Made by a program: the position numbers and the translations under genes | The notes under the pieces: generated by a model | Database searches by the model: none | What the model saw: only the letters and a program-made list of their open reading frames with translations | Told to the model about the DNA's origin: nothing | Part shown: positions 1 through 60,474 of the stretch, piece by piece | How positions within the stretch are numbered: position 1 is the stretch's first letter | How the letters are laid out: the number at the start of each line of letters is the position of its first letter | From: a virus | Virus record (IMG/VR): IMGVR_UViG_3300045988_152007 | Coordinates: 1 to 60,474 of that record | Strand: one strand, 5' to 3' | Length of the DNA stretch: 60,474 nucleotides

Positions 1-910
1 AATTAAGAAGAACACCAGTCGGAACAGTATCAAATTCAAGCGTTTTGTAGGCCTCATTATCCCAAACAAATGCAGAGTCTAAACCAGGGTCACGTCCCGC
101 AACCTCACCAATAGTGCCATAGACTAAAACATAATTTACACCATTATTTGTAATACCAATTGACGTTGCTTTTTGATTATTCGTTGTAAAAGGAATATTG
201 GTTGTTATTAATGTCAGTGAAGCTTCATCAACTGGTGCATTATTTTTAATTTTCCATGTTTCTTTACCAATTAATGACATAGAAGTTATTGAGTCTATTG
301 AAGGAATTAGTCTAATTTTATTTTTCTTTTTGTATTTAAACTCATTACTTACTACTTTGAATTTAACGTTTGGATGTTCAGCCAAAGTAATATAAGTAAA
401 ATTACTATTTGCAGAATCTATTTCTACAGTTAAAATAGTCCCTTCAAAATTATGTAATGCAAACTATTTAGTAAAATTATTAATTTTATTATTTATTTTA
501 TAATTTAAATATATTTGTTCATCAACAGTTAATGGACTTATATATTTTGATGTAGTAGTTTCATCACCATTAGGGATAGAAATTGTAAGACCATTTTCAT
601 TGAAATGAGTTATCTTATTTTTTATTTGAGCTTCATTCTAAAATAAAATGCTCCATGTATTAAATTTTTTTTGTTCTTCAGTAAGAACTTCTTCATTATT
701 TATTAAAGCAATTAATGCTAATTTTTCTGCTTGAGTAAAATAATGTTGTTCTATTAAACTAGTTCGTACTGCTGCTTCATCTTTGGTTATTTCAGAGGTA
801 GGAGGAACTATAATACATACTTCTCCTTTAGAAGGAGTGTAATTAGCTCCAATAGTTTCCCAAACAGCAGAGTTTTTAGCTTTAGTATTTACAACAATAT
901 ATCTATTCAT
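1..910 (-). CDS. putative virion/host-interaction protein; N-terminus at 910, runs off window start; in-frame TAG at 638-640 and ~457-459
   Basis: ATG 908-910 with GGAGG upstream. ORF 638..910 ends in TAG and the same frame stays open to position 1 if TAG is sense. Confidence 0.55.
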
Positions 911-1047
911 ATATTCACTCCTCCGTTTTATCTTTTTATACTTCTTCTAATAATAAAAAGATGAGTAAGTTCATTATTAGAACTTACCCATCTTTTCCAA
1001 AGAAACACCAAACAAACAAAAGGAGGATGACAATATTAGAATCTTAG

Positions 1048-1121
1048 TGGACCAGGATAGGAGAATTGAACTCCCAACAGATGATTGGAAATCACCAGTT
1101 TTACCATTAAACTAATCCTGG
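1048..1121 (-). tRNA. tRNA-Gly(TCC)
   Basis: Cloverleaf by hand: acceptor CCAGGAT/ATCCTGG, D-loop AATGGTA, anticodon loop TTTCCAA, T-loop TTCAATT, CCA encoded. Confidence 0.8.
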
Positions 1122-1139
1122 ATATTATTTTATAATTCG

Positions 1140-1540
1140 CAGCATATCGGATGAGGCACTCGCCGTCCGAGTCTTCTACTAAGGGCATATGACCTCCTGT
1201 TCGATGTAATTTTTTTACCTATACTATATGCCACTAATACAATTGGTCCTTTTGTATTTTAATACCAGTGGCGGAATTTAAACCGCACATTAAGAATAAA
1301 CAATAGTATGGTAGCTATGACCCGGTTTCATGGTCGCTTTACAGGATGGCAGTCAAAAGTTGTTACCATTCGCCTAAAATCTCCATCCAAACCTCAAATG
1401 AGGAAAACATCTAAGCCGTATCATTCGGATTTCCCGACTCATTTCGACTTGCGGATTTGTTACCTACCGCCGTACTACCTGCTAACCTTTCTATGTTAGC
1501 CCCGACCCGTCTGTTCAACTGCCGTTAGCTACTATTGTTT
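1140..1540. ncRNA. unassigned GC-rich non-coding block with several hairpins (e.g. GCGG-AATTTAAA-CCGC); candidate structured RNA
   Basis: GC content far above flanking coding DNA; no credible ORF; lies between two tRNA genes. Confidence 0.2.
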
Positions 1541-1594
1541 AATGGTGCCGGTGGCGGGACTCGAACCCGCATGGTGTTGCCACCGAGGGATTTT

Positions 1595-2332
1595 CTTACT
1601 ACTCTATGTCACCATAGCCACATTTTTGTGTTGTAGTCTGGAATACGTCTTTATCATATGCACGACTTGCACTTAGATAGTTGGTATATACTCTCTACAC
1701 ATTTATTTGGAACAATTTTTTCCACGATAAGAAGATGTTTTTGCATGACAATTTGGGCATAATAATTGGAAATTATCTAATTCATTATTAAAATGATTTC
1801 CATCTTTATGATGAAGTTCTAAAGGAATTGGTTCTCCTAACCATTCGGTTAATCCACAACATTCACATTTGTACTCTTTATAACCTTCATCAAGAAGTTT
1901 TTTTCTTACTTTATTACTCTGTATATCAATACTTTTTTCTAAGTATTCTAACAAAGATAATTCATGTCCATTGGGTTTTGACAATCCTTTACAACCTTGA
2001 TTTCCAGCATATTCAAGACCAAGCTTTTTTAATACTGGATTAATTGTTTTAGGATTACAACCCAATTCTCTTGCCATTTGAGCTTTAGTTTTACCTTCAG
2101 TAATCCATTGCTCAATTTCTTCTTTGCGTTCTAAAATATCAGTTCTCATTTATATTACCTCTCTTTCATTATTACTTAAAAATTAAAAAAGGTATTTTAA
2201 TGAGTGTCGTCCAATTTTTTAGAATGTGTTCCAAAACTTAGCACGGCGTTCTCTTAGCCATTCACCGTTTTAGCCAACTTCTGCTCTAAGAGTTTCCTCT
2301 TAGGCACTCCATTTTAACGTTTGCTAAGTCAA
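1595..2332 (-). mobile_element. group I intron (738 nt) in tRNA-Leu anticodon loop, carrying an HNH homing endonuclease
   Basis: 5' exon ends in U and the intron ends in G; P7-like CAGACTA near the 3' end; ORF 1703..2149 lies inside. Confidence 0.65.
1703..2149 (-). CDS. HNH homing endonuclease (intron-encoded), N-terminal HTH
   Basis: ORF track 148 aa; motifs CECCG...ELHHKDGNHFNN...CPNCH. Confidence 0.8.
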   Translation of the reverse strand: MRTDILERKEEIEQWITEGKTKAQMARELGCNPKTINPVLKKLGLEYAGNQGCKGLSKPNGHELSLLEYLEKSIDIQSNKVRKKLLDEGYKEYKCECCGLTEWLGEPIPLELHHKDGNHFNNELDNFQLLCPNCHAKTSSYRGKNCSK

Positions 2333-2465
2333 AAGTCCCTTGTGTCTACCATTCCACCACACCGGCAAATAAACTATATTAATTAAATCAAGACTCAATT
2401 TTGAAAAATAGCAATTCATTTTAGGTGAACTTTCAAAAGTAAATTTGCTGCGTGAGCCTTACGCC

Positions 2466-2540
2466 TGGCACCGGCTCTCAGAGTCGAACTGAGACTTGCT
2501 GATTTAGAGTCAGCTGAGCTAACCGTTACCCAAAGCCGGA
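2466..2540 (-). tRNA. amber suppressor tRNA, anticodon CUA (reads UAG); U1:U72 mismatch and G73 resemble tRNA-Gln identity
   Basis: Acceptor TCCGGCT/AGCCGGT, D-stem with G-U pairs, anticodon stem GCTGA/TCAGC, loop CTCTAAA, T-arm CTCAG-TTCGACT-CTGAG, G73, CCA encoded. Confidence 0.7.
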
Positions 2541-2559
2541 ATATATATACAAGACAGTT

Positions 2560-4040
2560 TAATAAAGTATCTTCTTATGAACCAAAAACATATGATTATC
2601 TTTAATAAAAATTTGCTGAAACTGTCTTAGAGAAATTATCCTAACTTCTCTTTATCTTGTAAATATATTATACTAAATAATTTTTTTAAAATCAAATTAT
2701 TCAGTAGAATATATTTACAAAAATTAATATATCCAATAGGAATAAACTACACCATAGCCACTAACCATTTATAGGTCGCCTCTATGCCTGCCCACGCCAC
2801 TAAGTACTTCAGCTTACCTCATTCATTAGCTATTGGAATATATTAAATTTTTGACCTACCATTAAACTTATAATACCTACCAATAGGAAGTAGAATATAC
2901 AGTTTTTAATAATAGGATTTTCATTCTATAATCTAACACAATAAATAATAACTCTACCTATTATATGTCTTTTTCGTAGTCCATTACGTCTCATTTTCCA
3001 CGCCTTTATATGAGAGACTACCAAGGATCTTATTTCCGCACTTGGTAATGGCTTTTTGGTATGTGAGCCACAAACATCCCTATTCAGCTTATTTATAGTG
3101 GAGAGCTGGCTGGTTTAGCGTATTGTTCCACTACCTAATTAACCAAGATTAGGACGCTAATCAAATATCTGATACGTATCAGTACGGTTTCCAGATATAT
3201 CATTTCACCGGACAACAGGCGAGTCAACCTTATTTGATTAGATTATGTAAGAACCCTACAGCCATAGGAGCAGGTTCCGCAGAGGCCTCTAACGATGTGG
3301 GATTGGCTACCCAATGAGGTTAATGTGCAAGCCACCGCCTATATTAGCATCTACATAATTCATTTCAAATAAATCATTTAATGATTTATTTTTAACAGGA
3401 AAGGAAATCGTAAGTTATTAAATAATAACTTAATTACAATTATACTACGGACCTTCGCCCTACTGGTTAATAATCTTCATTTTATTAGGTAAGTAAGGAA
3501 ACAAGTCTGAGCTATGAATAGCGACTTCATAACTTCTTGCCCCGGCCTAAGCCAAATCTCACAGAGGACTGACTACCTCTATCTTTCACCGACCATTCAG
3601 AATAGTATTACCAATAATTTTTACTAAATTAATATCATACTGTCTTGGCAAATTTCGGCTACTTGACCCTTGACCTTCTCTTATAGTAGATTACGCCACA
3701 TCAATTGCCAACTTCCTTATTGGTATTTCCTTGGTTTGGCAAGGTTACCAGCCTTACCCTAACAAGGATTCGGCATTGCTGTTAACAATGCTGTCTATTA
3801 TGGAAGCGAGAAGAACAGGACCTTAAATGCGATTATCCCAGCACAATCTCCCCGTAGCCGCATCCTTCGATGCGTGAATCTAATGTATCACTACAAAAGA
3901 TTTAGAAATAATTTCAAAGTATCCTTTGAATATTCCATTCTACAATCTCCGCCAGAGTGGATCGATTTCTCAGCCTTATGGTGTTAAGTCTGCACTGAGT
4001 TGTACTATAACCGTAATTAAATTATTATTTAATTTTTAAA
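2560..4040. other. 1.5 kb ORF-free block, AT-rich to 2950 then ~40% GC, with degenerate tRNA-like hairpins; probably transcribed from the promoter at 4060..4088
   Basis: No ORF >=60 aa; anticodon-like hairpin GCATTG-CTGTTAA-CAATGC near 3755; perfect palindrome CTGATACGTATCAG. Confidence 0.25.
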
Positions 4041-4059
4041 GTTCATTTATTATATATAT

Positions 4060-4088
4060 ATTATATAATATTTTTTTTAAATTTTCAA
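4060..4088 (-). promoter_or_regulatory. sigma70-type promoter TTGAAA-N17-TATAAT (minus strand)
   Basis: -35 at 4083-4088 and -10 at 4060-4065 read on the minus strand; member of a conserved ~45-nt motif family. Confidence 0.6.
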
Positions 4089-4149
4089 ATTTTATTTTAA
4101 ATGGTAGGCCAGGTTGGACTTGAACCAACAACCGCATTAAGCACCTGAT

Positions 4150-4575
4150 TTATGGTGTTTGAAACGAGAATCGAACTCGAAATTTATAAGTCTAAAAGCC
4201 TTGATTATTGCTTGTTGGAGCTGTTCGTAAAGTAATCTATTTTGTATTTCCTGATTTTAAAATTTCTTTTAATGGAATTACATACATATTACCTTGAACA
4301 TCTATACAAAATAATAAATCAAGCTCAGAATGATTTAAAACATTATCATAAACAGTTCCTTTAGTACCACCGCAAGATCTTAACATTATAACATTATCCT
4401 AACTTCCAGTACATTTACATTGAACTGTCTAAAATTTACCATTTCGTTCTATAATTAAATCATACCACTGAGTATCATTTAAAGGAGTTGAGACTGTATA
4501 GCCTTTGTCAGTGAAATAGGCAATAGCCATAGCTAATCCAAAACGTCCTTTATCTTTGTTACTTTTTGACTACAA
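4150..4575 (-). CDS. PD-(D/E)XK-family putative homing endonuclease (I-Ssp6803I-like), TTG start, 3 in-frame TAG
   Basis: Paralog of ORFs 5108..5551 and 33991..34464 (shared motifs GKFxxIQCK and DxDxF); reading TAG as Q restores the homologous C-terminus. Confidence 0.55.
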
Positions 4576-4593
4576 AATGAACCTCCTTCAAAC
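4153..4593 (-). mobile_element. 441-nt intervening sequence in tRNA-Tyr, almost entirely occupied by a PD-(D/E)XK endonuclease ORF
   Basis: Flanked by complementary tRNA halves; the ORF stop codon TAA supplies anticodon-loop nucleotides of exon 2. Confidence 0.5.
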
Positions 4594-4633
4594 CAGTCAG
4601 GGGTGATACCAATTACACTGTACTGACCTATAT

Positions 4634-4708
4634 TGGCACTGGTGGCTGGATTTGAACCAACGAATACAGGAGTCAAAGTCCTGTGCCTTACCGCTTGGCG
4701 ACACCAGT
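4634..4708 (-). tRNA. tRNA-Gln(TTG)
   Basis: Acceptor ACTGGTG/CACCAGT, D-arm GCCAAGCGGTAAGGC as in E. coli tRNA-Gln, loop CTTTGAC, G73, CCA. Confidence 0.8.
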
Positions 4709-4749
4709 AAATTATAAGTAATTAATAATTTCTTATTGATTACTTATAT

Positions 4750-4778
4750 ATTATATAATATTTTTTTTTAAAATTCAA
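4750..4778 (-). promoter_or_regulatory. sigma70-type promoter TTGAAT-N17-TATAAT (minus strand)
   Basis: Motif family member; lies directly upstream of tRNA-Gln. Confidence 0.6.
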
Positions 4779-5096
4779 ATTTACAAGACACATTAAATAA
4801 ATTAACTATTATCCTACCCTTTGGATGAATTATCTTAACAGAGATAATATTGGACTTGAACCAATAACACATAGATTTTATCTAATATTTGCTGCGTGTG
4901 TCTTTACTGTTAGTTATTTAACCCCGACAACCTACTAACAAAAGGGATGGTTCAGGGGAGGTTATCTGTGTCATCTAGACCTCATTTTTTCATTCCAATA
5001 CAAATCTACTTAGGGAGATCAATCCTTTTCAATTATGTATCTTTAACAGAACCCTGATGGTCCGAGTGGCGAGACTTGAACTCACGGCCTCTTGAT

Positions 5097-5575
5097 CCAG
5101 GAAAATCTTAGATTGTCTTTAAGACCTCCTCAATTTTGTAATCATTAGCGATATGAATACCCTGTTTTTGACCAGATGAAGGATATTCATACCGCCATCT
5201 AAAAGTTGCACCAGTAGCTTCTTCAATGGAAACTAAATATCCTTGGCCTTCAAACCAAGTATAAAAATAATCAATATCATCTTTTGAATACTTATGACGA
5301 GTAGTAGATTTTGTATTAGTGGTAATACAACTTGTAGCAATTGCAAAAGCTACATTAGGTTCTTTTGTATCAGTAACCCAAGAAGATGTTTTACATTGAA
5401 TACGGATAAATTTACCCATCCCCATATCAGCTACTACATCATATTTAGAACTTTCATCAACAGATTTTAAACATCTATATCCAAGATTAGTTAAATCAAG
5501 AATACATCTTAACTCTGTTACAGTTCCTTTCTGTTGAGTAATATCTAACATATTTTTTAGACAAAAATCTCTTTT
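5097..5575 (-). mobile_element. 479-nt intervening sequence in tRNA-Pro carrying a PD-(D/E)XK endonuclease ORF
   Basis: Flanking halves complete the cloverleaf; the ORF fills 444 of 479 nt. Confidence 0.5.
5108..5551 (-). CDS. PD-(D/E)XK-family putative homing endonuclease (I-Ssp6803I-like)
   Basis: ORF track 147 aa; paralog of the 4150..4575 and 33991..34428 ORFs. Confidence 0.7.
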   Translation of the reverse strand: MLDITQQKGTVTELRCILDLTNLGYRCLKSVDESSKYDVVADMGMGKFIRIQCKTSSWVTDTKEPNVAFAIATSCITTNTKSTTRHKYSKDDIDYFYTWFEGQGYLVSIEEATGATFRWRYEYPSSGQKQGIHIANDYKIEEVLKTI

Positions 5576-5618
5576 CCCAAATCAAGCGTTCTACCAAACT
5601 GAACTACACCCGGATATA

Positions 5619-5638
5619 AAGGGTAATTAATTACCCTT
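5619..5638 (-). terminator. hairpin AAGGGTAATTAATTACCCTT downstream of gene 5644..6009
   Basis: Perfect 8-bp stem immediately after the stop codon. Confidence 0.4.
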
Positions 5639-5643
5639 ATTTA

Positions 5644-6009
5644 TTACATTTCCTTAGCGAGTCTTTCAACTACGCTATCATACATTTCCTTACCTCTTGC
5701 ACTATCATTGAAATACACAGTCATATCATCATAATACTTCTGTGCCTTCTCAAGTGCCTTAGCAGCTTCATCAAGCTTCTTAGTAGCACGCTTCAGACGC
5801 TGAGAACTGACCTTCGCCTGGCAACGTGCTGCGGCAAGCTGCTTACCCTTTTCAGTATCAAATGTATCCTTCGGATCACACTTGGCTACACCACGCACAG
5901 TCCTACCAGCATAAGTAGAAACTGCAACAACCTTATACGGCGTACCATCTGCCTTAGTGGGAATAAAATACTTGTACTTATCCAGAGAATATTCCATAAC
6001 TTTTAACAC
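5644..6009 (-). CDS. hypothetical protein (121 aa), GC-richer than neighbours
   Basis: ORF track; promoter motif directly upstream. Confidence 0.6.
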   Translation of the reverse strand: MLKVMEYSLDKYKYFIPTKADGTPYKVVAVSTYAGRTVRGVAKCDPKDTFDTEKGKQLAAARCQAKVSSQRLKRATKKLDEAAKALEKAQKYYDDMTVYFNDSARGKEMYDSVVERLAKEM

Positions 6010-6047
6010 CTTTTTCTCATTTATTTTTTTCTTTATTTTGTATATAT

Positions 6048-6076
6048 ATTATATACTATTTTTTTAATTTTTTCAA
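6048..6076 (-). promoter_or_regulatory. sigma70-type promoter TTGAAA-N17-TATAAT (minus strand)
   Basis: Motif family member. Confidence 0.6.
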
Positions 6077-6191
6077 ATAAAAGAAAATAGCCAAGATTAG
6101 AATTGCCAGCAGTTTTGAGTCCCGGCCATCTAGAATCTATTAACTAGAAACGGTTTTATTAACTATCCAATCTTGGCTAATGGTATAATAA

Positions 6192-6839
6192 TTAAGCATA
6201 TTTCCATTTAAACTTAGCAGCTGTATTTCGTTTACATTTGCATACTTCAGAAATATGTTGTTTTATAGTAGTCATTTTACAATTAGTTAATTTATTTTCT
6301 ACCATAAATTTAGCTGCTTCAGTTGTTGATGGAAAAGTCCTTAAATAATTATCATTTAAATCATACATATTAATTATTTTCCCATACTTATTTTGAACTA
6401 TTTTAGCATTAGGAATAATATCAATTTTATATAATTTTAAAATTTTAGAAACTGAATCTTCACTAATATTTAATTGTTTAGCAGTATCTACAATACATTG
6501 TAAATTCTTATATGTTTCGCATACTAAATCATAGTCAATATATTGTTTGCCATCTCCGCCAATTGTAGCGTTATATCCATATTTAAAAGAACCTAATTTT
6601 TCAATCCAATAAACTTCTTTATCATTAAGTTCTTCTAATGGACATTCCTCTAACTCTTTAATAGAAAAATTTTCTGAACCATATTTATTCATTGCGTCAT
6701 ATAAAGGACGTTTTTCACATCTAGGTTTTTTATAATCTTTAAGATGTTCTTTCCAACGTTCCTAAATATTATTTTTTACTGTTTTACCAACATAAATTTT
6801 TCCATTAATATTATTTGTTATCTAATAAATGTATGCCAT
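6192..6839 (-). CDS. GIY-YIG homing endonuclease (I-TevI-like) with two in-frame TAG
   Basis: N-terminus MAYIYQITNNINGKIYVGKT...ERW matches the I-TevI GIYQI...KVYVGS...KRW motif; a TAG sits at the conserved Q (6822-6824). Confidence 0.8.
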
Positions 6840-6918
6840 ATCTAAATGACTCCTTTAATAAATAATTGTGAAATTAGTTAAAACACTATCGCCACGAGAA
6901 GGCTTTCACATAATAGCG

Positions 6919-6991
6919 AGCCGGCAGACGGATTCGAACCCCCGACCTATTGATTACAAATCAATTGCACTACCAACTGTGCTATGCCGGC
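6919..6991 (-). tRNA. tRNA-Thr(TGT)
   Basis: Acceptor GCCGGCA/TGCCGGC, D-arm GCACAGTTGGTAGTGC, loop TTTGTAA, T-loop TTCGAAT; no CCA encoded. Confidence 0.7.
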
Positions 6992-7031
6992 ATTTAAGAG
7001 AGAATTTATTTTTCCCTCAATTTCTATATAT

Positions 7032-7060
7032 ATTATATAAAATTTTTTTTAAATTTTCAA
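7032..7060 (-). promoter_or_regulatory. sigma70-type promoter TTGAAA-N17-TATAAT (minus strand)
   Basis: Motif family member. Confidence 0.6.
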
Positions 7061-7932
7061 ATTATACAACATAAATAATGTGCTAATTCTAATTGATATT
7101 CTTGCTTAAAGAAAAAAGGAACTATTGAAAAAATTATAGTGAATACATCATTTCGACCGCTTAATTTAAAGCTGTTATAAAATAATGGTAAATATTTTTC
7201 ACATATTTCATTATAAGTAATTTGATCATTCTTATAATGAAAATTCTTTAAAGGATCATCACTTTTTAATGTTTTACATTTTAAAATATCTTTTGAAGTT
7301 ACTTCTTCATATAAAGTTATTTTAGCAAATCCATTATAATGTTTATATAAATATGGACAAATAATCGGGCAAGGGTCATTGCATAAAAGTTCAAATCTAT
7401 TTCTTACTTCTATTGGAATTGATTCTAAAAACTTAAAATCTTTTATTTGTCTTCGAGGTAAAACAATTTTATCATATTTATTTAAAAGAGACAAATAATC
7501 TGTATTTTTATTTGAAGCTATTATACTTCTTTTAATTTTAAATTTAGGATATTTATTTCTTATATATTCTTCTAAAATAGAGGAAGAAACTAAAATTGAA
7601 TTATTTTCATTTTCACATAAGGAAACGATTTTATTACAATATCTATCATACAAGTCTTCTTTTGTTAATAATGGATTTGTTAAGGTTAAAGCAATTTCTA
7701 TATTATTTCCATAATAAAAATCAATAATTTCTTTTATTTTTTCTAATGAAGGTTGATAGCCTTGATTGACAGTTCCTCCATTCCAAATCATATTTGGGAA
7801 TGTATCGAATATACTCTCTATAGCTACATTAAAATTGAAACATTCTGGAGCTGTCTATTGTAATTCTAAAAGAGTTTTATATATATTAAATCCAGTATAA
7901 AATCCTGGACAATTTAAATTTATTTTTTTCAT
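7057..7932 (-). CDS. hypothetical protein, paralog family A (NIWNGG / FYxG motif), one in-frame TAG
   Basis: ORF 7057..7791 extends upstream through a TAG to ATG ~7932 (MKKINLNCPGFYTGF...). Confidence 0.55.
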
Positions 7933-8269
7933 ATTTAAATTATATAATATTTTTTACTTTTTATCAAATATAAAATTTTGAATAATTTGTATTCTCCATT
8001 TTTTGAATTAACTAATTTTGATATTTTGTGTTAGTAGGAGCATTTAAATAAAAATTTTTTATTTCTGAAATTTTATTTAAAAGTTCATTTCTTTTTACTA
8101 TAAAATCAAAATTACTGTAATTATTAAAATTATTTTTTATATCTAAAATATATGGTTTATACATTCCTAGCTATAAACTTTGTTTATAACTTTTTGTTTT
8201 ATAATATTCAATTATTATTATTAGATCAATAAAAGATTTATAAATTAATTTATAATAATTTTTTAATTT

Positions 8270-8710
8270 ATAATAATTTTCTCGTAATCCAGTCTAAAAT
8301 AATCTATTACTTTCATTAATTAATTGAGAATAAATGACTGGTAAATTTTCTTTAACTATATCTTCATTAATTTTTTTTATTTCTAAAGTAAATTCATTAT
8401 CACTTAAATAATGATAAGGGAATAACCATCTATAATAACTATAGTTATTATTATAAAATAAATTATAAATAAAATGTTCTCCTGTATAAATCCGCCTTGA
8501 AGGATTCCAATTTATAATATTAAATTTTTTCATAAAATTATTAGACTATTCCTATGGAATTAAATTTAAATCAAAATTTGAAATTTTTTTTAATTCTTTT
8601 TCCATATTTATAAAAGAAGAATAGATTTCAATAATATCTATATCACTTGTGTTATTATTTATTCCATGCTGGTAAGAACCATCGATCAATCCATATAAAA
8701 AATAATCCAT
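8270..8710 (-). CDS. hypothetical protein (~146 aa) with in-frame TAGs
   Basis: Frame containing ORF 8294..8533 extends to ATG 8708-8710 (GAGGT upstream) and downstream to TAA 8270-8272. Confidence 0.5.
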
Positions 8711-8712
8711 AG

Positions 8713-9348
8713 TTACCTCAATAGTATAGTTAAATTTTTTGTATGTTCAATTAATTTTTTTATTTTAAATATTGTTAAATGAAAAGCCCATTTATCAGGA
8801 TAATGGTCAGTATCATGTTTATAATAAAATTTTGGTAAATGATAATATTTAGGATATAAGATATTAAATATTTCTTCATCTGTTTGAAAATTTATATAAA
8901 ACTATAATATTGATTTATATAAATTTTTATTTGGCTTTATTATAGCTATTCCGCCACTTAATCGTCCTTTAGATTCCTAGTTATCATATACTTCATAAAA
9001 ACTACCATCTGGATAATCAAAAATATTATCAATATTTTCAGCAATTAAAATATCAGCATCTATAAAACAAATTTTTTTGTACTAAGTTAAAGTATAAATA
9101 AAAAATTTATTAGCGGTATCTTTATAAAAATTAGAATCTCCACAAAAATAAATTGGCTATTCTATTATTTTATAATTTATATTATTTTTTTTTAAAATTT
9201 TAAAATAAATATCTGATACATTATTAGTAGTTAATAGTAAAAATGGATATTTACTATTAACTTTTTTTAATGAAAAATATAAGGCACAAGCACATTTAAT
9301 ATATTTATCAGTTGTTGCAAGTGTTACAAAGCAGTATTTGTCGTTCAT
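8713..9348 (-). CDS. family 8 glycosyltransferase-like protein, 4 in-frame TAG
   Basis: N-terminus CFVTLATTDKYIKCACALYFSLKK; downstream DADIL and GGxA motifs appear when TAG is read through. Confidence 0.55.
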
Positions 9349-10249
9349 CAGTGACTCCTAAAATATCTGTTACACAATGTTCAATAAAATCATATTGGTA
9401 TTCTGGTAATAATAAATATCGAGCATAAGTACATATATTATCAATATAATTTAAAGAACGTCCCTCTAATTTATACTATTCAATACCAAGAGGATAATAC
9501 AAATTATAAATATTATCTAATGTTACTGTATTCTTATAAGCAATAACTTCTGGGCTATTAACACTTTTAACTGCTTTACAATTTAATGTATAAGGTTTTC
9601 CATAAGATAAAGCATATTCACTATTGATTTTATAATGATTAATACGATTTGGACAATTAGGAATACAAATTGCATTACATAATAATTCAATTTTATTTTT
9701 TAAATTTAAAGGAATTTGTTTTAAAAAATCTATATTAGAATTTAAATCATAATCTAAACAAATAAATTTATATTGAGCTTTCTTAATTTCATTTAAACTT
9801 TGTTCTAAATTTGTAATTCTTTTAGTGGTTGAAGAAATAAAATTATACTTATTATATTTATTTCTAATATATTCTTCTAACCCTTCATTATTAATTACAA
9901 TTTCATTCAATCCATTATTTCCAATAGCTAAAATGAGATTTTCAAAACGATTATTATAATTTTCTTTAGTTAATAACTAATTTGTAAAAACTAATCTGAC
10001 CGCAATATTATAAGAATTATAAAAATTAAAAATTTCCTCAATATCTTTCTTTAAAGCCTAATGAGTTTTAAAATTAGTAAAAGTTCTGCCGCCTTCCCAA
10101 GAACAAAATTGGAAATTTCCATAACAAGCATGAATTGTAATATTTTTATTAAAAATTTCTGGCTATTTATTAAGTTGTTCAATTGTTAATTTATTTAATT
10201 GGTATGTTTCATACATACCTGGTAAATTAAAATTAATCATTACTTATAT
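9308..10249 (-). CDS. hypothetical protein, paralog family A, in-frame TAGs
   Basis: ATG 10247-10249 (MINFNLPGMYETY...); the frame includes ORF 9476..9910, which ends in TAG. Confidence 0.5.
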
Positions 10250-10250
10250 T

Positions 10251-11099
10251 TTATCTCCTTATAAATAATTCTTGAAAGGCATATTCTTTAAATTCTGGTT
10301 TAATAAAATAATTAATTAAAAATAGACCGTATTCATTTTCATTGTTAGAGAAATAATCTATTAAAAAATTAGTGATACCCATAGGGATATAAATATCTTT
10401 AATTTCTTTAATCGTTATATATTGTTTATTATTTATAGAATTTTTACAATTACAAAATGTAGGTTCAAATGTATAATTTAATATATTATTATTTTCTACT
10501 ATTGGACATTGAAAATAATTTTTACATTTTGGATTACAAAGATTATTAACTGGAATTATAATATTTTCTTTATTATTAATTTCATTTAAATATTGCTGTG
10601 AAGTTTTAAACTCGTTAGGGATTATTATATATAATGGATTTAAATTTTGATGAAAATTATTTATAATATCGGGAGTAAGAGGATATAAGATATTAGCATT
10701 TTTAGAAATAACATATTTCAAATTAGGAAATTTGTTATTTATATAATTTAATAAATCTAAATTACTAATTTCAAAAATGCAATTATTTGGTAATAATTTT
10801 AAAATTACATTACTCATTACATCATAGAAATCTGATTTTTCTAATAAAATATTAGAAAAATCTAACCACAAAGGTAAATTACTTTGCTTAATTATTAATT
10901 CTATATTAGGATACAATAAAGTATCACCAACCATGTTATTTAATCCTCCATTCCAAATATTATAAGGGAATGTCCCTCTAATATAGGAAAAAACTATGTT
11001 TTTATCAAGAAGCCAATTAGTATGGCTTCTTGATAAATTAATAAATTTATCATTTACAGTATGAAAATAGTAAAAATCAGGTAAGGTAAATTTAATCAA
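10251..11099 (-). CDS. hypothetical protein, paralog family A (282 aa)
   Basis: ORF track; FPYNIWNGG motif shared with 7057..7932. Confidence 0.65.
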   Translation of the reverse strand: MIKFTLPDFYYFHTVNDKFINLSRSHTNWLLDKNIVFSYIRGTFPYNIWNGGLNNMVGDTLLYPNIELIIKQSNLPLWLDFSNILLEKSDFYDVMSNVILKLLPNNCIFEISNLDLLNYINNKFPNLKYVISKNANILYPLTPDIINNFHQNLNPLYIIIPNEFKTSQQYLNEINNKENIIIPVNNLCNPKCKNYFQCPIVENNNILNYTFEPTFCNCKNSINNKQYITIKEIKDIYIPMGITNFLIDYFSNNENEYGLFLINYFIKPEFKEYAFQELFIRR

Positions 11100-11102
11100 T
11101 TT

Positions 11103-11360
11103 TATTCTCCTATAGAATATAGCTAATTTGTTAATTTATTTAATTCTTTTGAATAATCTATATTTAAATCTTTTAGTCGTAAATCCTAATTCTATAATAA
11201 ATTTGCTAAGGTATAAATTATTTTTTTATTGACTTCTGGATTTGGTTCTTCTAAAGTAACCATATTATTGTATATAACAAATAATAAATCCATATATCCC
11301 TTATTTTCTTTTATAATATTATTTGTAATTTCTTTTAAAATATTATCTAAATTATCCATT
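11103..11360 (-). CDS. small hypothetical protein (MDNLDNILKE...) with TAGs
   Basis: Hand translation; start overlaps the stop of the upstream gene. Confidence 0.3.
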
Positions 11361-12641
11361 TAAATCATACCCCAATTCTATAGCTATGTTTTCTATTACT
11401 TTTGGTAATATTTTTTGATCTTTCGCACTTTTCAAAACTCCAGTTTCAAAATATAATTTAAATAAATAATTATATTTTTCTTGAAATAAATTACAAACTG
11501 ATAAACAAGGGATAGAAAAATCACCATAAGTTTCTATCTAAGCTCCCAAACATCCTTTAATACAGACATCTCTACACCAGCATTCTAAACATCTTGGAGC
11601 ATAAACAGGGTTAAAAGATTTCATTCCTATATAAGCTGTGGCATTATCACTTATTAAATCAATTATCTCTGTTTTTTCATCATTTATTTTAAAATGTCCA
11701 CCAATTAAATGATTATAACAAGTACGATGACAAGGAACGATAGCTAAATCTCCAACCCTTATATGGACAGTAGACTACAATGCACAGCTTATTCGGTTAT
11801 GTCTGTCTTCTTTATCTGATAAATTCATTAATCGTATAGGATCTCCATTGTGCTCATTAAATGTAGGAGTATTATTAGCCCCATCCCCTTTAAACATTGC
11901 ATAAGCCATAGTATTAATATCATTATTGCAATCATTCAATCTATCTTCAAAGATATGTTTTAAGAATTTTTTATAATTCTCTATAGATTCTTGAGTCCAA
12001 TTATTATTTCGAACTTCTAACATATAAGGAGTTTTCTACCATGAATTGTATTCTTTTAATTTCTTTTTAAACCAATCATAAGTTTTAATGGCTTTATCAA
12101 CATTTTGGCTAGAAATCATAGGATGGAAGCCATCATTATTTTCTGTAGCAAATTCAAATAATTTATTAAAATATTCATCATTTAAATCTTTATGTTCTCT
12201 AAATTCAGTGCTATACGGCCCATCAGTAGAAAATGAAAAATGAATTTCTACATTTATATCTTTCATCTTTTGGATATATTTTTTTATTTTTATTACTTTT
12301 TCATTATCAGAAATAAAACTACCATTAGTAGGTATTACTAGTTTACCTTTTTCTTTTATTTTATAAGCAAATTCATACCATTTTTTTAAATACGGAAAAA
12401 ATACATCTAGTATTTCAAAAATTAATCCATCATAAAATAAGTCTCCGGCGAATAATGACCATTCTAAAGGTTTTATTTGTTTTTTATCAAAATAATCTAA
12501 TAATAATTTTAAATTATCTAATATCTAAGAATTAGAAAAATGTTCTGGATATAATTCTTTGCCATAATTAGTTATATAACAATAATCACATTTTTGATTA
12601 CAGTCTTGTCTTATAATTAATTCTAATATTTCATTTTCCAT
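11352..12641 (-). CDS. radical SAM / SPASM-domain protein (anSME-like peptide-modifying enzyme type), in-frame TAGs
   Basis: N-terminal CNQKCDYC and C-terminal Cys-rich CHRTC...CLECWCRDVCIKGC; merges ORFs 11775..12023 and 12036..12266. Confidence 0.55.
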
Positions 12642-12721
12642 CTTTTTTAATTCATGATTAAAAATAAAATTCTAAAATAGAATATTTTCTTCCTATTGGA
12701 AATCAATAGACGTTGTTATCA

Positions 12722-14155
12722 TTATTTTTCCTCCAAAACTTCTTCAATAATTCCATTACAATATCTTCTTAAAAATCCACTATCTCTAAAGAAATAAGAA
12801 CCAGTACTGATTAAACTGTTAAAAAAGCAAGAATGTATAGGTACTAATAATAATGCTGCTTTCATTAAAAATTTATCATCATTAAATTTTTGACTTATCT
12901 AATGCACTTCTCGTAAATTACATAATAAAGAAACAATCTAATTATATACATAAAAAAAACTAGATACAGATAAAGTTTCAAATAAAAAACAACAATTTTT
13001 TATATCTTCATCTTTATCTTTCAATGGATTTATATAATTATGATGATTTGCGGCAAATTGCTTAATAATCCCAATTTTATCATTAGTATTAATATATTCT
13101 GGATTAGTATCATAAAGAGAACTCTAACAATTTACTAATGTTCCATCATATAAAAGTTTTAAGCTTCCTGTTTTTTCTCCGCAATATAAGAATGGAGTTA
13201 AGTTTCTATTATAATTCTTTAATTCTTTATTAGAGAATGCTAAAACTTTATCAAGAGCTTCATCTAAATTAGAACATTCCAAATTTTTTAATAAAAATTT
13301 TTTTGCTTTTCGAGGTAAACACAATAATCCTTCAATAGAGTCTTTATCTGGATTATTAATTTCTGGATAATGTTCTCCAATTGATTTACAAATTTTTATA
13401 AAATTACTCCAATTAATACCATCAATGCTAGAAGTATTAATAGGTAATTCGCTAGAGAAATTTATAGTATTTTTGATAAAAACAGATTTATTTAGATTTA
13501 AATTAGTTAAATATTGAATTTTTTCATTAGCCTAAATAAAATACTATTCTATTTCTTTGTAATTATTATTAAAATGATTTATGAGTTCATTACTAATAAC
13601 TCCATGAGTATTAAGAGCAATAGTAATATTATTAAAACGAATTGTATTTAAAGTTTCTATTAAATATTTTAAATTATTATATACTACTTTAGAATTAGCT
13701 CTTCTTACATTATCAGTACTATAATCTCCATCATAAGAAAACTAAATACAAATAAATGAATGTTTTTTAGTTAAATTATCAAAAGTTTTTAAAAAATCAA
13801 TTATTTTATCAGTATTAGCCATACCATTAGTAGAAGTAAAAAATTCATTAATATTGGGACATAATTCAAAAAAATCTTTTAAATTTTTAGTAAAATGTTC
13901 TAATACTAATGTAGGTTCTTGACCCCAAAAACTTATTTTATGGATATTTAATGGATCAACTTCTAATTTTTTCATAACATTTTTAATATTCTATAAATAA
14001 CTTCCATCTTTAAGAGCCTTTATAGTCTATTCTTGTAACTATTTACTATATTCATTTACAGCCTAAGCTGAATGACAATATTTACAATTTAAATTACATC
14101 CACAAGCTCCAATAATAGATAATTCTTCTATTGAAAAATCCGATATATATTTCAT
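12722..14155 (-). CDS. radical SAM protein 2, in-frame TAGs
   Basis: GACGCNLNCKYCH cluster near the N-terminus; ISFWGQEPTL glycine-rich SAM motif; merges ORFs 13124..13324 and 13742..13975. Confidence 0.5.
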
Positions 14156-14175
14156 TCCTTTTTCTCCTTTAAATG

Positions 14176-14691
14176 TTAAGTGTGACTAGAACCGTAATGA
14201 CTAGAGCATCCATGAGATGTACACCAGGTTTGATTAACCCCTGACCAATAGGAAGAATGATAACCTGAACCATCATGAGAAGAATTATAAGAAGTATCCC
14301 ATCCTGCTCCATAATTAGAACTATCCCAACTACTATTATATCCACTACCTCTATGGCTAGCATTATAACTCGCATCATGAGCGCAAGTATCATTTATGCT
14401 TCTAATTGTAGTAGTAAATCTATTAAAAATAATAGGACTAATTAAATCTCCTGCCGAAGGAGGATTTTCACTAATATTTGCTCTTGAACCAACATAACTG
14501 CTACTGGAAAAAGATTCTATATACTTATTTAAATTCTGAGCTAATTGAGCCATAGCTTGTGTTGACTATCCTCCAGGAGTCGCTTGAAAATCACTCTAAC
14601 TAGGGAAAAATTTTTTTCTTGCGGTATTTAAATTAGTAAAAATAGTCTAAATATCACTCCAATTTATTTTAGAGTTTGAACTAATTGCCAT
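14176..14691 (-). CDS. Ser/Gly/Tyr/His-rich small protein with Cys-containing C-terminus (possible modified-peptide substrate)
   Basis: ORF 14176..14553 extends through TAGs to ATG 14689-14691 after GGAGG. Confidence 0.5.
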
Positions 14692-15745
14692 ATTTTTCCT
14701 CCTCGTATTTTATAAAATCAATATACTCTTTGTTAATAAATTGTTTAATTAGTTTATTATTATCAAGTATATGATTTCCTTTATTAAATAGACTATTTAA
14801 ATTAAATAATACAGTATTATTTAATTTAATAAAATCTTCTTTTTTTATTTTATTTAATAAATCTTTATAAAACAATGATAACTTATTAAACAAAATTTTA
14901 TCATTAATTAAAATTAAACAAATAAGACTTAAACAAATTGCTTCTTCTTGTTTTATATCTTTTAGATATTCTTTGTCTTTATCAGTTACTTCTTCTATTA
15001 TAGATAAATTTACAATAATTTTATTAAAAATATGTTCGAAAATAAAATGATTATTTTCATATTTTTTATTTGTTAAATATTGTCTATAAAAATAAGTAAA
15101 AACAATTAATTCATTTATTGTCATATATAAAAAATTAATATCTTTACCCATACTTTCATTATTTCTATTATATACGTAAATAGGCTATTCTAAGAAGGGA
15201 ATTGCACCATTATAAAAATCAAAAATCTATAATGATAAAAATCTATCTTCATTATAAATAAATTTGCCATAAGAAAAATTATTTTTTATAAAAAATTCTC
15301 TATTATATAAATAACTATGAGCGTCATGGATAAATTCATTTTTATCATAGGTCTATCCATTTACAATTCCATAATTATTATTTTCAGCATATATATATAA
15401 ATTTTCTAAAGCCTTATTATCATAAAAATAATCATCACTATCTAAACAGAAAAAATACTTATTGAAGCTATTATTAATTCCTAGAGTCCTAGCTGATGCA
15501 GGGCCTGATTTAGTTTTCTAAGTATCTAATAATATTATATTGTATATATTATTATAAGTTTTATAAAATTCATATACATATTTTTTATCTGGAGAATTAT
15601 CACTAATTAAATAGATTACACAATCATTAATAATACTTTGTTTAAAGACAGAATCTAAACATTTCTAAAAATATATTTTATTTATTGTATAAAAAGGAAT
15701 TATAATATCAATTTTTCCTTCGTTGCGCTTTCTAAATGTCCTCAT
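14681..15745 (-). CDS. family 2 glycosyltransferase-like protein; may be the C-terminal part of a fusion with the upstream radical SAM domain
   Basis: IIIPFY...DSDDYF (DXD) motifs; frame is continuous with 15746..16645 when TAG is sense. Confidence 0.45.
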
Positions 15746-16645
15746 TTTATCAGGAGCATACCAAGAATCAACGTTATTCCAAGATTTCTTTTTTGAAAAA
15801 TCCTAAAAATTAGAAAAATCAACAAATTTTTTATAATATTCATTATAATTTGTTAAGAATAATTCTTTTTCTGTTTTAGTATATTCATCATAAGTTTTAG
15901 TCGATTGATCCCAATCAACCACATCTCCTGGCCGACAATATTTACATATATTTTTTTCACATAATTTTAAATTCTATAAATCTTGTAAATTTGTTTTTTC
16001 TGTTAGTTTTATAAAATCTTTATTTTCTATTAATGGAATTTGTTTAAAAAAATAATTACAAAAATTATTTATGTGTGCCCCAAACTGACAAAAATATATT
16101 TTAAAATCTTTTAATGTAAAGCAAGGAATCCTATTTGGACAACTATATATACGAGTTTTATTATCTTGTTTACCTAAAGGGTCAACCAATGTCTAATCAA
16201 AGAAAAATCTATCATTTAAATATGAGATATTTTTATTATTGCTAAAATCTTTGTAGTCTTGATTAGGATATTTAGAAATACTTATATGTATATTTAATTC
16301 TTCTAATTTTTTTAATTTTTTTGTATCATAATTATTTAAAATTATACCATTAGTTAATATCTTTATTTCTATCTCTGGGAGAATATTTCTAGCTATCTAA
16401 CATAATTCTATTAAATTAGGATGTAAAAATGGTTCTCCCCCTAATAGCATTAAAACTTTAATAGAAGGCAAAGTTTTTTTTACTAATTTTAGCTAATTTT
16501 GAAAATCTTCGTAAGTAATAAAAAATGGAGAAGCCAAAGGAGAAAAATGATTACAATTATTACATTGTAAGTTGCAATGGTCTACTAAATGAATTTCTAA
16601 TTCAAATCCATCAAAAACTGTAGGCCAAAATGCTCTAGTAGGTCC
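15746..16645 (-). CDS. radical SAM domain protein 3, possible GTG start
   Basis: LVDHCNLQCNNCNHF and MLLGGEPFLHP motifs; same frame as ORF 15974..16189. Confidence 0.4.
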
Positions 16646-16746
16646 ATCTCTATACTAATTTATTTTATTCACCTTCTTTTTTTATTATTATATAAAAAAA
16701 ATGCTTGAAAAGCAAATTTTAAGAACAAGCTTTTCAAGCATTGATG

Positions 16747-17070
16747 TTAAACAAAATGAATAATTAAATTATTAATTTGGACTCCATTATCATTCATAAT
16801 AAAAATTTCATCTACTTTATTATAATTATTATATTCCCAAATTAGTTCTTCATTATCATTATAAACTTTTATATTTTCAATTTTATCTAATTCCATAAGC
16901 CATCCTAACATTTGTTTTATATTATAATTAGATGGCACATTTCCTCTAGCTGCTTCTAATAAAAACATTGTTTTTGGCTAATCATCAGAAGCAGGATGGT
17001 AAGCTCGTTCTGTAACAAAACTTAAATTATCAATAGGTTTATCAACTAAATTATTAATTATAATTTTCAT
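16747..17070 (-). CDS. hypothetical protein (~107 aa), one TAG
   Basis: ATG at 17070 after GGAGAAAG; includes ORF 16747..16968. Confidence 0.5.
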
Positions 17071-17103
17071 TTTTCTTTCTCCTTTTATTTTTTATTAGCC
17101 CCA

Positions 17104-17532
17104 AGCAACTGGGATAGGTTTCCATGAATCGCTTGATGATGTACGATATTTCAATACTCCATTACTAGAAATATCTACCCAAATAAGAGCAGATGAAGAA
17201 GAAGGAGCAGTAGTCCCAATATAAATCTAATTGTTTGACGTAAAACCAACAGTAGGAGTTATAGTTGGATTACTATTATCCACATAATTTTTAGTAGCTA
17301 TATCATTACCAGATATTGGGACATAGTTATTCGCCATCTAAATTTTACCATTGGCGCTCATTACATTTACTTCATCTTTATAAAGACGCTATTCAAAATC
17401 ATCGTCTATAATTACTAATGATTGTTCTTCATTTAACTAATTATCCTCTTTTAATTGTCTATATAAAGCTCTAGTAGGGATTTGATTGATAGAAAGAGTA
17501 TTTAAATTTGTACTAGTTTTTGAAGCCATTTG
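17104..17532 (-). CDS. small tail-associated protein sharing a C-terminal domain with 21898..22890
   Basis: ATG ~17532 after AGGAGG; shared IYIG..LIWVD..KYR..VAW motif. Confidence 0.45.
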
Positions 17533-17572
17533 TATACCTCCTTCTTACTTTTTCTTTCTTATATAAATAAAA

Positions 17573-17607
17573 AATAGGACATAATAATTTAATTATTATG
17601 TCCTATT
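17573..17607 (-). terminator. hairpin AATAGGACATAATAATT...AATTATTATGTCCTATT followed by a T-run on the minus strand
   Basis: 17-bp stem; sits downstream of the tail-fibre gene and between the promoter 17667..17695 and the next gene start. Confidence 0.5.
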
Positions 17608-17666
17608 CAAGAAAGGGGGTGAGTTAAATGCTGTAAATAAAAAATTTATTTCTTATTTACATTTAT

Positions 17667-17695
17667 ATTATATAAAATAATTTTTTAAAAATCAA
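17667..17695 (-). promoter_or_regulatory. sigma70-type promoter TTGATT-N17-TATAAT (minus strand)
   Basis: Motif family member. Confidence 0.45.
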
Positions 17696-17707
17696 ATTTT
17701 ATAATGC

Positions 17708-20428
17708 CTAACTCCATGTGTTTGCGGCAGTTTTTGCCCATATACCTTTTATTTTATGCCAGCCGGTCAAGGTAACAGCAGGTCCGCCAGTGAAGGTGCC
17801 TGTTCCGGCGTTTTTATAGAATACTTTATTTATTTTATCCCATAGACCATAAATATTAGTTGTAGTTTTAACTGGAATAAAATCGCGGACTAAAGTGTTT
17901 CCATCATAAATTTGACAAGAATATAATTTTGCACTTAAAAAGTATTTAGCGGTTCCAACATCATTTAATGCCAATAAAAACATATTAGTTGTAGCATTTA
18001 CTGTGCTAGAAGTATTGGTAATCATAATATTATTAAATGAACATATATTTTTATTTTTATCAATATTTGTTATTTGCATAACAGTAGGAGTTTCAGCAGT
18101 TAATGATGAACCAAAATAATCACTACGATATAATGTAGCGGCTGGAATTGCAGCATTATAAGCTTGAGAAGCAGTAGGAAAAGTAGCATTTCTTGTGCCA
18201 AAAAATGCACTCCAAGTACTCCAAGACATTGGTTCAGCTTTCATAATAGTGCGAGTTGTAGCTTTGGGAATAAAATTACTATCAATATACTATGTGCCAC
18301 TAGACTATATATATTCAATCGGTGTTCCTATTGCTGCAATAGCAGATTTTTCTGTGCCTGCTGTAAAATTGCCACCATTTTCATCAGTATAAAATTTAAG
18401 ATTAACTTTATCCCATAAGCCAGCTTTCCCATCAGATATCCTTCTAGCTGGGATGAAATCACGAACTAATGTACCATTATCATATATTTTACAAGAATAT
18501 AATTTCATTGAAGCTTTATTATAATTGCCACCATTATTTACACTAAATAAATATAAATTATTTCCATCCTTTGAGAAATCACTAGAATTTGGAGTAACAG
18601 TTATTTTGCTAGTGTCAATGCTCCATATATTATTAGTATTATTTGAAATATATTTTCTTTTCCCAGTTAATTCTGCAAGCGTTTTATTATTACTTCCATA
18701 ATAAGCATACATAGTCGTATTTTGTCTCCACCAAGAAAAATATGAACCACTAGTATAATCACCTAGTATCATAACCCATCCACTCGCAGCAGATACATCT
18801 ATATCAGCTTCAACCTTTAGGTTTTTTGAAGCTTTAATGCCAGTGTCAATATATTGTGTACCGGTACTTTCAATGTATTCTAATTCAACTAATCCACTAG
18901 AAATAGTAGTACTACTTCCAGTATTTACGAACATTTGTACTGGTTCTTTCCAATTATTCGAAGTAGTTTTCACTAAAGTATTTCCAGAACTAGCTTCTAT
19001 AACGGTAATACGTATATAGCCATTACCTGCATGGCCTGTTTCACTTGTACCTGTTGGAGAAATAAATGCAGCATTTCCTGCTAATATAGTAGCATTAGTT
19101 AAATAATAAGATGAATTCAATAAACAACCAGAAGGATAATAAGAGGCTGAGCTGGAAGTGTACATATAACCAGAACCACCACCTCCAACACCGATAGCAC
19201 CACCGCCGCCATACCAGCCGCCGCCCCCTCCTGAGCCATAATAAGTGTTTGAACCACTATTATAATTTCCACCTTGTCCGAAGCTTCCTGCAGTAGTATA
19301 ATTAGAATAACTAGTATTTGCTGCACCACCCTAGGTTTGGCTACCACCACCACCATACCAGCTGCTACCACTAGATGAGTCTTGATTATTATATGTCTTG
19401 CCTGATATTCCTCCACCAGCAAAACCAGCCAAACTAGTATAGCCACTAGAACCACTGCCACCACCAGCGACTAAAACTCTAGCATATAAAGAATCGACAG
19501 CAATGCGAATATCTGTGCCGCCGCCACCGCTTCCTCGACTATTAACTGAGGTAGCAGAACCGCCTCCATTGAATCCTCCAGCAGTGGTTGCTCCATTTGA
19601 ATTATAAGTAGTTCCATTAAGGCCCTATCCACCGGTATATAAATATAAATTAGTTTTCTTATTTAGAGTTATAATTCCTTTACTATAACCGCCTTTACCG
19701 CCAGGCTAGGAAGTATTATTAGTTCCATTGCCTCCCTAGGCGCCCCAGCATTCTAATTGATACTATCCTTTTGGAAGAATTACTGATTTCATAGACCCAC
19801 TATAAGGACAATTTAATATATCACCAGTCTATATTTTTGTAGGAGTTGTAACAGTTAAATCATATTTATTAGGAGCTTCATATTGAATTGTTTTATTACC
19901 AGCAAAATATTCAATATTAGTATTGCACCATTCCTGAGTAGGTTCATTACCTGTGCCGAATGCAGCAGTTAAATCAATAAGCATAGCATCATCAATATAT
20001 GCTACTGTATTTCCCACCATGCCTTCAAAATCAAATCTAAATTGAGCTGTCTAATTATCATTCCAGTTAGCACGTACATTATGCCAACTTAATCGCTGCC
20101 ATTGATTTAATTTAGTTTTATCTACTTTAGCAATACCTACTAATGGTTCTGCTATTGGCCAATAACATTGCATTTCAGAACATACATTAACAGTTTCATA
20201 AAAATAAACACTTATATAATATATATGATTTTTTCTGATAGCATATGTGTCAGAGGTTACAATTAATGATTTAGAACTTGAGGTAGATGTGACTTTTAAG
20301 CTATAAGAGCCGGAATGTTTAGGAGAGGTGGCGTAACTAACTGAGCAAGCTGAATTAGCAGTCCAACCTGTCTTTTCAAAACTTGGATTAGTTAATAAAT
20401 TAGTTAAAGTAATTGTTTGTTTTGCCAA
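17708..20428 (-). CDS. large tail fibre (907 aa): N-terminal CBM-like domain, Gly-rich region, two C-terminal repeats (LYSC.IYD.GTLVRDFIP...GLWDK.N..FY); many in-frame TAG
   Basis: 2721 nt, exactly in frame from ATG 20428 to the stop at 17708; joins ORFs 20051..20428, 19829..20020, 18305..19165 and 17708..18244. Confidence 0.6.
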
Positions 20429-20443
20429 TTAAATCAACTCCTT

Positions 20444-20882
20444 AATTTGTATCATATTGTATCCAAATATCGCCGATATTACCATCTGATGCTGTTGGTT
20501 CTGCAGTAGATATTAATATTGGGCGTAAATATTTTACTGATGCAGTAATTGGAGTAGTGCCATTCCAAGTCATTGGTGTAGTTATTCCTGTTGGCTATTC
20601 GATTGTTACTGACGGAGACCAAGTATTAGTAGAAGTTAAGGTTAGATATTTAGTATTCGTAGTAGAATAACCTCTATTACGGAAATCTCTATAATAAAAT
20701 TTTATAGTATTACTACCAGTAGGGATTTCAGTTAGCATATAAATATCTGAATTAAATACTACAATAATATCTTTACCACTGTCCCAAGCATCTTTAATTT
20801 CTTTATAAGTGGTAATATCTTTAGTTGCGATAAATACGCCACCTGCATTTTCAATCTATTCTATAAGTTTAGGTTTAGACAT
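20444..20882 (-). CDS. hypothetical structural protein (~145 aa)
   Basis: ATG 20882 after AGGAGG. Confidence 0.4.
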
Positions 20883-20895
20883 TTAAAAACCTCCT

Positions 20896-21882
20896 TTAAT
20901 TATTAAATTTAGGAATCGCTATATAATAATAAGTATAACCGTTATTATTGAATATACTAGTATAATAACTACTAGCAGCAGTAATAATAACTGATTTTGA
21001 ATTCCAAGTAAAGCTAACATAAGTGCCATTATTGTTAGGAAATGGGTATTTCATTCCTTGTATGCCACACATATAATTTTGAGCAGTACCAGCGTTAGTT
21101 TGCACCATAAATAGCATCAAATAAGCAGGTTCAAAATTAAAATTAAGAGTTTTTATTAAAGCATTATTTCCTATATAACTTCCAACATAAGCTCCTTTGA
21201 TACTTATATCGCCAGTCATTCCATTTACTGATCTAACCAAATGAGATGTAAGATATCCAGCATCATTAGTTAATTGACTTACTTTAGAAATTTTGTTATT
21301 CTATATCTACTAATCAACATATTTTTTATCGGTTAAGTCTCCAGTATTAGATGGTGTATAAGTACTATTCATAGTTATTTTGCCTGTTGTCATAATATTA
21401 TTTTTTGAGGTTAATAGCATTTCATTCATATCTTTTGGCAATTCATTTATTTTATTATCAATAGCCTAAATAGTATCATTTTTTATAATCTATAAGTCAT
21501 TTATCACATCTAATAAATAGTCTTCTGGTTCTATTCCTCGAATATTAAGAACAATAATACTATCATTAGCTGATGCCGCAAAATCTAATAACTTAATTTT
21601 ATTATCTTGAATTGTATAGTTTATATTTTTAGTCATTAATATACCATTAAAAAATATATTTAAATCTTCAGGATTTTCAACAGTAAAAGGAAAAGTAAAT
21701 GTTGTATCTCCTTCTTGTGCAATGAAAGAATATTTATAAGGAAGGTCATCTTCTTTATTTACAATGTATATTTCATCATTATTTACTTTTCCTTGTTTCA
21801 CCATTTGATTATAAATTTTCCTAGATGGAACTTTATTTATAACTAAAGAATCTAATAATTTTTCATTGTTTTTTATTTCCAT
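20896..21882 (-). CDS. tail protein (328 aa) joined across TAGs
   Basis: 987 nt in frame; joins ORFs 21490..21882 and 20896..21240. Confidence 0.55.
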
Positions 21883-21897
21883 CTATTATTCTCCTTA

Positions 21898-22890
21898 TTA
21901 ACTCCAAGCAACAGGTACGATAGTCCAAGTTCCAGTTTTAGATGTACGATATTTAAAAGTACCAGATGAAGATGTGTCAATCCATAATAAAGGTGCTGTG
22001 CCTGACGCGGGAGTAGATGAGCCAATATAGATTGGAAAAGTAGTAGCTGTACCAACTATTGAAGGTTTACTATCATCTACATATTTTTTTGTAGCAACAT
22101 CTCCGTTTGCTGAAGGAGTATAAGTACTATACATAGTAATCTTACTATCAGCAGCCATTGTGTTTGTTTTATTTAAAAACATAATATTGGAAGTATCCGA
22201 TGGTAATGTGGCAACTAAATCATTAATTTCTTTAAGAGTCTTTTCTTTCACAGTATTTATTTCATTAATTGATGAAGTTTTTATAGCTTGTATTTGTTTA
22301 ATTGCATCTTCTGCTTCTTTACCAAAATCAATTGCTGCAGCTCCTTCTATACCCATTACAGTAAGATAATCACCAGCTTCGGCTGTGAATCCAGCAAGTG
22401 TAATTACTTTACTAGATACTGTATAGTTATCTATCTCCCTCATCATTATACCATTATAATAAACAGTAAGTGCGCTACTGTCTTCAAAATCAAATGGAAT
22501 AGTAAATGTAGACTAACCTGCTGTTGCAGTAAATGTAAATCTATTTACTATATGGTCATTAGCGGCAACCTAGTCATCTACATATTTTTTATTTGCGGCT
22601 TCTGTATCGGCTGTTGGAGTTTTTAAATTAGTAATTGTTTTATTATTAATATTAATATTACCAGTCATAGTACCACCAGCAAGAGGTAAATATTTTCCAT
22701 TTATAGTATCTAAGTCATTAATAAAAACCAGATTTCCTACTTTAGTAGCTCCATCACCTATTTTTATTTTCTTTAAATCATCATATATAATAATTTCGCC
22801 TTTTAAGGGGACAAAATTAGTTGCTTTATCCCAATTAGCTTTTGTATCATGCTTCTAAATCATACGGCCTTGGAATGTATTATTTGCCAT
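21898..22890 (-). CDS. tail fibre protein with HylP-type N-terminal domain, 3 in-frame TAG
   Basis: 993 nt in frame; TAG codons at 22513, 22570 and 22855; GGAGGA precedes ATG 22888-22890. Confidence 0.65.
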
Positions 22891-23035
22891 TATATTTCCT
22901 CCTTAAACAAAAATATAGGGAAATAAATATTTTGAAAATAGTTCAAGATATTTATTTCCCTATATTAAATATCTTTCTCAATCATCTATTTTCAAAAGAG
23001 TAAAGATTATAATAAATAAGTTATCAATTTCAAAC

Positions 23036-24178
23036 TTATCCTGTCCATTTAGTCCAAACAGCTGAATTAGTATTTTTTACATAAATAAATCCATCACTAA
23101 TACCAATTGTACTATTATCTATTTTTACACCGCCAAGAGTAGAGGTTGAAGCAGTTGGTAATGTGTATTCAGATATGTCTGTTTTTAAAGCATATTTAGA
23201 TAAATCTGGTTTATTTAATAAATCAGCATAATTACCTGACTAGCTACTAGATGGTAAACTATTTATAATAGCTCGACACATCGCATCTTTGCTGATTGCT
23301 TCTAAAGTAGTAGGTTTTTCTACTATCTTAGACCATAAGATATTTGCATCAGCTATAATTTCTCCTGTTGCATATAATTTACCATTTTCATCAATACCGA
23401 TACCAGTTCCGCCGCCCATAACTACACCTAATGTATTTTCACTAGCTATTGGAGCATGATAATTATTCATGACATCATTTATATACGTTTTAGCCTTTTT
23501 TAAAGTTTCATTATCCTAATTATTTACATAATTAAATAATCCTTGAAATGTATTAGGTCCTTTAATTGTTCCATCTTCTTGTAACCATCTTAATAAATCA
23601 CCTGTTGGCTTTTCTTTGGTAAATTTAATTATATTATAAGCCTAATTTTCCCAAGATATTTCTTTATAATTAATAGCAGAATTATCTTGAGGACTATGAC
23701 CAACACAAGTGGTATCATAATATAACATATCTTCAAGAATAATACCATCTTTCTTGGGCTAAGTATTTTTTTTATATTCTATAGAAGAATAAGTTATTCC
23801 ATTAGAAACAAATTCAATATTACTTTTAAAATAGAAAGATGGGGCTTTATGAATAATCCAGGTTTCACTTAAATCATTTTCTTCATTACCATTAAATTTT
23901 GCTTCTAACATTTTAGTATGATTTTTTAAATCATCTAATGTTACACATTTTAGTTCTACAAATTTATTATTTACTTCTTCAGATAAATTTTTTTCTGTTA
24001 AAATCTTAGGTTTATCATTTAAATCATTGTAGCTTGTAACTATATCTTTCTAATAAGCTATTCCGCCATTAAGTCTAATATCAGATAATAAATTTTGTAA
24101 TTCTTCTACTGTTAATTTAACGACATATTTATCACTTATATTAGGAAACTATAATGATTTTAATTGTTTATCTGCCAA
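23036..24178 (-). CDS. hypothetical tail-associated protein (380 aa), TTG start, 5 in-frame TAG
   Basis: 1143 nt in frame; AGGAGG 8 nt before TTG; contains ORF 23240..23470. Confidence 0.5.
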
Positions 24179-24297
24179 TGAAAGTTCCTCCTTTCAATGT
24201 TTCTTATTCTAAAATTATATAAAAAATAAAAATATCAAATTATTTAAATTAGTCCAGATAAAAAAAAAATAAAGACTCCAAAATGGAGTCTTTATTA

Positions 24298-24639
24298 TTA
24301 TATATTTACAGTTGAAGAACCGCAATCAAAAATTACATAGTTGGCATCAGGGTTAGCGCCTATTTCATCAAGGGTATAGGATGGCTTTGTAGGTGCCTTA
24401 GCCCATGCCGGGACATCTGCTCCAAGCCCTGCTCCCCAAGGTAGTTTTTCCCATGTGGTCGTACCATCACCAACTTTAAATAATACAGTAGGAGCTGTGG
24501 TTGTTGTACCAGATGTAAGTGCTGGTACATAACAAAATCCCACTTCACCGGCAAGTAAAACTTTTGATTTGTTTGCAGTCCAATTAGCAAGTGTATCGTA
24601 TTTTGACTTAATACGAATATTTAAAGTTTTATCAGCCAT
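24298..24639 (-). CDS. small HylP-N-domain protein (113 aa)
   Basis: ORF track; motif DTLANW...GE.G... Confidence 0.6.
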   Translation of the reverse strand: MADKTLNIRIKSKYDTLANWTANKSKVLLAGEVGFCYVPALTSGTTTTAPTVLFKVGDGTTTWEKLPWGAGLGADVPAWAKAPTKPSYTLDEIGANPDANYVIFDCGSSTVNI

Positions 24640-24740
24640 TCCAATCCTCCTAATGGAAAGGGGAGATTTCTCTCCCCTTATAATTTATTAAATCAAAGCG
24701 TATTAGCGTTACCACCATCAAGGATAAGAGTATCAGCACC

Positions 24741-27326
24741 CTATTTAAGAAGATCAGTAGAAACTGCCTTCACGCTAAGAGTATGATTAGCATTATTCTC
24801 AATAGAAGTGCCATCACCCTTATAGCTTTCAAGAGCTATTGTCTTCTTAGTAGGAGTCTGTTCTGTACCATTAACTGTAATCTTTTCAATTACGTTAACT
24901 TGAGCGCCTTCTGCAATACCATCAAGTTTAGTAATCTTGGTATCAGCAATTAAGCTCTTACCAGTTTCTTTCTTGACAACATCAGCATCTTTTGCATACT
25001 GAGTAATATTAAGGGTATCAATAGCATCTTTAACAGTTTTCGCTACAGAACCTTCAACAGTGTCAGCGCCTTCAAGAGTAGTAAGACGAGTAGCTAAACC
25101 ACTTTCAATACCTGTCGCACGACTGGTTTCATCGGTAATTGCAGTATTAAGTTTTGTTTCTTCGGCCTTAGCACGAGCAGCTTCATCTTCAACTGCTTTC
25201 TTATTAGCTGCAATATCTTTAACCATTTGATCAGCAGCAGAGCCATGCGTGCTAATGTAAGTCTGAATTTCTTTTAAGGTATCAACAGCAGCATCGCCGA
25301 CTTCTGCAGCTGCAAGGAAGGTGTCAACACGAGATTTAACATCAGCAACTGCAGTAGCATTTGCTTGTTCTTTACCTTCTGCACGCTTCTGTTCAACAGC
25401 AACAGCATCCTTAACTGTCTTAGCCACAGAGCCTTCAACAGTATCAGCACCATTTAACTTAGTAATAGCATCAGCATTAGCTTTGATACTTGCCTTAACA
25501 GTGCTATCATCATAAGTAGCAGCCTTTTGAGCATCAGCAATCATCTAAACAATTGTCTTGTCTGCTGAAACAGTGCCAACTTTATCGCTTAATGCATTAA
25601 CAGAAGTCTGAGCCTCAGTGCCCGCTTTCTTTGCATCAGCAACAGCCGTATCAACTTCAGTCTTAACAGCATAGCCCTTAGCTTCGACTTCTTTCATTGT
25701 AGCCTTGGAAGCAGCAAGTTCATAAGCTTCTTTTACAGTGCCAGTATGTTCTTCACCAAGAATAGCAGTCTTAGCAGTTGCAATTTTAGTATCAGCATTA
25801 GTGCCTGCGGTATTAATAGCTTCGGTCTTAGCTGTATCAATTGCACCACTTACGCTATCAACATCAACCTTACCTTCAAGAGCGGCAACTTTTTTACCAA
25901 TGGCAGAAGTATCGCCAACTAAACCATCAGCATAAGTTTTAGCAGAAGCAAGAGTAGTCTTACCGACTTCATCTGCATACATCTTTGCGCCATGGATAGT
26001 ATTGCTATCCTTAGTATCAATATCAGTCTTACCATCTTTGCCGCCAAGAGTATGGATTAAATTATCAACAGCAGTATTAACAGTGCTTTCAGTAGCAACT
26101 TTGTTAGTGCCAGCATTATAAGTACCCTCAAATGTTAAATTATTCTGCTTAGCATCGAGAGCATCCTGAAGACCATCAATCTTGGAAATACCAAGAGTAG
26201 GAATGTCAGAAACAGCAAGATTCTCACCTTTAGTTACAAGACCTTTAGCATCATAAGTAACTTTAGTAGCAGTACCAGCGGTAATATCTTTATTGGCAAC
26301 GACAGCCGCATCAGCCGTTTTTTTCACAGCAGCAATAGCAGTTGCATTATCGCTATCAGCTTGATCAAGAGCTGTCATCTTAGTATCATAAGCAGATTGA
26401 TCAACAAAATTACCCGCATCTTGCTTTGCATTCCACTTAGCGATATCTTCAGCAGTAATACCAGCCGCAGGAAGATTTTCAACTACGCTAACACGTCCGG
26501 CGAGAGTAGTTAAATCAGCAGCCTTAGCATAATCGCCAATTTTGAGAGCCTTAATGGCGCCATCAATATAAGCCTTTACTTCAGGAGATTCGCCTTCAGC
26601 AGTACCAAATCCTTTAAGGATAGCTTTTAATTTATTAATATCACCAGTTAAACCATTAACAACTTCTGGATGCTTTGCGACCCAGTCAACTAATTCTTTG
26701 AAGGTATCAATAGTGCCATTATCAGTAGCCTTGGTAGCAAATGCATCAATAGCATCATTAACAGCCTTCGCGACTGAACCTTCACCAGTGCCTTTCAGAA
26801 CACCAATAGCATCTTCATTAGTCTTAATACGCTTACGAAGACCAGTAGTATCATCAGCACCAACAACAGTTTCAAGGGCATCTACATCAGCCTGTGCTGC
26901 AACAGCTTTATCATCAGCAGTCTTTGCATTAGTGACGCCTTTATCTGCTTGCTTTTGGGCAGCTTCAATTAATGCATATAAACCAGTTGCTGCGGTTTCG
27001 CCTTCCTTAGCTGCACCGACCTTCTCAATAAGAGAAGCAACTTTACCTTGTAATGTAGAGACATCAGAAGCAAGGTCACCAGAAGCAGTAGTAGAAGCAA
27101 GCTTAACAAGAGTGCCAGCTGCATTACTGATCATGTAAGCTTCGCACTTATTATCTACAACTAAAGTTAAAATCTGACCGACATAAGCTATAGCGCCAGA
27201 TTTAGCATAAGTTTCTAATTCTGTTTTATTATACCATACAGCGGTAGTATCAACAGGAGCAGGATTACCACGCTTAATAGACAGCGGGAAACCCATATAA
27301 GCAGCATTATTTAAAATAGTAGCCAT
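24741..27326 (-). CDS. Ala/Thr/Lys-rich repeat fibre protein (861 aa) with an in-frame TAG at 25545-25547
   Basis: ORFs 25545..27326 and 24741..25544 abut with no gap in the same frame; the GADTVEGSVAKTVKDA repeats occur on both sides of the TAG. Confidence 0.7.
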
Positions 27327-27349
27327 ATTATATTATTCCTCCTTCAAAA

Positions 27350-28570
27350 TTAACCAATCGTAACGCTATATGTTTCACCAGCGTCAATAGAAGCAGGTTG
27401 ATAGACATATACATCATAAGGAGCTGCAGCATAGCTTTCAGCACCTTCAACACTAACAGTAGTGCCTTGTTTAACAAATAGAGCTGTAACATCAGCATTA
27501 AGAGCACTTGGCATAAAAACCTTCGTAATCTTACGACCAGCAGGAACTGCAACGATAACTTTCTTTGCGCCAGCTCCAGCACCAAATGCGCCTAATGTAC
27601 CAGCGCCCTAAGCTTGTTTATGAGCAAGAGCACGAACATTAGCAGAGTTAAGTCCAGCATCAGAAGTCATAGGACCCCAGAACATATAACGAACACCCTG
27701 AAGAATATTACTATCCTTAGAAGCAGAGCCTGCTGCAATTTTACCCGCAGGATAAGGATTGCCCAAATTGGTTACTGGAATAGATCCTTCATTATAAGTT
27801 GCTTTAGCTGTAATCTTCTTAGCAGTAGCTTCAGCAACAACATTTTCAAAAGTACCTGTTGCAGTTGTTTTCTTTTCGGTTACACCAGTGCAACTAACTT
27901 CCCAAGTCTAAGCCGCAATACCAGTAGCTGGACCATAGGTATAACTACCAGTAGATAGAGCTGCTGTATATGTTAGATTCTTTTTAGTACCAATCTCAAA
28001 TGTACCAAAGCCGCCCTGTGCGCTGAAGCTAACAGCAGGATTGGACTTAGTGGGATTAGCCTCTTGAGCCATTAGGCTAGAAAGCACCTGTTCGACATTC
28101 TTACCTTTCGCCGCAAATTTAGCAGAACCCGAAGGCTTAGAAAGAGTACCAATAGCAACGGTATAAGTAATGTCATCATCAAAATAAACATTGTCAGCGC
28201 GATAATTGCCATCCATAGCTTTCCAAGTACCATCATATACATAAGCAGTATAAGAAATCTTATCGCCAGTAATAACACGCTTTACAATAGCAGTATCGCC
28301 ATTATGAAGTTCTGCAGAAGCTACAACACGAGTAATAGCCTGAACATCAGTTTCCTCACCTGCTGGAATAGCTTCGAAATTTTTAGCTTCATCACCGCCA
28401 ACAAAGGTTAAGTTTTCAAGAGTGGATTCACCATCACCAATCTTCATTTTATGAAGATCACTATCATAGACAATTTCACCACGAAGGGGAACTTTATCTT
28501 TCTTCGCCGCAAGATTGGCAGTAGTATCATTTAATACTTGAATACGAGTATTAAGAGTTTTATCAGCCAT
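27350..28570 (-). CDS. tail fibre with HylP-type N-terminal domain (406 aa), in-frame TAGs
   Basis: ORF 27908..28570 ends in TAG and the frame continues to TAA ~27350. Confidence 0.55.
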
Positions 28571-28742
28571 AAATCATTTTCCTCCTATAAAATTAATTAA
28601 GAGTATTTGCGTCACCGCCATTGAGGATATCATAACTATCTTCTCCATATTGAATAGGTACAAGATCATTATTTACATCTACAATATAAGGCAACCATTT
28701 ATTATTCTAAAAAATAGATACAATTTGACCAACACAATTATG

Positions 28743-29108
28743 CTAGGTAATATAGTTAATTGCATCTACTAAAGAATTGAAAGAATTTTGTGCTGGAGAG
28801 GAAGTTTCTGTAGTTGTCCATTTACCATCGTAAATATATAATTTACCATTATAAATACACATTTCTCCATCCTCAGCGGTAGCTGGAAGTGTATCAACTG
28901 TGCCTAAAAATTCCATTACATTATCAGGAAGATCAATTGTACCACTTTCGCCACCAATATATGGTAAATCATTCCATAAGGTTTTACCATCACCAATTTT
29001 CAGTTTATGAGTGTCTAATTCAAATCCAGGCTCGCCATCCTTAAGCAATAAGTTTTTTTCGCGCCATGTAATTGATCGACCTCTTTTGAACTTGATGATA
29101 TCAGCCAT
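28743..29108 (-). CDS. small HylP-N-domain protein (121 aa)
   Basis: ORF track; KRG...W...GE.G.ELDT..LKIGDG motif. Confidence 0.6.
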   Translation of the reverse strand: MADIIKFKRGRSITWREKNLLLKDGEPGFELDTHKLKIGDGKTLWNDLPYIGGESGTIDLPDNVMEFLGTVDTLPATAEDGEMCIYNGKLYIYDGKWTTTETSSPAQNSFNSLVDAINYIT

Positions 29109-29123
29109 AGATTATTCCTCCTT

Positions 29124-30185
29124 CTAGACAGTATAGAAGCCATTGACAAGTACTTGTCTATAGCCAGGAGCTAGATAAGAAGGATCTAATTCTCTATTAA
29201 AACGACCACCACTAATTTCAATACGAGGGTCGCCCTCAACCTTGAAATTCTTATCTTGTGCAGTAATAAATGTACCACCGCTAATATATGTATTTTGAGG
29301 ATTTAAATCTTCACTTAATTTACGAAGATAAAAATTATATTCGCCTTGACTTGGCTTACTATTTTCAAAATACCCATCAGTGATAGTTATTGACTTACCA
29401 TTAGCAAGAATAGTATTATAGAATGTGCCGCCATTAATATTTAAAACAGCATTATCATCATTTTTTATAGCATATAAGCCGCCAGCGAATGTACCATCAT
29501 TAATAGTTAATGTAGGCATTTCAGCATTTTGGCCTTGAACATAGCCATTAGTAGTATTACCAGCGTGATAATCCCAATAGCCATTTTCAATCATGCTAGA
29601 AAATTCGCCACCACTCATAAACATGCCGCCATTGATTGTCATAGTGCCATGATTAACAGCAGTATAATAACCATTACCTGCTACATCAGTAGTACGTTGT
29701 AATTTACCATTATTAATAGTAATATTACCATTATTAAAAACTGCGGCATTTTCATTCTTATTACATTCAATAGTACCTTGGCCCTTAATAGTTAAATCGC
29801 CGTTTGCTTTGATATCTATTGGCGTTTTTTCATTATTAATAATATCATTACCATTTAATTCAATAGTCAATGCTTTATCAATAGAAACACTGTTATCAAA
29901 GTTAGCATTAAGACGAATTGTACTTCCTGCTGGAGCTTTCATAAATGCCACATCAATAGATTGATAAGGCACACCATCTACAACCGCAGGATTATCAGTG
30001 TATTCTTGAACATTAACAACTTTAGTTCCGCCTACATAAGATAGTTCATTCCAAGGGGTTGAACCATCGCCGACTTTAATCTAATGTGTATCAAGTTCTA
30101 CGCCGATTTCACCAGCTGCAAGAATTATATTCTTTTTAGACCAGCTAGTTGATTTACCGCGTCTTAATTTAATAATTTCAGCCAT
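29124..30185 (-). CDS. tailspike with HylP-type N-terminus and beta-helix (pectate-lyase-like) repeats, one in-frame TAG
   Basis: 1062 nt in frame; NGG/ING repeat pattern; N-terminus MAEIIKLRRGKSTSW... Confidence 0.6.
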
Positions 30186-30197
30186 CTCGTGTTCTCC

Positions 30198-30311
30198 TTT
30201 CTTTAATCATCATCTATAGAGCCGCCATCCCAGCCGCCCGTTGACTTGGAAGTATCTTCTTTATCAATGTCGCCGCCATCTTTGCCGCCCTTATATGAAA
30301 GAATAAACATT
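30198..30311 (-). CDS. small Gly/Asp-rich peptide (37 aa)
   Basis: ATG after AAGGAGAAGGA; unusually GC-rich codons. Confidence 0.25.
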
Positions 30312-30473
30312 TTCATATTGTCCTTCTCCTTTCATATTTAAAATTATTTTATATTGCTCTATACCTGTTGGACCGAAAATTTCTTAAATGGAATTTTAAT
30401 TCAAGCATTCGGTTTTAATGGTCCAAGTCGGCCCGAACCCCTATAACCTACTGTCTTTAAAATATATAAAAAA

Positions 30474-30508
30474 AAAGATGGACTGATTAATCTAATCAGT
30501 CCATCTTT
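30474..30508. terminator. perfect 16-bp hairpin AAAGATGGACTGATTA-ATC-TAATCAGTCCATCTTT
   Basis: Seen directly in the sequence; lies between the structural module and the tRNA array. Confidence 0.5.
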
Positions 30509-30547
30509 ACAGAAAGGATGAAATGCAATGAACGAATTTGAAACGAG

Positions 30548-30636
30548 TGGCGCGGAACTGAGGTGTCGATCCCCATCCCTATCACAGGACCACTTGTTTT
30601 CAAGACAAGGCTTACCGCCGGGTAAGTTAATTCCGC
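30548..30636 (-). tRNA. unusual type II tRNA, anticodon UGA (Ser), with Sec-like/allo-tRNA-like architecture (8-bp acceptor possible, 6-bp D-stem with 4-nt loop)
   Basis: D-stem CTTACC/GGTAAG with loop CGGC; anticodon stem CTTGT/ACAAG; loop CTTGAAA; long V-arm; G73; CCA. Confidence 0.45.
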
Positions 30637-31039
30637 ATATCATAATTGGCTATAGACCCTTAACTATCTATGATTTAAATACGCCACAATTACCATGAAG
30701 CTTAGCGATACCAATTATTTTAAAAAACAAGACTCATTGAAAAGCCAAAATAAAAACGCGGAATTTAGCTTACTAAACCAGCTAAAAAGAAAAAACTTTT
30801 CAAAATATACTTTATTTTCTTTATTATACTTTTTCATCTATTATTTGATAAGTAAGTATTGTAGAGCCTTTGTAGGCAAAAGTTTGCTGAAAATGAGTCT
30901 TAATATATGAGGGGTGGAAAAGAATACCTTGTTGTCTTTGCCCTCGACAAGGTTTAACCGTATTATACGAAAGTAGGGTTATGTTAATGTAAGATTAGTT
31001 TAAACATCATCGCCACGGGAAGGCTCTTACTTGATGACG

Positions 31040-31124
31040 CATAGGAGCAAGGGATTCGAACCCTGGATGTGTAGCTACAATTAGTTTTGGAGACTAACCC
31101 AATCGACCACTCTGGCACTCCTAC
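31040..31124 (-). tRNA. unusual tRNA with anticodon CCA and a long (15-nt) variable arm
   Basis: Acceptor GTAGGAG/CTCCTAT, D-arm CCAG-AGTGGTCGA-TTGG, anticodon arm TTAGT-CTCCAAA-ACTAA, V-arm TTGTAGCTACACATC, T-loop TTCGAAT. Confidence 0.45.
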
Positions 31125-31139
31125 ATATAATTATGTAAA

Positions 31140-31748
31140 TTAAATATATTTCCAAAAATATCCTTTACAACTTTTTCTTGTACCTTTATATACATCAGCA
31201 ATATGGTGAGTATTTCCATTTTCTTTCTCAGCTTCTGTTATTGAAGGATAAATTTTTAATATTTTATTAGTTTTTATATCAACCATAGCAACTGGCTTAT
31301 ATAAAGTTTGAATTCTTCTAATATCTCGTTCTTGTGGAGTTACCCCATGATTATCTAATGCTACTTTAATAGTATGATCATCATAATGAGTAATTTCATG
31401 AATTTGTTTATAATTATTACCTTGATTATATAAAGAATATATTAAATCATAATCTGCATAACGTTTTCCATCTCCACCAATCGTAGCATTATATCCATAT
31501 TTAAAAGATCCTAATTTTTCAATCCAATATTTTTCTCTTTCTTCTGGATCATTAGTTTCTTCAATAAGTTTAATATGAAAATGTTCTATTCCATATTTTC
31601 TCATTGCTGCATACAAAGGACGTTTTTCATTTCTTTCTCGAAAAGCATCATTACAATGTTTTTTAAAACGATTTTCAATAGAAGATTCAGTTTTACCAAT
31701 ATAAATTTTTTCATTTATGTCATTTGTTATCTAATAAATGTATGCCAT
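31140..31748 (-). CDS. GIY-YIG homing endonuclease with an in-frame TAG
   Basis: MAYIYQITNDINEKIYIGKT N-terminus joined to ORF 31140..31616. Confidence 0.7.
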
Positions 31749-31838
31749 AATTAAATAGCTCCTTTTCATTATATTATAAGGATTAGTTTAAATAGTATCA
31801 CCACGAAAAGGTCCCTTATATGATACCGCGGAATCGCC

Positions 31839-31922
31839 GCGACTCGAACGCGGACTACCTAAGAGGTAGGATGGATTAGCAATCCATTGGAATACCATTA
31901 TCCCACGACTCCAAATATAAAA
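31839..31922 (-). tRNA. tRNA-Ser(GCT), type II
   Basis: Acceptor GGAGTCG/CGATTCC, 3-bp D-stem, loop TTGCTAA, 17-nt V-arm, T-arm CCGCG-TTCGAGT-CGCGG, G73. Confidence 0.65.
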
Positions 31923-32071
31923 AAATAGATAGTAAAAAACAAGCATTGCGCCAAGGCGTAAAAACTCTATCTATTGTATAGTTTTTGTTCCTTACATATT
32001 TAAATATATAAGAAAGGATTACCGGTAGCCTGCCGCCTAATGACAGGATTTCCTATAACCGGACTTTATAT

Positions 32072-32257
32072 TCACACCGTGGCCTCGGTGGAACGAACTT
32101 TTACAAAATGTTCAGCCTGATATTTTGACATCCAAATTAAAGTGCCATCATAAAATCTGAAAAGATAAGTCATAAAATTATCCTTATTATCAGCCTTGCG
32201 GCACTTACCCTTACCATATCTCTTGCACCAGACCTTGTCTCCTGGATTAAACTTCAT
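32072..32257 (-). CDS. small hypothetical protein (61 aa)
   Basis: ORF track. Confidence 0.4.
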   Translation of the reverse strand: MKFNPGDKVWCKRYGKGKCRKADNKDNFMTYLFRFYDGTLIWMSKYQAEHFVKVRSTEATV

Positions 32258-32384
32258 TATTTTCTCCTTAACAATTTTAACAAAGCCCTAAAATCATTTG
32301 CTGGATTTGAACCAACTCTAAAAAATTTTTGCAGAATTTCTTATTTATCCTATTAAAAGTTGCTGTATGGGCTTTTCATATAAA

Positions 32385-33035
32385 TCATATATATTTCCAG
32401 ATATAACCATATGCTGTTTTACGTTTTCCATTTGCACATTCAGCAATATGACTTCTAACTCCAGAATTATAATTTAGACATTTTTTATTTTCAAAACACC
32501 ATTGTCCAGCTTCTGCTACAGAATCAAAAGTATTAATTAATATTCCATTTTTATTATATTGCCTAATACTTTTGGATTTTTCTTTTTTCATCTATTCATT
32601 ACTTTGATTAATTATCTAAATTTGGTGTTCTTTAGCTATCTATTGAACTAAATCACAACTACAATTAAATAATTTAGCTATTTCAATTGGACGTGGATTT
32701 ATTCTTAATGCTTCTAAAATTTTTTGATGGTCATATTTTATCTTGCCATCTCCTCCTTTAGTAGCATTATATCCATATTTAAAAGAGTTTAATTTCTCAA
32801 TCCAATAAATTTCTTTTTCGCTAGCTTCTTCAGCAGAACATTCTTCTAATTCCTTAATAGAAAAATTTTCTGGACCATATTTATTTATTGCGTTATATAA
32901 AGGACGTTTTTCATATTTAGATTTTTTATAATCTCTTAAATATTCTTTCCAACGTTCCTAAATATTATTTTTTAATGTTTTACCAACATAAATTTTTCCA
33001 TTAATATTATTTGTTATCTAATAAATATAAGCCAT
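32385..33035 (-). CDS. GIY-YIG homing endonuclease (216 aa) with 5 in-frame TAG
   Basis: 651 nt in frame from ATG 33033-33035 to the stop of ORF 32385..32591; N-terminus MAYIYQITNNINGKIYVGKT. Confidence 0.7.
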
Positions 33036-33161
33036 AATTATTATCTCCTCCATAATATTATGGAAATTTTGGTTGCAAAATTAATTTTCCGCGACCAAAA
33101 ATTTTTTAATCAATTAGCATTACCCAAGATACGCCCCGTGGAGGCTTGATTAATGTATCTC

Positions 33162-33234
33162 TTGCGGGAGTGGGATTCGAACCCACGATAACCAGTTTAT
33201 GAGGCTGGTGTCTTAACCACTTGACGATCCCGCA
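33162..33234 (-). tRNA. tRNA-Met/Ile2(CAT)
   Basis: Acceptor TGCGGGA/TCCCGCA, D-arm GTCAAGTGGTTAAGAC, loop CTCATAA, T-loop TTCGAAT, A73. Confidence 0.7.
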
Positions 33235-33289
33235 ATATTAACAAGACAATTTTTATACGTTGCGCTACCAATTACGCTATATCTGATCT

Positions 33290-33440
33290 TCGACCAGACA
33301 GTAGGACTCGAACCTACAACACACGGCTCCCAAAGCAAATTTATAATTGCTGTATTGTCTTTCATAAATGGTGGAGCCAGAGGGAATCGCACCCTCGACT
33401 TTGAATTAAATTCAACGTTTTCCTACCATAAACTATGTCC
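33290..33440 (-). other. two tandem degenerate tRNA-like elements (T-arm plus acceptor 3' strand; one has anticodon-like loop ATTTAAT)
   Basis: T-loops TTCGAGT and TGCGATT with flanking stems but imperfect or absent 5' acceptor strands. Confidence 0.25.
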
Positions 33441-33542
33441 CCAAATATGATGGTTATAAAACTTAATCTAATGCAGGCATCAGATTAATAGAACGCTCTA
33501 TCAAGTTCTATGTTTCAAAATCGCTTATATCGGGAAAGCGAA

Positions 33543-33618
33543 TGGCGATGCTGATGGGTCCTGACCCCATGACCTCCAGCGTGACAGGCTGGCATTCTTC
33601 CAACTAAACTACAGCACC
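33543..33618 (-). tRNA. tRNA-Asp(GTC)
   Basis: Acceptor GGTGCTG/CAGCATC, loop CTGTCAC, G73, CCA; unusual T-loop GTCAGGA. Confidence 0.6.
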
Positions 33619-33623
33619 ATAAA

Positions 33624-33700
33624 TGGTCAGCGCAAGGGGGATCGAACCCCTACATTCTACCTTGAAAGGGTAGTGACTATACCTATTTGTCTATGCGCCG
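33624..33700 (-). tRNA. tRNA-Glu(TTC)
   Basis: Acceptor CGGCGCA/TGCGCTG, loop CTTTCAA, T-arm AGGGG-TTCGATC-CCCCT, A73, CCA. Confidence 0.65.
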
Positions 33701-33705
33701 ATTTA

Positions 33706-33870
33706 TTCATCAGAAATCATTTTTTCAGATTTCTCTTTTTCTTTCGCCCTATCATATTCCATACCCTTACCTTTCTTGGCAGGCACAATAGATCTACGAC
33801 GACGAAACAGAAGATACTCGTTCAACTCTGTATTATCCATTTTAATTGCAGGTTTTTTAGTAGTTGCCAT
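33706..33870 (-). CDS. small basic protein (~55 aa, MATTKKPAIK...)
   Basis: ATG ~33870 after AGGAGAT; sits between a promoter and tRNA-Glu. Confidence 0.35.
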
Positions 33871-33900
33871 TTCAAATATCTCCTTTATTATTATATATAT

Positions 33901-33929
33901 ATTATATAATATTTTTTTTAAATTTTCAA
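33901..33929 (-). promoter_or_regulatory. sigma70-type promoter TTGAAA-N17-TATAAT (minus strand)
   Basis: Motif family member. Confidence 0.6.
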
Positions 33930-33977
33930 ATTTATTGGTGCAGGATATTGGATTCGAACCAATGACCTCTTGGATTA

Positions 33978-34456
33978 CTTAGCAATGCTCTTACAATTTC
34001 TTCAACACCTCCTCCGCCAAATAATCTTGAGCGAAATTAATACCAATTCGTTGTCCATTTTTAGGGGGGGTATAACGAATAGATTTAGTAGCTCCGCTAC
34101 ATTCTTCAACAGGAATTAAATAAACTTTTCCTTGGTGATAAGTAGCGAAAAAATCAATATCATTTTTTGTGTATGGAGTTTTTTTATAACCAGTCGTATT
34201 ATGACTTTGCCATCTCGTAGCAAAAGAAAAATGTGTAATTTCTCCTAATGTATATTCATCTTTAGCATGTTTAACTTGAACTTTATAAAGTTTACCTTTA
34301 TAATCCATAATTAAATCATACTTTTGACTATTTCCAAAAGGAAATGAAATATCACATCCCAGTTCATAAAGACCAGTAATACATTGTAATTCTGCTAAAT
34401 TACCGACTTCTTTAGAATTTCGTGTCATAAAATAGAAATTAAAAGAGTTTGCCGAG
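33978..34456 (-). mobile_element. 479-nt intervening sequence in a tRNA gene carrying a PD-(D/E)XK endonuclease ORF
   Basis: Same organisation and length as the insertion at 5097..5575. Confidence 0.5.
33991..34428 (-). CDS. PD-(D/E)XK-family putative homing endonuclease (I-Ssp6803I-like)
   Basis: ORF 33991..34464; probable start at the internal Met (MTRNSKEV) because 34457+ is tRNA exon sequence. Confidence 0.65.
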   Translation of the reverse strand: MTRNSKEVGNLAELQCITGLYELGCDISFPFGNSQKYDLIMDYKGKLYKVQVKHAKDEYTLGEITHFSFATRWQSHNTTGYKKTPYTKNDIDFFATYHQGKVYLIPVEECSGATKSIRYTPPKNGQRIGINFAQDYLAEEVLKKL

Positions 34457-35035
34457 TAAACCAAACGCTCTAACCAGCTGAGCTAATCCCGCATATAGTC
34501 TACTTAATTAAACTGCCAAGAAAAATTAAATAGACTTTTATAAAAATTCCTCATTGGGTATGGAGGCTATATCAAACTGGCTTTTACAGTAGGCCCAGTA
34601 AAGTGGATCTGCTTGATTTCCACAAGTATGAGTTTAATTAAAACAATTTTAACTCTAATTAAAACCTTGTTGCCTAGACTTTGACTATACATAGCGTTTG
34701 GACAAGGTAACTCAAACCTCGGGTTTCACTGTTACGTCGCTCCCCTAAGAACCAACGGAATGTTTTTCGATTACATTCAACGCCTTCTTTTGCTGTCCAA
34801 ACATGGCAGGTATCCTTTCCATCTTTTATCTTGTTCAACACAAGATGTGCTACCTTTATTGGTATCTCATACGCACGGTCTCCCGCAATATGATCTTGCC
34901 ATTACTCTTTAAGATTCTCTAATAGGATGAACTACGAGAATTTTGCTATCTTATATTACTTACGCGTTTTCATATAAGTGCCATTTAACGTCAGCGATGC
35001 TTTATGAAATTTCTCAAACTTGACCTGGTGATGGT

Positions 35036-35110
35036 GGAGGGATTTGAACCCTCGGTACCCTGCTTAAAAGGCAGGTGCCTTACCACTAGGCCACACCATC
35101 ATTCAATTTT
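35036..35110 (-). tRNA. tRNA-Lys(TTT)
   Basis: Acceptor GATGGTG/CACCATC, D-arm GCCTAGTGGTAAGGC, loop CTTTTAA, T-loop TTCAAAT, A73, CCA. Confidence 0.8.
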
Positions 35111-35676
35111 ATAATGTTGTTCAGCATGACAATTAGCACATAATAACTAACATTTATCAACTTCTTTTAATAAATTTTCAAAAGAAAATTCACCTTCATT
35201 TAAATTTACTTGAGAAATTGTAAATTCTTTTTCTTGCGGATTTAAATGATGAAACTATAAAGCTCCTTCACATTTATCATAACCACAAATTTCACATTTT
35301 CCGCCTTTATATACTATTAATTTATGTTTAATAATTCTTTTGATATGTCTTAATCGGTCAGCTGCTGATATATTGTCTGGAGAACAATTAAAACAATATT
35401 TTCTTTTAGGATTATTAGTTATAAACTTTTCTCCACAAATTAAGCATTGCTTTTCTTTGCTAATATTAAAAAGATTATTTTCATTATGCTACCCGCAACT
35501 TGTAGTTCTACCATCTGTTAAATGACAAGTCTAAATAATTTTATGAGTTCCGCATAATAAACATTCACATTCCCAATAAGTCTTTTTATTTCTAGTAGGA
35601 GCTTTCTAAATACATTTTAAATTTCCAAATACTTTATTCGTTAAATCTAAGGCTTTTGGCAATTAATTACCTTCTT
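35109..35676 (-). CDS. HNH homing endonuclease (~189 aa), probable TTG start, 4 in-frame TAG; stop overlaps the first nt of tRNA-Lys
   Basis: Hand translation: CEICGYDKCEGALQFHHLNP...LLCANCHAEQH. Confidence 0.5.
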
Positions 35677-36270
35677 TCTATTTTATTCTATTATATTTAG
35701 GAAATAAAAGTAATTAATTAGCTCACTTCGTCCAAATTTATTTTTTTCGACTGAGCTACAACCGCATATCGCATTTCAGAGGTTCCGGACCCTCCTGAGC
35801 AGCGTCACTCAAATAAGATTTTGTCACCTAATTTTTAAAACCTTATCAAAAAACAAACCAGTTTTTTAGCTGAACCTTTAACTCCCTTTCCGTTTTTACT
35901 TATATGTCAAGAAACAACCAAAGAGAAAGTATAAAAAGATAACATATAGGCAGATCATTTATAGACGCACACTATAAACTCGTCTTGCGGTCATGTTATT
36001 TTATAATCAAGTAAGTAATAACTTCAACCGCATTTCTTTAACTTAAATAACCTTTAATAATAGTCCTATATTAAATAATTAGTTATGGGCGACTATTATT
36101 TCCCAGCTTTAATTAATCCTTCTATTGGAATTGAACCAATACCTCCGCCTCTTTCAGGCAGCATGCTTCCATTACACCAAGAAGTAATATACATATGGCT
36201 TATTTACATAACGATGGAGCCACCAACCACCGAGCCTTGATTATAGTGAGTATAGCTACTACTTCACTAT

Positions 36271-36346
36271 TGGTACCGGTGAAAGGACTCGAACCTTCAG
36301 ATTAATGATCCTAAATCATTCGCCTATGCCATTCGGCTACACCGGC
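36271..36346 (-). tRNA. type I tRNA with anticodon UAG (Leu CUN by anticodon, but short V-arm)
   Basis: Acceptor GCCGGTG/CACCGGT, anticodon stem AATGA/TCATT, loop TTTAGGA, T-arm GAAGG-TTCGAGT-CCTTT, A73, CCA. Confidence 0.5.
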
Positions 36347-36599
36347 ATATGGTGGAAAGAAGTATTTCACCTTTTATAGCGCGCTTCTCCCCGTTCCCGC
36401 GCTACCCCTCTCCCAATTAGCTTGATTACAAGAAGATTTTACTATGAAGTTCATCATAGCTAACTATAAAATTTCTTTATAGCTATATATATTAAAACCC
36501 GATTTCCCTTTGCCTCAGTTTATTTTTAATTGGTCTATTGCCAACGGTAGGTGACTAATCTACCTAGTTCAAATCGGAAACCCCATGTATAAGACCAAT

Positions 36600-36676
36600 T
36601 GGTGGGACAGAGAGGTATCGAACCTCCATCCTTTGGTTTTTCAGACCAATGCTCCGACCTCGTAAGCTACTGTCCC
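36600..36676 (-). tRNA. tRNA-Phe(GAA)
   Basis: Acceptor GGGACAG/CTGTCCC, loop CTGAAAA, T-arm GGAGG-TTCGATA-CCTCT, A73, CCA. Confidence 0.8.
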
Positions 36677-36716
36677 ATACAAATGAGAATTTATTTCTCA
36701 TTTATTTTGTATATAT

Positions 36717-36745
36717 ATTTTATAATATTTTTTTTAATTTTTCAA
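36717..36745 (-). promoter_or_regulatory. sigma70-type promoter TTGAAA-N17-TAAAAT (minus strand)
   Basis: Motif family member with a variant -10. Confidence 0.45.
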
Positions 36746-36985
36746 TTAAACTTCAGGATGACGAACAAAAAATTCAATAAACAAGCCTTCATCCTGCTTA
36801 CTATCACAGAAAAGTTCCAATTCATCACCATGCTGGCCGAGCAATGCACCAAGTGCAATATACTGTGAAAGTGCAGATTTCATATTATATCTATCACCCT
36901 GCGGACTAACCAGCCATACATTACTATGTGCCCGATTAACTGCTGCGATAAAATCTTCAACCTACTTAATATTTGTCAACTTCAT
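36746..36985 (-). CDS. small hypothetical protein (~80 aa), one TAG
   Basis: Hand translation MKLTNIKQVEDFIAAVNRAH...; GC-richer codons. Confidence 0.35.
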
Positions 36986-37011
36986 TATTTTGATTCCTTT
37001 CTATTGGAATA

Positions 37012-37159
37012 TGGTGGGGCCGGTTGGATTCGAACCAACGATTTGGCAATTTGGCCCAAAATGTTAGGTTTGAACTCACATCTTTCTTGCGCATAGACTA
37101 TTTTACCATTTAAACTAATCTTGGATAAGTTGCCGGCCTTACCGCTTGGCCACGACCCC
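37012..37159 (-). tRNA. tRNA with Gln-like D-arm split by a 73-nt anticodon-loop insertion (37055..37127); anticodon CCA under the U/G boundary rule, UCA or UAA under others
   Basis: Exon1 GGGGTCG-TG-GCC-AAGCGGTAA-GGC-C-GGCAA-CT; exon2 CCAAA-TTGCC-AAATC-GTTGG-TTCGAAT-CCAAC-CGGCCCC-A-CCA. Confidence 0.45.
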
Positions 37160-37190
37160 ATTTATTTAATTTCTTATTGATTACTTATAT

Positions 37191-37219
37191 ATTATATTAT
37201 ATTTTTTTAATTTTTTCAA
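37191..37219 (-). promoter_or_regulatory. sigma70-type promoter TTGAAA-N17-TATAAT (minus strand)
   Basis: Motif family member. Confidence 0.6.
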
Positions 37220-37250
37220 ATTAAGAAATTTACCCAAGACTTTTTATACT

Positions 37251-37325
37251 TGGCTCCAAGGAAGGAATTCGAATCCTTATTTTCAGAATTAACTCTGATG
37301 AATTATCCAGTTATTCGACCACGGA
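37251..37325 (-). tRNA. tRNA-like gene with an aberrant 6/8-nt anticodon loop (GTTAAT); anticodon unclear (UAA or AAU)
   Basis: Acceptor TCCGTGG/CCTTGGA with one mismatch, D-arm GAAT-AACTGGATA-ATTC, T-arm AAGGA-TTCGAAT-TCCTT, G73, CCA. Confidence 0.35.
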
Positions 37326-37370
37326 AAAAAGTTTAAGTTGCTGTAAAAGCCTTTCTCTTTTTATATAAAT

Positions 37371-37399
37371 ATTATATAATATTTTTTATTAAAAATCAA
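37371..37399 (-). promoter_or_regulatory. sigma70-type promoter TTGATT-N17-TATAAT (minus strand)
   Basis: Motif family member. Confidence 0.55.
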
Positions 37400-37411
37400 A
37401 TAATTATTTTA

Positions 37412-37540
37412 TTCAAACAAGACTTATTTGATTTGGTTCCGCTGGGTTTAACCGCTTCCCTACCTCCGCCATATAATGGTGGGGAGGGCAGGATTCGAAC
37501 CTGCGTAGCATTTGCGACGGATTTACTGTCCATTTTTTGC
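37412..37540 (-). other. non-matching tRNA halves in permuted order: a 3' half with CCA (37466..37540) followed by an unrelated 5' half (37412..37451)
   Basis: GCAGG-TTCGAAT-CCTGC-CCTCCCC-A-CCA, then TTATAT, then GGCGGAG-GT-AGGG-AAGCGGTTAAA-CCC-A-GCGGA. Confidence 0.25.
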
Positions 37541-37575
37541 TGTTAAAGTCTTTATTTTCTTTATTTTGTATATAT

Positions 37576-37604
37576 ATTATATATTAATTTTTATTAAATA
37601 TCAA
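37576..37604 (-). promoter_or_regulatory. sigma70-type promoter TTGATA-N17-TATAAT (minus strand)
   Basis: Motif family member. Confidence 0.5.
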
Positions 37605-38281
37605 ATTTATAAATTTTTTCTTGTGAATGATTATCAATAATTTCAATTAATTCATTAAGATAATTTTTATTTTCTGCAACTTTATCAATTTCAATAGCTA
37701 AATTTAAAGCTGTATAACTAAAAGAGAGCTATTCTTTAATTCCAGGAATTTTTTTTATTTCTTCAGTAAATTGCTATAAATTACTTTTATTCAAATAAAA
37801 ATTTCCCAACAATAAAAATAAATTAGTTTTACCATTAATTAAAAAATAAATCTAATCTAAAATTTTCCAAAATTGTTTATCTATTTTTTTAAAATTATTA
37901 AATAGCAATTTTAAACAATAATTTATATAACTAATATTTTGTTCAAAATTAAAATTATTAAAATCAGTATATATTAACTAATTATCAAAATTATAATTAT
38001 TATTAATAATCTACAATAATAATTTATATCTATTAATAAAAATTTTATCTTGAATTTCCATAATTTTATATAATTCTATACCTTTATATTGTTTTAATAT
38101 ATCCTTATGTAAAATATATTTTTGACATAAATATTCATAAACAGATAAAATCTAAATATCCATATTATATTTTTGAAAATTTATATTCTTATAATTACTT
38201 ATACAAAATAAAATATTATCTTGTATAAGATACATATAATATATCTTACAGTTATATGTATTTTCGATAAATATTTTTAAA

Positions 38282-38932
38282 TTATAATGGTTCATTTCTA
38301 CCTGTGCCACTACATGTGCCAGTACAGCTTTTACATAAACCTGAACAACTTCCTCCACACAATCCAGTACAATCGTTAGCACAATGTCTTGTACAGCTAC
38401 CACTGCATCCACTACATCCTGTATAGCATCCACCTGAGCAAGAACCACTACATCCGCTACAGCTACCACTACAACTGCTTCGACATCCGCCTCTGCAAGT
38501 GTTTTGACAACCTCCTTGGCAAGTATTCTTACAACTACCTAAACAAGTTCCCTAACATTGTACTCCACAACTTTCGCTACAACTGGTAGAACATAATCCA
38601 GTGCAATAAGCTGAACATCCAGTATTCGAATCAGTTAATCCCATAGCTTGATAAGCTGTAATTTTTGCCTCTAATGTACTTAAATCATCATCTTTAATAA
38701 CATTTATATTTTCATTCTGATTTTCAATATTTATTGCCGCCATAGGTTCTACCAGTTTTGTTATGTGTTCTTTTGAAATAACTTTTCCATTATCAGGCTA
38801 AGTAGTATAATCATAAGAAGTCCCTCCATATGAACTTACACTACCGGTATATTTACGACGTAAACATTCAGCCTTTATTTTTTTCTTTAATTCATTGAAT
38901 CTATCAGAAGTTATTGTCGTTCCTATTTTCAT
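38282..38932 (-). CDS. Cys-rich repetitive protein (216 aa; about 30 Cys in the C-terminal 110 aa with GCSGSCSG-type repeats), one TAG; candidate radical-SAM substrate
   Basis: 651 nt in frame; AAGGAGA before ATG; contains ORF 38552..38743, which ends in TAG. Confidence 0.55.
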
Positions 38933-40244
38933 TTGTCATTGTCTCCTTTATTATATTATATTCATCCTAAGAGATAATTTTTAATGCTTTTTCCCTATCT
39001 CCATTAAATTTAAATCGTTTATTCGAGTTTATTTTTTTTAAAATAGAATTTAAATAATATAAAGAAGCTAGAACTGTAGCATAATGCATATCACAAATAT
39101 AAGTAACTCTTTTATTAACATTACCTGTTTCTTGATAATTATAAGCTGTACACCAAGAGCATCCTCCAGAAATTTCACAATCTAAACATTCTTGAGGAGA
39201 TTGACTAATAACTGTTATTTCAGATAAATCTTTTAATCTATTGATGGTTAAATTATCTTGGCCTATTCCCTAATAAATATCTCCAATATAATATTCTGGC
39301 TGATTACTTATGCTATCTTCCATATAACGTAAACATGGATAATATTTACCTTTCCAATTTAAGGCTAACATACGACCATTCCCGCCACACCAATTATCAT
39401 TAGATAAATTTTTACTTCCATCATTAATATAAAAAATAGATAAATAAACTTTATCCCACAAATCATTATTTAATAAATAATCAGCAATTTTTTTTAACTA
39501 ATAATATAATGTAGTGGCATGGTTAAGTTCCCAACCTTTTTCATACACACAATTTAGATTGATTTGACTATAACCATTGTTTATCATTTCTAAAACAGCG
39601 TCATATAAATAATCTATATTAAATGGAGAGATAGTCATTTTACTCCCAATCCATTTATTATAATTATGACTATAATGTAATGCGGCAGACAATGCTTTAT
39701 CATAACTACCACTACCATCAGGGAAAACTCTACAAGCGTCATGTAATTTTTTATTTCCATCAATAGAAATTGATAAACTTAAATTTTCATTATTTTTTTT
39801 AATATACTCTTGTACTTTTTGTTCAAAATATAAAATACCATTAGAACTAATTGAAATTTTATATTTAGTAGCCCAAGGATGCCGCAATTCAATCATTTTA
39901 TTAATAAAATAATCAGTAATCTAATCAATTAATTCAATTTCTAAAAATGGCTCTCCACCTATAAATTCTATTATTACTCCTGGTATTTTATAAGAATCAA
40001 TATAACCAATAATTTTATTATCTCTGGTTAATATCTAATCAATCATCTGTTTAGCTGTTTCAAAAGATAATTTATGTTTACCTTTATGCCCTTGATAACA
40101 ATAAGTACAATTTAAACAACAATCATCTGTAACCTAAAATGTTAATGTAAATACAGACTAAGAATTTAAACAATCTTCAGGATATAAACGACCTATAAAA
40201 TCAGAAAATTCTTCAGGAATGTGGCTTATTTTAGGAAATAACAT
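38904..40244 (-). CDS. radical SAM / SPASM-domain maturase-like protein (446 aa), in-frame TAGs
   Basis: CLNCTYCY, GGEPFL and a C-terminal Cys cluster (CGGNG...CLDCE..GGCSWC); 1341 nt in frame; joins ORFs 39498..39896 and 39270..39461. Confidence 0.6.
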
Positions 40245-40512
40245 CAATAATTACCTCATTTGTATAAAAATCTAAATTCCAATTGCAAGTTTGATTCCCA
40301 ATTTCTGGTTTGATATAATTATTTTCTAATTCTAATTTAGCTAATTCATATTCAGCAAATAATTCTATATACTCATTATGATAATCATCAAAAGCTTTAT
40401 TTCTAATATTTTGTCTAATTAAAAATTGACATAAATTTTTTCTAGCTTCAATTTCATAATTTAATTTCTAAAGATAATTTACTTCTTCTTGAGGAATTAT
40501 AATCTTCTTCAT
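40231..40512 (-). CDS. small hypothetical protein (93 aa), one TAG
   Basis: ATG 40510-40512; ends 14 nt inside the radical SAM gene start. Confidence 0.35.
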
Positions 40513-40620
40513 ATTTTTTATTCCTTTCTTATATAAGAAATTTAATTATTTAATTAATATAATATACCCTATATAAATAATTATAACATAAAAATAAGAG
40601 AAAGTCAATTTGACTTTCTC

Positions 40621-40929
40621 TTATAAACCAAGCTTTTCAATTAAAGCTTTTAAATTTTCTTCTTCTTCTGGACTAATTTCTGTAGCCTTCTTTACAGACT
40701 GAATTGTTGCACCATCTTCAAAATTAAGTTCATTATTACCAAAATCCATAGAACCAAAATTTTCCACAGGAGTTTTCGGACAAGTTAAACTAATTGCAAT
40801 CTGAATATATTGTCCATTTTCTTTAGCTCGCACATAATACTTTTTATCATAAGATCCGAGGAAATCTTCACCAAATGCTTCTGCAATTTTTTCTACAACA
40901 GCATCTTTAGCAATACTACCTTTTGCCAT
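40621..40929 (-). CDS. hypothetical protein (102 aa)
   Basis: ORF track. Confidence 0.55.
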   Translation of the reverse strand: MAKGSIAKDAVVEKIAEAFGEDFLGSYDKKYYVRAKENGQYIQIAISLTCPKTPVENFGSMDFGNNELNFEDGATIQSVKKATEISPEEEENLKALIEKLGL

Positions 40930-42251
40930 TATTCATTCTCCCTATCAAATAAAATTTCATCATAACAAGCTTCACAATAGTAAGCATTGTTTTCTTCATC
41001 ATAAATTAAATCTTTTTTATCATAATACATATTACAATTATCACATATCTAATAATTGTCTCCGCAACTACGGCATACATAACCATCATCATCATCTAAT
41101 GATATTGCTTCAGGAATATAAATACGTCTACCGCACTCTCTACAGAAAGTAAAATCTTCTGTTTCTTCTGTACCATATTTAAGTTCGCAATCAATACAAA
41201 GCATTGTATCTGTTAAAACACAATCATTTTTACCACAAATACAGCATTTTACATCATGTCCTATATTAACTTTAGTAGTGGTACGAGTTCTTGGAAGAAT
41301 TAACTTATCTTGTGGAATACCTTCTTCATGCCAATAAGGTTCACTATAAGCAATACTAAACCAATAGTCATATACAGTAGAATGAAGAGGGTCATTGTAA
41401 TGCAAAGGATTTTTTGGGTCAACAATAACCTTAATATCTGGGGTCATTACGTATCCCGTAGGCAATAAACGAACTTCATTAGAAAAAATTTTATCATTTA
41501 TTGTAAATGTATTATATTTTTCATGACACCAATCAGTAAAACGGTATCCTTGCCCGAAAAATGTTTCATACAGTTCAAGAGCAAAATCTTGTAATCCTTT
41601 ACTTTCATAAGGATAATGCCGACCTGAAATAACCATAGTATCATCATCAGACACATGAAGAAGCATACGCCACTTCTTATCCACCCATGGCACATCATCT
41701 GGAAATCTAGGTAAAACTGCGTCATGTTCACTCTTAATATAACATATAATTGTACAATTATCTGCCATATAAGATAAATTACCAGCCCGATATTCTCCAT
41801 CAAGTGCATGGCATGACCGCCAGTTATGCGTATTTTCACTTAAACTAAGATAATCCAATGGATGAACTGACATACAAAAATATCCACTAATTTTTGTATT
41901 CTGAATGAGCATACTGGCTTTATCTTGTATTTCAGTAAGAATTTCCTTATCTTCTACAAAATATTTAAATGCTTTAATTATTTTCATTCCTTTTGGAATG
42001 ATAGTTCCATTATTCATTGGATAATCTTCGCTTAAAATATTATTATAAAAATCTTTTCTATTATTTTCAACAAAATCTCTTAATTCAAATAAGCCATAAC
42101 GCCAACGAATGTTGTCAATAAAACAATCTAATTCAGCTTTTTTATCATCTTCTGAAATAGACATTGTAATAGGTGCATGGCTTTGATAAATTAATTTATT
42201 ACCAGGAAGCCTGCTATAAAATTTGCATTTATTCTCTTCCCAATCATTCAT
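40929..42251 (-). CDS. paralog family B protein (HPLDY...W.SC core plus C-terminal CxxC zinc-ribbon repeats), 440 aa with one TAG
   Basis: ORF 41049..42251 ends in TAG and continues to TAA 40929-40931. Confidence 0.6.
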
Positions 42252-42331
42252 TAATTTATCAATATTTAAAAGGTTAATATCCAGCCCCTATGAATAGGCA
42301 ATAACCTTCTTTACTTGTTCTTTAATTTCAT

Positions 42332-43330
42332 TTAAATTACAACAGGGACTCGACATTTATTACATACTCTTTCTTTCATATTATTTGAATAAAATAAATT
42401 ATAACATCTTTCACATTGATGAATATTAGGATCAAGTGCTAAACATTCAGGACATACATGGACCTTTACTCCATCAATATCAAGAGGAAAATCTTCCCAC
42501 TCATAATATAACTGATTACAAAAACTACAATTAAGAAGTTTATCATCATCAAAATCATAAGGCATATGATATTTATTAGTTAATGTAATCCACTGAAGAT
42601 ATTCCTTGCTAGGAATAAATTTATATTTATCTGCATTTTCGATATCATCAAGCATTTTACATACTTTATTAATTGTATTATACAATGTTCTAATATGCAA
42701 ATCTTCATTTTGAGTATGTTCATGATGATAGCCAACTGATAAATTTACTCCGGCAATTTCCCATTCAGGCATAATAATACTAATATCTGTAAATGATCCA
42801 ATTGCTTGCTTAAAGCCGAAACTTTCAACATAATCCATGAACGTAAAATTTTCACACTCATAGAAGACACAATCTCTTTCACCAGCTCTATCAAGCTCAA
42901 TCATGTACTTAATATTTGGAGCTACTGGATGTTCTTCAACAAATATATGTGCCCCATAGCCACCCATTTCTTCATCTGTTGTAAAAAGAACATAAGGTCT
43001 ATACTTTTTGCGTAAAATCTGAATAATCGCAAAAACACCTGCTCTATCATCTGCTCCAAGACCTTCCTTGCCTTTATAAACAGCTCTTTTCTCATTATAA
43101 GTAAATTGACGAATTGGCTGTCTAAATACAGTATCTACATGTGCGATAAGCATAACAGGAATATTGCCTTCAGCATATACATAATCTTCTGTAATCTCTA
43201 CATTAGAATATTTATTAGATACAAAATCACCAAGAGCTTTCAAAAGACCTACTTCGCTAATCTTGAATAGTCCTTCCAAAAGCCCTCTACAATTTTCAGT
43301 AAACTCAGGAACTAAAACTTTTTTACCCAT
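42332..43330 (-). CDS. M20/M42-like metallopeptidase-domain protein with a C-terminal zinc ribbon
   Basis: ORF track 332 aa; motifs LIAHVDTV and GADDRAG; C-terminal CPEC...CERC...CNKC. Confidence 0.55.
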   Translation of the reverse strand: MGKKVLVPEFTENCRGLLEGLFKISEVGLLKALGDFVSNKYSNVEITEDYVYAEGNIPVMLIAHVDTVFRQPIRQFTYNEKRAVYKGKEGLGADDRAGVFAIIQILRKKYRPYVLFTTDEEMGGYGAHIFVEEHPVAPNIKYMIELDRAGERDCVFYECENFTFMDYVESFGFKQAIGSFTDISIIMPEWEIAGVNLSVGYHHEHTQNEDLHIRTLYNTINKVCKMLDDIENADKYKFIPSKEYLQWITLTNKYHMPYDFDDDKLLNCSFCNQLYYEWEDFPLDIDGVKVHVCPECLALDPNIHQCERCYNLFYSNNMKERVCNKCRVPVVI

Positions 43331-43359
43331 TTCTTATTCCCTTCTATTATTATATAAAT

Positions 43360-43388
43360 ATTATATAATAATTTTATTAAATAATCAA
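43360..43388 (-). promoter_or_regulatory. sigma70-type promoter TTGATT-N17-TATAAT (minus strand)
   Basis: Motif family member. Confidence 0.5.
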
Positions 43389-44212
43389 TTAGGGCTTATC
43401 TGTTCTTGGTCTTCTCCCTCATGCTCGGCAATATACTCCTTGGCCCATTGACGTCCAGCCCGTTCGAAATATAATACTTTATCACACATTTGACAATAGG
43501 GCTTAGGTGTTTCACATACTTGTTTACAATTAAGACGCATTTCATCAAGACCTTCATACACCAATCTATCATCAATATTAGTATTAAGTCCAAAAATCAA
43601 TGAATTCATGTCATTTGGCCAAGACTTATCTTCAAAATAAATGCGGTAGAAGGCTCGTTCTTGCGTAGGCCCATCATTTTCAAATTCACAAACATCAAAA
43701 TATGGTTCATAAATATCAAGTTTTTCTGGACGAACCCAAGTGCCATGTAAGCCACTCATTTGTGGAATATGCCCTTGGATATATGCCCGATTTGGTACAA
43801 TCCTTAACGGGATATCTATTTTTTTTACTTCATTTAAATCAAAGAAGATAGGAGCATCAATATAAGCATATGATACACCTAATTTTTTTAGATTATACAG
43901 CTCATAATATGTTTTTGCTGGTTCACTATAAAAAAATTTAAAATCGTATTTCTCCATCCAGCGTAATGTAAGCAAAGGATTTAGATCATGCAACCGAATA
44001 TAGAAGGTGTGGCCCTAATGTAGGCCGGCCTTACAAGTAGCTATACTTTTCCAATCCATTGGTTTGCCTTTTGGAGCATCTATGACAAAATCTTTATCAG
44101 GATATTTTTCTACTAAATCAAGAAGTTGGTCAATATATGCCCACTTAACCTCGACCTATTCTGCCTTTTGGAGATATTGTTCTTCTTGATTATGTCTTAA
44201 ACAAACTTTCAT
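43385..44212 (-). CDS. hypothetical protein (275 aa), two in-frame TAG
   Basis: ORF 43385..43993 extends in frame to ATG 44210-44212. Confidence 0.5.
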
Positions 44213-44352
44213 TTTTATCTACTCCTTTTTTATATTATTTTATCATATTATTAATATTTAGTCAAAAAAATTCTTAAACCACTTTTTAATTTGGATGTTC
44301 GGTATAGACGCTTGACCTTGGCCGGAGCAGCATCCTAAAAGGGCAAAACAAA

Positions 44353-44372
44353 AGGGTCGGTTTCCCGACCCT
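44353..44372 (-). terminator. rho-independent terminator GGGTCGGGAAACCGACCC plus T-run
   Basis: GC-rich hairpin then TTTTGTTTTG on the minus strand, right after gene 44380..44775. Confidence 0.6.
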
Positions 44373-44379
44373 TCATTTA

Positions 44380-44775
44380 TTAAGCCTTTGCATAGCACAT
44401 GGCATGACGTGCCTTCTCGCCCTCGCCGCCAGGAATCTTCATTTCCTGCTTCTTTACAAGACCATCGCGGACAAGACCTGCAAGACGATGACGAACCTTA
44501 CCCAGAGTAATATCTTCATCACCAATAAAATCATGAATTACATCAGCAGTACGGAACTGCTCGTCAAGTGCAGCAAATACCTTCTCGCGTGCAATATCAG
44601 GTTCAGCCTTCTTAGCTTCACGCTTCTCGCGATCCTTGGCATTACGCTGATCAATACGGTCAATTTCTGTCTGACAGAAATCAACCAGAGTCTGCGCATC
44701 AACTTCGACCTCTTCACCGCACAGCTTGCCAATCAGAGCATCATACAGCTCACGCTTCGTAAACTTCTTTTCCAT
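44380..44775 (-). CDS. hypothetical protein (131 aa), GC-richer
   Basis: ORF track. Confidence 0.6.
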   Translation of the reverse strand: MEKKFTKRELYDALIGKLCGEEVEVDAQTLVDFCQTEIDRIDQRNAKDREKREAKKAEPDIAREKVFAALDEQFRTADVIHDFIGDEDITLGKVRHRLAGLVRDGLVKKQEMKIPGGEGEKARHAMCYAKA

Positions 44776-44817
44776 AATTTAATGACTCCTTTTATTTTTC
44801 CTTTATTTTATGTATAT

Positions 44818-44846
44818 ATTATATTATTTTATTTTAAAAATTTCAA
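44818..44846 (-). promoter_or_regulatory. sigma70-type promoter TTGAAA-N17-TATAAT (minus strand)
   Basis: Motif family member. Confidence 0.6.
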
Positions 44847-46490
44847 TTAAATCGCGATTGACCTATTGTAACTATAAAAACGCTCAGGATAACGACGAAT
44901 AGCATAAGTATAATCAGTAATTATAGTAGAATAAGGATCATTAGAAATTATCTTTTTAGCCTCTACATTTAAATCATCTTCTTCAATTAAAAGAGCCACC
45001 ATACCATAATAAGGACCGCCATCCAATCGAATTGTTTCAGCTCTAATATCAGTATCTCCAAGATACTTTAAATATTCTTTATTAGCAAGACATTCACTAC
45101 AAATATAATGTTCATCATAATCAATATTAATAGTTTGATTTTCAATATGTCCAACAAATACAGTAGTGAAATCTTCATCAAAATGAGCATCCTCACAGCA
45201 TAAGCATCTATGCAAATCATGATAACAATCTTCGCAAACCAATTCACCATCTACTTCAATTGCATCATTTGCATTAACTCGTTCGCCACAGCAATAACAA
45301 TAAGTGGGTGGATCACAGTCTTCACAAACCACCATTTCAGTATCATCAGACCAATAAGCATCCTCGCCGCAGCACATACAAGTCATTAAACCAGAATAAT
45401 TAATTGTAAATGTACGATATTTATTGTTTGGTGAATTAATTGAAAAAATTCCATAATTCTCTGTATTACCAAAATCATTATACATTTCATTTGTTGCAAA
45501 ATCCAACAGAAAATGATTATTCTTATCTTCTTTATCTTGCCAAGCTCCAATATAAGAGCAACTTTCCAAACTCTCTTGTGGCTTTTTTCTGTTATAACGC
45601 CATTCAGTTTTTTCTTCAACCAAATCAACAAGCCAATTTACAAGAGCTTTATCAAATGCAATATTATAATAAGGATAAGATTTTACAGAACAAATAGCAT
45701 TCGGATGGACAATAATTAATTCTCTCCAGCTTTTAGAAGTCCATTCAATAGAAGTGTTTGCTGGATAATAAGGTTTAGTAGTAATATATGCTATAACAAC
45801 TAATGGACTATTCATCATCTCAATAGTACCAGCACGATAACTTCCTGGTCCTTGAGTCCAGTTCATACAACTTTCCCATCCATTTGCATTATCGCTCATA
45901 GTCATATAATCCAAAGGATGAATAGATAGAGTAAATTTGATTTTAGATTTGCGTACTTCGGTAATACGTGAAATATGATTGCGGAAAATTTCAAAATCAG
46001 GTAAATCAAATTCTTTAGCCATTTTTTGAAGAACTTTCATTACCTTGGCTCCTTCTGGAACTTTAACTGCCTTACCATCTTTATTATGATAAATAAATCC
46101 TTTAGCAACTCTATTAGTAAAAAGTTGATAAGCTTGAATTAAATTATATATTGCATGTTTTGTTGCATAACTATCGTCAAAATAAATATTATTAAGCTCA
46201 AATAACTTACGAAGATTCTTAATAAAATTAATACCAGGATTAAAACTATAGAGATATTCACTAACTTCTCTTATTTTTTTATTATCTCCATCTTCAACCT
46301 GGATTTCCTTCTCCAGCATTAACTTTTCACCAAAAATATCAAACAGAGTTTGCTTACTCTTATTCCATTCTCGAAGGATATAATCAAGAGGGGCTTTAAG
46401 TTTAACGGGGGAATTAATGCCACCCCATTTTTCAATATATTCAGTAATATATTTCTTATCTTGGGCCGTTAATGCTTCATAAGGTGTCAT
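44847..46490 (-). CDS. paralog family B protein (547 aa)
   Basis: ORF track; SIHPLDYMTMSDNANGWESCMNW motif plus C-terminal CxxC repeats. Confidence 0.7.
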   Translation of the reverse strand: MTPYEALTAQDKKYITEYIEKWGGINSPVKLKAPLDYILREWNKSKQTLFDIFGEKLMLEKEIQVEDGDNKKIREVSEYLYSFNPGINFIKNLRKLFELNNIYFDDSYATKHAIYNLIQAYQLFTNRVAKGFIYHNKDGKAVKVPEGAKVMKVLQKMAKEFDLPDFEIFRNHISRITEVRKSKIKFTLSIHPLDYMTMSDNANGWESCMNWTQGPGSYRAGTIEMMNSPLVVIAYITTKPYYPANTSIEWTSKSWRELIIVHPNAICSVKSYPYYNIAFDKALVNWLVDLVEEKTEWRYNRKKPQESLESCSYIGAWQDKEDKNNHFLLDFATNEMYNDFGNTENYGIFSINSPNNKYRTFTINYSGLMTCMCCGEDAYWSDDTEMVVCEDCDPPTYCYCCGERVNANDAIEVDGELVCEDCYHDLHRCLCCEDAHFDEDFTTVFVGHIENQTINIDYDEHYICSECLANKEYLKYLGDTDIRAETIRLDGGPYYGMVALLIEEDDLNVEAKKIISNDPYSTIITDYTYAIRRYPERFYSYNRSIAI

Positions 46491-46550
46491 GATTATTTAC
46501 TCCCTTTATTTTTTCTATAAATATTTTATAATATTTTTTTATAAAAATAA

Positions 46551-46586
46551 AAAAGGGATAAAGAATCAAATCTTTATCCCTTTTTT
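46551..46586 (-). terminator. hairpin AAAAGGGATAAAGA...TCTTTATCCCTTTTTT
   Basis: Stem plus T-run downstream of gene 46595..47095. Confidence 0.55.
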
Positions 46587-46594
46587 ATCTATGT

Positions 46595-47095
46595 TTAATT
46601 ATCTTTTGTCTGATTATATGTCACAATAGGTTCACAAACGAAGCAACACATAGCACAAGAAACTTTAACAGCTTCTTCTGAATCATGTCCAAGATGAAGG
46701 GCTGTCAAAGCATAAGGAGCACCAGCACCGATGGCATAATAATCTTTAATTTCTCTAACCAAATATCCACAAATCTGAAAAAGATGACCTCCAAAAGCCA
46801 TTAAATAACTATTCTTAATATCACGAGTATTAGCAATATCGCCTTTCCATTTACCAAATTCAGCAAAATAATTAAGAATTTCTCTCTCTGTAGCATTAAG
46901 CGGCTGATGATTTTCCATATATAGCCACATAAGGCTACATTCATCTGCATTACCAACACTACCAACAATCATATCATTTAAAGAAATAATTTTAGTAAAG
47001 TTAGTATTGGGGTCTTTTTCCCATCCATTAGTTAAAATACTATCTGCAGACATTTGAATATTATTATCATATACCTTCGCGGCAACTACGCTCAT
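46595..47095 (-). CDS. HslV/proteasome-beta-like Ntn-hydrolase family protein
   Basis: ORF track 166 aa; AIGAGAPYALTA and VGSVGNADE resemble the HslV motifs AIGSGGPYA and GFAGGTADA. Confidence 0.45.
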   Translation of the reverse strand: MSVVAAKVYDNNIQMSADSILTNGWEKDPNTNFTKIISLNDMIVGSVGNADECSLMWLYMENHQPLNATEREILNYFAEFGKWKGDIANTRDIKNSYLMAFGGHLFQICGYLVREIKDYYAIGAGAPYALTALHLGHDSEEAVKVSCAMCCFVCEPIVTYNQTKDN

Positions 47096-47120
47096 TTTAT
47101 ATTACCTCATTTAATATTAT

Positions 47121-47709
47121 TTTATTTATAAATTGTTCCCTTTAACAAATCGGGTAATTCATTATTAAGAACTTCTTTCCACCCAATTATATTACCTTCA
47201 AAACCTTCAAGGTCTTTGAAATTGCCAGTTGGGCAAGTTTGACTAATCTTACTATCTACAACAAGCTCAATTAATTCATCACAAATAATACCGTGAATTA
47301 AATCCCAGTTTTTTGTATGGCGGTCTTGCTTTTCATCAGCTTTAACGACCTTAATCTCTGAACCATCTTCACAAATAAAAATCCATTTTGAACCAATCTT
47401 ACCGAAATACCTTCCAAGAGCACAAGCAGTATAGCCATCATCAGTAGCTAATGTGCCGTTCTCCTAAATGGTTAAATAATTATGAATTAAATCCCATTGA
47501 GGACTATCAGTAGATGTAATATCAGTCCACCATTCAAAGGGTTTATTAGTATGGTCGATTCCGCAATTACAATATTCTGTAGGACCGTATTCGATTTCTG
47601 ACCTGCTTCCGCCATCAGCACTATAACTTTTTATGTTAAAAGCATTTACTGGCATCATCATTAAAGCAACCATAGCGATTACAAGAATGACATTTAAGAA
47701 TTTTCGCAT
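47121..47709 (-). CDS. secreted hypothetical protein (signal peptide), one TAG
   Basis: ORF 47464..47709 (MRKFLNVILVIAMVALMMMPVNA) ends in TAG and continues to TAA ~47121. Confidence 0.5.
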
Positions 47710-47802
47710 ATTAATTCTCCTTCAATATAAAATAAATAACTAGTAAATAATACTATATTTCATATGAAAAGTCAAATTTAATAGCTAAAAAGAATTGACC
47801 AC

Positions 47803-48582
47803 TCAAAAGCGGTCAATATTATTTACAGCATCATCCATTTTATCATGCCAGAGGAAAATATCTTCCAAAGGGTCGATACAATTAAAAAAGATAATATTAT
47901 GCTTATTAATAAATCTATCACAATGATAATGACCAAAGAGCCATACATCATATGTAATCATATTCTTAATTTCTTCAAGCCATTCTTCCATAGAAGTATC
48001 TACGGTAGATTGATCTACTATTGAAAGGAATTTATCAACTGGCCTAAGAGAATAAGGGCAGGTGTGTGATAGTACAAGATCAAAATGCTTATTAGTTTGT
48101 CGAATAAGCATTTCAGCATCAACTTTTTCTTTATTATTTAATTGTTCATCTTCCCACCAAAGCAAATTGTTTTTAAGACGATAATATTTATCAACAGAAT
48201 AAGCACCACCAATAACTAATGTACGATATTCTCTATCTTCGGTTTTAAGATAATAAATCCCGTAATTATCAAAATATCTAATCAGAGGGTGAGTCGGCTC
48301 ATACCATACATTAGCCTGAACATTGCTATCCCAAACACGCTCCATACCTTCAACGTTTTCAGGACGTACTTCATGATTGCCATGCACGCAATAAATAAAA
48401 TATCCAAACTGGCTTGCATATTCTTTCTTCATATTATCTCTGAATGCACTACCAGTATTAAAACCGCAGTCTCCAAGGATAATAATTGCGTAGTCTTTTG
48501 GATTTAAAATTCTAAACATTCTTGCATTAAGCCATGTGAAATCACCATGACAATCGCCTCTAATCAGATAGTCCTTGAACAT
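47803..48582 (-). CDS. calcineurin-like metallophosphoesterase
   Basis: ORF track 259 aa; motifs GDCHGD, GDCG, GNHE. Confidence 0.7.
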   Translation of the reverse strand: MFKDYLIRGDCHGDFTWLNARMFRILNPKDYAIIILGDCGFNTGSAFRDNMKKEYASQFGYFIYCVHGNHEVRPENVEGMERVWDSNVQANVWYEPTHPLIRYFDNYGIYYLKTEDREYRTLVIGGAYSVDKYYRLKNNLLWWEDEQLNNKEKVDAEMLIRQTNKHFDLVLSHTCPYSLRPVDKFLSIVDQSTVDTSMEEWLEEIKNMITYDVWLFGHYHCDRFINKHNIIFFNCIDPLEDIFLWHDKMDDAVNNIDRF

Positions 48583-48595
48583 TGAAGTTCCCTCC

Positions 48596-48787
48596 TTACG
48601 TATTTTCTTCTTTAGCCAGCTCTTCCTTTAATTTTTCTACTTTTTCTATAACTGCACTAAGCACAACAGCTTGAGCCCCAAATCTGGTAAAATGTTCAGT
48701 CAACCATTTACCAAGATCATCAAAATTGTTTTCAATTTCTTCAATATCTCGACTATCAATTTCAATAGTCATATTATCTTCAGACAT
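48596..48787 (-). CDS. small acidic hypothetical protein (63 aa)
   Basis: ORF track. Confidence 0.45.
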   Translation of the reverse strand: MSEDNMTIEIDSRDIEEIENNFDDLGKWLTEHFTRFGAQAVVLSAVIEKVEKLKEELAKEENT

Positions 48788-49595
48788 TTAACATTTCCTT
48801 TACAATTCTTTTTTTCATAATAAGATAAACAATCTTATTCATAAAATCTTCAAGTTCTTCATTACCTTCATCCTTGGTCTTAGAACAATAATCATCAGCT
48901 ACTCTTGTAATATTATTAATAGCAGTATTTGCTACAATTCGTGCAGTTTCAAGATCATAGTGATAATTTTTTACAGCAAGAAGATAATCACCCCTTGGTG
49001 CCTGAAGACAATCAGCATACTTAACCTCATCAATATAACGTCCAAGATACTGTTCGATACGAAGCAAATGCATAAGCTGCTTACTATCATAACCATATGT
49101 ATCAATCAGATGAGTTTTAGTAGGATATCTATGCTCCATTGCATGATATTTTTCCATAGCAATACCCTTCATTGTCTTAACTGCCTTGTAAGGATTATAA
49201 CGTGCAATAGCTTCACGCTCATTAAGCAGTGCCTGCCACTCATTCCAATACACGCTTGATGCCATTTTATAAGGTGTGAAGATACATTCAAGATATGCCA
49301 TATTCTGTTTCTTCAAACAATCAATGAACAAACGAATATCTTTAAAATCAATGTGTTCATCATTAGGAAGAATTTTGGTATAAGACACTGGCTTTTTATT
49401 CAATACAATATCTTCAAATGAAGGAAGAACAATAAGCCGGGTATCTACATCAGACAATTGAGTATCAAGACCATAGTTCTGGCTACCATAAGCCATTAAG
49501 CTAACCCAATTTTCTCCTCTGACATTAACTGCTTCTAAATGAGTTTCTACTTTATCCATAACCCATTTATCTAAATGGTAATTCATAATTATCAA
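48780..49595 (-). CDS. nucleotidyltransferase-fold protein (Pol-beta superfamily)
   Basis: ORF track 271 aa; GS...DVD motif (AYGSQNYGLDTQLSDVDTRLIV). Confidence 0.55.
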   Translation of the reverse strand: MIIMNYHLDKWVMDKVETHLEAVNVRGENWVSLMAYGSQNYGLDTQLSDVDTRLIVLPSFEDIVLNKKPVSYTKILPNDEHIDFKDIRLFIDCLKKQNMAYLECIFTPYKMASSVYWNEWQALLNEREAIARYNPYKAVKTMKGIAMEKYHAMEHRYPTKTHLIDTYGYDSKQLMHLLRIEQYLGRYIDEVKYADCLQAPRGDYLLAVKNYHYDLETARIVANTAINNITRVADDYCSKTKDEGNEELEDFMNKIVYLIMKKRIVKEMLNV

Positions 49596-49599
49596 CTCC

Positions 49600-49845
49600 T
49601 TAAATCATTGAAAACTGTTCATCTTCAAAAATTCCTTCATATACAAATCCAATAGTATCAGAATAAACATTATCAATGGCATCGTATTCTCGCACGTGTG
49701 AATAGCCCCAATAATATCTACTCTCTCCTGCGGCTTTGCGAATAATTTGATTGGCATGTTCAGCATCAAGGGCAGCAACTAGACTAAATCCATGCCACCC
49801 TACCTGTGGTTCAATCAGATACACCTTACATTTATATTCAGTCAT
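49600..49845 (-). CDS. hypothetical protein (81 aa)
   Basis: ORF track. Confidence 0.5.
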   Translation of the reverse strand: MTEYKCKVYLIEPQVGWHGFSLVAALDAEHANQIIRKAAGESRYYWGYSHVREYDAIDNVYSDTIGFVYEGIFEDEQFSMI

Positions 49846-49847
49846 AC

Positions 49848-50078
49848 TTATTCCTCTACAAAATGAATAATTAAATCATAACCTTCTTCCGTTTCAACCA
49901 TTTCATATGGATGATGAAGATCAATTTTATATCCATCTCGCTTTTGAATTTCAACACCTTGAGAACCAATAGCATCAGGGAAAATACGAATCCTATTAGA
50001 AGTATAATTCCAAGAGGAAATAAGAATCATTCCGGCAGCTATAATCAATAGGATTGTTATAACACACTTTTTAATCAT
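49848..50078 (-). CDS. small membrane protein (76 aa)
   Basis: ORF track; hydrophobic N-terminal segment. Confidence 0.5.
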   Translation of the reverse strand: MIKKCVITILLIIAAGMILISSWNYTSNRIRIFPDAIGSQGVEIQKRDGYKIDLHHPYEMVETEEGYDLIIHFVEE

Positions 50079-50316
50079 TTGCAGTCATATCCTTCCATGT
50101 ACAAGTATTAAGCCAGTATCGTGTCTGATTACTACCATCTTTAGAACTCGCCGCTAGCCCCTGACCGATGAGGCCACGCATAACACCTGAAACCCCTTGT
50201 GATGTAATATCAAAATCATACTTACGCTTTGCGAACGCTGAAATTTGCTTTGCAGTAAGAGTGCCGCTTTCTTTAAGAATTTTAATTACCATTTCTTTTT
50301 TTCCCATTACATCCAA
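50071..50316 (-). CDS. hypothetical protein (81 aa)
   Basis: ORF track. Confidence 0.5.
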   Translation of the reverse strand: MDVMGKKEMVIKILKESGTLTAKQISAFAKRKYDFDITSQGVSGVMRGLIGQGLAASSKDGSNQTRYWLNTCTWKDMTAND

Positions 50317-50762
50317 TCCTCGCTTACCCTTTCATTAACCGGTCTGACTACATTAAGTTCAATAGGTTCCCAATTGTAATCAGCCCAGTGAAGCCAATCA
50401 GTTGCTGTCCATTTATTATGTTCTTCAACTAACTTATCTATTTTCTTCATTTGGCAGTTACAATCAATGACAATACGTTCATATTTCTTATATTGTTTCT
50501 TGGCGTCTTTGTATTCAGGATTTTCCTTACCCACCTGAAGGATGGGAAGATATTTATTCATGTCCTGAATTGCTTCATGGCGTTTAGTTTCGTATCGAGC
50601 TTTTTCAGCTTTGAGAGTTTCAAAATGATTATGAATGCTACTTTGCATTAGAGTTGAATGAAACAACTCTTCAAGATAATCATTCAACTTATCTTCAGTA
50701 AGATAACCAAGCTTCTGCTCTTCATAATAAGGACCATATGTTAGTCTATAAATGCGTTCCAT
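50307..50762 (-). CDS. hypothetical protein (151 aa)
   Basis: ORF track. Confidence 0.55.
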   Translation of the reverse strand: MERIYRLTYGPYYEEQKLGYLTEDKLNDYLEELFHSTLMQSSIHNHFETLKAEKARYETKRHEAIQDMNKYLPILQVGKENPEYKDAKKQYKKYERIVIDCNCQMKKIDKLVEEHNKWTATDWLHWADYNWEPIELNVVRPVNERVSEDWM

Positions 50763-50841
50763 ATCTCTCCCATCCTTTCTATATATATTATATCAAATTT
50801 TTTATAAATTTTCGAGTATTCAATTTTGGCAAGAATTTAAA

Positions 50842-52506
50842 CTAAACATAATCATCAGGATAAGTCGCCTTTAGCCGCATCTTGGCATCAGCAATTCTTT
50901 CAAGGGACAGAAATGGCTCCCATACCTTTTTATCTGCCTTGTCAACATCAATATACTGAAAATCGCCCCACAAGTCTGGCTCCTTCGGTGCATCACCAAA
51001 ATCATAATCTTCATAACAATCATCACAGACATCAATGGGATTTCCAACATCACGACGATGCTTACCATTAGGAGTTTTTACTTCAAACATATAGGGAAGA
51101 GCCTGCTTCTTGAAATCATAATCAAGCCATTTAGTTTCTCCGCAACAGCTACAAGTCTGAGTGCGGCCATCTGCACACCAGCTACAATAAGTTGCACCGT
51201 CCCCTTCACAGAACCAAGCATCTTCACTATCAATCCAAGAGCCACAATCATCACACTGGACTTTGCCTTCACAGGTTGCACATACGACTTTATCACATTC
51301 TACAAATGCATCTACATTTCCACTCGGATCAGCTTCATAGCCTTTACCGCAGCACATACATTCAGCTACACCAGAATAGTAAACTTCTACTTCTTTTACT
51401 TCTGGATTGATATAAGCATAATGATTATCATAATAATCATTATACATAGCTCCAGTTCTCATGCGGATATAAACCTGACCAAAATCAGTATCATTGCTCT
51501 GATTCTGCCAAACCTCATACATCTTATCGTCGTAATGCCAGCCCATATTCTGTTCAGCTAACTGCTTAATTTTATTCAGCACATAATCACGCAGATAAAT
51601 ATTGTTATAAGGATACTGCTTAATTTCAGTGATAATATCCTTATTAACAATATAAAGACACCGCCAACGCTTATTACTCCAAGTTCTTTTGTCACGGTCA
51701 ATAGGACAATAAGGATGCTCGGATTCAACATATGCTTCAAGGATGACAGGAGAATTCATCATTTCAACAGTGCCAAGACGATAATCACCGCCCTGATACC
51801 AGTTCATACAACTCTCCCAATCACAAGCATTATCACTCATAGTAAGATAATCAAGCGGATGAATAGAGAGTACAATATCAGCATTAATCATACGATCATT
51901 CAAAACACGCGAATGAAGAATACGAAACTGCTCAAATGCTTCTTTATCCAGCTCAAACCAATCGACAATTTTAGCCATCATTCGCATCAGCTTCATATCA
52001 CTCTTCAACTCAAGCGGCTTCGAAGTATCTGCATGCGGACCACGGCGAATAACAACAGATTTGCGACCCCAATCAAACATATATACATTTTTATTGGCTA
52101 CGAGAGATTCACTATCAAGGCAATGGTCAATCATGCTACAACAATTAACACGTTCATCTTTATCAAGAGTGGTATCCATCCAAGAATAATAAATATTAGT
52201 AATTTGCTCGTAAGAATCAATGAATTTTTTGACGTTTGCTAATTCAGGATTATTATAAATTTCTTCATACATTTCACCGAATTTATCCATCAAATCATCT
52301 CCAGATGCCTGATAGGAAATATGGTCTTCGACCATCAAATTATTACCAAGCAACTCATACAGGTCAGGCTTTTCAGCAGCCCAAAACCGCAGAAGATGAT
52401 TAATTTCATCTACAGTGCAGTAATTATCAGAATGAAGGTACTCTTTAATATAATCATGCAGCAGATTCTTTTCTTCTTCTGGAATGAGTGTCCTCAAATC
52501 TGTCAT
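50842..52506 (-). CDS. paralog family B protein (554 aa)
   Basis: ORF track; SIHPLDYLTMSDNACDWESCMNW motif plus C-terminal CxxC repeats. Confidence 0.7.
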   Translation of the reverse strand: MTDLRTLIPEEEKNLLHDYIKEYLHSDNYCTVDEINHLLRFWAAEKPDLYELLGNNLMVEDHISYQASGDDLMDKFGEMYEEIYNNPELANVKKFIDSYEQITNIYYSWMDTTLDKDERVNCCSMIDHCLDSESLVANKNVYMFDWGRKSVVIRRGPHADTSKPLELKSDMKLMRMMAKIVDWFELDKEAFEQFRILHSRVLNDRMINADIVLSIHPLDYLTMSDNACDWESCMNWYQGGDYRLGTVEMMNSPVILEAYVESEHPYCPIDRDKRTWSNKRWRCLYIVNKDIITEIKQYPYNNIYLRDYVLNKIKQLAEQNMGWHYDDKMYEVWQNQSNDTDFGQVYIRMRTGAMYNDYYDNHYAYINPEVKEVEVYYSGVAECMCCGKGYEADPSGNVDAFVECDKVVCATCEGKVQCDDCGSWIDSEDAWFCEGDGATYCSWCADGRTQTCSCCGETKWLDYDFKKQALPYMFEVKTPNGKHRRDVGNPIDVCDDCYEDYDFGDAPKEPDLWGDFQYIDVDKADKKVWEPFLSLERIADAKMRLKATYPDDYV

Positions 52507-52571
52507 TTTAATTCACCTTTTCCCTTTAATTTATATATATATTTTATAATATTTTTTTATAAAAATAAAAT

Positions 52572-52593
52572 AAGGAGCCTTTAACAAGGCTCC
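52572..52593 (-). terminator. hairpin AGGAGCC-TTTAACAA-GGCTCCT
   Basis: Seen directly; downstream end of gene ..53504. Confidence 0.45.
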
Positions 52594-53504
52594 TATAAAA
52601 GTAAATCATCTATTGTTAAATCTTTATATTTCGTATATGGTATTCTAATTAATGGAATATTATTATCTCTACACCATTGAGTTTTTATATTGTCTCTATA
52701 TTGCATATCATCTATTGACTCTCCCCAATTTTTTGTAGGAGCATCTATAGAATGCTATATTCCATCATATTCAATTAAATATTTATTATCAATAAAAAAA
52801 TCAAATCTTAATTTTTTATTAGTTTTAGGATTAATACAATCATCAAAACTCTTTTCTCTTACATAAGGGATATGATATTCTTCTAATATCTATTGTATTT
52901 TTAATTCTCCATGAGATATTTTTAAACATCCACAAGATTGAGTGTCACCGCTACTTAAATGACTTCCTCTCACTGAAACTATATTACCACAATCACATTG
53001 ACAAATCCAATATTTAATTTTAGGAATTGATTTTTCTGTATCTAATTTTATAACAGTTAATAATCCAAACCTTTTACCTACTAAATTAACAGTAGATGTT
53101 TCAGAAGTTCTTTCTTTCTAATAGCATCCGCAAGATTTAGTATGACCTGTATTTAAATGATTTGTATTTACTATCACTTTATTACCACATTTACATTGAC
53201 ATTCCCATAAGGCACTATTAGGCATACGTCGTAAAACAGTTAAATATCCATAAACTTTTCCAGTTAAATCTTCAGATTGATTAGCCTCTCTTGTTTTTTC
53301 TCTTTGTAAACAACCACAAGACTATGTAGGTTTAGCTCTATTTAAAGAAGCACTTGATATATCAAGTTCATTACCGCAATCGCATTTACAATGCCATAGA
53401 ATACGATTATAACTATTTTTTTTACCCGTATCATATTCTACTAACAATCTACCAAATCTTTTTCCAGTTAAATCTTTCTTTGCTGGCATATAAAAATCCT
53501 CCAT
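52581..53504 (-). CDS. free-standing endonuclease-like protein: three W.C.C.CGN...SCGC zinc-binding modules plus a C-terminal Vsr/DUF559-like EYDG.QH domain; in-frame TAGs; 3' end uncertain
   Basis: ORF 53322..53504 ends in TAG and the frame continues; repeats were hand-translated. Confidence 0.45.
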
Positions 53505-53556
53505 AGTTAAAAAGTAAAATTATCTTCTACACTTTTTAACTATGGAGATAAATTAA

Positions 53557-55173
53557 TTAATTAGTCTTACCCGGAAAATTATTCATCATAAGCATCGGCA
53601 GAAGCCAATCTTTATCACCATCAGCCTTATCCGACATAAGATAGAGCATCATAGGATTAAAACCGGTCATACCATTTGCACCATTCATAAGCAGCATCAT
53701 AGGAAGAATATCTTTCATGGACTTATTATTGTCATCAAGAAGAGTAAACATCCACATATTGCCCAGAGGGTTGTCTTTAGAAGGAGGAGCCATCATATTA
53801 TCAAAAAGGCTTACAATTTTAGTAATAAAACTAAAATTACCAAAAGGAGACTTTGTAGGCATAATAGTCTTCTTTTCACCCATTGCAATATCAATTGCAA
53901 TTACATCACCCTGCTCGGAGAAACCAAAGACAAAACACGGACGTCTGTTGAAAATAATCACATCACCAGCTTCAATGGCGTCAATGCCAACAGGCATCTT
54001 GAAGAACATATTATCAGCCTTAAAGTTGAAAATATCAACATCCATAATCTCGCCATTCTTCTTATCATAAGCCTGATATGTGCCATTAACATTCTTAACC
54101 GCCAGACCATACGGCGACATACGAACAGCATCATTATCCTTAATCGGACCAAAATCAAAATTAAACATCTTCATATTATTTCCTTTACCTTTCACATCAT
54201 CATTGTTTGTTTCAAGTTTATTAATTCTTTCTTCCATTGTATCAATACGGCTAGTTAAACTATCACAGATTGAAACAGTAGCTGTAGTATATGGATTATA
54301 AGTAATACCAGAATCACCATTAACTTCAATAGTTTTCCCTATAACACTTTCGCCAGTAATAGAACTAGCTGTAGAAGCGGTTGGACGATATCCCCAATCT
54401 ATACTAACAGACGCAGTAGAAGCTGTTTCATCTTTAATATCCAATTTAGCTGGATCAATAGGGCTAACATTAATAGTTGCCGTATCAGAAAATGTGGTAT
54501 TTTTTACTTTATCTACATTTTCATATACTTTATTAAGCCATTCAGTATTTTCGTTAATTTTATTATAACAATTATTAAGAATCTCAGTAGTCTTATTAAA
54601 TTCGCAATTGAGCTTCTTTATATCTTTTTTTACATCATTAAAAATCGCTTGACCAGTTGTACCCTCCACCGCGGGATTAAGTGCCCAATTAATAGCACGC
54701 CAACCGATGCCGTCCTCTGAACTATAAGCTCCTAAATTAGTTAAGCCAAATAGCCTATAATCATCTACCTTTTCATCAGCTTCTACCCAATCAAAATAAT
54801 CATAGAACAACATATCGGCCAAATATGTACCAAATGAATAATCATCTTCAGAAGTATTATACTTCTTATCAGTACCTACCATTCTAAAATTATCTGAATC
54901 TTTTAAATACTTAAATTCCTGAATATGGACTATAGTAGGAGCAAGACAGGTATTATTAATCTCAAACCATACTACCTTATAGTCTCCATCCATTAAATGG
55001 AGAACTTTCCAATCAGTATAAAGCAGTTTATTATAAGCTCCGGCTTTAACATTTTTGTTAAAATCATCTAGTAACTTTTCCCAGGCTTCTTTATTATAAA
55101 CTTTGGCATCATAGACTGGACTATAAGTTCTTTTCTTGTCCATCGGCCATATGTCTTTTAAATAAGCTTTCAT
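53557..55173 (-). CDS. hypothetical protein (538 aa) with a Met-rich C-terminus
   Basis: ORF track. Confidence 0.65.
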   Translation of the reverse strand: MKAYLKDIWPMDKKRTYSPVYDAKVYNKEAWEKLLDDFNKNVKAGAYNKLLYTDWKVLHLMDGDYKVVWFEINNTCLAPTIVHIQEFKYLKDSDNFRMVGTDKKYNTSEDDYSFGTYLADMLFYDYFDWVEADEKVDDYRLFGLTNLGAYSSEDGIGWRAINWALNPAVEGTTGQAIFNDVKKDIKKLNCEFNKTTEILNNCYNKINENTEWLNKVYENVDKVKNTTFSDTATINVSPIDPAKLDIKDETASTASVSIDWGYRPTASTASSITGESVIGKTIEVNGDSGITYNPYTTATVSICDSLTSRIDTMEERINKLETNNDDVKGKGNNMKMFNFDFGPIKDNDAVRMSPYGLAVKNVNGTYQAYDKKNGEIMDVDIFNFKADNMFFKMPVGIDAIEAGDVIIFNRRPCFVFGFSEQGDVIAIDIAMGEKKTIMPTKSPFGNFSFITKIVSLFDNMMAPPSKDNPLGNMWMFTLLDDNNKSMKDILPMMLLMNGANGMTGFNPMMLYLMSDKADGDKDWLLPMLMMNNFPGKTN

Positions 55174-55394
55174 CCTCGACTATACATCTCCCATACCATA
55201 TCTTCTTCGGCAGGTGTGATATCCTCAATCCCGCACTCTTCACACATAATATTAAAATTTTCCTCAACATACCATCGAGGATTTTCTTGCATCTTACGTA
55301 CCAGAGTATTAATACATCCAGTACGAGTGTTTACCATTCCAGTACCCTCTGCTTCATTCATGAACAGAAAATAACTATCATCAAAACCAAACAT
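55170..55394 (-). CDS. hypothetical protein (74 aa)
   Basis: ORF track. Confidence 0.5.
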   Translation of the reverse strand: MFGFDDSYFLFMNEAEGTGMVNTRTGCINTLVRKMQENPRWYVEENFNIMCEECGIEDITPAEEDMVWEMYSRG

Positions 55395-55422
55395 ATTAAT
55401 TACTCCTTATCTTTATATATAA

Positions 55423-55451
55423 ATTATATAATATTTTTTTATTTTTTTCAA
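55423..55451 (-). promoter_or_regulatory. sigma70-type promoter TTGAAA-N17-TATAAT (minus strand)
   Basis: Motif family member. Confidence 0.6.
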
Positions 55452-55453
55452 AT

Positions 55454-56047
55454 TTACAAACAAGAAATAGAACCTTCCGGGGTAGTCAATTGTGCAGTTG
55501 CAGTATAATTATATTTAACAAGTTCAACAATACCATCCTCATTAACTACACACTTATAAATATGTTTAAGTTCAGCATCATTTTCAACCGTTTGCTTAAT
55601 AAGCTGGGCACTACTAATTGCCGCCTTACAAATTGCCTCTTGGCTTTCTTCTTTGAGTGTCTGACAATCTGCTTTCATAAGGTCACAAAATTCAAGACCC
55701 TTAAGCAGTTCTGCTTCCTGCATTGCTTTAGTTCTTTTATTTTCCCACCATTGGATAAATTTACGGTATTCCTTATAAGAACTAAAATACACATAAAATT
55801 TACTTTCACCAACAATATTTTTTTTACCAATTTTATAAGAAATGCTAGTATCACTAATACACCATTTATCAGGCTTAATAGCAGAGTATTTCATTACTTC
55901 ATCAAAGGTAAGCTCAACAGTTTTATCATGCCATCCAATGGCTTCCTTTTTAAAACGCTGATAATCTTCCCAATTCTTAAAATAGCTAAATACTATAAAA
56001 CAGATAATAGCAAATACAATAAAAATACCTAAAATAATTAAAAACAT
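55454..56047 (-). CDS. membrane-anchored hypothetical protein (197 aa)
   Basis: ORF track; N-terminal transmembrane helix. Confidence 0.6.
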   Translation of the reverse strand: MFLIILGIFIVFAIICFIVFSYFKNWEDYQRFKKEAIGWHDKTVELTFDEVMKYSAIKPDKWCISDTSISYKIGKKNIVGESKFYVYFSSYKEYRKFIQWWENKRTKAMQEAELLKGLEFCDLMKADCQTLKEESQEAICKAAISSAQLIKQTVENDAELKHIYKCVVNEDGIVELVKYNYTATAQLTTPEGSISCL

Positions 56048-56592
56048 TACTTATTATCCTCCTTCTTCTGTCGCAGATCATGGTCTTCGCCATCATAAAT
56101 TTCACGATATTTAGTAAACAGAGAGCCATCATTATAATAATATCTAATACTATTCCAACCATTATAATGATCAGTCAAATCAGGCCAATCTACAATACGT
56201 GCCTGCCGTTCAAGCTCCTGCTGCGGCACAACTCTATGTCTCTTGGAGTTCCATTCCTTTGAATTTTCTACACTAGCGATAATAACCATAAGCTGGTAGT
56301 TATCAAAATGAGGAAAACGGCTTCTGATTTCTTCTCTCTGTCCAAGAGTCAAACAATTAGTATCAATGATAATATCTGCCTTATCCATCTCTGCACAATG
56401 TACAATCTGATATAATGTCTGCCAAACTTCGAACTTATGACAGCGGTTGCATTCATCACCATTGAAGACAGCATACAATTCATCAGGGTTTACATACCGG
56501 ATGTGATTCATCTTTGCGAAGGATTTCGCGAATGTAGTCTTTCCATTTGCACTCAAGCCGCACATCATATATAGAGTCGCCATCAACTTCAT
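56047..56592 (-). CDS. P-loop NTPase, polynucleotide-kinase/zeta-toxin-like
   Basis: ORF track 181 aa; Walker A GLSANGKTT. Confidence 0.6.
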   Translation of the reverse strand: MKLMATLYMMCGLSANGKTTFAKSFAKMNHIRYVNPDELYAVFNGDECNRCHKFEVWQTLYQIVHCAEMDKADIIIDTNCLTLGQREEIRSRFPHFDNYQLMVIIASVENSKEWNSKRHRVVPQQELERQARIVDWPDLTDHYNGWNSIRYYYNDGSLFTKYREIYDGEDHDLRQKKEDNK

Positions 56593-56911
56593 CTCCTCTC
56601 AGTCTGCTTGCCAATATATATTCTATATAGATAGAATCTACTGTTGGATTTTCTATTTTTTCTATACTAATTACATCTTCTTCAGTAGTAATTACAATAT
56701 AAAAATCATCAAAGCATTTAATTAATGCTTTATACCATTTATGACCATGCCAACACCAATAGTCTTCAAGAATAACTTGACCTGATTTAAGCAGAACATG
56801 GTATTTATGTAATGTGTCTTCTTTTTTAATACGACCCATTAAATAATCCATTTGATTAAATACAAAAGGATTGCCTGGACCAGACATTACCTTGCTCATG
56901 TCAAATTCCAA
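56483..56911 (-). CDS. hypothetical protein (142 aa); 3' part overlaps the next gene by ~110 nt
   Basis: ORF track. Confidence 0.4.
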   Translation of the reverse strand: MEFDMSKVMSGPGNPFVFNQMDYLMGRIKKEDTLHKYHVLLKSGQVILEDYWCWHGHKWYKALIKCFDDFYIVITTEEDVISIEKIENPTVDSIYIEYILASRLRGDEVDGDSIYDVRLECKWKDYIREILRKDESHPVCKP

Positions 56912-57177
56912 TTACTCAATTCAATCCTCTCATTATAACTTTTCTTGTCAGAAATCGGCTCACAAAAAATAACTATTCCATTACGCATCCAATCTGCATA
57001 AACCATATCATCCCAAAGGATTATACGCAAACGATAATAATTCCCATTCTCTTCACTCTGTAAATCAATAGCAATCTTACCATATTTAAGAGCATTAGAA
57101 TGCTTTTCATTAACCATATGTTGATAAACTTCTTCAGCATATGCATCAAATATATCCATCCAATTATCCAACTTCAC
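56896..57177 (-). CDS. hypothetical protein (93 aa)
   Basis: ORF track. Confidence 0.5.
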   Translation of the reverse strand: MKLDNWMDIFDAYAEEVYQHMVNEKHSNALKYGKIAIDLQSEENGNYYRLRIILWDDMVYADWMRNGIVIFCEPISDKKSYNERIELSNWNLT

Positions 57178-57874
57178 TACACCTCGTCAAATAAGTAATT
57201 TTCTGCTTCTGGTAAGTTCCAAGAGACTTAATAGTTCCCTTAATAGTAAGTTCCTTACCAATTTCCCAATTCTTGGCGGCTGTACTCCAGCAGTACAGAT
57301 TCTCATTGGCATCAATAAACGTCATAATATGATTAACACCATAGTAATTTTCTGCTTCAATGTTTTTAATTACTTTTACATCACGTTCAATCTTATCGCC
57401 AACTTCACCCTGATAACGACTATTGCCTTCATCATAAATAAGATTTTCAACTACCTTATTAATAACAGCATTATCTTTCAGAGTGCCGTCGTCATTACCT
57501 ACGAGTTCCCAAGGCAGCTGCACGGGCGTAATACCTTCCGGCACATCGGCAGGAACTTCTTCGGTAGAAACAACATACCACTTGAACGTAGTGTGGAAAC
57601 GGGCATTAGAATGTTCAAACCATTCAAGATTTTCATAAGTATTACCTTTAAACAGGGTAATATATCCATTATCAAAACCAAGAATATGCTTACGATTACC
57701 AGGTTTAATAATTTTTACAGGAGGATAATAGCGGTCATACTCTGACTGGGTGTAGCTCTTGACCTTCTTGACCTTGCCATCCTTGGTCCGCACATCACAA
57801 TAACGCTTGCCATTTTCAATATAAGTATCACGGACAATTTCCAAATCCTGATAAGATTTAGCAACAAGAGCCAT
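57164..57874 (-). CDS. hypothetical protein (236 aa)
   Basis: ORF track. Confidence 0.6.
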   Translation of the reverse strand: MALVAKSYQDLEIVRDTYIENGKRYCDVRTKDGKVKKVKSYTQSEYDRYYPPVKIIKPGNRKHILGFDNGYITLFKGNTYENLEWFEHSNARFHTTFKWYVVSTEEVPADVPEGITPVQLPWELVGNDDGTLKDNAVINKVVENLIYDEGNSRYQGEVGDKIERDVKVIKNIEAENYYGVNHIMTFIDANENLYCWSTAAKNWEIGKELTIKGTIKSLGTYQKQKITYLTRCSEVG

Positions 57875-58068
57875 TATCTGTCACCCTCCTCAAAAAGCTG
57901 CTTATAAAGAATATCAAGAGCCATGTCAATTTCTTCCGCTTCAGCATTGTCAATATACTCATAATTACTTACACAGAGATCAACGACCTTATTATAAGCA
58001 TTGACAACTTCTTCGTTTCTAATCTTGTCCATAGTATCGTCTCCTTTAAAATTCTTTATATCTCTCAT
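57874..58068 (-). CDS. small acidic hypothetical protein (64 aa)
   Basis: ORF track. Confidence 0.45.
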   Translation of the reverse strand: MRDIKNFKGDDTMDKIRNEEVVNAYNKVVDLCVSNYEYIDNAEAEEIDMALDILYKQLFEEGDR

Positions 58069-58111
58069 TTCTTTATATATATATTTTATAATATTTTTTT
58101 ATAAAAATAAA

Positions 58112-58138
58112 AGAGGAGTCTCTTATCAAGACTCCTCT
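58112..58138 (-). terminator. hairpin AGAGGAGTC-TCTTATCAAG-ACTCCTCT
   Basis: Seen directly; overlaps the 3' end of gene 58126..58536. Confidence 0.45.
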
Positions 58139-58536
58139 GTATAATCAATCAATTCAATTTCTGACCAAAATGGCTGCTCATACCAACTTGTCCAAGGATT
58201 ACTCCTATAGAACTGATGAATACGCACTTTTTCATTGAATTCTTTTACTTGAGTATAATACAATTCATTTACACCAACTCTTGAAGTTTCAAGGAAACTA
58301 TCATGGTGTTCTATCTGATAAACAATAACATCTCGTTCGGCTTCTACATTAGCACGGTCAATAGATGCAGTTGCTCTGTGGCATATAAAAGCAATTGTAC
58401 TAAATAATACTACAAGAGCAAGTATAAAGCCAATAGTAAATGGAAGAGCAGCCCAATCACTAAAATTATCACTCAAACATTTTGCAATGATAAAACAAAT
58501 TACGCCGATAACAATAGCCAACAAATACAATAACAT
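58126..58536 (-). CDS. membrane protein (136 aa)
   Basis: ORF track; two hydrophobic helices. Confidence 0.55.
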   Translation of the reverse strand: MLLYLLAIVIGVICFIIAKCLSDNFSDWAALPFTIGFILALVVLFSTIAFICHRATASIDRANVEAERDVIVYQIEHHDSFLETSRVGVNELYYTQVKEFNEKVRIHQFYRSNPWTSWYEQPFWSEIELIDYTEES

Positions 58537-58538
58537 AA

Positions 58539-58841
58539 TTATTCCTCCATTGTTCTGTAACCTTCAACATCTACATCAGCCATATCACTAATGTCGAAAT
58601 CATCATCATCTTCTGAAACATTATAGTCTGCCTTGGCGGCATCAATAAAATCTCCAATAGATGCACCATACCAATCCCAATTGTCAACGCCACCACAGTC
58701 TAATGCTTGAAGTCGCAAACTATCATAGAGCAAATCTTTTAGTTCATCTTTTGGAACAAGGCAATAAATCATATTAATACTTGGTTCCTTTCTTATAGTT
58801 ATAGAAATACAATCCACCAAGGACGACAATAGCAATAACAA
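58539..58841 (-). CDS. acidic hypothetical protein (100 aa)
   Basis: ORF track. Confidence 0.5.
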   Translation of the reverse strand: MLLLLSSLVDCISITIRKEPSINMIYCLVPKDELKDLLYDSLRLQALDCGGVDNWDWYGASIGDFIDAAKADYNVSEDDDDFDISDMADVDVEGYRTMEE

Positions 58842-58861
58842 GAATAATTACGGGGTCCATA

Positions 58862-60019
58862 TTAGTTCTCCTTTTTAAAATCAAAAATTGTTTTTAATTC
58901 TTCTACTTTATCAAGCTGTTCCCAAGGGCTATTACATTCAATACGACCAAAATGACCGAAGCAAGCATAGGGTAAATAGCGAGTATGTTTTAAATCAAAT
59001 TTATGAATAATACTACGCGGTGCAAAATCAAATGTCTGATTAACTGCTTCAAGAATTTCAGCGATAGGTTTCTTTTCTGTACCAAAACAATTAATATTAA
59101 TAGATACAGGTTCTGTCTGCCCAATAATATAAGCAACTTGAATCATACATTTATTACAAACACCAGAAGCTACAAGATTTTTAGCTACATAACGTGCCAT
59201 ATAAGCACCAGACCTATCTACTTTACAGGGCGACTTCCCTGAAAAACATCCCCCACCATGTGGAGCATAACCACCATATGTATCTACGACGATTTTACGT
59301 CCGGTTAATCCAATGTCAGCCGCAGGTCCACCAATTACGAATCTGCCTGTTGGGTTAATATAAAATTTACAATCTTTCTTAATGGCATAACCTTGAAGGG
59401 CAATATTACAAATGTTTGTAATATCGGGTGTTATTTCCTTAATACTATATTTGTCTTTGTGTTGGGCCGATACGACAATTGTATCTACCCCTTCAAAGTT
59501 GCCATCATCATCGTATTGGACAGTTATCTGACATTTGCCGTCAGGTAATGCCCAAGGTAGCAAATCATTTTTATACTTACTAAACATAATGACCGAGATA
59601 TTGTTAGCAAGTTGCTGGGCAATAGGCATATAATTTTCTGTTTCGTTAGTTGCATAACCAAACATCATGCCTTGATCTCCAGCACCATCCCTATCGACAC
59701 CCGCAGCGATGTCAGGGGATTGATTTACTACATTAATAATATATGAACAAGTGTCGCAGTTAAATCCTGCTTCATCATTGTCATAACCAATAAATCTTAA
59801 AGTCTCTCTTGCAATTTCCTGATAAGGAATAGATTGTTCTGTTTTAGCTGTAATCTCTCCCATGATGTGGAAAAGACCTGGACTAATAGTACATTCACAA
59901 GCTACTCGTGCATCAGGGTCAAGCTGGAGGACATAATCCAGAATAGCATCACTTACCTAATCACAAACCTTATCAGGGTGACCGGCAAAAACGCTCTCAC
60001 TGGTAAATAAATAACTCAT
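58862..60019 (-). CDS. metK: S-adenosylmethionine synthetase (MetK), 385 aa, with an in-frame TAG at 59957-59959 at the conserved Gln
   Basis: ORF 58862..59863 carries GAGDQGMMFGYA, GGPAADIGLTGRKIVVDTYGG and GGGCFSGK.P.KVDRSGAY; the upstream frame through the TAG gives [28 protein letters not shown], the MetK N-terminus; GGAGG precedes ATG 60017-60019. Confidence 0.8.
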
Positions 60020-60047
60020 ATAATATTTCCTCCTTTATTATATAAAT

Positions 60048-60076
60048 ATTATATAATATTATTTTTTATTTTTCAA
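60048..60076 (-). promoter_or_regulatory. sigma70-type promoter TTGAAA-N17-TATAAT (minus strand) upstream of metK
   Basis: Motif family member. Confidence 0.6.
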
Positions 60077-60446
60077 TTTTTTCTGCCGATACTAAATAAC
60101 AATATTTATCAACATACTCTTGCTCACTCATATCTGATGGTTTATGAATAAATGCTAAATAATGTTTCAGCCGATCAATAGCTTTATCTACATTAAAATC
60201 TTCAGTAGCAAGATAACTTTCTGTTTCAGTATTACCTTGATAGTCGGCAACGATAATATTCCAGTATTCTTTTTTTCTGTTTTGATTTACTTTTTCTTTA
60301 GTATAATAGCAATGCTCTAAATAATTAACCATTGCCGCAGAATTATCATACTTATGTCCAAAAAAATTTTCAGCAATATCCAATAGAATACGATTAATAA
60401 ATGATTGAGTTATGGTATCTTTATCTATAAAAACTTCTTTTACCAT
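60066..60446 (-). CDS. hypothetical protein (126 aa)
   Basis: ORF track. Confidence 0.55.
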   Translation of the reverse strand: MVKEVFIDKDTITQSFINRILLDIAENFFGHKYDNSAAMVNYLEHCYYTKEKVNQNRKKEYWNIIVADYQGNTETESYLATEDFNVDKAIDRLKHYLAFIHKPSDMSEQEYVDKYCYLVSAEKIEK

Positions 60447-60474
60447 TTCATCTTTTGGTGTATAGAAGTTTAAA

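What the first reader, a model, noticed from the sequence alone, without database searches (positions are those of the whole stretch)
1..60474. Genome-wide amber (TAG) stop-codon reassignment, most likely to glutamine
More than 25 minus-strand genes are split by the ORF finder exactly at TAG codons, and the frames stay open across them. Several TAGs sit at residues that are conserved in known families. In MetK the TAG at 59957 falls on the Q of the PDK..DQ.SD motif. In three GIY-YIG endonucleases the TAG falls on the Q of the I-TevI GIYQI motif (e.g. 6822). In the repeat protein 24741..27326 the same GADTVEGSVAKTVKDA repeat occurs on both sides of the TAG at 25545. Gene 21898..22890 has three in-frame TAGs and still runs cleanly from an RBS/ATG to a TAA. 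Gene ends that can be followed all resolve at TAA or TGA.
Basis: partly seen in the sequence, partly recalled or inferred. Interest (0 to 1): 0.85.

Follow-up and report, generated by a model that had tools for sequence, protein, structure and literature searches.

The report
Phage reads amber stop as glutamine
This 60-kb piece of an uncultured phage genome uses the TAG "stop" codon as a glutamine codon and carries its own suppressor tRNA to read it, which is a real but already well-documented habit of gut phages.

Summary
All genes lie on the minus strand. 35 of 61 ORFs carry 125 in-frame TAGs, and every ORF ends in TAA (48) or TGA (12). The coding frame continues across 115 of 126 TAGs but across only 11 of 60 true stops. 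Third-codon-position variation among relatives is just as strong downstream of TAGs as upstream.

Glutamine is well supported:
- The MetK TAG aligns with the Q of HPDKxxDQxSD.
- Four TAGs in two radical-SAM families fall on columns that are 97-99% Q.
- Summed log-odds over 17 TAG columns give Q +30.9 bits; the runner-up is E at -2.1.
- TAG<->CAG/CAA is the commonest exchange among related phages.

A suppressor tRNA(CUA) sits at 2466-2540, and it is the only suppressor in the window.

"Genome-wide" needs qualifying. TAG makes up 35% of Gln codons in 1-40.6 kb but 7% in 40.6-60.5 kb. That fits the published model of genes compatible with the standard code alongside genes gated by the suppressor.

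This is genetic code 15, known from crAss-like, Lak and other gut phages, so it is a new member of a known kind.

The more unusual things are side observations. HDV-like ribozyme plus GIY-YIG cassettes sit at tRNA 3' ends, and tRNA genes are split by endonuclease ORFs.

The parts
2466..2540 (-). Suppressor tRNA with anticodon CUA, which reads UAG. Cloverleaf with a U1.U72 mismatch, G73 and an encoded CCA.
   Evidence: Found by ARAGORN and by Rfam tRNA at 49.2 bits. It is identical in relative L001/L018 and differs by 1 nt in L019. It is the only suppressor in the window. The ARAGORN 'tRNA-Stop(tta)' calls are artefacts of intron placement.
4634..4708 (-). Ordinary phage tRNA-Gln(UUG) for CAA/CAG. 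It also has G73 and an encoded CCA.
58862..60019 (-). S-adenosylmethionine synthetase (MetK), with a single TAG at codon 21 (59959-59957).
   Evidence: The PDB search gives E=1.7e-114 to MetK structures, and the TAG aligns with the Q of HPDKIADQISD. The TAG is conserved in relatives L003-L005.
12722..14155 (-). Radical SAM enzyme of 477 aa with 10 in-frame TAGs.
   Evidence: 81 homologs were aligned over about 95% of the length. TAGs at residues 138, 344 and 419 fall on columns with Q in 78, 77 and 77 of the 79 homologs below 55% identity.
38904..40244 (-). Radical SAM peptide maturase of the CXXX-repeat target family, with 7 in-frame TAGs.
   Evidence: TIGR04115 scores 424 bits (cut-off 350) and matches profile positions 3-359 of 359 across the TAGs. 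The TAG at residue 37 falls on a column with Q in 56 of 58 homologs.
17699..30185 (-). Tail-fibre-like gene block with 32 in-frame TAGs: 17699-20173, 20442-20882, 20896-21882, 21898-22890, 23036-23911, 24693-27326, 27350-28570, 28593-29108, 29112-30185.
   Evidence: Gene and TAG lists are. The TAG at 25547 is CAA/CAG in relatives L008 and L010. The TAG at codon 35 of 29112-30185 is Q in four distant loci (L012-L015) whose ORFs look unbroken under the standard code. The TAG at codon 354 is Q, T or K in relatives, and their proteins continue past it.
6192..6839 (-). GIY-YIG homing endonuclease with a TAG at codon 6. Paralogs at 31140-31769 and 32385-33053 have a TAG in the same motif.
   Evidence: It matches the I-TevI catalytic domain at E=3.3e-10, with the TAG opposite the Q of IYQI. 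The position is C, K or V in the nearest relatives. The gene is absent from relative L001.
7057..16450 (-). Very AT-rich cluster (GC 17-25% in most genes) of radical SAM, glycosyltransferase and unknown genes, with 46 in-frame TAGs.
44380..58772 (-). TAG-poor block of 20 ORFs and about 4360 codons. It has 7 TAGs, of which 5 are in the mobile-looking gene 52581-53504. It holds accessory genes: HslV-like peptidase, metallophosphatase, RlaP-like nucleotidyltransferase and polynucleotide-kinase-like ATPase.
   Evidence: Counts are: Fisher p=1.6e-12 against 1-40.6 kb, and p=4.8e-7 for GC-matched genes.
35099..35662 (-). HNH endonuclease-like ORF with 5 in-frame TAGs, directly upstream of tRNA-Lys.

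Best explanation
The window is part of the genome of an uncultured tailed phage. Its relatives sit on contigs of 105-158 kb. The phage uses genetic code 15: UAG is translated as glutamine, and only UAA and UGA terminate.

The agent is a phage-encoded amber-suppressor tRNA(CUA) at 2466-2540, which a host aminoacyl-tRNA pathway presumably charges with Gln.

TAG supplies about a third of all Gln codons in these gene groups:
- the tail-fibre genes;
- two radical-SAM / peptide-modification clusters;
- the homing-endonuclease genes.

TAG is almost absent from a 14-kb block of accessory genes that can be translated with the host's standard code. Genes containing TAG, including MetK, which has one TAG at a conserved Gln early in the protein, can therefore be made full length only once the suppressor tRNA is present.

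Shown here: TAG is sense, it corresponds to Gln, the suppressor tRNA exists, and TAG use is strongly uneven.

Inferred: the suppressor is charged with Gln by a host enzyme, the host uses the standard code, and the uneven use works as a temporal (early versus late) gate.
For: - 125 in-frame TAGs lie in 35 of 61 ORFs, and stops are 48 TAA, 12 TGA and 0 TAG.
- The same reading frame scores best on both sides of 115 of 126 TAGs, against 11 of 60 real stops.
- Among relatives, variable sites downstream of the first TAG fall 277/184/817 on codon positions 1/2/3. Upstream the split is 122/97/402.
- Homologs align end to end across the TAGs, and TIGR04115 matches full length.
- Gln: the MetK TAG aligns with the Q of DQxSD.
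- Gln: four TAG columns are 97-99% Q in homologs of 30-60% identity. Summed log-odds over 17 columns are Q +30.9, E -2.1 and K -9.2 bits.
- In relatives of 90% identity or more, TAG pairs with TAG 187 times, with Q 10 times and with anything else 3 times. At 60-90% identity it pairs with Q 16 times, and the next commonest is K at 5. Specific sites are listed.
- Counting TAG as Gln brings Gln content to 33 per 1000 codons in 1-40.6 kb, against 27 in the rest. Without TAG it would be about 21.
- The suppressor tRNA(CUA) is documented. Its acceptor stem (U1.U72, G73) recurs in an otherwise unrelated suppressor tRNA of another phage, L024.
- Uneven use: TAG versus CAA+CAG is 113:210 against 12:154, p=1.6e-12, and p=4.8e-7 for GC-matched genes.
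- The pattern matches published descriptions of code-15 phages: bioRxiv 10.1101/2021.08.26.457843, PMC9523058 and PMC10607447.
Against: - There is no protein-level evidence.
- Many TAG columns are variable in homologs (E, K, N or D commonest), so each such site alone says little.
- The GIY motif position is C or K in the nearest relatives.
- The suppressor tRNA lacks the G2-C71 and G3-C70 pairs that E. coli GlnRS uses; it has C2-G71 and C3-G70. Its isotype could not be scored.
- The host is unknown and the hints conflict. The closest named relative of the CXXX maturase is a Bacteroides sp. protein. A relative of this phage carries an S-layer-homology domain protein, and I associate that domain with Bacillota from prior knowledge.
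- The "early" nature of the TAG-poor block rests only on gene content and position.
- The suppressor tRNA lies at the far downstream end of the gene array rather than in front of the recoded genes.
- No release-factor or tRNA-synthetase gene was seen, but only 60 kb of a genome of more than 100 kb was examined.
Confidence: 0.9

Rival explanations
1. TAG is sense but stands for another amino acid, such as glutamate, lysine or pyrrolysine, or for a mixture.
For: ARAGORN labels any CUA anticodon 'Pyl'. In several variable columns E, K or N is commoner than Q. A paralog has K and I-TevI has E opposite two TAGs.
Against: Four near-invariant Q columns plus the MetK Q. Log-odds are Q +30.9 against E -2.1 and K -9.2 bits. 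TAG<->CAG/CAA dominates the exchanges among relatives. The tRNA is an ordinary cloverleaf with an 8-nt D-loop, not the compact pylT shape. No Pyl genes turned up among the ORFs scanned.
Confidence: 0.04
2. The uneven TAG distribution is a footprint of mosaic ancestry or mutational history, not a regulatory device. Blocks acquired from, or long resident in, standard-code phages simply have not yet accumulated TAGs.
For: The TAG-rich clusters have a very different base composition (GC 14-25%) from the TAG-poor block (31-47%). Mobile genes are TAG-rich wherever they sit, for example 52581-53504 inside the TAG-poor block. CAG, not CAA, is the main Gln codon in the TAG-poor block: 62 CAG against 43 CAA, compared with 30 against 180 elsewhere. 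That suggests a different codon-usage history.
Against: The difference holds for GC-matched genes (p=4.8e-7). Within 1-40.6 kb, TAG share does not correlate significantly with GC (rho -0.29, p=0.12). The same split has evolved repeatedly in unrelated recoded phages.
Confidence: 0.3
3. The phage simply matches a host whose own code reads TAG as an amino acid, so no code switch takes place.
For: The host is unidentified.
Against: The phage carries its own suppressor tRNA. It keeps a large block free of TAG. The published recoded gut phages infect standard-code hosts. As far as I know, no bacterium with TAG reassigned to Gln has been described.
Confidence: 0.03
4. The TAGs are real stops. The genes would then be pseudogenes or assembly artefacts, or be expressed through occasional read-through.
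For: None beyond the standard code table.
Against: 66-70 TAGs are conserved in each of two relatives across the first 22 kb, and 187 TAG-TAG pairs were counted over all relatives of 90% identity or more. Third-position bias persists downstream of TAGs, the frame continues, and homologs align full length.
Confidence: 0.01

Closest known systems
Code-15 (TAG->Gln) gut phages: crAss-like phages (Crassvirales), Lak megaphages and the Garnet/Amethyst/Jade/Sapphire clades (bioRxiv 10.1101/2021.08.26.457843; PMC9523058)
   Same: In-frame TAGs at Gln positions, a phage suppressor tRNA(CUA), low GC, and TAA/TGA as the only stops. Structural genes are recoded while other modules stay compatible with the standard code. 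Only part of the genes are recoded: 57% here, against 26-71% in published clades infecting standard-code hosts. Homing-endonuclease genes are recoded.
   Different: There is no detectable nucleotide similarity to any GenBank phage. The one protein tested gave a single weak hit. Clade membership could not be tested because the window holds no terminase, portal or capsid gene. The most TAG-dense genes here are radical-SAM, glycosyltransferase and RiPP-like clusters, not a lysis cassette. No release-factor or synthetase 'code-change module' was seen in the 60 kb.
phAss-1 / proposed Phassvirus (PMC10607447)
   Same: Genome of about 136 kb, many tRNA genes, suppressor tRNA(CUA), TAG read as Gln in a minority of ORFs, no phage-encoded synthetase.
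   Different: No blastn match in the GenBank phage collection at word size 11. phAss-1 has three suppressor tRNA genes; one was found in this window.
Theta (HDV-like) ribozyme-associated tRNAs of recoded gut phages (PMC10879173)
   Same: The window has four HDV-like ribozyme motifs directly 3' of tRNAs that lack an encoded CCA.
   Different: The suppressor tRNA here has an encoded CCA and no ribozyme, whereas 85% of suppressor tRNAs in ribozyme-bearing phages have one. The ribozymes here follow Thr, Ser, Met and a Trp-like tRNA. They travel with GIY-YIG genes, which that paper does not mention.
E. coli supE (glnV) amber suppressor
   Same: It works like it: a tRNA with a CUA anticodon inserts Gln at UAG in competition with release factor 1. 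This is established knowledge.
   Different: supE is a point mutant of a cellular tRNA-Gln. The phage tRNA is only distantly similar to the phage's own tRNA-Gln and to every other tRNA collected here: at most 68% identity apart from its orthologs.

Membership tests
Genetic code 15 (TAG->Gln) recoded phage | Many ORFs with in-frame TAGs that remain coding across them | tested here: met
   125 TAGs lie in 35 of 61 ORFs. Frame continuity holds at 115 of 126 TAGs. Third-position bias persists downstream. Homologs align full length.
Genetic code 15 (TAG->Gln) recoded phage | TAG positions correspond to glutamine in homologs that use the standard code | tested here: met
   The MetK Q. Four columns are 97-99% Q, and log-odds are Q +30.9 bits against E -2.1. 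TAG<->CAG/CAA exchanges among relatives.
Genetic code 15 (TAG->Gln) recoded phage | Phage-encoded suppressor tRNA with anticodon CUA | tested here: met
   Located at 2466-2540 on the minus strand. Found by ARAGORN and by Rfam at 49.2 bits, and conserved in relatives.
Genetic code 15 (TAG->Gln) recoded phage | TAG not used as a terminator | tested here: met
   48 TAA and 12 TGA stops. TAGs are not enriched near ORF ends: 10 observed against 12 expected in the last 25 codons. Ten near-terminal TAGs remain individually ambiguous.
Genetic code 15 (TAG->Gln) recoded phage | Structural and late genes recoded while an early module stays compatible with the standard code | tested here: inconclusive
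   Tail-fibre genes are recoded and a 14-kb block is nearly TAG-free. Timing was not measured. No lysis or replication genes were identified in the window.
Genetic code 15 (TAG->Gln) recoded phage | Host uses the standard code | not testable with these tools
   The host is unknown. The hints conflict: the closest named CXXX-maturase relative is from Bacteroides sp., and a relative carries an SLH-domain protein.
Genetic code 15 (TAG->Gln) recoded phage | Gln detected at TAG positions in peptides | not testable with these tools
   This needs mass spectrometry, as in PMC9523058.
Pyrrolysine decoding of UAG | pylT-type tRNA (short D-loop, 3-nt variable loop, long anticodon stem) plus pylS/pylBCD genes, with UAG at positions not conserved as Gln | tested here: not met
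   The tRNA is an ordinary cloverleaf. TAG aligns with conserved Gln. No Pyl families appeared among the ORFs scanned, but not every ORF was scanned.
Crassvirales / Phassvirus membership | Hallmark-gene (terminase, portal, major capsid) phylogeny or genome similarity | not tested
   The window holds no hallmark genes. blastn of two 8-kb pieces and tblastn of one protein against GenBank phages found nothing or one weak hit.

The most novel reading that the evidence does not exclude
In this lineage the amber codon may gate more than virion genes. It may be a general switch for selfish and accessory modules.
- All three GIY-YIG endonucleases have a TAG within the first 6-12 codons. They ride in cassettes whose 5' part is an HDV-like ribozyme that cuts exactly at the tRNA 3' end they have invaded.
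- One of the three PD-(D/E)XK endonucleases that split tRNA genes (4150-4530), an HNH-like ORF (35099-35662) and the endonuclease-like gene 52581-53504 also carry TAGs.
- The SAM synthetase has one TAG at a conserved Gln.
- The SAM-consuming radical-SAM peptide-maturation clusters are the most TAG-dense genes of all.

If so, one suppressor tRNA would time both endonuclease mobility and SAM-dependent peptide chemistry. The 'theta' ribozymes linked to recoded phages would then be explained as parts of homing-endonuclease cassettes rather than as recoding machinery.
Probability: 0.3. Interest if true: 0.6.

Novelty: new member of a known kind. Interest (0 to 1): 0.3.

Why it matters
Reading this DNA with the standard code breaks more than half of its genes. 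It hides a SAM synthetase, a CXXX-repeat peptide-maturation system, tail fibres and several homing endonucleases, so correct annotation depends on recognising code 15.

The recoding itself has been documented since 2014 and confirmed by proteomics, so it adds a lineage rather than a principle.

Its value is as a clean, well-controlled example from a phage group with no relatives in GenBank. It is also the key that makes the neighbouring oddities readable: ribozyme-endonuclease cassettes at tRNA ends, and tRNA genes split by endonuclease ORFs with no recognisable intron ribozyme.

Tried and rejected
1. Summed ORF length under alternative codes and two-strand ORF coverage. In 31% GC DNA, freeing any stop codon lengthens ORFs on both strands, so these measures do not discriminate. 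I replaced them with frame-continuity and codon-position tests.
2. Pyrrolysine. Rejected; see the rival explanations.
3. Extra suppressors.
- ARAGORN run with introns calls two 'tRNA-Stop(tta)' genes.
- Reading the exons, and comparing with uninterrupted alleles in relatives, shows they are tRNA-Leu(UAA) and tRNA-Val(UAC) interrupted by ORF-bearing inserts.
- A tRNA-like element at 33372-33442 has a 5-nt UUUAA loop and sits next to a weak YrlA-like hit. It is not a credible ochre suppressor.
4. A theta ribozyme next to the suppressor tRNA. None was found at E<=5, and the tRNA has an encoded CCA.
5. Ancestry of the suppressor tRNA. An exact-pattern scan with a free anticodon found only two close relatives. 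Pairwise comparison with 147 other tRNAs gave no isotype signal.
6. Identifying the phage. Two 8-kb blastn searches and one tblastn search against GenBank phages found nothing useful.
7. Distant structural homologs. The alignment to CteB (5wgg) is too divergent to say anything about the TAG positions.
8. Group I intron models in the split tRNA genes. No Rfam hit at E<=5.

Full report
**What the window is.** The window is 60,474 bases at 31% GC. Every credible gene lies on the minus strand. It holds these features:
- Tail-fibre-like genes (17.7-30.2 kb).
- Two tRNA arrays (1-7 kb and 31-37 kb), interspersed with homing-endonuclease genes.
- Radical-SAM, glycosyltransferase and peptide-maturation clusters (7-16.5 kb and 37.6-40.5 kb).
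- A block of accessory genes (41-60 kb) that includes MetK.

It has no nucleotide match in the GenBank phage collection. It does have close relatives, 94-99.7% identical over the long shared stretches, on IMG/VR contigs of 105-158 kb, and more distant ones. It is therefore part of an uncultured, fairly large tailed phage.

**Check of the observation.** When only TAA and TGA are treated as stops, the minus strand resolves into 61 ORFs.
- 35 ORFs contain 125 in-frame TAGs. All ORFs end in TAA (48) or TGA (12). A further HNH-like ORF at 35099-35662 has 5 more TAGs.
- My first test, summed ORF length under different codes, did not discriminate. In AT-rich DNA, freeing any stop codon lengthens ORFs on both strands.
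- I then trained a codon-usage frame model on table-11 ORFs. It puts the same frame best on both sides of 115 of 126 TAGs, but of only 11 of 60 TAA/TGA gene ends.
- Among relatives, variable sites downstream of the first TAG of each gene fall 277/184/817 on codon positions 1/2/3. That bias is as strong as upstream, at 122/97/402. Selection on the protein therefore continues past the TAGs.
- TAGs are not concentrated near ORF ends: 10 lie in the last 25 codons, against 12 expected.
- Homologs of two radical-SAM enzymes align over about 95% of the read-through length. The curated TIGR04115 profile matches end to end across internal TAGs at 424 bits, above its 350-bit cut-off.

- The coordinates are right.
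- MetK: the TAG at 59959-59957 aligns with Q in E. coli MetK, HPDKIADQISD.
- Gene 21898-22890 has three TAGs and ends in TAA.
- Correction 1: both exact GADTVEGSVAKTVKDA copies lie downstream of the TAG at 25547-25545. Only a diverged copy lies upstream.
- Correction 2: the quoted end of that gene, 24741, is itself a TAG. The ORF runs on to the TGA at 24693, and the extra tail resembles the C-terminus of a paralog.
- Correction 3: I-TevI has Q opposite the GIY-YIG TAG. The nearest GIY-YIG relatives in viral contigs have C, K or V there, so that argument is weak.

**Which amino acid.**
- In the radical-SAM enzyme 12722-14155, three of ten TAGs fall on columns with Q in 77-78 of the 79 homologs below 55% identity. 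Q is also the commonest residue in two more columns.
- In the CXXX-repeat maturase 38904-40244, one TAG column is Q in 56 of 58 homologs. Q is the commonest residue in two more.
- Summed over all 17 columns, log-odds against background are Q +30.9 bits, E -2.1, K -9.2, and lower for everything else.
- In relatives at 90% protein identity or more, window TAGs pair with TAG 187 times. TAG pairs with Q 10 times in either direction, and with anything else 3 times. At 60-90% identity, TAG pairs with Q 16 times and the next commonest is K at 5.
- Specific cases. Window TAG codons starting at 12038, 15187 and 21309 are CAG in relative L002, and the one at 19738 is CAA. The TAG at 25547 is Q in two relatives and the TAG at 47466 is Q in one. 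Codon 35 of gene 29112-30185 is Q in four distant loci whose ORFs look unbroken under the standard code.
- Counting TAG as Gln brings the Gln content of genes in 1-40.6 kb to 33 per 1000 codons, comparable with 27 per 1000 in the rest. Without TAG it would be about 21.

Glutamine is well supported. Glutamate, lysine and pyrrolysine are not.

**Mechanism.**
- It is an ordinary cloverleaf with an unpaired U1.U72, G73, G10, A37 and an encoded CCA. From established knowledge of E. coli GlnRS, a weak 1-72 pair, G73, G10, U35 and A37 favour Gln identity.
- The G2-C71 and G3-C70 pairs are not present, so Gln charging is inferred, not shown.
- The same acceptor stem (UCCGGCU/AGCCGGU plus G73) recurs in a suppressor tRNA of another phage whose tRNA body is otherwise different (L024). 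This hints that the identity determinants lie there.
- It is the only suppressor in the window. Two ARAGORN 'tRNA-Stop(tta)' calls are artefacts of intron placement in tRNA-Leu(UAA) and tRNA-Val(UAC).
- The suppressor has no HDV-like ribozyme behind it.
- No release-factor or synthetase gene was seen, but only 60 kb was available.

**Is it genome-wide?** Not evenly.
- TAG supplies 35% of Gln codons in 1-40.6 kb (113 TAG against 210 CAA+CAG), but 7% in 40.6-60.5 kb (12 against 154). Fisher p is 1.6e-12, and for genes matched for GC (30-41%) it is 4.8e-7.
- The block 44.3-58.8 kb has 7 TAGs in about 4360 codons. Five of them are in one mobile-looking gene, 52581-53504.
- That block encodes an HslV-like peptidase, a metallophosphatase, an RlaP-type nucleotidyltransferase and a polynucleotide-kinase-like ATPase.
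- The most TAG-dense genes are the radical-SAM, glycosyltransferase and peptide-maturation clusters, most of the tail-fibre-like genes and several endonuclease genes.
- MetK has a single TAG at codon 21, on a conserved Gln.

This is the pattern described for recoded gut phages. Part of the genome is readable with the host's code, and part is readable only once the suppressor is present. The proposed role is to time late functions (bioRxiv 10.1101/2021.08.26.457843). Here the timing is an inference. An alternative is that the pattern reflects different evolutionary histories of the blocks. Their base composition and CAA/CAG preference also differ, and I cannot exclude this.

**Comparison with what is known.**
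- TAG-to-Gln recoding with phage suppressor tRNAs is established in crAss-like phages, Lak phages, several other gut-phage clades and the phAss-1 group. It has been confirmed by metaproteomics (PMC9523058; PMC10607447).
- The window meets every defining feature that could be tested: sense TAGs, Gln correspondence, tRNA(CUA), and no TAG terminators.
- Host code and peptide evidence cannot be tested here. Clade membership cannot be tested without hallmark genes.
- The finding is a new member of a known kind, from a lineage without GenBank relatives.

**Things seen in passing that may deserve more attention than the recoding.**

1. *Ribozyme-endonuclease cassettes at tRNA ends.*
- Four tRNAs lacking an encoded CCA (Thr, Ser, Met and an odd Trp-like tRNA) are followed directly by an HDV-like ('theta'-type) ribozyme motif. 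Its P1 and P2 helices covary between copies.
- Three of the four motifs are followed by a GIY-YIG gene, 25 to 52 nt after the end of the motif as drawn here.
- For all four tRNAs, close relatives carry 'empty' alleles: the tRNA, then CCA, then unrelated sequence. For the three sites with a GIY-YIG gene, ribozyme and endonuclease therefore behave as one mobile cassette inserted at the tRNA 3' end; the fourth occupied site has the ribozyme but no intact ORF.
- Among 43 distinct upstream regions of related GIY-YIG genes in IMG/VR, 22 have the ribozyme core with a perfect 6-bp P1. Where ARAGORN calls a tRNA, P1 starts 0-1 nt after its end in all but one case. The tRNAs are of at least six kinds.
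- The paper describing theta ribozymes does not mention endonucleases. No paper in the searchable library holds both topics.

2. *tRNA genes split by endonuclease ORFs.*
- tRNA-Tyr, tRNA-Pro and tRNA-Val are split in the anticodon loop by inserts of 441-480 nt that are almost entirely an I-Ssp6803I-like PD-(D/E)XK ORF.
- That leaves no room for a group I ribozyme, and there is no Rfam group I hit. Relatives have intact alleles.
- tRNA-Leu(UAA) has a 736-nt insert with an HNH ORF at the classic U34/A35 site.

3. *Other RNA elements.*
- A full-length ROOL RNA and a RAGATH-33 RNA flank the suppressor tRNA.
- A Trp-anticodon tRNA has an 8-bp acceptor stem and a long variable arm.
- Another tRNA has a 73-nt tRNA-like insert in its anticodon loop.
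- There is a possible YrlA-like RNA.

**Verdict.** The phenomenon is already known, so the finding itself rates low to moderate interest.

Noticed in passing
window 6864-6917, 31773-31827, 33105-33160, 30985-31038 (all minus strand), with GIY-YIG ORFs 6192-6839, 31140-31769, 32385-33053; loci L001, L008-L011, L020-L071: HDV-like (theta-type) ribozyme motifs sit directly 3' of tRNA-Thr, -Ser, -Met and a Trp-like tRNA, none of which has an encoded CCA. Three are followed by GIY-YIG homing-endonuclease genes 25-52 nt after the motif. Close relatives have empty alleles (tRNA + CCA + unrelated DNA) at all four sites, so ribozyme plus endonuclease looks like one mobile cassette targeted to tRNA 3' ends. 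P1 and P2 covary between copies. The tRNA-ribozyme-GIY-YIG arrangement recurs in 22 of 43 distinct IMG/VR loci behind at least six tRNA kinds. I found no report of it in the searchable literature.
   Followed up: partly
window 4102-4629 (tRNA-Tyr, insert 4153-4593), 5058-5613 (tRNA-Pro), 33936-34492 (tRNA-Val), 1543-2366 (tRNA-Leu UAA): Four tRNA genes are interrupted in the anticodon loop by ORF-bearing inserts. Three inserts of 441-480 nt consist almost entirely of an I-Ssp6803I-like PD-(D/E)XK (PDDEXK_5) ORF. In tRNA-Tyr the ORF's stop codon TAA is anticodon-loop bases 35-37. That leaves no room for a group I ribozyme, and there is no Rfam group I hit at E<=5. Intact alleles exist in relatives. 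The tRNA-Leu(UAA) insert is 736 nt with an HNH ORF at the classic U34/A35 site. Whether these tRNAs are spliced or simply inactivated is unknown.
   Followed up: partly
window 3430-4023 (-) and 1417-1529 (-): A full-length ROOL RNA (323 bits) and a RAGATH-33 RNA (139 bits) lie in the same tRNA array as the suppressor tRNA. About 890 nt between the suppressor tRNA and ROOL (2541-3430) have no credible ORF.
   Followed up: no
window 31039-31124 (-): A tRNA with anticodon CCA has an 8-bp acceptor stem, a 4-5-bp T stem, a long variable arm and a G discriminator. That shape resembles tRNA-Sec or allo-tRNA more than tRNA-Trp (Rfam tRNA-Sec 39 bits, below its cut-off). It is conserved in relatives and followed by a ribozyme. 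TGG still aligns with a conserved Trp in homologs, for example W77 of the rSAM enzyme.
   Followed up: no
window 37012-37159 (-): A tRNA gene carries a 73-nt insert in the anticodon loop, and the insert itself looks tRNA-like, resembling tRNA-Gly at 1048-1121. Depending on where the insert is placed, the anticodon reads CCA (Trp) or UCA. ARAGORN calls the L010 ortholog 'tca'.
   Followed up: partly
window 33255-33442 (-); L019 7966-9501: A weak YrlA (Y RNA-like) hit at 30.3 bits lies next to a tRNA-like element with a 5-nt anticodon loop. A close relative encodes a DUF2828/DUF7788 protein, a family I recall as related to Ro/TROVE. Together they could be a Y-RNA and Ro-like pair.
   Followed up: no
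window 38282-40244 (-) and 7057-16450 (-): A phage-borne CXXX-repeat peptide system: a TIGR04115 radical-SAM maturase next to a protein with a Cys-rich C-terminal half holding CSGS/CSGC-type repeats. A second, extremely AT-rich cluster (GC 17-25% in most genes) holds two more radical-SAM/SPASM-like enzymes, a fused rSAM-fragment/GT2 protein, a GT8-like protein and a Ser/Gly/Tyr/His-rich 171-aa protein. MetK is encoded in the same window.
   Followed up: partly
window 40929-42356, 44847-46490, 50788-52506 (-): Three large paralogs share an HPLDY[LM][ST][LM]S[ED]N motif and C-terminal CxxC zinc-ribbon repeats. They have no Pfam family; one matches phrog_18912, of unknown function.
   Followed up: no
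window 56047-56592, 47803-48582, 48780-49586 (-): A polynucleotide-kinase-like ATPase, a calcineurin-like phosphoesterase and an RlaP-type nucleotidyltransferase. This is a possible RNA end-healing set, which would suit tRNAs left with a 2',3'-cyclic phosphate and no CCA after ribozyme cleavage.
   Followed up: no
window 2466-2540 (-) and L024 1053-1126: Two suppressor tRNAs(CUA), from this phage and from a phage on another contig, share an identical acceptor stem (U1.U72, C2-G71 ... U7-A66, G73, CCA), while the rest of the tRNA differs (68% identity overall). This may mark the identity elements used for charging.
   Followed up: no
L019 5544-6677: A close relative encodes an S-layer-homology (SLH) domain protein just beyond the window's low-coordinate end. 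I associate SLH domains with Bacillota hosts, from prior knowledge. The nearest named relative of the CXXX maturase is from Bacteroides sp.. The host is unresolved.
   Followed up: no

Follow-up and report, generated by a model that had tools for sequence, protein, structure and literature searches.

The window analysed here, the whole 60,474-nt stretch of IMG/VR virus record IMGVR_UViG_3300045988_152007, carries on its minus strand a tRNA-Leu(UAA) gene whose two parts lie 738 nt apart, which raises the question of what the insert is and whether a working tRNA could still be made around it. We conclude that it is very probably a mobile group I intron belonging to the IC3 lineage known from bacterial tRNA genes, lodged between U34 and A35 of a phage tRNA-Leu(UAA) gene and presumably self-splicing. 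The carrier is an uncultured gut or rumen phage. The gene is laid out as follows.

2333..2366 (-): 5' exon of tRNA-Leu(UAA), 34 nt, tRNA positions 1-34, last base U34
1595..2332 (-): probable group I intron of 738 nt whose 'type A' core derives from IC3 and holds an HNH gene inside the P6 loop, based on covariation in alignment A1 (below) and nhmmer homology
1595 (-): terminal G (omega G) ahead of the 3' splice site, read from the sequence
1543..1594 (-): 3' exon of tRNA-Leu(UAA), 52 nt, A35 through the encoded CCA

Joined at GGGACUU/AAAAUCCC (slashes mark splice boundaries), the exons give in ARAGORN a tRNA-Leu(taa) of 86 nt with a long variable arm and the anticodon loop CUUAAAA. Without its intron search ARAGORN did not detect the split gene; the intron-aware search recovers it, but with the junction at the default position and the anticodon mislabelled. 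The intron ends in ...GUAGUAAG, the exon base that precedes the intron is U34, and U34/A35 is the sole junction at which a loop of 7 nt coincides with a U just ahead of the intron and a G as the intron's last base. This insertion site, CUU/...G/AAAA at anticodon positions 34/35, agrees with that of the 'Leu.3Ug' type of subgroup IC3, the type of the cyanobacterial and plastid tRNA-Leu(UAA) intron (Williams 2020, doi 10.1101/2020.01.27.920355). The split gene is not a chance arrangement, because the exon-exon anticodon stem is recovered independently by RNAalifold with compensatory changes across homologues, and because split tRNA-Leu genes with differing exon sequences recur in dozens of independent contigs. 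These results bear out what a first-pass annotation had read from the letters: a type II tRNA-Leu made of 34-nt and 52-nt exons (86 nt in ARAGORN, minus strand), insertion at the classical cyanobacterial/plastid site between U34 and A35 (by the junction analysis), a U ending the exon and a G ending the intron (U34 at 2333 and G1595), and a 738-nt intron with a 148-aa HNH ORF, for which coordinates and counts agree.

The same annotation had called the insert a group I intron and named the Rfam group I covariance model as a check; the assignment is supported, by comparative evidence rather than by that search. Rfam Intron_gpI (RF00028) gave no match at gathering score in the whole window and none at E<=10 on region 1400..2500. 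Nor did it match the ORF-less relative L002, six compact type A introns, any type A member tested (E<=1-10) or eight 'type B' phage introns. As a positive control, bacterial members of the tRNA-Leu intron set, which had been selected by pattern, did score (L179 62.7, L156 62, L148 43.8 and L136 39.2 bits). Since the model recognises those members of the intron family that have a canonical core, we read the miss as the mark of an atypical core and not of a missing one, and we used Rfam only as this control on canonical relatives, not as a direct test.

The comparative evidence comes from 107 homologous tRNA-Leu introns, taken partly from viral contigs of IMG/VR and partly from genomes of gut/rumen Clostridia, Ruminococcus among them; the genome relatives were retrieved by a 21-mer from the window's P9b, so similarity there is inflated. 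An nhmmer profile of 22 canonical-P5 relatives, built without type A sequences, found the window at 1705..1587 (E=1e-18) and 2315..2233 (E=7e-4), and a profile of the four Rfam-positive sequences only found the window's 3' core at E=5e-13. The terminal G precedes AAAA in 107/107 introns, a count that is not independent, as the parser demanded that G.

Covariation was scored in alignment A1, which holds 30 cores with the variable inserts trimmed out. Over P1-P4, P7, P8 and P9, 97.6% of cells are paired, and both sides change in compensation in 31 of 56 pairs. None of 500 shuffles attained the observed paired fraction or covariation score. Shifting helix partners by 1-3 columns lowers pairing to 27-42%, a slide control biased in favour of the structure, which was hand-drawn from the same trimmed sequences. 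The elements of the core in the window's copy are, from 5' to 3' on the minus strand:

2332..2336 (-): P1 5' strand ACUU/U, exon positions -4 to -1 plus intron nucleotide 1, with U34 (2333) in a U.G wobble at the 5' splice site
2323..2328 (-): pseudoknot 5' strand CUUAGC, intron nucleotides 5-10, in the P1 loop, partner 2258..2253
2306..2310 (-): P1 3' strand, internal guide sequence GGAGU, helix 1 of the A1 covariation analysis
2286..2303 (-): P2 hairpin CUAAGAG-GAAA-CUCUUAG with GAAA tetraloop, 7/7 pairs covarying
2274..2278 (-): P3 5' strand GUUGG, then J3/4 CUAAA, partner 1684..1680
2263..2268 (-): P4 5' strand ACGGUG, then J4/5 AA, partner 2248..2243, 100% paired
2253..2258 (-): pseudoknot 3' strand GCUAAG, in the P4-closing loop where canonical relatives carry the P5 hairpin, then AGAA
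2243..2248 (-): P4 3' strand CGCCGU, from the A1 covariation analysis
2227..2235 (-): P6 5' strand UUUGGAACA, 9 bp with 1714..1706
1706..1714 (-): P6 3' strand UGUUCCAAA, overlapping the ORF end
1689..1693 (-): P7 5' strand GAGUA, after the conserved J6/7 AAAUGUGUAGA, pairing with 1645..1641
1680..1684 (-): P3 3' strand CCAAC, forming with P7 the P3/P7 pseudoknot that group I introns typically have
1652..1679 (-): P8 hairpin, motif UCUAAG...UAUGA (CCUAAG...UAUGG in most relatives), from covariation and RNAalifold
1646..1651 (-): J8/7 AAGACG, a conserved block in A1 that aligns via L179 to 'GAAGAUA' of the Rfam consensus
1641..1645 (-): P7 3' strand UAUUC, from the A1 covariation analysis
1598..1637 (-): P9 three-way junction, outer helix ACUAC/GUAGU, with compensatory changes in L046, L094 and L114
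1630..1619 (-): P9a hairpin CACA-AAAA-UGUG, from covariation and RNAalifold
1617..1604 (-): P9b hairpin CUAUG-GUGA-CAUAG with a GNRA loop, from covariation and RNAalifold

Helices P3, P4, P6, P7 and P8 stand in canonical group I order, and P3 and P7 interlock as they do in group I introns. P1 is short (4-5 bp), with columns 5-9 and 21-25 of A1 98% paired, and is also predicted by RNAalifold; its splice-site pair, U34 (2333)-G2309, is U.G in 30/30 aligned members. No P10 was found for the window's intron. P3 covaries in 4 of 6 pairs and has the compensatory variants GCUGG/CCAGC, GGUGG/CCACC and GUGGG/CCCAC among relatives. P4 is nearly invariant, with one compensatory change (A-U to U-A) in L075; covariation is accordingly uninformative for P4 and for the invariant part of P9. 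The P6 helix occupies the same place in every homologue with a different sequence each time, and closes loops of 10 to 562 nt. P7, with one G.U in the window's copy, covaries in 3 of 5 pairs, and its 5' strand aligns via L179 to 'AGACUA' in the Rfam consensus; two of its pairs, G1693-C1641 and A1692-U1642, do not vary in 30/30 sequences, which is consistent with, not proof of, the guanosine site. The P8 motif we take to be 11-nt-receptor-like.

Several alternative pairings were set aside. The CAGACUA element that the first-pass annotation had likened to P7 does lie at 1640..1634, but it belongs to the junction after P7 and the 5' strand of P9. Pairing CAGACUAC with GUAGU as P7, the choice of that annotation and of a first hand-drawn fold, was rejected because the covariation of CCAAC with GUUGG puts the P3 3' strand upstream and because GAGUA/UAUUC covaries. 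An RNAalifold hairpin at the start of P7, GUGUA/UAUAC (columns 125-129 with 137-141), shows no compensatory change and was therefore not adopted. A53-U146 was dropped as a P3 pair; column 146 covaries with 167 and so was assigned to P8.

The fold from P1 to P9 that had been proposed as a check is realised for P1-P4 and P6-P9, but the P5 hairpin stacked on P4, which belongs to every textbook group I core, is absent, its place being taken by a pseudoknot helix that involves intron nucleotides 4-10. Its flanks are retained, J4/5 as AA and J5/4 as (G)AA, of which the AGAA after the pseudoknot 3' strand is typical. The pseudoknot helix is shown by covariation: all seven helix columns covary in A1, 17 distinct Watson-Crick versions occur among 58 unique introns, and cognate strands form on average 6.8 bp as against 4.4 bp for non-cognate ones. 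In the window's copy the first pair is an A-A mismatch and 6 bp remain, while the relatives L169, L214 and L163 have an ordinary P5 hairpin at the same place. In known introns it is such A-rich flanks, J4/5 and J5/4, by which the wobble pair at the splice site is recognised. The pseudoknot may be seen as a strand-swapped P5 that would tether the 5' splice site where it docks.

The P6 loop holds an open reading frame.

2163..2158 (-): Shine-Dalgarno GAGAGG, 8 nt upstream of the ORF
1703..2149 (-): putative HNH homing-endonuclease ORF, 148 aa, ATG to TAA, in the P6 loop, its last codons forming the P6 3' strand

Its product matches a PHROG HNH endonuclease (E=1.6e-27), is 51% identical over the full 148 aa to T5 hegA/F-TflIV (E=9e-51), and shows the motifs CECCG...HHKDGN...N...CPNCH; Pfam HNH scores it at 18.3 bits, under the curated cut-off of 21.4. 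At the DNA level the HNH part is 70-73% identical to F-TflIV (hegA) of T5/BF23. The two proteins share a helix-turn-helix at the N terminus and an association with tRNA genes, but the one from T5 is free-standing and, at 227 aa, extends further at its C terminus, whereas the window's gene lies within the loop of an intron and its end falls in the P6 stem. A blastn search of 50,697 phage records with the region matched only the HNH part, and megablast of 25 kb against deposited phage genomes matched only tRNAs; among the deposited phage genomes searched, no cultured relative carries the intron.

That only the ORF part matches deposited phage genomes, and that the matching T5/BF23 hegA genes stand free beside tRNA genes, could suggest that a free-standing F-TflIV-type HNH gene landed in the tRNA gene with no ribozyme around it. 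We find this hardly credible: about 290 nt flanking the ORF are conserved and covary as a group I core, this core is present without the ORF in relatives, and covariation and nhmmer contradict it. It is also very improbable that the locus is a decaying relic, a tRNA-Leu pseudogene disabled by an intron that stopped splicing. Splicing of the intron is a prediction, and the window's copy has one pseudoknot mismatch and a G.U in P7, yet all core helices and both exons are intact, the ORF is intact in four complete copies, and five near-identical phage contigs (L003, L009, L017, L023 and L015, the last of them truncated) retain the 738-nt intron wherever it is complete, with differences that fall in loops or preserve pairs.

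An unlikely, though less remote, alternative is a group I intron that has lost P5, cannot splice itself and needs a protein cofactor from the host or the phage, or the HNH protein acting as maturase. The absent P5 hairpin, the short P1, the absent P10 and the overlap of the ORF end with the P6 3' strand all fit such dependence. Against it, compact ORF-less copies of the type A core, 237-256 nt long, persist in many Ruminococcus chromosomes and phage contigs, so an intron-encoded protein is not a general requirement, and the pseudoknot plausibly takes over the role of P5.

For a self-splicing, mobile group I intron, which we prefer, standard group I chemistry lets us infer the course of splicing. 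The pre-tRNA would fold into the core helices with U34 held opposite the guide sequence GGAGU in its U.G wobble. The loop that closes P4 pairs with intron nucleotides 5-10, a few bases past the splice site, and would so tether the 5' splice site. Free guanosine would attack after U34, the terminal G1595 would then occupy the guanosine site in P7, and P1 and the anticodon stem would keep the exons together for ligation into a functional tRNA reading UUA/UUG. Homing may be pictured by analogy: in mixed infections, any tRNA-Leu(UAA) allele that lacks the intron would be a target for nicking or cutting by the HNH enzyme, and repair would copy the intron in.

The likeness to the cyanobacterial/plastid tRNA-Leu(UAA) intron extends to the site (CUU/intron...g/AAAA, with U at -1 and a terminal G), the short P1 that uses anticodon-loop bases and the order of core helices. 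The window differs in its phage host gene, the pseudoknot with the P1 loop that stands in for P5, the P9 three-way junction, the homing-endonuclease gene and the lack of Rfam detection. Other relatives are the canonical introns of gut Clostridia (for example L179 from Massiliimalia massiliensis and L156 from a Selenomonadales MAG, at 62-63 bits with Rfam Intron_gpI), which share the site, a homologous J6/7-P7-P3'-P8-J8/7-P7'-P9 block (nhmmer E=1e-18) and the P9b hairpin; theirs, however, have a short ordinary P5 hairpin, a small P1 loop, a length of 203-235 nt and no ORF. The same architecture as in the window, with the pseudoknot instead of P5 and likewise missed by Rfam, is found in type A introns of Ruminococcus albus 8, R. 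flavefaciens FD-1 and, on its chromosome, R. callidus ATCC 27760 (L143, L162 and L168), which differ in being bacterial, 237-238 nt long, with a P6 loop region of 11 nt and no endonuclease gene.

The Azoarcus tRNA-Ile IC3 intron and that of the window have in common a 3-4 bp exon-guide pairing and a P2 GAAA loop whose 11-nt receptor lies in P8, and they are much alike in sequence at J6/7-P7 and J8/7; in the Azoarcus intron P5 is present and bears a second receptor, to which L9 docks, and the window's has no P5. This resemblance and the homology to canonical tRNA-Leu introns point to an IC3 affinity. No partner was identified for the GNRA loop of the window's P9b. By its description, a group I intron reported from a bacterial genome of the Bacteroidota (PMC13011429) also interrupts tRNA-Leu(UAA) and encodes an HNH protein, and the MAG contigs L185, L195 and L199 may be of that kind. 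The phage T4 td intron with I-TevI is likewise a mobile phage group I intron whose endonuclease gene is looped out of P6, but its host gene is protein-coding, its subgroup IA2 and its enzyme GIY-YIG.

According to a 2014 review, every phage intron known at that time interrupted a protein-coding gene, although phage tRNA genes are numerous (PMC3984707), and the literature searched yielded no subsequent account of a phage tRNA gene with an intron. Such introns are present here in one phage tRNA-Leu gene and in dozens of viral contigs. Somewhat less likely than not, the window represents an unrecognised subclass of tRNA group I introns in which the intron's 5' end supplies one strand of a swapped P5, so that the 5' splice site is anchored at J4/5, where it docks; on this reading the subclass is common in tRNA genes of gut/rumen phages, Ruminococcus and other Clostridia, moves between them with interchangeable endonuclease genes, includes the first documented phage tRNA introns, and was overlooked because the strand-swapped P5 breaks the standard covariance model. 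As standard tRNA finders and Rfam miss these introns, phage tRNA repertoires are under-counted, which also affects the codon-usage and recoding inferences drawn from them. P5 replaced by a pseudoknot beside the 5' splice site is, moreover, a natural experiment in ribozyme architecture.

Indirect signs of mobility are a presence/absence polymorphism and the exchange of endonuclease genes within one and the same core. The related phage contig L248 has an uninterrupted tRNA-Leu allele at 95.7% identity, and the exact intronless target sequence occurs in at least 120 viral contigs. The type A core is found without an ORF in L002 and in the 255-256-nt introns of L038 and L045, with a different HNH gene in L082 and L084, and with a LAGLIDADG gene at another site in L020. 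An endonuclease close to a free-standing T5 enzyme among tRNA genes bears on how free-standing endonucleases and ORF-less introns give rise to mobile introns. The more distant relative L085 combines a canonical long P5 with an I-HmuI-like HNH gene.

The split tRNA-Leu(UAA) gene of the window is very probably interrupted by a group I intron that is functional and carries a gene for a homing endonuclease, on evidence that is comparative throughout. It lies on the minus strand, the coding strand of all genes around it, and comprises the following parts:

2366..2333, minus strand: 5' exon of tRNA-Leu(UAA), 34 nt
2332..1595, minus strand: insert (putative intron), 738 nt
2149..1703, minus strand: intron ORF, 148 aa, ATG to TAA, with GAGAGG 8 nt upstream
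1594..1543, minus strand: 3' exon of tRNA-Leu(UAA), 52 nt, with CCA at its end

Default ARAGORN did not call this locus, despite listing 13 tRNAs elsewhere in the window, and intron-aware ARAGORN found the same split tRNA-Leu with its anticodon mislabelled, because the default intron position was imposed. Once joined, the exons were recognized as tRNA-Leu(taa), 86 nt in length, whose variable arm is long and whose anticodon loop reads CUUAAAA. U34 is the final base of the 5' exon, the 3' end of the insert reads ...GUAGUAAG, and U34/A35 is the sole junction that combines a 7-nt loop, a U ahead of the intron and an intron-final G. The first-pass annotation had given these exon and insert sizes, the assembly into a tRNA-Leu, the insertion site with its flanking U and G, and the internal ORF; coordinates, exons, junction and ORF all check, and everything counted there was therefore correct. 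Cyanobacterial and plastid tRNA-Leu introns classically occupy this same position, termed 'Leu.3Ug' (doi 10.1101/2020.01.27.920355).

A search with the Rfam group I model, which had been proposed as a check on the insert, gave no Intron_gpI match in the window, where the Rfam matches were to ROOL RNA, RAGATH-33 RNA and tRNAs; nor did one appear at a permissive E ≤ 10 with the search limited to 1400..2500. Because the 447-nt ORF might have caused this miss, ORF-less relatives were sought. Deposited phage genomes matched the insert over its HNH part only, and relatives were drawn from IMG/VR viral contigs with short conserved words of the non-coding insert parts. The same insert was found in tRNA-Leu(UAA) genes whose exon sequences differ, including ORF-less copies of 342, 256, 255 and 268 nt (contigs L002, L038, L045 and L128 respectively), and further copies carry other ORFs. 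The compact ORF-less copies still gave no Rfam group I match, and neither did the more distant 'type B' phage introns, which have a long P5 insert and are located in several other tRNA genes. Scanning bacterial genomes with a P9b word yielded 84 loci, nearly all in gut or rumen Clostridia (including Ruminococcus albus 8, R. flavefaciens FD-1 and the R. callidus ATCC 27760 chromosome), most of them tRNA-Leu(UAA) genes with introns of 203-244 nt at the same site. In total, 107 tRNA-Leu introns at U34/A35 were parsed from the viral contigs and bacterial loci.

The bacterial tRNA-Leu introns show two architectures. In 'type C' introns the P1 loop is small and P5 is an ordinary, short hairpin; four such loci received Rfam scores of 62.7 (L179), 62 (L156), 43.8 (L148) and 39.2 bits (L136), the alignment of L179 indicating blocks that match P1-P9. 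'Type A' introns, with a pseudoknot in place of the P5 hairpin, go unrecognized by Rfam; they are found in the window, in its phage relatives and in the three Ruminococcus genomes named above. A profile made from the sequences of 22 canonical-P5 introns, with type A left out, matched the window at the intron only, in the 5' core (2315..2233, E = 7e-4) and in the 3' core (1705..1587, E = 1e-18; the bacterial loci had been picked by a 21-mer from this 3' region, and the profile alignment covers ~116 nt, well past the 21-mer). With a profile of just the four Rfam-positive sequences, the 3' core was matched at E = 5e-13.

Pairing was counted for the window-based structure on an alignment of 30 non-identical type A cores from which variable loop inserts had been trimmed. 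Standard pairs occupied 97.6% of 1679 cells, and both sides changed in 31 of 56 pairs. In 500 shuffles, neither the paired fraction nor the covariation score ever rose to the observed value, and pairing fell to 27-42% once the 3' partners were shifted by 1-3 columns. The helices are:

P1: ACUU|U with GGAGU; splice-site pair U.G in 30 of 30
P2: CUAAGAG-GAAA-CUCUUAG; 7 of 7 pairs covarying
P3: GUUGG with CCAAC; 4 of 6 pairs covarying
P4: ACGGUG with CGCCGU; invariant, so covariation is uninformative
P6: UUUGGAACA with UGUUCCAAA in the window; a helix in 34 of 34 distinct members, with unrelated sequences
P7: GAGUA with UAUUC; 3 of 5 pairs covarying, G-C and A-U invariant
P8 and P9: compensatory changes seen

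P3 and P7 are interlocked in the way typical of group I introns, and the P6 loops span 10 to 562 nt across the 34 distinct members. RNAalifold, for which pseudoknots are beyond drawing, independently found the exon-exon anticodon stem, P1, P2, P3, P4, P8 and P9. The CAGACUA element (1640..1634), taken at first for P7-like, lies directly 3' of P7 and is the 5' strand of P9.

In type C introns and the intermediate loci L169, L214 and L163, the elements after P4 are J4/5 (AA), a P5 hairpin of 3-5 bp and J5/4. Type A lacks the hairpin but keeps the A-rich flanks, and the loop that they enclose has its complement in intron nucleotides 4-10, which sit within the P1 loop three bases past the splice site. 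This pseudoknot helix occurs in 17 distinct Watson-Crick versions in 58 unique introns: CUUAGC/GCUAAG in the window and, elsewhere, forms such as CCCUGAU/AUCAGGG, CAUUGAC/GUCAAUG, UGUAUUC/GAAUACA and UGUUUGU/ACAAACA. Its mean length is 6.8 bp between cognate strands versus 4.4 bp with mismatched partners, and all 7 of its columns covary on the type A alignment; covariation establishes that the helix exists. The loop strand takes the place of the P5 3' strand and the partner strand comes from beside the splice site; we infer a strand-swapped P5 that keeps the 5' splice site docked at J4/5. The Rfam model probably fails because P5 is replaced by the pseudoknot and the P1 loop is large. The initial group I reading is supported by comparative evidence, while its P7 assignment fell, the Rfam test failed and P5 is missing.

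The ORF matches PHROG HNH endonuclease families (E = 1.6e-27), scores 18.3 bits against Pfam HNH, under the 21.4 cut-off, and its protein has an N-terminal helix-turn-helix signal. Over its whole length the protein is 51% identical (E = 9e-51) to T5 hegA, annotated as H-N-H endonuclease F-TflIV. T5 hegA is free-standing, immediately after two tRNA genes in the T5 tRNA cluster, whereas the window gene lies in the P6 loop of the intron and its last codons are the P6 3' strand. This ribozyme core also occurs without any ORF and, in loci L082 and L084, with a different HNH protein of 175 aa. In the type A core of locus L020 (13199..14100, minus strand), a LAGLIDADG_2 gene (Pfam E = 1.7e-30) separates the P7 5' strand from P3' and is looped out by a perfect 12-bp stem of its own, AUAAUAAUUUUA/UAAAAUUAUUAU, an insertion site that differs from the P6 loop of the HNH genes; the more distant L085 has a canonical long P5, not a type A core, and an I-HmuI-like HNH_3/NUMOD gene. 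In L248, a related 201-kb phage contig, tRNA-Leu(UAA) is uninterrupted and shares 95.7% identity with the window gene in its spliced form, and the exact 20-nt intronless target occurs in at least 120 viral contigs. Together, the ORF states and intronless alleles are what one would expect if homing adds and removes the intron.

Related introns were found in other tRNA genes of nine viral contigs (L027, L034, L054, L063, L069, L030, L065, L036 and L075), labelled by ARAGORN as Arg(UCU), Met(CAU), Ser and Ile(UAU); Rfam detects none of the nine. Most have a long P5 insert; L075 has a type-A-like core instead, in Ile(UAU), with its insertion again at 34/35 by hand check. A second split tRNA of the window, tRNA-Trp(CCA) (37015..37159, minus strand), is split in the anticodon loop, between positions 33 and 34, by a 73-nt insertion, with an exon-final U and an insert-final G; an insert of this length falls well short of a group I core. 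A similar 140-nt split tRNA occurs in related contigs L003, L015 and L017.

Every phage intron known to a 2014 review was in a protein-coding gene, despite the many phage tRNA genes (PMC3984707), a survey of crAss-like phages likewise placed introns in core protein genes, and our literature search turned up no phage tRNA gene reported to have an intron. Endonuclease genes are mostly absent from bacterial tRNA introns; an HNH gene has been reported in a Bacteroidota tRNA-Leu(UAA) intron (PMC13011429). The window intron is of an already known sort, in a new genomic setting and with a variant core.

The window looks like phage DNA. Its proteins match PHROG families, at the DNA level it is most closely related to IMG/VR viral contigs, 100-200 kb long, and it has at least 15 tRNA genes and a G+C content of 31%. 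The bacterial relatives of the intron may point to a host among gut or rumen Bacillota. Neighbouring RNAs are:

2466..2540, minus strand: suppressor tRNA, anticodon CUA, labelled tRNA-Pyl by ARAGORN, 99 nt upstream of the split tRNA-Leu
1417..1529, minus strand: RAGATH-33 RNA, 139.4 bits, starting 13 nt past the CCA of the split tRNA-Leu
3430..4023, minus strand: full-length ROOL RNA, 323 bits, within the tRNA cluster

When TAG is read as sense, the minus-strand total in ORFs of ≥100 codons grows from 11,373 to 17,946 codons, and the phage therefore probably recodes TAG; the intron ORF contains no in-frame TAG. The order tRNA-Leu then RAGATH-33 recurs in L003, L009, L015, L017 and L023, and in the intronless L248 the two are separated by ~1.5 kb. 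ROOL RNA is also present in related viral contigs L009, L038 and L045. ARAGORN lists a tRNA-Phe with the unusual anticodon AAA (36116..36186, minus strand), and an extra tRNA matched by Rfam (33372..33442, minus strand) is missing from its list. The tRNA clusters of related contigs (L068 6729..6831, L045 9868..9979, L087 637..765 and L037 6425..6701) contain sub-threshold Y RNA-like (YrlA) matches of 31-51 bits and a permuted tmRNA match above threshold, at 63.8 bits.

Follow-up and report, generated by a model that had tools for sequence, protein, structure and literature searches.

Does the CUA-anticodon tRNA gene of this phage encode a working reader of UAG and, if so, which amino acid would it insert and which enzyme would charge it? 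The window, by which we mean the whole stretch of 60,474 nucleotides that was analyzed, derives from a large low-GC phage known solely from metagenomes; PHROG matches, Mtd_N fibres, homing endonucleases, and IMG/VR relatives give its phage context.

A tRNA gene under structural selection

The original prediction, made from the sequence alone, proposed an amber suppressor tRNA with glutamine-like features and suggested a tRNA search of the minus strand. ARAGORN, run on the whole window, calls a 75-nt tRNA at 2466-2540 on that strand, with the anticodon cta at position 34, and the same segment matches the Rfam tRNA model in a whole-window search with 49.2 bits (gathering score, 29; E = 1.6e-7). 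All 13 tRNAs that ARAGORN reports for the window are on the minus strand, and a single one of them has the anticodon CUA. The label "tRNA-Pyl" that it prints is its default name for any CUA anticodon. The RNA features discussed in this section are as follows.

2466..2540, minus strand: amber suppressor tRNA (CUA, U1·U72 mismatch, G73, encoded CCA), identified by ARAGORN, Rfam, cloverleaf fold, and family covariation
2541..2641, minus strand: 5' leader of ~100 nt, with an imperfect inverted repeat whose 23-nt arms are 74% complementary
2667..2695, minus strand: candidate sigma-70-type promoter, TTGATT-17-TATAAT, ~125 nt upstream of the suppressor, a consensus match only
4634..4708, minus strand: canonical tRNA-Gln(UUG) (A1:U72, G73, CCA), identified by ARAGORN and Rfam

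Read directly, the suppressor begins UCCGGCU UU GGGU AACGGUUA GCUC A GCUGA CUCUAAA UCAGC AAGU and continues CUCAG UUCGACU CUGAG AGCCGGU G CCA. In the acceptor stem U1 faces U72, and positions 2-7 form six Watson-Crick pairs with 66-71; two linker nucleotides separate the acceptor and D stems. The D-loop (8 nt, including GG), the anticodon arm (5-bp stem, GCUGA/UCAGC, and loop CUCUAAA), the 4-nt variable loop, and the T-arm with its UUCGACU loop are all of the ordinary type, and both the discriminator G73 and the CCA end are encoded in the gene. ARAGORN, Rfam, and direct reading therefore agree with the complete cloverleaf, CUCUAAA loop, CUA anticodon, and encoded CCA that had been predicted, and the U1:U72 mismatch and G73 are likewise present. 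The folding energy of the single sequence (z = -1.27) is not exceptional and is uninformative; we consider it ordinary for a tRNA. It is the covariance-model score, together with covariation across a family of relatives, that places the structure beyond chance.

This family was collected from IMG/VR. A search that used the anticodon arm alone as the query showed that CUA tRNAs there have several unrelated architectures, among them one with G1:C72 and C73, one with a long variable arm and A73, and the present type. Two further scans were made for the present type, the second leaving positions 1, 72, and 73 free, and the family comprises 16 distinct sequences from contigs of 10-200 kb. In their alignment, 14 of the 21 stem pairs have changed on both sides with pairing preserved, and pairing holds in 92.6% of cells; none of 500 shuffles reached the family values, and slid registers were only 29-46% paired. 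The family retains all four stems, the CUCUAAA loop, and CCA; G10 is invariant, and G73 is found in 16/16 members, the window copy included. The first base pair is open in 15 of the 16 (U·U in 14, U·C in 1), the exception being A:U, and two phages, L149 and L152, each carry an A1:U72 copy adjacent to a U1·U72 copy. Pairs 2-5, as well as U35 and A37, were fixed by the search patterns, so that family conservation at these positions is uninformative. GenBank phage records gave no match to the suppressor tRNA, nor to one conserved protein of the phage. We conclude that 2466-2540 is a genuine phage tRNA gene under structural selection.

The gene lies in a 1.28-kb stretch (2150-3430) without any ORF of at least 40 aa, within an RNA island that holds tRNA-Gly, RAGATH-33, an HNH endonuclease gene, the suppressor, ROOL RNA, tRNA-Gln, and tRNA-Thr. 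Promoter matches similar to the candidate upstream of the suppressor (10-11 of 12 positions) are found ahead of tRNA-Thr (7060-7032), ROOL (4088-4060), and tRNA-Gln (4778-4750); sites with this pattern number 48, compared with 35.8 +/- 5.4 in shuffled sequence. The candidate promoter shares sequence with a 27-nt inverted repeat at 2657-2720, and one arm of the leader repeat (2538-2560) covers tRNA nucleotides 1-3. An Rfam search of the ORF-free DNA around the suppressor, leader included, returned no match, and the flanking motif CAGCAAATTT is not enriched (15 matches versus 12.7 expected).

The nearby tRNA-Gln(UUG) had also been predicted as canonical, on which ARAGORN and Rfam agree, and had been offered as a possible evolutionary source of the suppressor. 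That second idea found no support: the suppressor is 63% identical to tRNA-Gln(UUG), no more than to tRNA-Leu (64%) or tRNA-Ser (63%). When the family was compared with ~200 phage tRNAs, no isotype stood out as the source, the best mean identities being Arg 0.65, Lys 0.65, and Gln, in third place, 0.64; the A1:U72 variants in L149 and L152 alone are nearest to tRNA-Gln, and weakly so (0.67-0.69). Descent from the adjacent tRNA-Gln(UUG) is thus not supported. We regard that gene as a companion Gln decoder for CAA and CAG, and not demonstrably as the ancestor of the suppressor.

The meaning of TAG

When TAG is read as sense, coverage of the window by ORFs of at least 100 aa rises from 58% to 86%, and the summed ORF length on the minus (coding) strand rises from 11,373 to 17,946 aa. 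TAG codons were counted in a curated set of 58 minus-strand ORFs, 57 of them complete. In-frame TAG occurs 125 times, in 36 of the 58 ORFs, and among the 57 complete ORFs the stop is TAA in 44 and TGA in 13, and never TAG. The base that follows is T after 22% of in-frame TAGs and 23% of sense codons, compared with 53% of true stops (Fisher p = 7.5e-5). TAGs are not enriched near ORF ends as relics of old stops would be, with 8 in the last 20 codons against 9.3 expected. The same ORF-coverage test was ambiguous in short relative loci, where removing any stop lengthens ORFs in the tRNA-rich, AT-rich DNA. We conclude that TAG is a sense codon in this window. Its density is modular: very high at 7-24 kb, intermediate at 24-44 kb, and almost none at 44-60 kb, with TAG making up 45%, 23%, and 7%, respectively, of the Gln-type codons. 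The coding features on which the following argument draws are listed here.

7057..44212, minus strand: TAG-dependent gene block, with in-frame TAG in 29 of 34 ORFs and 112 TAG codons
12722..14209, minus strand: radical-SAM protein gene, with 12 in-frame TAGs
38904..40244, minus strand: radical-SAM CXXX-repeat peptide maturase gene, with 7 in-frame TAGs
58862-60019, minus strand: S-adenosylmethionine synthetase (MetK) gene (Pfam), with a single TAG, at codon 21 (59957..59959)

The original prediction had derived the amino acid from the tRNA itself, taking a weak 1-72 pair and G73 as marks of glutamine. Its conclusion proved right, although the features are not diagnostic. We compared the acceptor end with those of ~320 tRNAs from the same phage loci: G73 accompanied by a 1:72 pair that is weak or missing occurs in 11/11 tRNA-Gln but also in 4/5 tRNA-Trp. 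The bacterial Trp identity set is G73, A1-U72, G2-C71 to G5-C68, A9, and C34/C35/A36 (PMC9976931, Table 1). The suppressor shares G73, G4-C69, G5-C68, C34, and A36 with this set and departs from it at U1, C2-G71, C3-G70, U9, and U35. Since the acceptor end cannot separate Gln from Trp, the assignment rests on codon alignments, not on identity elements.

Individual sites point to glutamine. Codon 21 of MetK aligns with the conserved Gln of the GHPDKxCDQxSD motif and, in an alignment to human MAT2A chains of known structure (PDB), stands opposite the Q of GHPDKICDQISD. Codon 249 of the maturase (39498-39500) is CAG or CAA in 10 of the 13 closest bacterial genomes, and TAG was found at none of the seven maturase TAG columns in 80 bacterial loci. 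Q occupies codon 37 (40134-40136) in 117 of 120 database homologues but in only 3 of the 12 closest bacterial genomes, and a Bacteroides MAG in which TAG serves as a stop (a neighbouring gene ends in TAG) has CAG there; we left this column out of the main argument. In the radical-SAM protein at 12722..14209, three TAGs fall in columns where 76-78 of 79 homologues have Q, a count that is partly circular, some homologues also having TAG there. Proteins of recoded phages stand in the database with TAG already rendered as Q: the gene for each of P0001, P0005, and P0129 "does not translate to the query" under code 11, and a distant recoded relative has TAG at 2 of the 4 "invariant Q" columns. The columns were therefore recounted on DNA, with TAG excluded.

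For this recount, all ORFs of the window were aligned to the DNA of relatives and of bacteria, subject TAG codons were discarded, and a substitution profile for each amino acid was learned from the same alignments; 55 TAG positions were covered. Gln is the maximum-likelihood meaning of TAG in every subset, with the runner-up 19-126 ln units lower. The narrowest margin is in the bacteria-only subset, in which H lies 19 and N 25 ln units below Gln. The majority residues at the 55 sites are scattered (Q 11, K 10, E 8, N 5) because most TAGs occupy variable positions, and the Gln call thus depends on a few conserved sites together with the substitution profile.

Codon usage bears on the same question. 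The 7-24 kb module contains 87 CAA, 6 CAG, and 77 TAG codons, and the 44-60 kb module 51 CAA, 67 CAG, and 9 TAG; CAG nearly vanishes where TAG is abundant, and TAG takes its place. Counting TAG as Gln raises the Gln content from 1.8% to 3.2%, compared with 2.7% in the largely TAG-free 44-60 kb block, and evens it between modules. TAG and CAG are exchanged for one another in a 95%-identical relative.

It is improbable, on this evidence, that a functional amber suppressor inserts another amino acid here. Tryptophan draws its case from the tRNA, with the acceptor end that is common in tRNA-Trp of the phage loci and the Trp elements enumerated above; W, however, fills just 3 of the 525 aligned cells opposite TAG, in alignments that show 79% conservation of W at genuine Trp codons. 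Lysine and glutamate are the next most common residues opposite TAG, but genuine CAA/CAG positions likewise have these two as their most frequent replacements, and Q is ahead of K by 37-146 and of E by 47-154 ln units. The MetK and maturase sites and the specific trade-off of TAG with CAG tell against all three. On the strength of the codon alignments, we take TAG to encode glutamine in this phage; the reading of TAG as Gln that was implicit in the original prediction is upheld, its sense use by the ORF data and its identity by these alignments.

Other readings of the tRNA

The tRNA could also be a decayed gene or a decoy, with TAG read by a host suppressor, by another phage tRNA, or through RF1 inactivation and near-cognate readthrough. 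In some recoded phages no suppressor tRNA can be detected (10.64898/2026.08.21.746148), and suppressor tRNAs are carried by 35-40% of recoded phages (10.1101/2021.08.26.457843). Elongator tRNAs do not usually have a 1·72 mismatch, and a possible UUA-anticodon element at 33372-33442 is a candidate alternative reader. Against this, the four stems have been kept by compensatory changes with CUCUAAA, G73, and CCA retained across the family, and the suppressor recurs, identical or with a 1-nt difference, in two related contigs. It is also the sole CUA tRNA in a window with 125 sense TAGs, and the 33372-33442 element is missing from the 95%-identical relative. We rate a decoy as slightly less probable even than the insertion of a different amino acid.

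Insertion of pyrrolysine by a tRNA-Pyl hardly merits consideration. The CUA anticodon and G73 would suit it, but in tRNA-Pyl the D-loop is very short and lacks G18G19, the variable loop measures 3 nt, the anticodon stem has 6 bp, and a single nucleotide links the acceptor and D stems, whereas the suppressor has an 8-nt D-loop with GG, a 4-nt variable loop, a 5-bp anticodon stem, and two linker nucleotides. Pfam found no PylS or PylBCD domains in the ORFs scanned, and the TAG columns are Gln rather than Lys-like. An initiator-type tRNA that starts translation at UAG is just as implausible: an unpaired 1·72 is a hallmark of tRNA-fMet, and initiator-like tRNAs in the same phage loci show C1·A72, but the anticodon stem (GCUGA/UCAGC) lacks three consecutive G:C pairs by the loop, pair 11:24 is G·U, and the TAGs are internal to ORFs, at conserved Gln sites.

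The reading that we favor, with high confidence from sequence comparison, is that the gene very probably specifies a working elongator tRNA, one that pairs with UAG, delivers glutamine there, and lets ribosomes of the infected cell pass the 125 in-frame TAGs.

Charging and relation to known suppressors

No synthetase, amidotransferase, or release-factor domain was found in the ~35 window ORFs scanned. Among cellular proteins, the nearest homologues of the maturase belong to Oscillospirales and other Clostridia, and the host is therefore probably a member of the Clostridia. The bacterial Gln identity set consists of G73, U1-A72, G2-C71, G3-C70, G10, and U34/U35/G36/A37/U38 (PMC9976931, Table 1). 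Among E. coli-type GlnRS elements, the suppressor has G73, U1, G10, U35, and A37; it has C2-G71 and C3-G70 in place of G2-C71 and G3-C70, and A36 and A38 in place of G36 and U38. A36 is obligatory for any amber reader. The U1-A72 element is present only as U1, position 72 being U (C in one family member), so that no pair forms. GlnRS binding opens the helix end, and an open 1·72 may suit the enzyme better than a weak pair, though the element as defined is a weak U1-A72 pair. GlnRS as the charging enzyme is in keeping with two precedents, the glutaminylation of amber derivatives of tRNA-Trp and the conversion of an amber tRNA-Ser to Gln identity by changes at 1-72 and 3-70 (PMC9976931).

A second route is suggested by GluRS-type recognition of tRNA-Gln, in which U1-A72 is accepted, G1-C72 is rejected, and a D-loop without an extra base is required (PMC2811023; PMC9976931). 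Like the substrates of nondiscriminating GluRS or GluRS2 and GatCAB, the suppressor carries U1 and lacks G1-C72, and its D-loop has 8 nt; it differs from them in having U in place of A72 and A36 in the anticodon.

We propose the following mechanism. Host RNA polymerase would transcribe the suppressor from its own sigma-70-like candidate promoter in the ORF-free RNA island, RNase P would process the transcript, and a host enzyme would charge it, because neither a synthetase nor a release factor was found among the window ORFs scanned. The most likely route would be direct glutaminylation by host GlnRS, using U35, G73, and the opened 1:72; the permanent U1·U72 gap would pre-pay the opening of the helix end and offset the loss of G36. 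Alternatively, a nondiscriminating GluRS could act first and GatCAB, which likewise inspects the first base pair, could act second. As both routes involve reading of that pair, neither conflicts with an open 1·72 and G73. Charged Gln-tRNA(CUA) would compete with host RF1 at UAG, so that TAG-containing genes would be made full-length only after the suppressor had accumulated, as in the code-switch timing model of Borges et al.

A broader proposal is that the unpaired 1·72 and G73 constitute a selected, portable "glutamine acceptor-end module," set on a body that is not that of tRNA-Gln and combined with CUA, which would make the tRNA an efficient substrate of host GlnRS or of GluRS/GatCAB. We offer this tentatively and think it somewhat doubtful as it stands. 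An unpaired 1·72 would be expected to weaken EF-Tu binding, which counts to some degree against the elongator reading as a whole; under the module proposal, the mismatch could additionally tune the handling of the tRNA by EF-Tu or peptidyl-tRNA hydrolase.

Classical amber suppressors mischarged by GlnRS include acceptor-end mutants of su+3 tRNA-Tyr. E. coli supE (tRNA-Gln CUA) and the likewise mischarged su+7 tRNA-Trp(CUA) and tRNA-fMet(CUA) combine CUA and its U35 with G73 and a weak or broken 1:72 pair, which leads to glutaminylation (PMC9976931), and the present tRNA has the same combination. In contrast to the E. coli suppressors, an entire family here has the unpaired 1·72 as its natural and conserved form. 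C-G rather than G-C is found at both 2:71 and 3:70, and position 38 is A rather than U; nor is the body that of tRNA-Gln.

Phages that read TAG as Gln with their own CUA suppressor tRNAs are established (10.1101/2021.08.26.457843), and TAG recoding in crAss-like phages has been validated by proteomics (PMC9523058). The "code 15" gut phages of Borges et al. (crAss-like, Lak, Garnet, Sapphire, Agate, Topaz) likewise have a phage CUA tRNA and in-frame TAG as Gln, the same side-by-side arrangement of recoded and largely standard-code modules (10.1101/2021.08.26.457843), and the same absence of a nearby encoded synthetase. The modular use of TAG in the window matches their model, in which genes with in-frame stops are expressed only after the code switch. 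The 95%-identical contig, aot2015...SRR1761673_Peru_scaffold_1 (187.7 kb), comes from the Peruvian sample set that Borges et al. used, and the size of the phage genome, ~190-215 kb, agrees with that of their large clades, for which Firmicutes hosts are predicted; the window has no clade marker such as terminase, and the likeness is not a clade placement. Charging of the suppressors was listed as an open question, with host GlnRS proposed (10.1101/2021.08.26.457843). The literature searched contains no description of the acceptor end of phage suppressors, and "discriminator" occurs 0 times in Borges et al. Phage suppressors that read TAG as Gln are thus already known, and the new detail is the unpaired first base pair: a conserved open 1·72 beside G73, in a covarying family, is the sole element that goes beyond the literature searched.

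For this phage, the window needs to be annotated with TAG as Gln; the standard code truncates 36 genes and costs the window about one-third of its coding capacity. An open 1·72 that is conserved beside G73 provides a testable handle on how host enzymes charge phage suppressors with glutamine, and tRNAs of this kind could be natural starting points for engineered amber suppression in Firmicutes. If the acceptor-end module is real, it would be the means by which large phages known only from metagenomes co-opt host charging enzymes for a change of code, and it would answer the charging question that Borges et al. left open.

RNA genes and repeats around the suppressor tRNA

The island that surrounds the suppressor tRNA (anticodon CUA) includes two RNAs identified by Rfam, together with repeats and noncoding DNA:

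3430-4023, minus strand: full-length ROOL RNA (Rfam RF03087, 323 bits)
2657-2720: 27-nt inverted repeat, 93% complementary, with a 10-nt spacer
2234-2370, minus strand: noncoding stretch, with the suppressor tRNA on one side and an HNH endonuclease gene on the other
1417-1529, minus strand: RAGATH-33 RNA (RF03102, 139 bits)

The suppressor tRNA lies ∼900 nt downstream of ROOL, which has its own promoter match (TTGAAA-17-TATAAT at 4088-4060, by consensus). Phage tRNA islands are a known neighborhood of ROOL, an RNA that forms nanocages (PMC12286853). ROOL is again found beside a CUA tRNA in the distant relative L147, at 67% ROOL identity. RAGATH-33, with the HNH endonuclease gene immediately upstream of it, lies in a region that is also kept in a second distant relative, L151.

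The noncoding stretch is 73% conserved in L151 and contains recurring CUAAG motifs; it opens (GCCGGUGUGGUGGAAUGGUAGACAC...) with an apparent type II tRNA 5′ half. A search of Rfam over 2250-2620 gave no match at E≤1, and the folding z score was −1.6. The 27-nt inverted repeat and the suppressor tRNA's candidate promoter overlap, and a second, imperfect repeat (2538-2641) could pair the 5′ leader with nucleotides 1 to 3 of the tRNA itself.

Other CUA tRNAs and unusual tRNA genes

Other phage CUA tRNAs, whose acceptor ends differ from that of the suppressor tRNA, were found in the IMG/VR loci L001, L002, L005, L006, L011, L024, and L155. Most of these share an identical anticodon arm, GCUGACUCUAAAUCAGC; the L155 tRNA, which came from an acceptor-free pattern scan, has a different one, UCGAACUCUAAAAUCGA. 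Their acceptor types are G1:C72 with C73, U1:A72 with U73, G1:C72 with A73, and an 84-nt form with a long variable arm and A73, the last being closest to tRNA-Leu/Tyr. Such tRNAs may differ in their charging, perhaps carrying other amino acids. Two further loci carry two CUA tRNA genes per phage:

L149, 29-103 and 331-405: paired CUA tRNA genes
L152, 7528-7603 and 7812-7886: paired CUA tRNA genes

Each pair, 200 to 300 nt apart, consists of one A1:U72 paired gene and one U1·U72 mismatch gene, all with G73 and CCA.

The window has further tRNA and tRNA-like genes of note:

31039-31124, minus strand: 86-nt tRNA, anticodon CCA, long variable arm, G1·U72, G73
33372-33442, minus strand: tRNA-like gene (Rfam, 48.5 bits)
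36116-36186, minus strand: tRNA with the unusual anticodon AAA
37015-37159, minus strand: interrupted tRNA (46.6 bits)

The tRNA-like gene, for which ARAGORN made no call, has the anticodon arm UUGAA-UUUAA-UUCAA, which would fold either with a 5-nt loop or with a 4-bp stem and the loop AUUUAAU; in the latter fold, the anticodon UUA would read TAA. Its acceptor (G3·U70, A73, CCA) is, by these elements, of alanine-type identity. The element is a 73-bp indel, missing in the 95%-identical relative L050. The CCA-anticodon tRNA, whose long variable arm is unusual for Trp, is kept in L050. In the interrupted tRNA, the anticodon loop is split by an insert of ∼74 nt that itself resembles a tRNA, its 5′ half being similar to tRNA-Gly at 1048-1121.

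Homing-endonuclease-type genes among the tRNAs

1703-2149, 5108-5551, 6192-6839, 31140-31769, and 32385-33053, all minus strand: five homing-endonuclease-type genes

One is of the HNH class, one is PD-(D/E)XK, and three are GIY-YIG paralogues. The HNH gene shares 70 to 73% nucleotide identity with hegA of the T5/Bf23 tRNA region. In all three GIY-YIG paralogues, the YIY of the N-terminal GIY-YIG motif is directly followed by a TAG codon. L015, a contig with 99% identity, is without 4152-4594, 5098-5575, and 6183-6918; on this comparison, these segments are a presence/absence polymorphism.

Radical-SAM genes, Cys-rich paralogues, and the host

7000-17500, minus strand: extremely AT-rich island (GC, 19 to 26%)
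38282-40244, minus strand: gene for a Cys-rich CXXX-repeat peptide and that for its radical-SAM maturase
40929-42356, 44847-46490, and 50788-52506, minus strand: three paralogous proteins of 475 to 572 amino acids

The three paralogues, which have Cys-rich, zinc-ribbon-like C termini and few or no TAG codons, are kept in all relatives; the 40929-42356 product, the one covered by the scan, matched phrog_18912. TAG density for the window peaks in the AT-rich island, where CAG is nearly missing. This island encodes several radical-SAM/SPASM-like proteins and glycosyltransferases, the latter GT8-like or, in a fusion to a radical-SAM part, GT2. The phage SAM synthetase (58862-60019) may act as supplier for the many radical-SAM enzymes. 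The closest cellular homologues of the maturase are from Clostridia/Oscillospirales, which hints at the host.

Follow-up and report, generated by a model that had tools for sequence, protein, structure and literature searches.

The analysed stretch of DNA (hereafter the window) covers 60,474 nucleotides of the IMG/VR virus record IMGVR_UViG_3300045988_152007, and the block considered here occupies its positions 2560..4040. The minus strand accounts for the whole block, which is composed of a ROOL RNA gene, a second large structured RNA designated RNA-2, and the promoter/leader cassette of a suppressor tRNA. The same strand carries all 13 tRNA genes found by ARAGORN, together with essentially all long ORFs. 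As originally predicted, the block has no ORF of 60 aa or longer, the longest overlapping one under table 11 having 37 aa. TAG is a sense codon in this phage: reading through it nearly doubles the long-ORF content (ORFs of 150 aa or more then cover 51.9 kb instead of 30.5 kb), and the recoding is accompanied by a tRNA with the anticodon CUA at 2466..2540 on the minus strand. A PHROGs search with the large ORFs did not classify the phage. Overall, as far as identity and architecture are concerned, the block very probably represents a minus-strand transcription unit with two large structured ncRNAs in the tRNA island of a TAG-recoded uncultivated phage.

The base composition follows this division. 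ROOL has a GC content of 38.7% and RNA-2 of 37.2%, with 46.7% in the first module of RNA-2 (module A), while the promoter and spacer stretches have 18–19% and the coding DNA 29–32%. The previously noted rise to about 40% against 28% thus describes the RNA cores, whose bodies have 37–39%, and not the block in its entirety (34.5%).

A sigma-70-type promoter-like site (TTGAAA-17-TATAAT, 4060..4088, minus strand) is located about 35 nt upstream of ROOL and points into the block, in line with the original prediction; with 11 of 12 matching positions, it is a match to the consensus only. The ROOL gene (Rfam RF03087) occupies 3430..4023 on the minus strand and was identified at once by the Infernal/Rfam scan proposed earlier. 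The cmscan score, 323 bits, exceeds the gathering cut-off of 99.1, the E-value is 1e-73 (1.4e-73), and model positions 1–574 of 574 were aligned over 594 nt without truncation, which corresponds to a full-length gene of complete architecture. ROOL is known as an RNA of about 580 nt (family mean 581 nt) of phages and prophages, often encoded near tRNA islands (PMC5737381), and a phage-like TAG-recoded genome with 13 same-strand tRNAs in the window is the setting expected for it. The element at 3430..4023 is a bona fide ROOL RNA and adds a new member to an established family. By cryo-EM, the ROOL RNA env-120 forms an RNA-only homo-octameric cage (PMC12286853). The hairpin GCATTG-CTGTTAA-CAATGC, which had been read as anticodon-like, is indeed present at 3773..3791; it aligns to a hairpin of the ROOL model.

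Downstream of ROOL follows an A/U-rich spacer of about 67 nt (3362..3429, minus strand, 18% GC), which contains two A/U hairpins but lacks a T-run terminator. The terminator scan made no minus-strand call in it, and the only call within the block was at 3771..3793 on the plus strand. The rest of the block down to about 2720 (approximately 2720..3361, minus strand) belongs to a previously uncatalogued family of large RNAs, RNA-2, with a length of about 640 nt. Rfam 15 gave no match in 2650..3400 even at E ≤ 10, with the ROOL, GOLLD and intron models included, and the same was true for the RNA-2 of a distant member, L059 (9470..9990; L numbers denote individual loci), again with GOLLD included at E ≤ 10. 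At Rfam gathering thresholds, nothing was detected on RNA-2 in 28 loci, the tRNA, ROOL and partial OLE matches all being elsewhere in these loci. The suggestion that the block might hold an unrecognised ncRNA therefore applies to 2720..3361, which is conserved, structured and absent from Rfam 15, and fails for 3430..4023, where the RNA is a recognised one.

The collection of homologues proceeded in three steps. First, scanning IMG/VR for a ROOL motif gave a 98% relative (L012) and the distant L015, a 402-kb phage contig having several blocks in common with 3133..3353 of the window, the palindrome described below among them. One of these shared blocks, CTGCTCCTATGGCTGNAGG, was then used to scan viral, genome and metagenome sequences. 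The loop motif was present in 36 viral loci, 31 of which contained RNA-2 and five of which were tRNA-like chimeras. Among 25 matches in genomes, 11 were true RNA-2, every one on contigs of metagenome-assembled genomes (MAGs); isolate genomes yielded no RNA-2, the remaining matches being chance occurrences in ORFs. The metagenomes contributed 106 stretches, and the full 5′ domain of RNA-2 was found in 62 among the 80 listed. Further members were gained in a second scan that did not depend on the CTGCTCCTATGGCTGNAGG block, which brought the total to about 97–100 distinct copies in viral, MAG and metagenome contigs of uncultivated origin. As the members were fetched mainly by an exact 18-nt pattern of the P3 loop, with only nine found independently, the invariance of this loop is partly a matter of ascertainment. 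The relatives retained both the sequence and the structure of the region; among the relatives of the contig are the records IMGVR_UViG_3300045988_164919 and IMGVR_UViG_3300045988_166471. BLAST against 50,697 GenBank phage records, with the 871-nt unassigned part of the block and modules A + B of L059 as queries, detected RNA-2 in no cultured phage, and the only matches obtained were to the promoter cassette and to a 23-nt chance match. Searching the literature for the conserved motifs and for tRNA-island RNAs revealed no description of RNA-2, albeit catalogues of candidate RNAs may list it anonymously; for instance, fragments of it could be present among the 8,495 candidate structured RNAs compiled from IMG/VR (PMC10690425).

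The helices of RNA-2 were drawn by eye from the alignments, and two covariance models, R1 and R2, were built, with which the members were realigned. The pair counts reported below are biased towards the structure because the alignments were fitted to R1 and R2 themselves; this bias is mitigated by slid and shuffled controls and by variants checked by hand. According to these models, the window has modules A and B adjacent and in tandem at 3148..3361, with scores of 89.6 bits (R1) and 85.7 bits (R2). This fit is by construction since the window sequence was included in the seed alignments; independent members scored 60–117 bits.

Module A (3240..3361, minus strand) is a pseudoknotted three-way junction, supported by the R1 score and by covariation. 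Its closing helix P1 (9 bp, 3359-3351/3250-3242) meets P2 (4 bp, 3349-3346/3281-3278) and the P3 hairpin (3277-3251), which carries the apical loop CCUAU at 3268-3264. The junction strand AAUAUAGG (3345-3338) leads into P4 (GGCGGNN/NNUCGU, 3338-3333/3297-3292), and P5 (3302-3299/3289-3286) forms a pseudoknot that wraps the 3′ strand of P4. Finally, the P3 loop pairs with AUAGG at 3342-3338 in a kissing helix. In the alignment of 36 sequences, 97.6% of the cells were paired compared to 36–56% in the slid controls, and both sides had changed in 232 cells compared to 18–47. P5 paired perfectly in 64 of 85 distinct sequences, with more than 30 strand combinations, whereas permuted partners gave a mean of 23 and a maximum of 34. 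The kissing helix (reference AUAGG:CCUAU) covaried in members that had been found without the loop motif: compensatory CAUAC:GUAUG in L017, compensatory AUCAGG:CCUGAU in L213, and AUAGGG:CCCUAU in L245, where the inner stem changed as well from GCU/GGC to GUU/AAC. A G·U wobble was seen in L241. Taken with module B, these data show a 5′ core of RNA-2 in which two pseudoknots and a kissing helix between loop and strand hold the three-way junction in place, with the four-way junction coming next.

A further idea, that the kissing helix imitates the pairing between an amber codon and a CUA anticodon and so relates RNA-2 to the TAG recoding, was considered and rejected. The CAUAC:GUAUG and AUCAGG:CCUGAU variants lack UAG:CUA, so the codon-anticodon pairing is not conserved; moreover, the read-through ORF metric, which is noisy on short tRNA-rich stretches, shows no recoding in many of the phages with RNA-2. 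The motifs GGUGAAA and GGUAAG may resemble those of RNase P or double T-loops; Rfam gave no RNase P match to RNA-2.

RNA-2 always lies within tRNA arrays and has the same orientation as the tRNAs. For 28 of 38 loci, only 0–45 nt separate the start of module A from the 3′ end of a preceding tRNA encoded on its strand, and often an encoded CCA comes immediately before it; the next tRNA lies 320–1000 nt from the RNA-2 start. In many loci the distance to the upstream CCA is only 0–10 nt. Such a position, together with the compact and multiply pseudoknotted core, its near-invariant junction nucleotides, and the presence nearby of a RAGATH-33 RNA (1417..1529, by Rfam scan) and homing endonuclease genes, would suit a new self-cleaving ribozyme that cuts the junction between tRNA and RNA-2, like the small ribozymes in phage RAGATH contexts. 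We regard this as unlikely. No Rfam ribozyme family matches, and module A in particular gave no Rfam match to the hammerhead, twister, twister-sister, hatchet, pistol or HDV-like models. The lineage of the window has ROOL and not a tRNA directly upstream of RNA-2, the module A core also occurs inside tRNA-like scaffolds which cleavage would destroy, and ordinary tRNA 3′ processing suffices for the junction.

Module B (3148..3248, minus strand) is a four-way junction, supported by the R2 score and by covariation. It is closed by P9 (about 12 bp, 3241-3231/3167-3157) and contains P6 (3230-3228/3219-3217), P7 with the conserved loop UGAAAUGAUAUAU (3207-3195), and P8 (3182-3169), a hairpin of 5 bp with an ACGU loop. 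In 34 sequences, 92.8% of the cells were paired (slid controls, 33–45%), and changes on both sides affected 200 cells (controls, 40–52). P8 is identical to the perfect palindrome CTGATACGTATCAG pointed out earlier at 3169..3182, and it is conserved and covarying in the relatives. Palindromes were also examined as dimerisation signals, and for P8 this was rejected: its ACGU loop is often UCGU or ACCU in relatives, so that it is simply a hairpin. As for the palindrome GAUAUAUC in the P7 loop, it might serve as a dimerisation signal, which is a weak lead.

Since the phage reads TAG as sense, the ORF check of the block was repeated with TAG read-through, which opened stop-to-stop frames of up to 122 codons on the plus strand and 102 codons on the minus strand, including those in 2720..3361. 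An evident question was whether this region is protein-coding after all and appears free of ORFs only under the standard code. Besides the gain in long-ORF content of the phage mentioned above, it speaks for this that 11 of 26 homologues have at least one frame without a stop through the 5′ core of RNA-2. However, this proportion is close to chance for about 200 nt, six frames and two stop codons, and on inspection the frames in the window had no support as genes, as they lack convincing starts and cross helix boundaries. The hairpin-length indels are not multiples of three (module A varies from 94 to 137 nt across homologues), the substitutions in helices are compensatory, and the GC content is above that of the coding DNA. 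A recoded gene is, therefore, extremely improbable here.

Beyond the 5′ core, RNA-2 continues into a middle domain (2950..3147, minus strand) with a pseudoknot-like series GCGU..CCUAAUC..AUUAGG..ACGC..AACCAG and, after it, lineage-specific helices. Between the window and L037, the changes in this domain were compensatory: CCTAATC/ATTAGG became CCTAGTC/ACTAGG, TGGCT/AGCCA became TAGCT/AGCTA, and ACCAAG/CTTGGT became ATCAAG/CTTGAT. The pseudoknot theme recurs in other groups of members. The 3′ region (2717..2949, minus strand) includes a closing helix (2837-2830/2739-2732), the segment GAGGUAAG (2820-2813), and an element GCAUAGAG-GCGA-CC..GG-UUAGUG-GCUAUGG-UGUAG at about 2787-2746 that is common to the members of the L015 group. 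This element, with covarying helices, is also present in L015, L034, L045, L078, L085 and L090, in the order GGUA, helix 1, GCGA, helix 2, UUAGCG, helix 1′, AGUAG, and it covaries between the window group and the L015 group. The element is enclosed by the closing helix and followed by a U-run (2725-2717 in the window, its probable 3′ end), which places the 3′ end of RNA-2 probably near 2720 and gives the length of about 640 nt. The family is modular: members of the "short" group have only about 300 nt, a member of the main group has about 480 nt, and L066 and L017 have no module B. The stretch 2720..3361 may be a single RNA, or it may consist of a 5′ core accompanied by distinct 3′ modules. 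Single-sequence folding of 2730..3345 gave z-scores of −1.5 and −0.9 on the two strands. An RNAalifold structure from the six close relatives of the window was discarded as energy-driven and contradicting the family-level helices.

The block ends at 2551..2695 with a conserved cassette, separate from RNA-2, that serves as promoter and leader of the amber-suppressor tRNA. It consists of a promoter-like site TTGATT-17-TATAAT (2667..2695, minus strand), which matches the consensus and is part of a repeated cassette, and of a leader hairpin AAGACAGUUU...AAACUGUCUU (2551..2627, minus strand) read from the sequence, with homologous hairpins in the L015 group. The hairpin abuts the tRNA with the anticodon CUA, which is the downstream neighbour outside the block (ARAGORN; Rfam tRNA score of 49 bits). 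The same cassette precedes tRNAs in L015, L034, L045 and L078, and it is the only part of the block matching a GenBank phage record.

With this tRNA downstream, RNA-2 could be viewed as a cis-acting leader, that is, a riboswitch-like or T-box-like attenuator controlling the suppressor, the more so since its terminal helix and U-run could end transcription, suppressor tRNAs are present in 16 of 38 RNA-2 loci, and the common kissing helix happens to include UAG:CUA. The cassette between RNA-2 and the tRNA speaks against it, as the suppressor has a conserved promoter and leader of its own. Furthermore, the tRNA downstream of RNA-2 changes with the lineage (Gly, Pro, His, Ser, Leu, Thr, Gln or suppressor), the UAG:CUA pairing is lost in the variants of L017 and L213, and many of the phages with RNA-2 give no sign of TAG recoding by the same noisy metric. 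Control of the suppressor in cis is, thus, very unlikely, and a large RNA made in its own right is the preferred reading of RNA-2.

The linkage of RNA-2 to ROOL depends on the lineage. In that of the window, ROOL is the upstream neighbour of RNA-2 and is itself preceded by a tRNA-Tyr. When a strict ROOL core motif was used, at least 23 of the 97 distinct RNA-2 copies had ROOL upstream of them in the same orientation, and this motif was never found downstream of RNA-2 or on the opposite strand in the 97 copies. Rfam confirmed ROOL beside RNA-2 in L015, L034, L037, L045, L078, L079 and L144. Other orders occurred as well: RNA-2 is upstream of ROOL in L017, and in L091 ROOL lies 4.5 kb downstream. 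In the main RNA-2 group, no ROOL was present within the stretches examined.

Apart from tRNA arrays, the module A core occurs in tRNA-like chimeras (L041, L043, L052, L056, L063 and about four metagenome loci). In these molecules of 115–118 nt, the strand AAUAUAGG is present as in RNA-2, and so is the P3 hairpin including its loop, for which reason the kissing fold is presumably shared too. The core replaces the anticodon arm and the variable region in a body with D, T and acceptor arms of the tRNA-Leu type. In contrast to RNA-2, the chimeras have neither the P4/P5 pseudoknot nor module B, and their surroundings are not tRNA arrays but, for example, replication or packaging modules.

The existence of such scaffolds in a few distant phages, the position of the block in a tRNA island, and two tRNA genes near the block truly split by insertions of endonuclease genes might suggest that the block is made of degenerate tRNA genes or remnants of tRNA introns, as originally considered. 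Neither reading is borne out. Consistent with the earlier failure to assemble a complete cloverleaf, ARAGORN detected no tRNA in 2560..4040 and Rfam gave no tRNA, group I or group II intron match there at E ≤ 5; for the introns, the Intron_gpI and group II models were also without a match in 1..7200 at E ≤ 5 and in 2650..3400 at E ≤ 10. The T-arm-like segments were not substantiated either; neither ARAGORN nor an Rfam search at E ≤ 5 picked up a tRNA or a fragment of one. Of the elements cited, the hairpin is a helix of ROOL and the palindrome one of RNA-2, and the conserved sequence covaries according to a fold that is not that of a tRNA. Decayed tRNAs or introns are therefore hardly a tenable explanation; what had looked tRNA-like belongs to helices of ROOL and RNA-2.

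In context and size class, RNA-2 resembles ROOL and GOLLD, and it fails membership in both. With ROOL it shares the phage tRNA arrays, the tRNA strand, the size class, the multiple pseudoknots and the lack of an associated protein gene, and the two are physically linked in many phages. In comparison, RNA-2 matches the ROOL model in neither sequence nor structure at E ≤ 10. ROOL closes on a long 5′/3′ helix, whereas RNA-2 has a local three-way-junction core at the 5′ end and lineage-specific 3′ parts, and it has more strictly conserved nucleotides. GOLLD (RF01998) is a large ornate RNA of phages and prophages, encoded near or within tRNA arrays and consisting of a conserved and a variable half (PMC12286853). 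RNA-2 is likewise a large ornate RNA of tRNA arrays, modular in its conserved and variable halves. However, in GOLLD the 3′ region is the conserved part and the 5′ end the variable one, while in RNA-2 conservation is found in the 5′ core and in a short 3′ element, the middle being variable; no RF01998 match was obtained at E ≤ 10, and the pattern of a conserved 3′ region is absent. OLE and raiA are large conserved ncRNAs of bacterial chromosomes with complex folds, for which homo-oligomeric or compact structures have been solved. They are similar to RNA-2 in size, conservation and complexity of the fold and differ from it in their chromosomal bacterial context, with no model match.

As to how the two RNAs might be made and work, the promoter at 4088..4060 would drive a ROOL–RNA-2 precursor ending at the closing helix and U-run near 2720, since no terminator is present between ROOL and RNA-2 and a single promoter could serve both. 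The RNAs may be released by tRNA-processing and other RNases acting on the flanking tRNAs and spacers, judging from most relatives, in which RNA-2 starts 0–45 nt after a tRNA and stops just before the next one. ROOL would form an RNA-only octameric cage, as a member of its family. RNA-2, as far as it can be read from sequence, may be a processed, stable and self-folded RNA particle that works like ROOL and GOLLD. It could act in the same phage process as ROOL, linked to tRNA supply and translation takeover, maybe self-assembling or alongside ROOL. We tentatively propose that RNA-2 is a third "ornate" class of tRNA-island RNA beside GOLLD and ROOL and a partner of ROOL, produced on the same transcript and either forming an RNA-only assembly of its own or docking to, loading or regulating the cage, with a triple-pseudoknotted 5′ head as a portable functional unit that some phages would graft onto a tRNA body. 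This proposal is possible and still rather doubtful, and the specific role as a ROOL partner or in self-assembly is just as speculative.

Large and intricately folded RNAs of bacteria and phages are rare, and the known classes are either ribozymes or RNA-only cages. For ROOL and GOLLD, whose structures have been solved, we know of no established function. RNA-2 widens the set of tRNA-island RNAs by a family with strong covariation, a compact pseudoknotted core and a recurrent order of ROOL followed by RNA-2. The link between the two is testable through co-expression, co-assembly and action on phage tRNAs. If RNA-2 were indeed a partner of ROOL, it would offer the first genetic and biochemical handle on the purpose of the ROOL cage. 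For annotation, ORF-free and GC-enriched blocks in the tRNA islands of uncultivated phages should be screened for structured RNA and not taken for tRNA debris.

Two further observations concern the surroundings of the block. BLAST of its 8-kb neighbourhood against GenBank phages matched only the homing endonuclease genes that lie near it, and insertions of endonuclease genes also interrupt the two neighbouring tRNA genes mentioned above, tRNA-Tyr and tRNA-Pro, which may be dead genes or may carry a new kind of intron. The hexamers of the promoter-like site at 4088..4060 were seen again at 7060..7032 and 6076..6048.

In the tRNA-Tyr(GUA) gene at window 4102..4629 (-), an insertion of 441 nt (4153..4593) separates G34 from U35 precisely; it is missing from L012, a 98% relative. 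Almost the whole insertion is one ORF matching Pfam PDDEXK_5 (57 bits), the family of I-Ssp6803I-type homing endonucleases; TAG occurs four times in frame within this ORF, and U35-A36-A37 of the tRNA itself serve as the TAA stop. No group I or group II intron signal was detected in the insertion, and the terminal bases, G for the 5' exon and A for the insertion, are inconsistent with a group I intron. The insertion termini are able to pair (GUUUGAA/UUCAAAC). The split gene is either a dead tRNA gene or the carrier of an unrecognised kind of tRNA intron.

The tRNA-Pro(UGG) gene (window 5058..5613, (-)) is interrupted in a similar way, with the break in, or adjoining, the anticodon. Its insertion of approximately 476-479 nt, whose junction is ambiguous by 3 nt (GGA), is likewise missing from L012, contains a second PDDEXK_5 endonuclease ORF (5108..5551, 69 bits) and has termini capable of pairing (UUGUCU/AGACAA). 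A third insertion relative to L012 (6183..6918, (-)) directly follows the 3' end of tRNA-Thr and contains a NUMOD1-domain ORF of the homing-endonuclease type (6192..6839); given this location, the latter is a free-standing homing endonuclease gene of the tRNA island. An HNH-type ORF is present at 1703..2149.

In the window phage, TAG appears to be translated as a sense codon. Allowing TAG read-through increased the long-ORF content of the whole window 1.7-fold, many long ORFs have 1-12 in-frame TAGs each, and the phage has its own gene for an amber-suppressor tRNA (CUA) at 2466..2540 (-). ORFs close to the tRNA island, such as the second PDDEXK_5 ORF and the HNH-type ORF, are free of TAG.

A promoter and leader-hairpin cassette is located at window 2551..2695 (-) and was also found in the loci L015, L034, L045, L078, L001, L007 and L013, being repeated several times per tRNA array. 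Its strong predicted promoter, TTGATTTT...TGTATAATATATA, is followed by a leader hairpin, AAGAC...CAGCAA...GUCUU, whose end coincides with the 5' end of the tRNA. Within the ORF-free block 2560..4040, the GenBank phage match (MT835855) was limited to this cassette.

Parts of RNA-2, one of the two structured RNAs of the block, recur outside tRNA arrays in tRNA-like chimera genes (L063 3965..4079; L056 2936..3053; L041 6518..6603; L043 420..503; L052 3094..3177; and further ones in L149, L151, L153 and L163). These chimeras of 115-118 nt have acceptor, D and T arms of the tRNA-Leu type; where a tRNA would have its anticodon arm and variable region, they carry the AAUAUAGG strand, a small hairpin and the RNA-2 P3 hairpin. 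ARAGORN made no call on them; the Rfam tRNA model scored 38-43 bits. The L041 chimera is flanked by recombination and replication genes, and that of L063 follows a terminase-small-subunit-like gene.

Partial matches to the Rfam OLE RNA (53 bits; cut-off 50) occur in L015 (2050..2137), L034 (187..276) and L045 (10084..10167), inside phage tRNA arrays that also carry ROOL and RNA-2; the Rfam search gave no OLE match in the window. They cover only model positions ~437-594 and could be false positives or reflect a sub-motif common to both RNAs.

The window region 1130..1700 is GC-rich (39-46%), lacks a long ORF and may contain further non-coding RNAs. It surrounds a RAGATH-33 RNA (RF03102; 1417..1529, (-); 139 bits, cut-off 120), adjoined by a weak tmRNA/tRNA-like match at 1543..1613 (16.5 bits, E=0.0015).

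What the first reader, a model, noticed from the sequence alone, without database searches (positions are those of the whole stretch)
4060..60076. Family of about 14 near-identical consensus sigma70 promoters, all on the minus strand
A ~45-nt motif recurs: + strand TTGTATATATATTATATAATATTTTTTTTAAATTTTCAAAT. Read on the minus strand it gives TTGAAA (-35), exactly 17 nt, then TATAAT (-10). Each copy sits immediately upstream of a minus-strand gene or tRNA. A second AT-rich variant (TATATATATTTTATAATATTTTTTTATAAAAATAAAA) follows terminator hairpins at about 46505, 52530 and 58070. The precision of the spacing and sequence suggests strong, possibly temporally co-regulated, host-RNAP early or middle promoters.
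Basis: seen in the sequence. Interest (0 to 1): 0.55.

Follow-up and report, generated by a model that had tools for sequence, protein, structure and literature searches.

The report
Phage promoter family, sigma-70 type
The repeated AT-rich motif is a real family of 20 near-identical bacterial-type promoters in a large gut phage that reads TAG as glutamine; they sit in front of its stop-codon-free genes, its tRNAs (including the TAG suppressor) and a large ROOL RNA, which makes them a new example of a well-known kind of element.

Summary
TTGAAA-N17-TATAAT occurs 10 times, all on the minus strand, against 0.2 expected. A matrix built only from distantly related phage contigs finds exactly 20 sites in the window. 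All are on the minus strand and score above 30 bits; nothing scores between 15 and 30, and the plus-strand maximum is 3.4.

The conserved unit runs from about -37 to +15: aAtTTGAAAAtttaAAAAAAATATTATATAATATATATA(G/GT)AAgATAAAGAAAG. The spacer is always 17 bp. Three members lack the -35 (TTTTATTTTTAT..TAAAAT) and directly abut intrinsic terminators.

Each site lies 15-52 nt upstream of a gene, a tRNA, the ROOL RNA or a tRNA-like RNA. Exceptions are one leaderless gene, the suppressor tRNA behind a 127-nt structured leader, and one weak site that faces a terminator.

The window belongs to a roughly 188-kb TAG-to-Gln recoded gut phage. The promoters cluster in the TAG-poor module and the RNA arrays and are absent from the TAG-rich tail-fibre and radical-SAM modules.

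The most likely mechanism is recognition by the host primary-sigma RNA polymerase of a Firmicutes-type host, in an early or constitutive class. This is inferred, not measured. It is a new member of a known kind, comparable to the T4, T5 and SPO1 early promoter families. Interest is modest.

The parts
2667..2695 (-). Family promoter (-35 TTGATT, 17 bp, -10 TATAAT). It is followed by a structured leader and then the amber-suppressor tRNA-CTA (2540..2466).
   Evidence: Independent matrix 36.6 bits; tRNA; leader hairpin. The orthologous site in L035 has TTGAAA.
4060..4088 (-). Family promoter (TTGAAA/TATAAT), 37 nt upstream of ROOL RNA (4023..3430).
   Evidence: 42.7 bits; ROOL at 323 bits. A ROOL in the distant contig L034 also has a family promoter about 40 nt upstream.
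4750..4778 (-). Family promoter (TTGAAT/TATAAT), 42 nt upstream of tRNA-Gln (4708..4634).
   Evidence: 36.7 bits; tRNA.
6048..6076 (-). Family promoter upstream of the 121-aa gene 6009..5644. The likely start is ATG 5996, preceded by AAGGTG.
   Evidence: 49.6 bits.
7032..7060 (-). Family promoter, 41 nt upstream of tRNA-Thr (6991..6918).
   Evidence: 52.8 bits.
7939..7967 (-). Family promoter (TTGATA/TATAAT) with only 6 nt between the -10 and the ATG of gene 7932..7057. This predicts a leaderless mRNA.
   Evidence: 34.8 bits.
17667..17695 (-). Family promoter (TTGATT/TATAAT) directly after the stop of the 909-aa tail-fibre gene. A terminator (17608..17572) lies between it and the next gene (17529).
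   Evidence: 35.1 bits. Its target is unclear.
33901..33929 (-). Family promoter, 31 nt upstream of a 55-aa gene (33870..33703). That gene is followed by tRNA-Glu, tRNA-Asp and further tRNAs.
   Evidence: 50.2 bits.
36717..36745 (-). Family promoter (TTGAAA/TAAAAT), 41 nt upstream of tRNA-Phe (36676..36600).
   Evidence: 42.2 bits.
37191..37219 (-). Family promoter, 32 nt upstream of a 145-nt interrupted tRNA (37159..37015).
   Evidence: 35.4 bits.
37371..37399 (-). Family promoter (TTGATT) upstream of a leader hairpin (AAAGGCTTTTA-CAGCAA) and a tRNA-like RNA ending GGAGCCA. No tool calls this RNA.
   Evidence: 50.2 bits.
37576..37604 (-). Family promoter (TTGATA) upstream of a leader hairpin and a tRNA-like or permuted-tRNA-like RNA.
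   Evidence: 44.7 bits.
43360..43388 (-). Family promoter (TTGATT), 30 nt upstream of the M28-peptidase-like gene 43330..42332.
   Evidence: 41.7 bits.
44818..44846 (-). Family promoter, 43 nt upstream of gene 44775..44380. That unit ends at terminator 44374..44351.
   Evidence: 47.5 bits.
46523..46551 (-). Variant without a -35 (TTTATT..TAAAAT), 33 nt upstream of the 547-aa gene 46490..44847.
   Evidence: 31.9 bits.
46547..46588 (-). Intrinsic terminator whose T-run overlaps the -35 position of the variant promoter.
   Evidence: The scan lists this hairpin on the plus strand. Reading it as a minus-strand terminator rests on the minus-strand sequence (gggataaagatttgattctttatccc followed by ttttttattttt).
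50787..50815 (-). Family promoter (TCGAAA, TGaTATAAT), 25 nt upstream of gene 50762 and the operon that runs down to 47803.
   Evidence: 41.5 bits.
52541..52569 (-). Variant without a -35, 35 nt upstream of the 554-aa paralogue 52506..50842.
   Evidence: 35.2 bits.
52573..52594 (-). Intrinsic terminator abutting the variant promoter.
55423..55451 (-). Family promoter, 29 nt upstream of gene 55394..55170.
   Evidence: 46.9 bits.
58083..58111 (-). Variant without a -35, 15 nt upstream of gene 58068..57874. The leader is very short and has no Shine-Dalgarno sequence.
   Evidence: 33.2 bits.
58112..58138 (-). Intrinsic terminator abutting the variant promoter.
60048..60076 (-). Family promoter, 29 nt upstream of the S-adenosylmethionine synthetase gene 60019..58862.
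   Evidence: 41.1 bits.

Best explanation
The motif is a family of 20 promoter cassettes of about 52 bp belonging to a large (roughly 188 kb) gut phage that reads TAG as glutamine.

Each cassette has a -35 element (TTGAAA, TTGATT or TTGATA), an invariant 17-bp spacer with an A7 tract, a -10 TATAAT, an all-A/T discriminator (ATATATA) and a purine-rich initial transcribed region (AAgATAAAGAAAG).

The most likely reader is the host RNA polymerase carrying its primary sigma factor (sigma-A/sigma-70) in a low-GC Firmicutes-type host. Transcription should start about 7-8 nt after the -10.

The cassettes divide the minus strand into many short units bounded by intrinsic terminators. These units express three kinds of target:
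- the TAG-poor accessory genes, which can be translated in the standard code;
- the tRNA arrays, including the amber-suppressor tRNA;
- ROOL RNA and other small structured RNAs.

Where space is tight, the T-run of the upstream terminator replaces the -35. This gives the three '-35-less' variants, which are probably weaker or dependent on a factor.

Shown here: the sequence family, its geometry, its placement, its conservation across related phages and its occurrence in bacterial chromosomes. Inferred: which polymerase reads it, its strength and its timing.
For: Enrichment and strand:
- 10 exact matches against 0.2 expected, all on the minus strand.
- 20 sites found with a matrix trained on other phages, with a clean score gap and none on the plus strand.

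Geometry:
- The spacer is 17 bp in 183 of the TTGANN-Nx-TATAAT matches in the window plus loci, against at most 19 for any other length.

Logo over 107 non-redundant sites:
- Information is zero upstream of -37.
- It is highest at the G of TTGA (2.47 bits).
- It is near-maximal through the spacer A-tract and the -10.
- It continues to +15, beyond the part used to select the sites.

Placement:
- Every site is intergenic and co-oriented with the genes.
- The -10 lies 15-52 nt from a start codon with AAGGAG-type ribosome sites, from a tRNA 5' end or from ROOL, with one leaderless case and three longer or unclear cases.

Conservation in relatives (33 IMG/VR stretches of 100-240 kb phage contigs):
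- They carry over 100 further copies, co-oriented within every locus but one (L018).
- A family promoter precedes ROOL in the distant contig L034.
- A family promoter precedes the suppressor tRNA in L004 and L006.

Use by a host-type polymerase:
- The exact 33-mer occurs upstream of a HAD hydrolase gene, and of a lipid-kinase-like gene followed by murB and whiA, in Clostridia MAG contigs of 44-48% GC.
- Related phage contigs were binned with Clostridium, Mollicutes and Firmicutes MAGs.

Temporal hint:
- TAG makes up 6% of Gln-type codons in the promoter-rich 42-60 kb module.
- It makes up 31-46% in the tail-fibre and radical-SAM modules, which hold only two peripheral members of the family.
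- TAG aligns with the conserved Gln of MetK.
Against: - No transcription start, RNA-seq or polymerase-binding data exist for this uncultured phage.
- Conservation of the spacer A7 tract, the discriminator and positions +3 to +15 is stronger than a sigma-70 holoenzyme is known to need. An additional phage factor, or concerted evolution of the cassettes, may be involved.
- Only about 80 kb of the roughly 188-kb genome was seen, so a phage-encoded sigma factor or polymerase cannot be excluded.
- Three members lack a -35.
- One member (17667) faces a terminator.
- The two bacterial-chromosome matches are few.
- A second, more canonical set of promoters (TTGACT-17-TAtaAT at 40608, 44265 and 47775) exists in the same module. 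The family is therefore not the only promoter type, and its temporal class is uncertain.
Confidence: 0.72

Rival explanations
1. The cassettes are read by the host polymerase only together with a phage-encoded specificity factor. This could be a sigma-70-like phage sigma, or an appropriator or activator that contacts the invariant A-tract spacer or the -35-less T-rich region. They would then define a phage-specific temporal class, analogous in logic to T4 middle promoters.
For: - The spacer A7 and the TATTA block are as conserved as the hexamers across 107 non-redundant sites from many phages.
- The exact 33-mer is almost confined to this phage clade: about 22 IMG/VR contigs, and 5 hits in 185,579 genomes, of which 3 are phage contigs.
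- A sharply conserved -35-less subclass (TTTTATTTTTAT..TAAAAT) recurs five times in about 30 kb.
Against: - The hexamers and spacing already match the primary-sigma consensus, so no extra factor is required.
- Two matches lie in front of cellular genes in Clostridia chromosomes.
- No sigma or transcription-factor domain was found among the window proteins scanned or in the flanking gene tables, although many small ORFs remain unannotated.
Confidence: 0.15
2. They are early promoters of a phage-encoded multisubunit virion RNA polymerase, as in the jumbo phages AR9 and phiKZ. Early promoters in those phages are long, highly conserved AT-rich motifs followed by a fixed start site (AR9: AAATATATATTAT-(6N)-G).
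For: - The phage is large and infects a Firmicutes-type host.
- The motif is long, AT-rich and nearly invariant.
- It is often followed by a conserved G 7-8 nt after the TATAAT block.
- The AR9 consensus comes from PMC5312081.
Against: - The AR9 consensus is not enriched in the window (14 matches against 8.9 +/- 3.0) and does not coincide with the family.
- AR9/phiKZ promoters have no -35. Here TTGA at exactly 17 bp is the most informative element.
- No DFDGD catalytic motif occurs in any frame of the 355 kb of window and related DNA held. This is weak evidence, because the sample is biased.
- No polymerase domain appears in the flanking gene tables.
Confidence: 0.06
3. The repeats are mainly recombination modules: mobile promoter-terminator cassettes like the PeSLs of T4-type phages. 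Their near-identity would be maintained by gene conversion, and they would mediate swapping of the genes they flank. Promoter activity would be real but secondary to this role.
For: - The terminator-plus-promoter composites at 46.5, 52.5 and 58.1 kb resemble PeSL architecture (PMC2839356, PMC4122927).
- 9 of 77 synteny-block ends between the window and its relatives fall within 15 nt of a family element, against 4% of the covered positions (about 3 expected).
- In L035 the same promoter, leader and downstream flank enclose a different suppressor-tRNA body.
Against: - The enrichment of breakpoints is only about 3-fold and comes from non-independent relatives.
- Most rearrangements in the tRNA region are explained by homing-endonuclease insertions.
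- The tRNA swap in L035 is bounded by the leader hairpins rather than by the promoter.
- This idea is compatible with the main explanation rather than an alternative to it.
Confidence: 0.05
4. The matches are chance products of AT-rich DNA.
For: - Generic sigma-70-like patterns are barely above shuffles in this DNA: 124 against 106, and 165 against 146.
- Two exact TTGAAA-N17-TATAAT matches inside genes are probably chance.
Against: - 10 exact matches against 0.2 expected.
- 20 matrix hits above 30 bits when the simulated maximum is 17.
- Absolute strand bias, intergenic placement and conservation in unrelated loci.
Confidence: 0.01

Closest known systems
Early promoter families of virulent phages read by the host primary-sigma holoenzyme (T4 early, T5, SPO1 early promoters)
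   Same: - Many near-identical copies.
- Primary-sigma -35 and -10 elements at optimal spacing.
- Conservation that extends beyond the two hexamers.
- Placement in front of small early genes and tRNA genes.
- All copies co-oriented with the genes they serve.
(The properties of the known families are from my own knowledge.)
   Different: - The -35 is TTGAAA or TTGATT rather than TTGACA or GTTTAC.
- There is no conserved UP-like element upstream of -37.
- Instead, an invariant A7 tract sits inside the spacer, followed by an all-A/T discriminator and a conserved purine-rich start of the transcript.
- The host is a Firmicutes-type gut bacterium, and the phage uses genetic code 15.
PeSL (promoter-early stem-loop) cassettes of T4-type phages (PMC2839356, PMC4122927)
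   Same: - A composite of an intrinsic terminator hairpin and an early-type promoter, repeated many times.
- The cassettes flank small, variable genes.
- Some synteny breakpoints fall at the cassettes.
   Different: - Only the three -35-less variants in the window directly abut a terminator.
- The evidence for recombination at the cassettes is weak (about 3-fold).
- There is no sequence similarity to PeSLs.
AR9/phiKZ virion-RNA-polymerase early promoters (PMC5312081)
   Same: A long, nearly invariant AT-rich motif in a large phage, with a fixed distance to a purine start site.
   Different: - The motif here is bipartite, with a strongly conserved TTGA at 17 bp.
- The AR9 consensus is not enriched.
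- No phage polymerase gene was seen.
Stop-codon-recoded gut phages of 150-210 kb (Jade, Sapphire and Agate clades; bioRxiv 10.1101/2021.08.26.457843)
   Same: - Large gut or rumen phage.
- TAG read as Gln, with a suppressor tRNA.
- Recoded codons concentrated in structural genes and nearly absent from another module.
   Different: That work contains no promoter analysis: the word 'promoter' does not occur in it. Membership of a particular named clade was not tested here.

Membership tests
Primary-sigma (sigma-70/sigma-A) dependent promoter | -35 hexamer resembling TTGACA | tested here: met
   TTGAAA, TTGATT, TTGATA, TTGAAT or TCGAAA in 17 of 20 sites. TTGA carries 1.4-2.5 bits per position. 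This feature is not met in the 3 variant sites.
Primary-sigma (sigma-70/sigma-A) dependent promoter | -10 hexamer TATAAT | tested here: met
   TATAAT in 16 sites and TAAAAT in 4.
Primary-sigma (sigma-70/sigma-A) dependent promoter | Spacer of 17 +/- 1 bp | tested here: met
   Exactly 17 bp in every member; 183 matches at 17 bp against at most 19 at any other length.
Primary-sigma (sigma-70/sigma-A) dependent promoter | Located upstream of, and co-oriented with, transcription units | tested here: met
   All 20 sites are on the coding strand, in intergenic DNA, upstream of genes, tRNAs or ROOL.
Primary-sigma (sigma-70/sigma-A) dependent promoter | Transcription starts 6-9 nt downstream of the -10, dependent on host holoenzyme | not testable with these tools
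   This needs start-site mapping or in vitro transcription. The only indirect support is the same 33-mer in front of cellular genes in two Clostridia contigs.
PeSL-type mobile promoter-terminator cassette | Stem-loop terminator fused to an early promoter | tested here: inconclusive
   True for 3 of the 20 sites, at 46.5, 52.5 and 58.1 kb. Two more occur just upstream of the window. It is not true for the other members.
PeSL-type mobile promoter-terminator cassette | Insertion, deletion or replacement junctions between related genomes map to the cassettes | tested here: inconclusive
   9 of 77 block ends lie near a cassette, against 4% of the covered positions (about 3 expected). The relatives are not independent.
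AR9/phiKZ-type virion-polymerase early promoter | Match to the AT-rich consensus AAATATATATTAT-(6N)-G without a -35 element | tested here: not met
   14 matches with up to 2 mismatches against 8.9 +/- 3.0 expected, and none aligned with the family. The family has a conserved -35.
AR9/phiKZ-type virion-polymerase early promoter | Phage encodes split beta/beta'-like polymerase subunits | tested here: inconclusive
   No DFDGD motif in 355 kb of window and related DNA. No polymerase Pfam family in about 20 kb of flanks. More than half of the genome was not seen.

The most novel reading that the evidence does not exclude
The 52-bp cassette may be more than a generic strong promoter. Its invariant A-tract spacer and its conserved transcript start could be read by a phage factor, or could tune promoter escape. 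All cassettes would then fire as one early burst that loads the cell with phage tRNAs, the amber-suppressor tRNA and ROOL RNA.

On this reading the promoter family is the switch that times the change from the standard code to TAG=Gln, and therefore the onset of late-gene translation. The same cassettes, together with the covarying leader hairpin (AAGRC..CAGCAA..GYCTTG), would also serve as docking sites for swapping tRNA genes.
Probability: 0.15. Interest if true: 0.65.

Novelty: new member of a known kind. Interest (0 to 1): 0.35.

Why it matters
Recoded gut phages are uncultured, and their transcription programmes are unknown. The proposal that recoding delays late-gene expression has so far rested on codon maps alone.

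A sharply defined promoter family gives that idea testable coordinates. The family marks the TAG-poor genes, the tRNA arrays and the suppressor tRNA, and it avoids the TAG-rich structural genes. The coordinates can be tested with metatranscriptomes or with in vitro transcription.

It also shows that ROOL RNA, whose function is unknown, has its own strong-looking promoter in at least two lineages of these phages.

As a promoter family in itself it is ordinary.

Tried and rejected
- A megablast of 12 kb against GenBank phages gave nothing. A tblastn with the clade-specific 547-aa protein found no annotated relative, so no curated genome could be consulted.
- Look-up of the 126-aa end protein failed. 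Two other look-ups extended the view by only about 10 kb on each side.
- MetK-based related loci were either 96-97% or at most about 53% identical. They gave no intermediate relatives for testing positional conservation.
- The site at 9176 found with the self-trained matrix (25 bits) was dropped. The independent matrix does not find it, and it lies inside coding sequence.
- The exact-pattern matches at 32466 and 42042 were rejected as family members.
- AR9-type promoter consensus: not enriched.
- Catalytic DFDGD motif: absent from the held sequence, but that sample is incomplete.
- Breakpoint enrichment at promoters is modest and was not pursued.
- Rfam in permissive mode found no family for the leader hairpin or for the 690-nt ORF-free stretch after ROOL. 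There was only a weak YrlA-like hit.
- Folding of 2705-3395 gave z = -2.07, which is not decisive.
- One literature search failed because a term was too short, and one Rfam call exceeded the size limit.

Full report
**What is there.** The pattern TTGAAA-N17-TATAAT occurs 10 times in the window, always on the minus strand, against 0.20 expected from shuffles.

Aligning the sites shows that conservation is not limited to the two hexamers. The shared sequence is aaAtTTGAAAAtttaAAAAAAATATTATATAATATATATA followed by a purine-rich stretch.

To avoid circularity I built a weight matrix only from other DNA. I used 93 non-redundant TTGANN-N17-TATAAT sites from IMG/VR and MAG loci that do not align to the window. 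Scanned over the window, this matrix gives exactly 20 sites above 30 bits, all on the minus strand. Nothing scores between 15 and 30. The best plus-strand score is 3.4. In 100 Markov-simulated sequences the highest score was 17.

The 20 sites, given as the plus-strand coordinate of the -10's 3' end, are:
- With a -35: 2667, 4060, 4750, 6048, 7032, 7939, 17667, 33901, 36717, 37191, 37371, 37576, 43360, 44818, 50787, 55423 and 60048.
- Without a -35: 46523, 52541 and 58083.

Two of the exact-pattern matches (32466 and 42042) lie inside genes, lack the extended motif and are not found by the matrix.

**Anatomy.** Over 107 non-redundant sites from the window and related loci, the information content behaves as follows:
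- It is about zero upstream of -37.
- It rises at A-36 and peaks at the G of TTGA (2.47 bits).
- It stays close to the maximum possible for A or T through the spacer A-tract (-23 to -17), the TATTA block and the -10.
- It continues through the discriminator ATATATA.
- It is still 0.5-1.35 bits at +3 to +15 (AAgATAAAGAAAG). That region lies outside the part used to pick the sites.

Spacing is rigid. TTGANN-Nx-TATAAT has 183 matches at x = 17 in the window plus loci, and at most 19 at any other length from 12 to 23.

The three variants read cTTTTATTTTTATAAAAAAATATTATAAAATATATATA. They keep the spacer, a TAAAAT -10 and the downstream part. The T-run of an intrinsic terminator occupies the -35 position (hairpins 46588..46547, 52594..52573 and 58138..58112). 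Two further copies of this variant lie in the 8.5 kb just upstream of the window.

**Genomic setting.** All genes run on the minus strand.

The window is phage DNA that uses TAG as a sense codon:
- The MetK gene (60019..58862) has an in-frame TAG that aligns with the invariant Gln of HPDKICDQISDA.
- Allowing TAG turns the fragmented ORFs between 7 and 32 kb into long genes.
- A tRNA with anticodon CTA is present at 2540..2466.

PHROG and Pfam scans give the following picture:
- 17.7-30.2 kb: tail-fibre proteins.
- 7-17 kb: radical-SAM and glycosyltransferase-like proteins, in DNA of about 20% GC.
- 38-60 kb: accessory functions (MetK, kinase-like ATPase, nucleotidyltransferase, phosphoesterase, HslV-like peptidase, radical SAM, homing endonucleases).

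Nearly identical contigs of 188-191 kb exist in gut metagenomes. There is no annotated relative in GenBank phages.

**What the promoters drive.** The table gives the distance from the -10 to the downstream feature for each site.

| Site | Downstream feature | Distance (nt) |
|---|---|---|
| 2667 | suppressor tRNA-CTA, behind a structured leader | 127 |
| 4060 | ROOL RNA (323 bits) | 37 |
| 4750 | tRNA-Gln | 42 |
| 6048 | gene 6009, or ATG 5996 | 39 or 52 |
| 7032 | tRNA-Thr | 41 |
| 7939 | gene 7932 | 7 |
| 17667 | terminator, then gene 17529 | 138 |
| 33901 | gene 33870 | 31 |
| 36717 | tRNA-Phe | 41 |
| 37191 | interrupted tRNA | 32 |
| 37371, 37576 | tRNA-like RNAs that no tool calls | - |
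| 43360 | gene 43330 | 30 |
| 44818 | gene 44775 | 43 |
| 46523 | gene 46490 | 33 |
| 50787 | gene 50762 | 25 |
| 52541 | gene 52506 | 35 |
| 55423 | gene 55394 | 29 |
| 58083 | gene 58068 | 15 |
| 60048 | gene 60019 (MetK) | 29 |

At 7939, TATAAT-ttaaat-ATG places the ATG at the predicted start site, so the mRNA would be leaderless. That N-terminus matches two paralogues. Protein genes mostly carry AAGGAG-type ribosome sites.

Terminators close several units.

**Relation to recoding.** TAG accounts for 6% of Gln-type codons in the 42.3-60.5 kb module, and half of those TAGs are in one HNH endonuclease gene. The figure is 31% in the tail-fibre module and 46% in the radical-SAM island.

Nine of the 20 sites lie in the TAG-poor module and nine in the two RNA arrays. 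The TAG-rich modules have only two peripheral members: 7939 at one edge, and 17667 facing a terminator.

This is the pattern expected if the family is read by the unmodified host machinery before suppression is established. It is an inference from placement, not a measurement.

**Relatives.** The 33-mer TTGAAA-N5-AAAAAAATATTATATAATATAT occurs in 33 stretches from about 22 IMG/VR contigs of up to 240 kb. Most of these share no alignable DNA with the window.

They carry over 100 further copies. Within each locus all copies point the same way, except in L018, which has one on each strand. These loci also contain dense tRNA arrays and amber-suppressor tRNAs.

A family promoter precedes the suppressor tRNA in L004 and L006 as well. 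One also precedes ROOL in the distant contig L034.

**Who reads them.** The hexamers and the exact 17-bp spacing are the signature of a primary sigma factor.

In 185,579 bacterial and archaeal genomes the 33-mer is found five times:
- Three hits are phage contigs binned into Clostridium, Mollicutes and Firmicutes MAGs.
- Two lie in ordinary chromosomal contexts of Clostridia MAGs with 44-48% GC. One is upstream of a HAD-type hydrolase gene. The other is upstream of a lipid-kinase-like gene followed by murB and whiA.

So bacteria of the likely host group carry the same extended sequence at positions where promoters are expected. This favours the host holoenzyme.

The main rival is a phage-encoded polymerase of the AR9/phiKZ type, whose early promoters are also long AT-rich motifs (AAATATATATTAT-(6N)-G; PMC5312081). 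The evidence against it:
- That consensus is not enriched in the window and does not overlap the family.
- Such promoters have no -35.
- I found no DFDGD motif in 355 kb of held DNA.
- No polymerase family appears in the flanking gene tables.

More than half of the genome is unseen, so this rival is weakened but not excluded.

The unusually strong conservation of the spacer and of the early transcribed region leaves room for a phage factor or for concerted evolution of the cassettes.

**Cassette mobility.** Some synteny-block ends between the window and its relatives fall exactly at the upstream edge of a promoter (4095, 7062, 33941, 36747, 37220). Overall, 9 of 77 ends are near a cassette, against 4% of the covered positions (about 3 expected). 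The relatives are not independent.

In L035 the promoter, the leader and the downstream flank of the suppressor slot are conserved, but the tRNA body between them is different. Its anticodon loop is still CTCTAAA.

This resembles the PeSL idea from T4-type phages (PMC2839356, PMC4122927), but it is not established here.

**Comparison and verdict.** Functionally this is an early-type promoter family of a virulent phage, like those of T4, T5 or SPO1. That comparison rests on my own knowledge. It has its own sequence flavour: a TTGAAA -35, an A7 spacer, an all-A/T discriminator, a conserved purine-rich start and no conserved upstream element.

It meets every sequence-level criterion of a primary-sigma promoter. 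The functional criteria could not be tested. The preprint on recoded phages contains no promoter analysis.

I rate it a new member of a known kind, with modest interest. The interest is raised a little by its link to the suppressor tRNA, to ROOL and to the partition between codes.

Noticed in passing
window minus strand, 5' arms at about 37552, 37354, 33362, 4905, 2628 and 2460; also L002-L035: A covarying RNA helix lies in the leaders between family promoters and tRNAs. Its form is 5'-AAGRC-N3-5-CAGCAA ... 45-160 nt ... N3-5'-GYCTTG-3', followed about 10 nt later by a tRNA or by the next promoter. Across 37 instances, 3.0 of 4 variable positions pair, against 1.85 +/- 0.15 when the partners are shuffled. 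G.U pairs occur. No Rfam family matches it.
   Followed up: partly
window 33325..33255 and 37540..37420 (minus strand): Inside some of these hairpins, a tRNA T-arm plus acceptor 3' strand comes before a D-arm-like 5' half, which looks like a permuted tRNA. Rfam in permissive mode gives a weak Y-RNA-like (YrlA) hit of 30 bits, E = 0.0012, and a weak permuted-tmRNA hit.
   Followed up: partly
window 4023..3430 and 1529..1417 (minus strand): ROOL RNA (323 bits) and RAGATH-33 RNA (139 bits) lie in a 7-kb island with few ORFs that is dense in tRNAs. ROOL also occurs in the related loci L002 and L034.
   Followed up: partly
window 4152-4594, 5098-5575, 6183-6918 and 33991-34494: The tRNA-Tyr, tRNA-Pro and tRNA-Val genes are split by insertions of 440-500 nt, in tRNA-Pro about 38 nt into the gene. 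Each insertion is almost entirely a 141-167-aa ORF; the gene tables of near-identical contigs list PDDEXK_5 ORFs of 126-147 aa at the corresponding positions. A GIY-YIG gene lies after tRNA-Thr. The 99%-identical relative L012 lacks the first three insertions and has intact tRNAs. The insertions leave no room for a group I ribozyme core, and Rfam finds no intron, so how or whether they are spliced is unclear.
   Followed up: partly
L035 about 2670-2745 compared with window 2466-2540: At the same slot, with identical flanks, the relative L035 carries a different tRNA-like body. Its T-arm is unusual and ARAGORN does not call it, but it has the same anticodon loop, CTCTAAA (amber suppressor).
   Followed up: partly
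window 46490..44847, 52506..50842 and 42356..40929: Three paralogous proteins of 475-555 aa share the motif SIHPLDYLTMSDN..W.SCM..G.YR.GT.EMMNSP and a Cys-rich C-terminus. None has a Pfam or PHROG match. Two of them sit behind the -35-less promoter variant.
   Followed up: no
window 40608..40580, 44265..44237 and 47775..47747 (minus strand): A second, more canonical promoter type (TTGACT-17-TAtaAT, two of them with TG) lies directly after terminators, without the family's A-tract signature.
   Followed up: no
window 3395..2705 (minus strand): A 690-nt stretch between ROOL and the suppressor-tRNA promoter has no ORF and is relatively GC-rich. It has no Rfam hit, and its folding z-score is only -2.07. 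It could be another structured RNA.
   Followed up: partly
window 8000-16700: An island of 19-24% GC encodes several radical-SAM-like proteins and a glycosyltransferase-like protein, and has the highest TAG use in the window (46% of Gln-type codons).
   Followed up: no
L039-L042, about 10 kb beyond window coordinate 1: The flanking genes of the same phage include an SLH-domain protein, an Eco57I-like enzyme, a DUF2828 protein and a protein with major-vault-protein shoulder domains.
   Followed up: no
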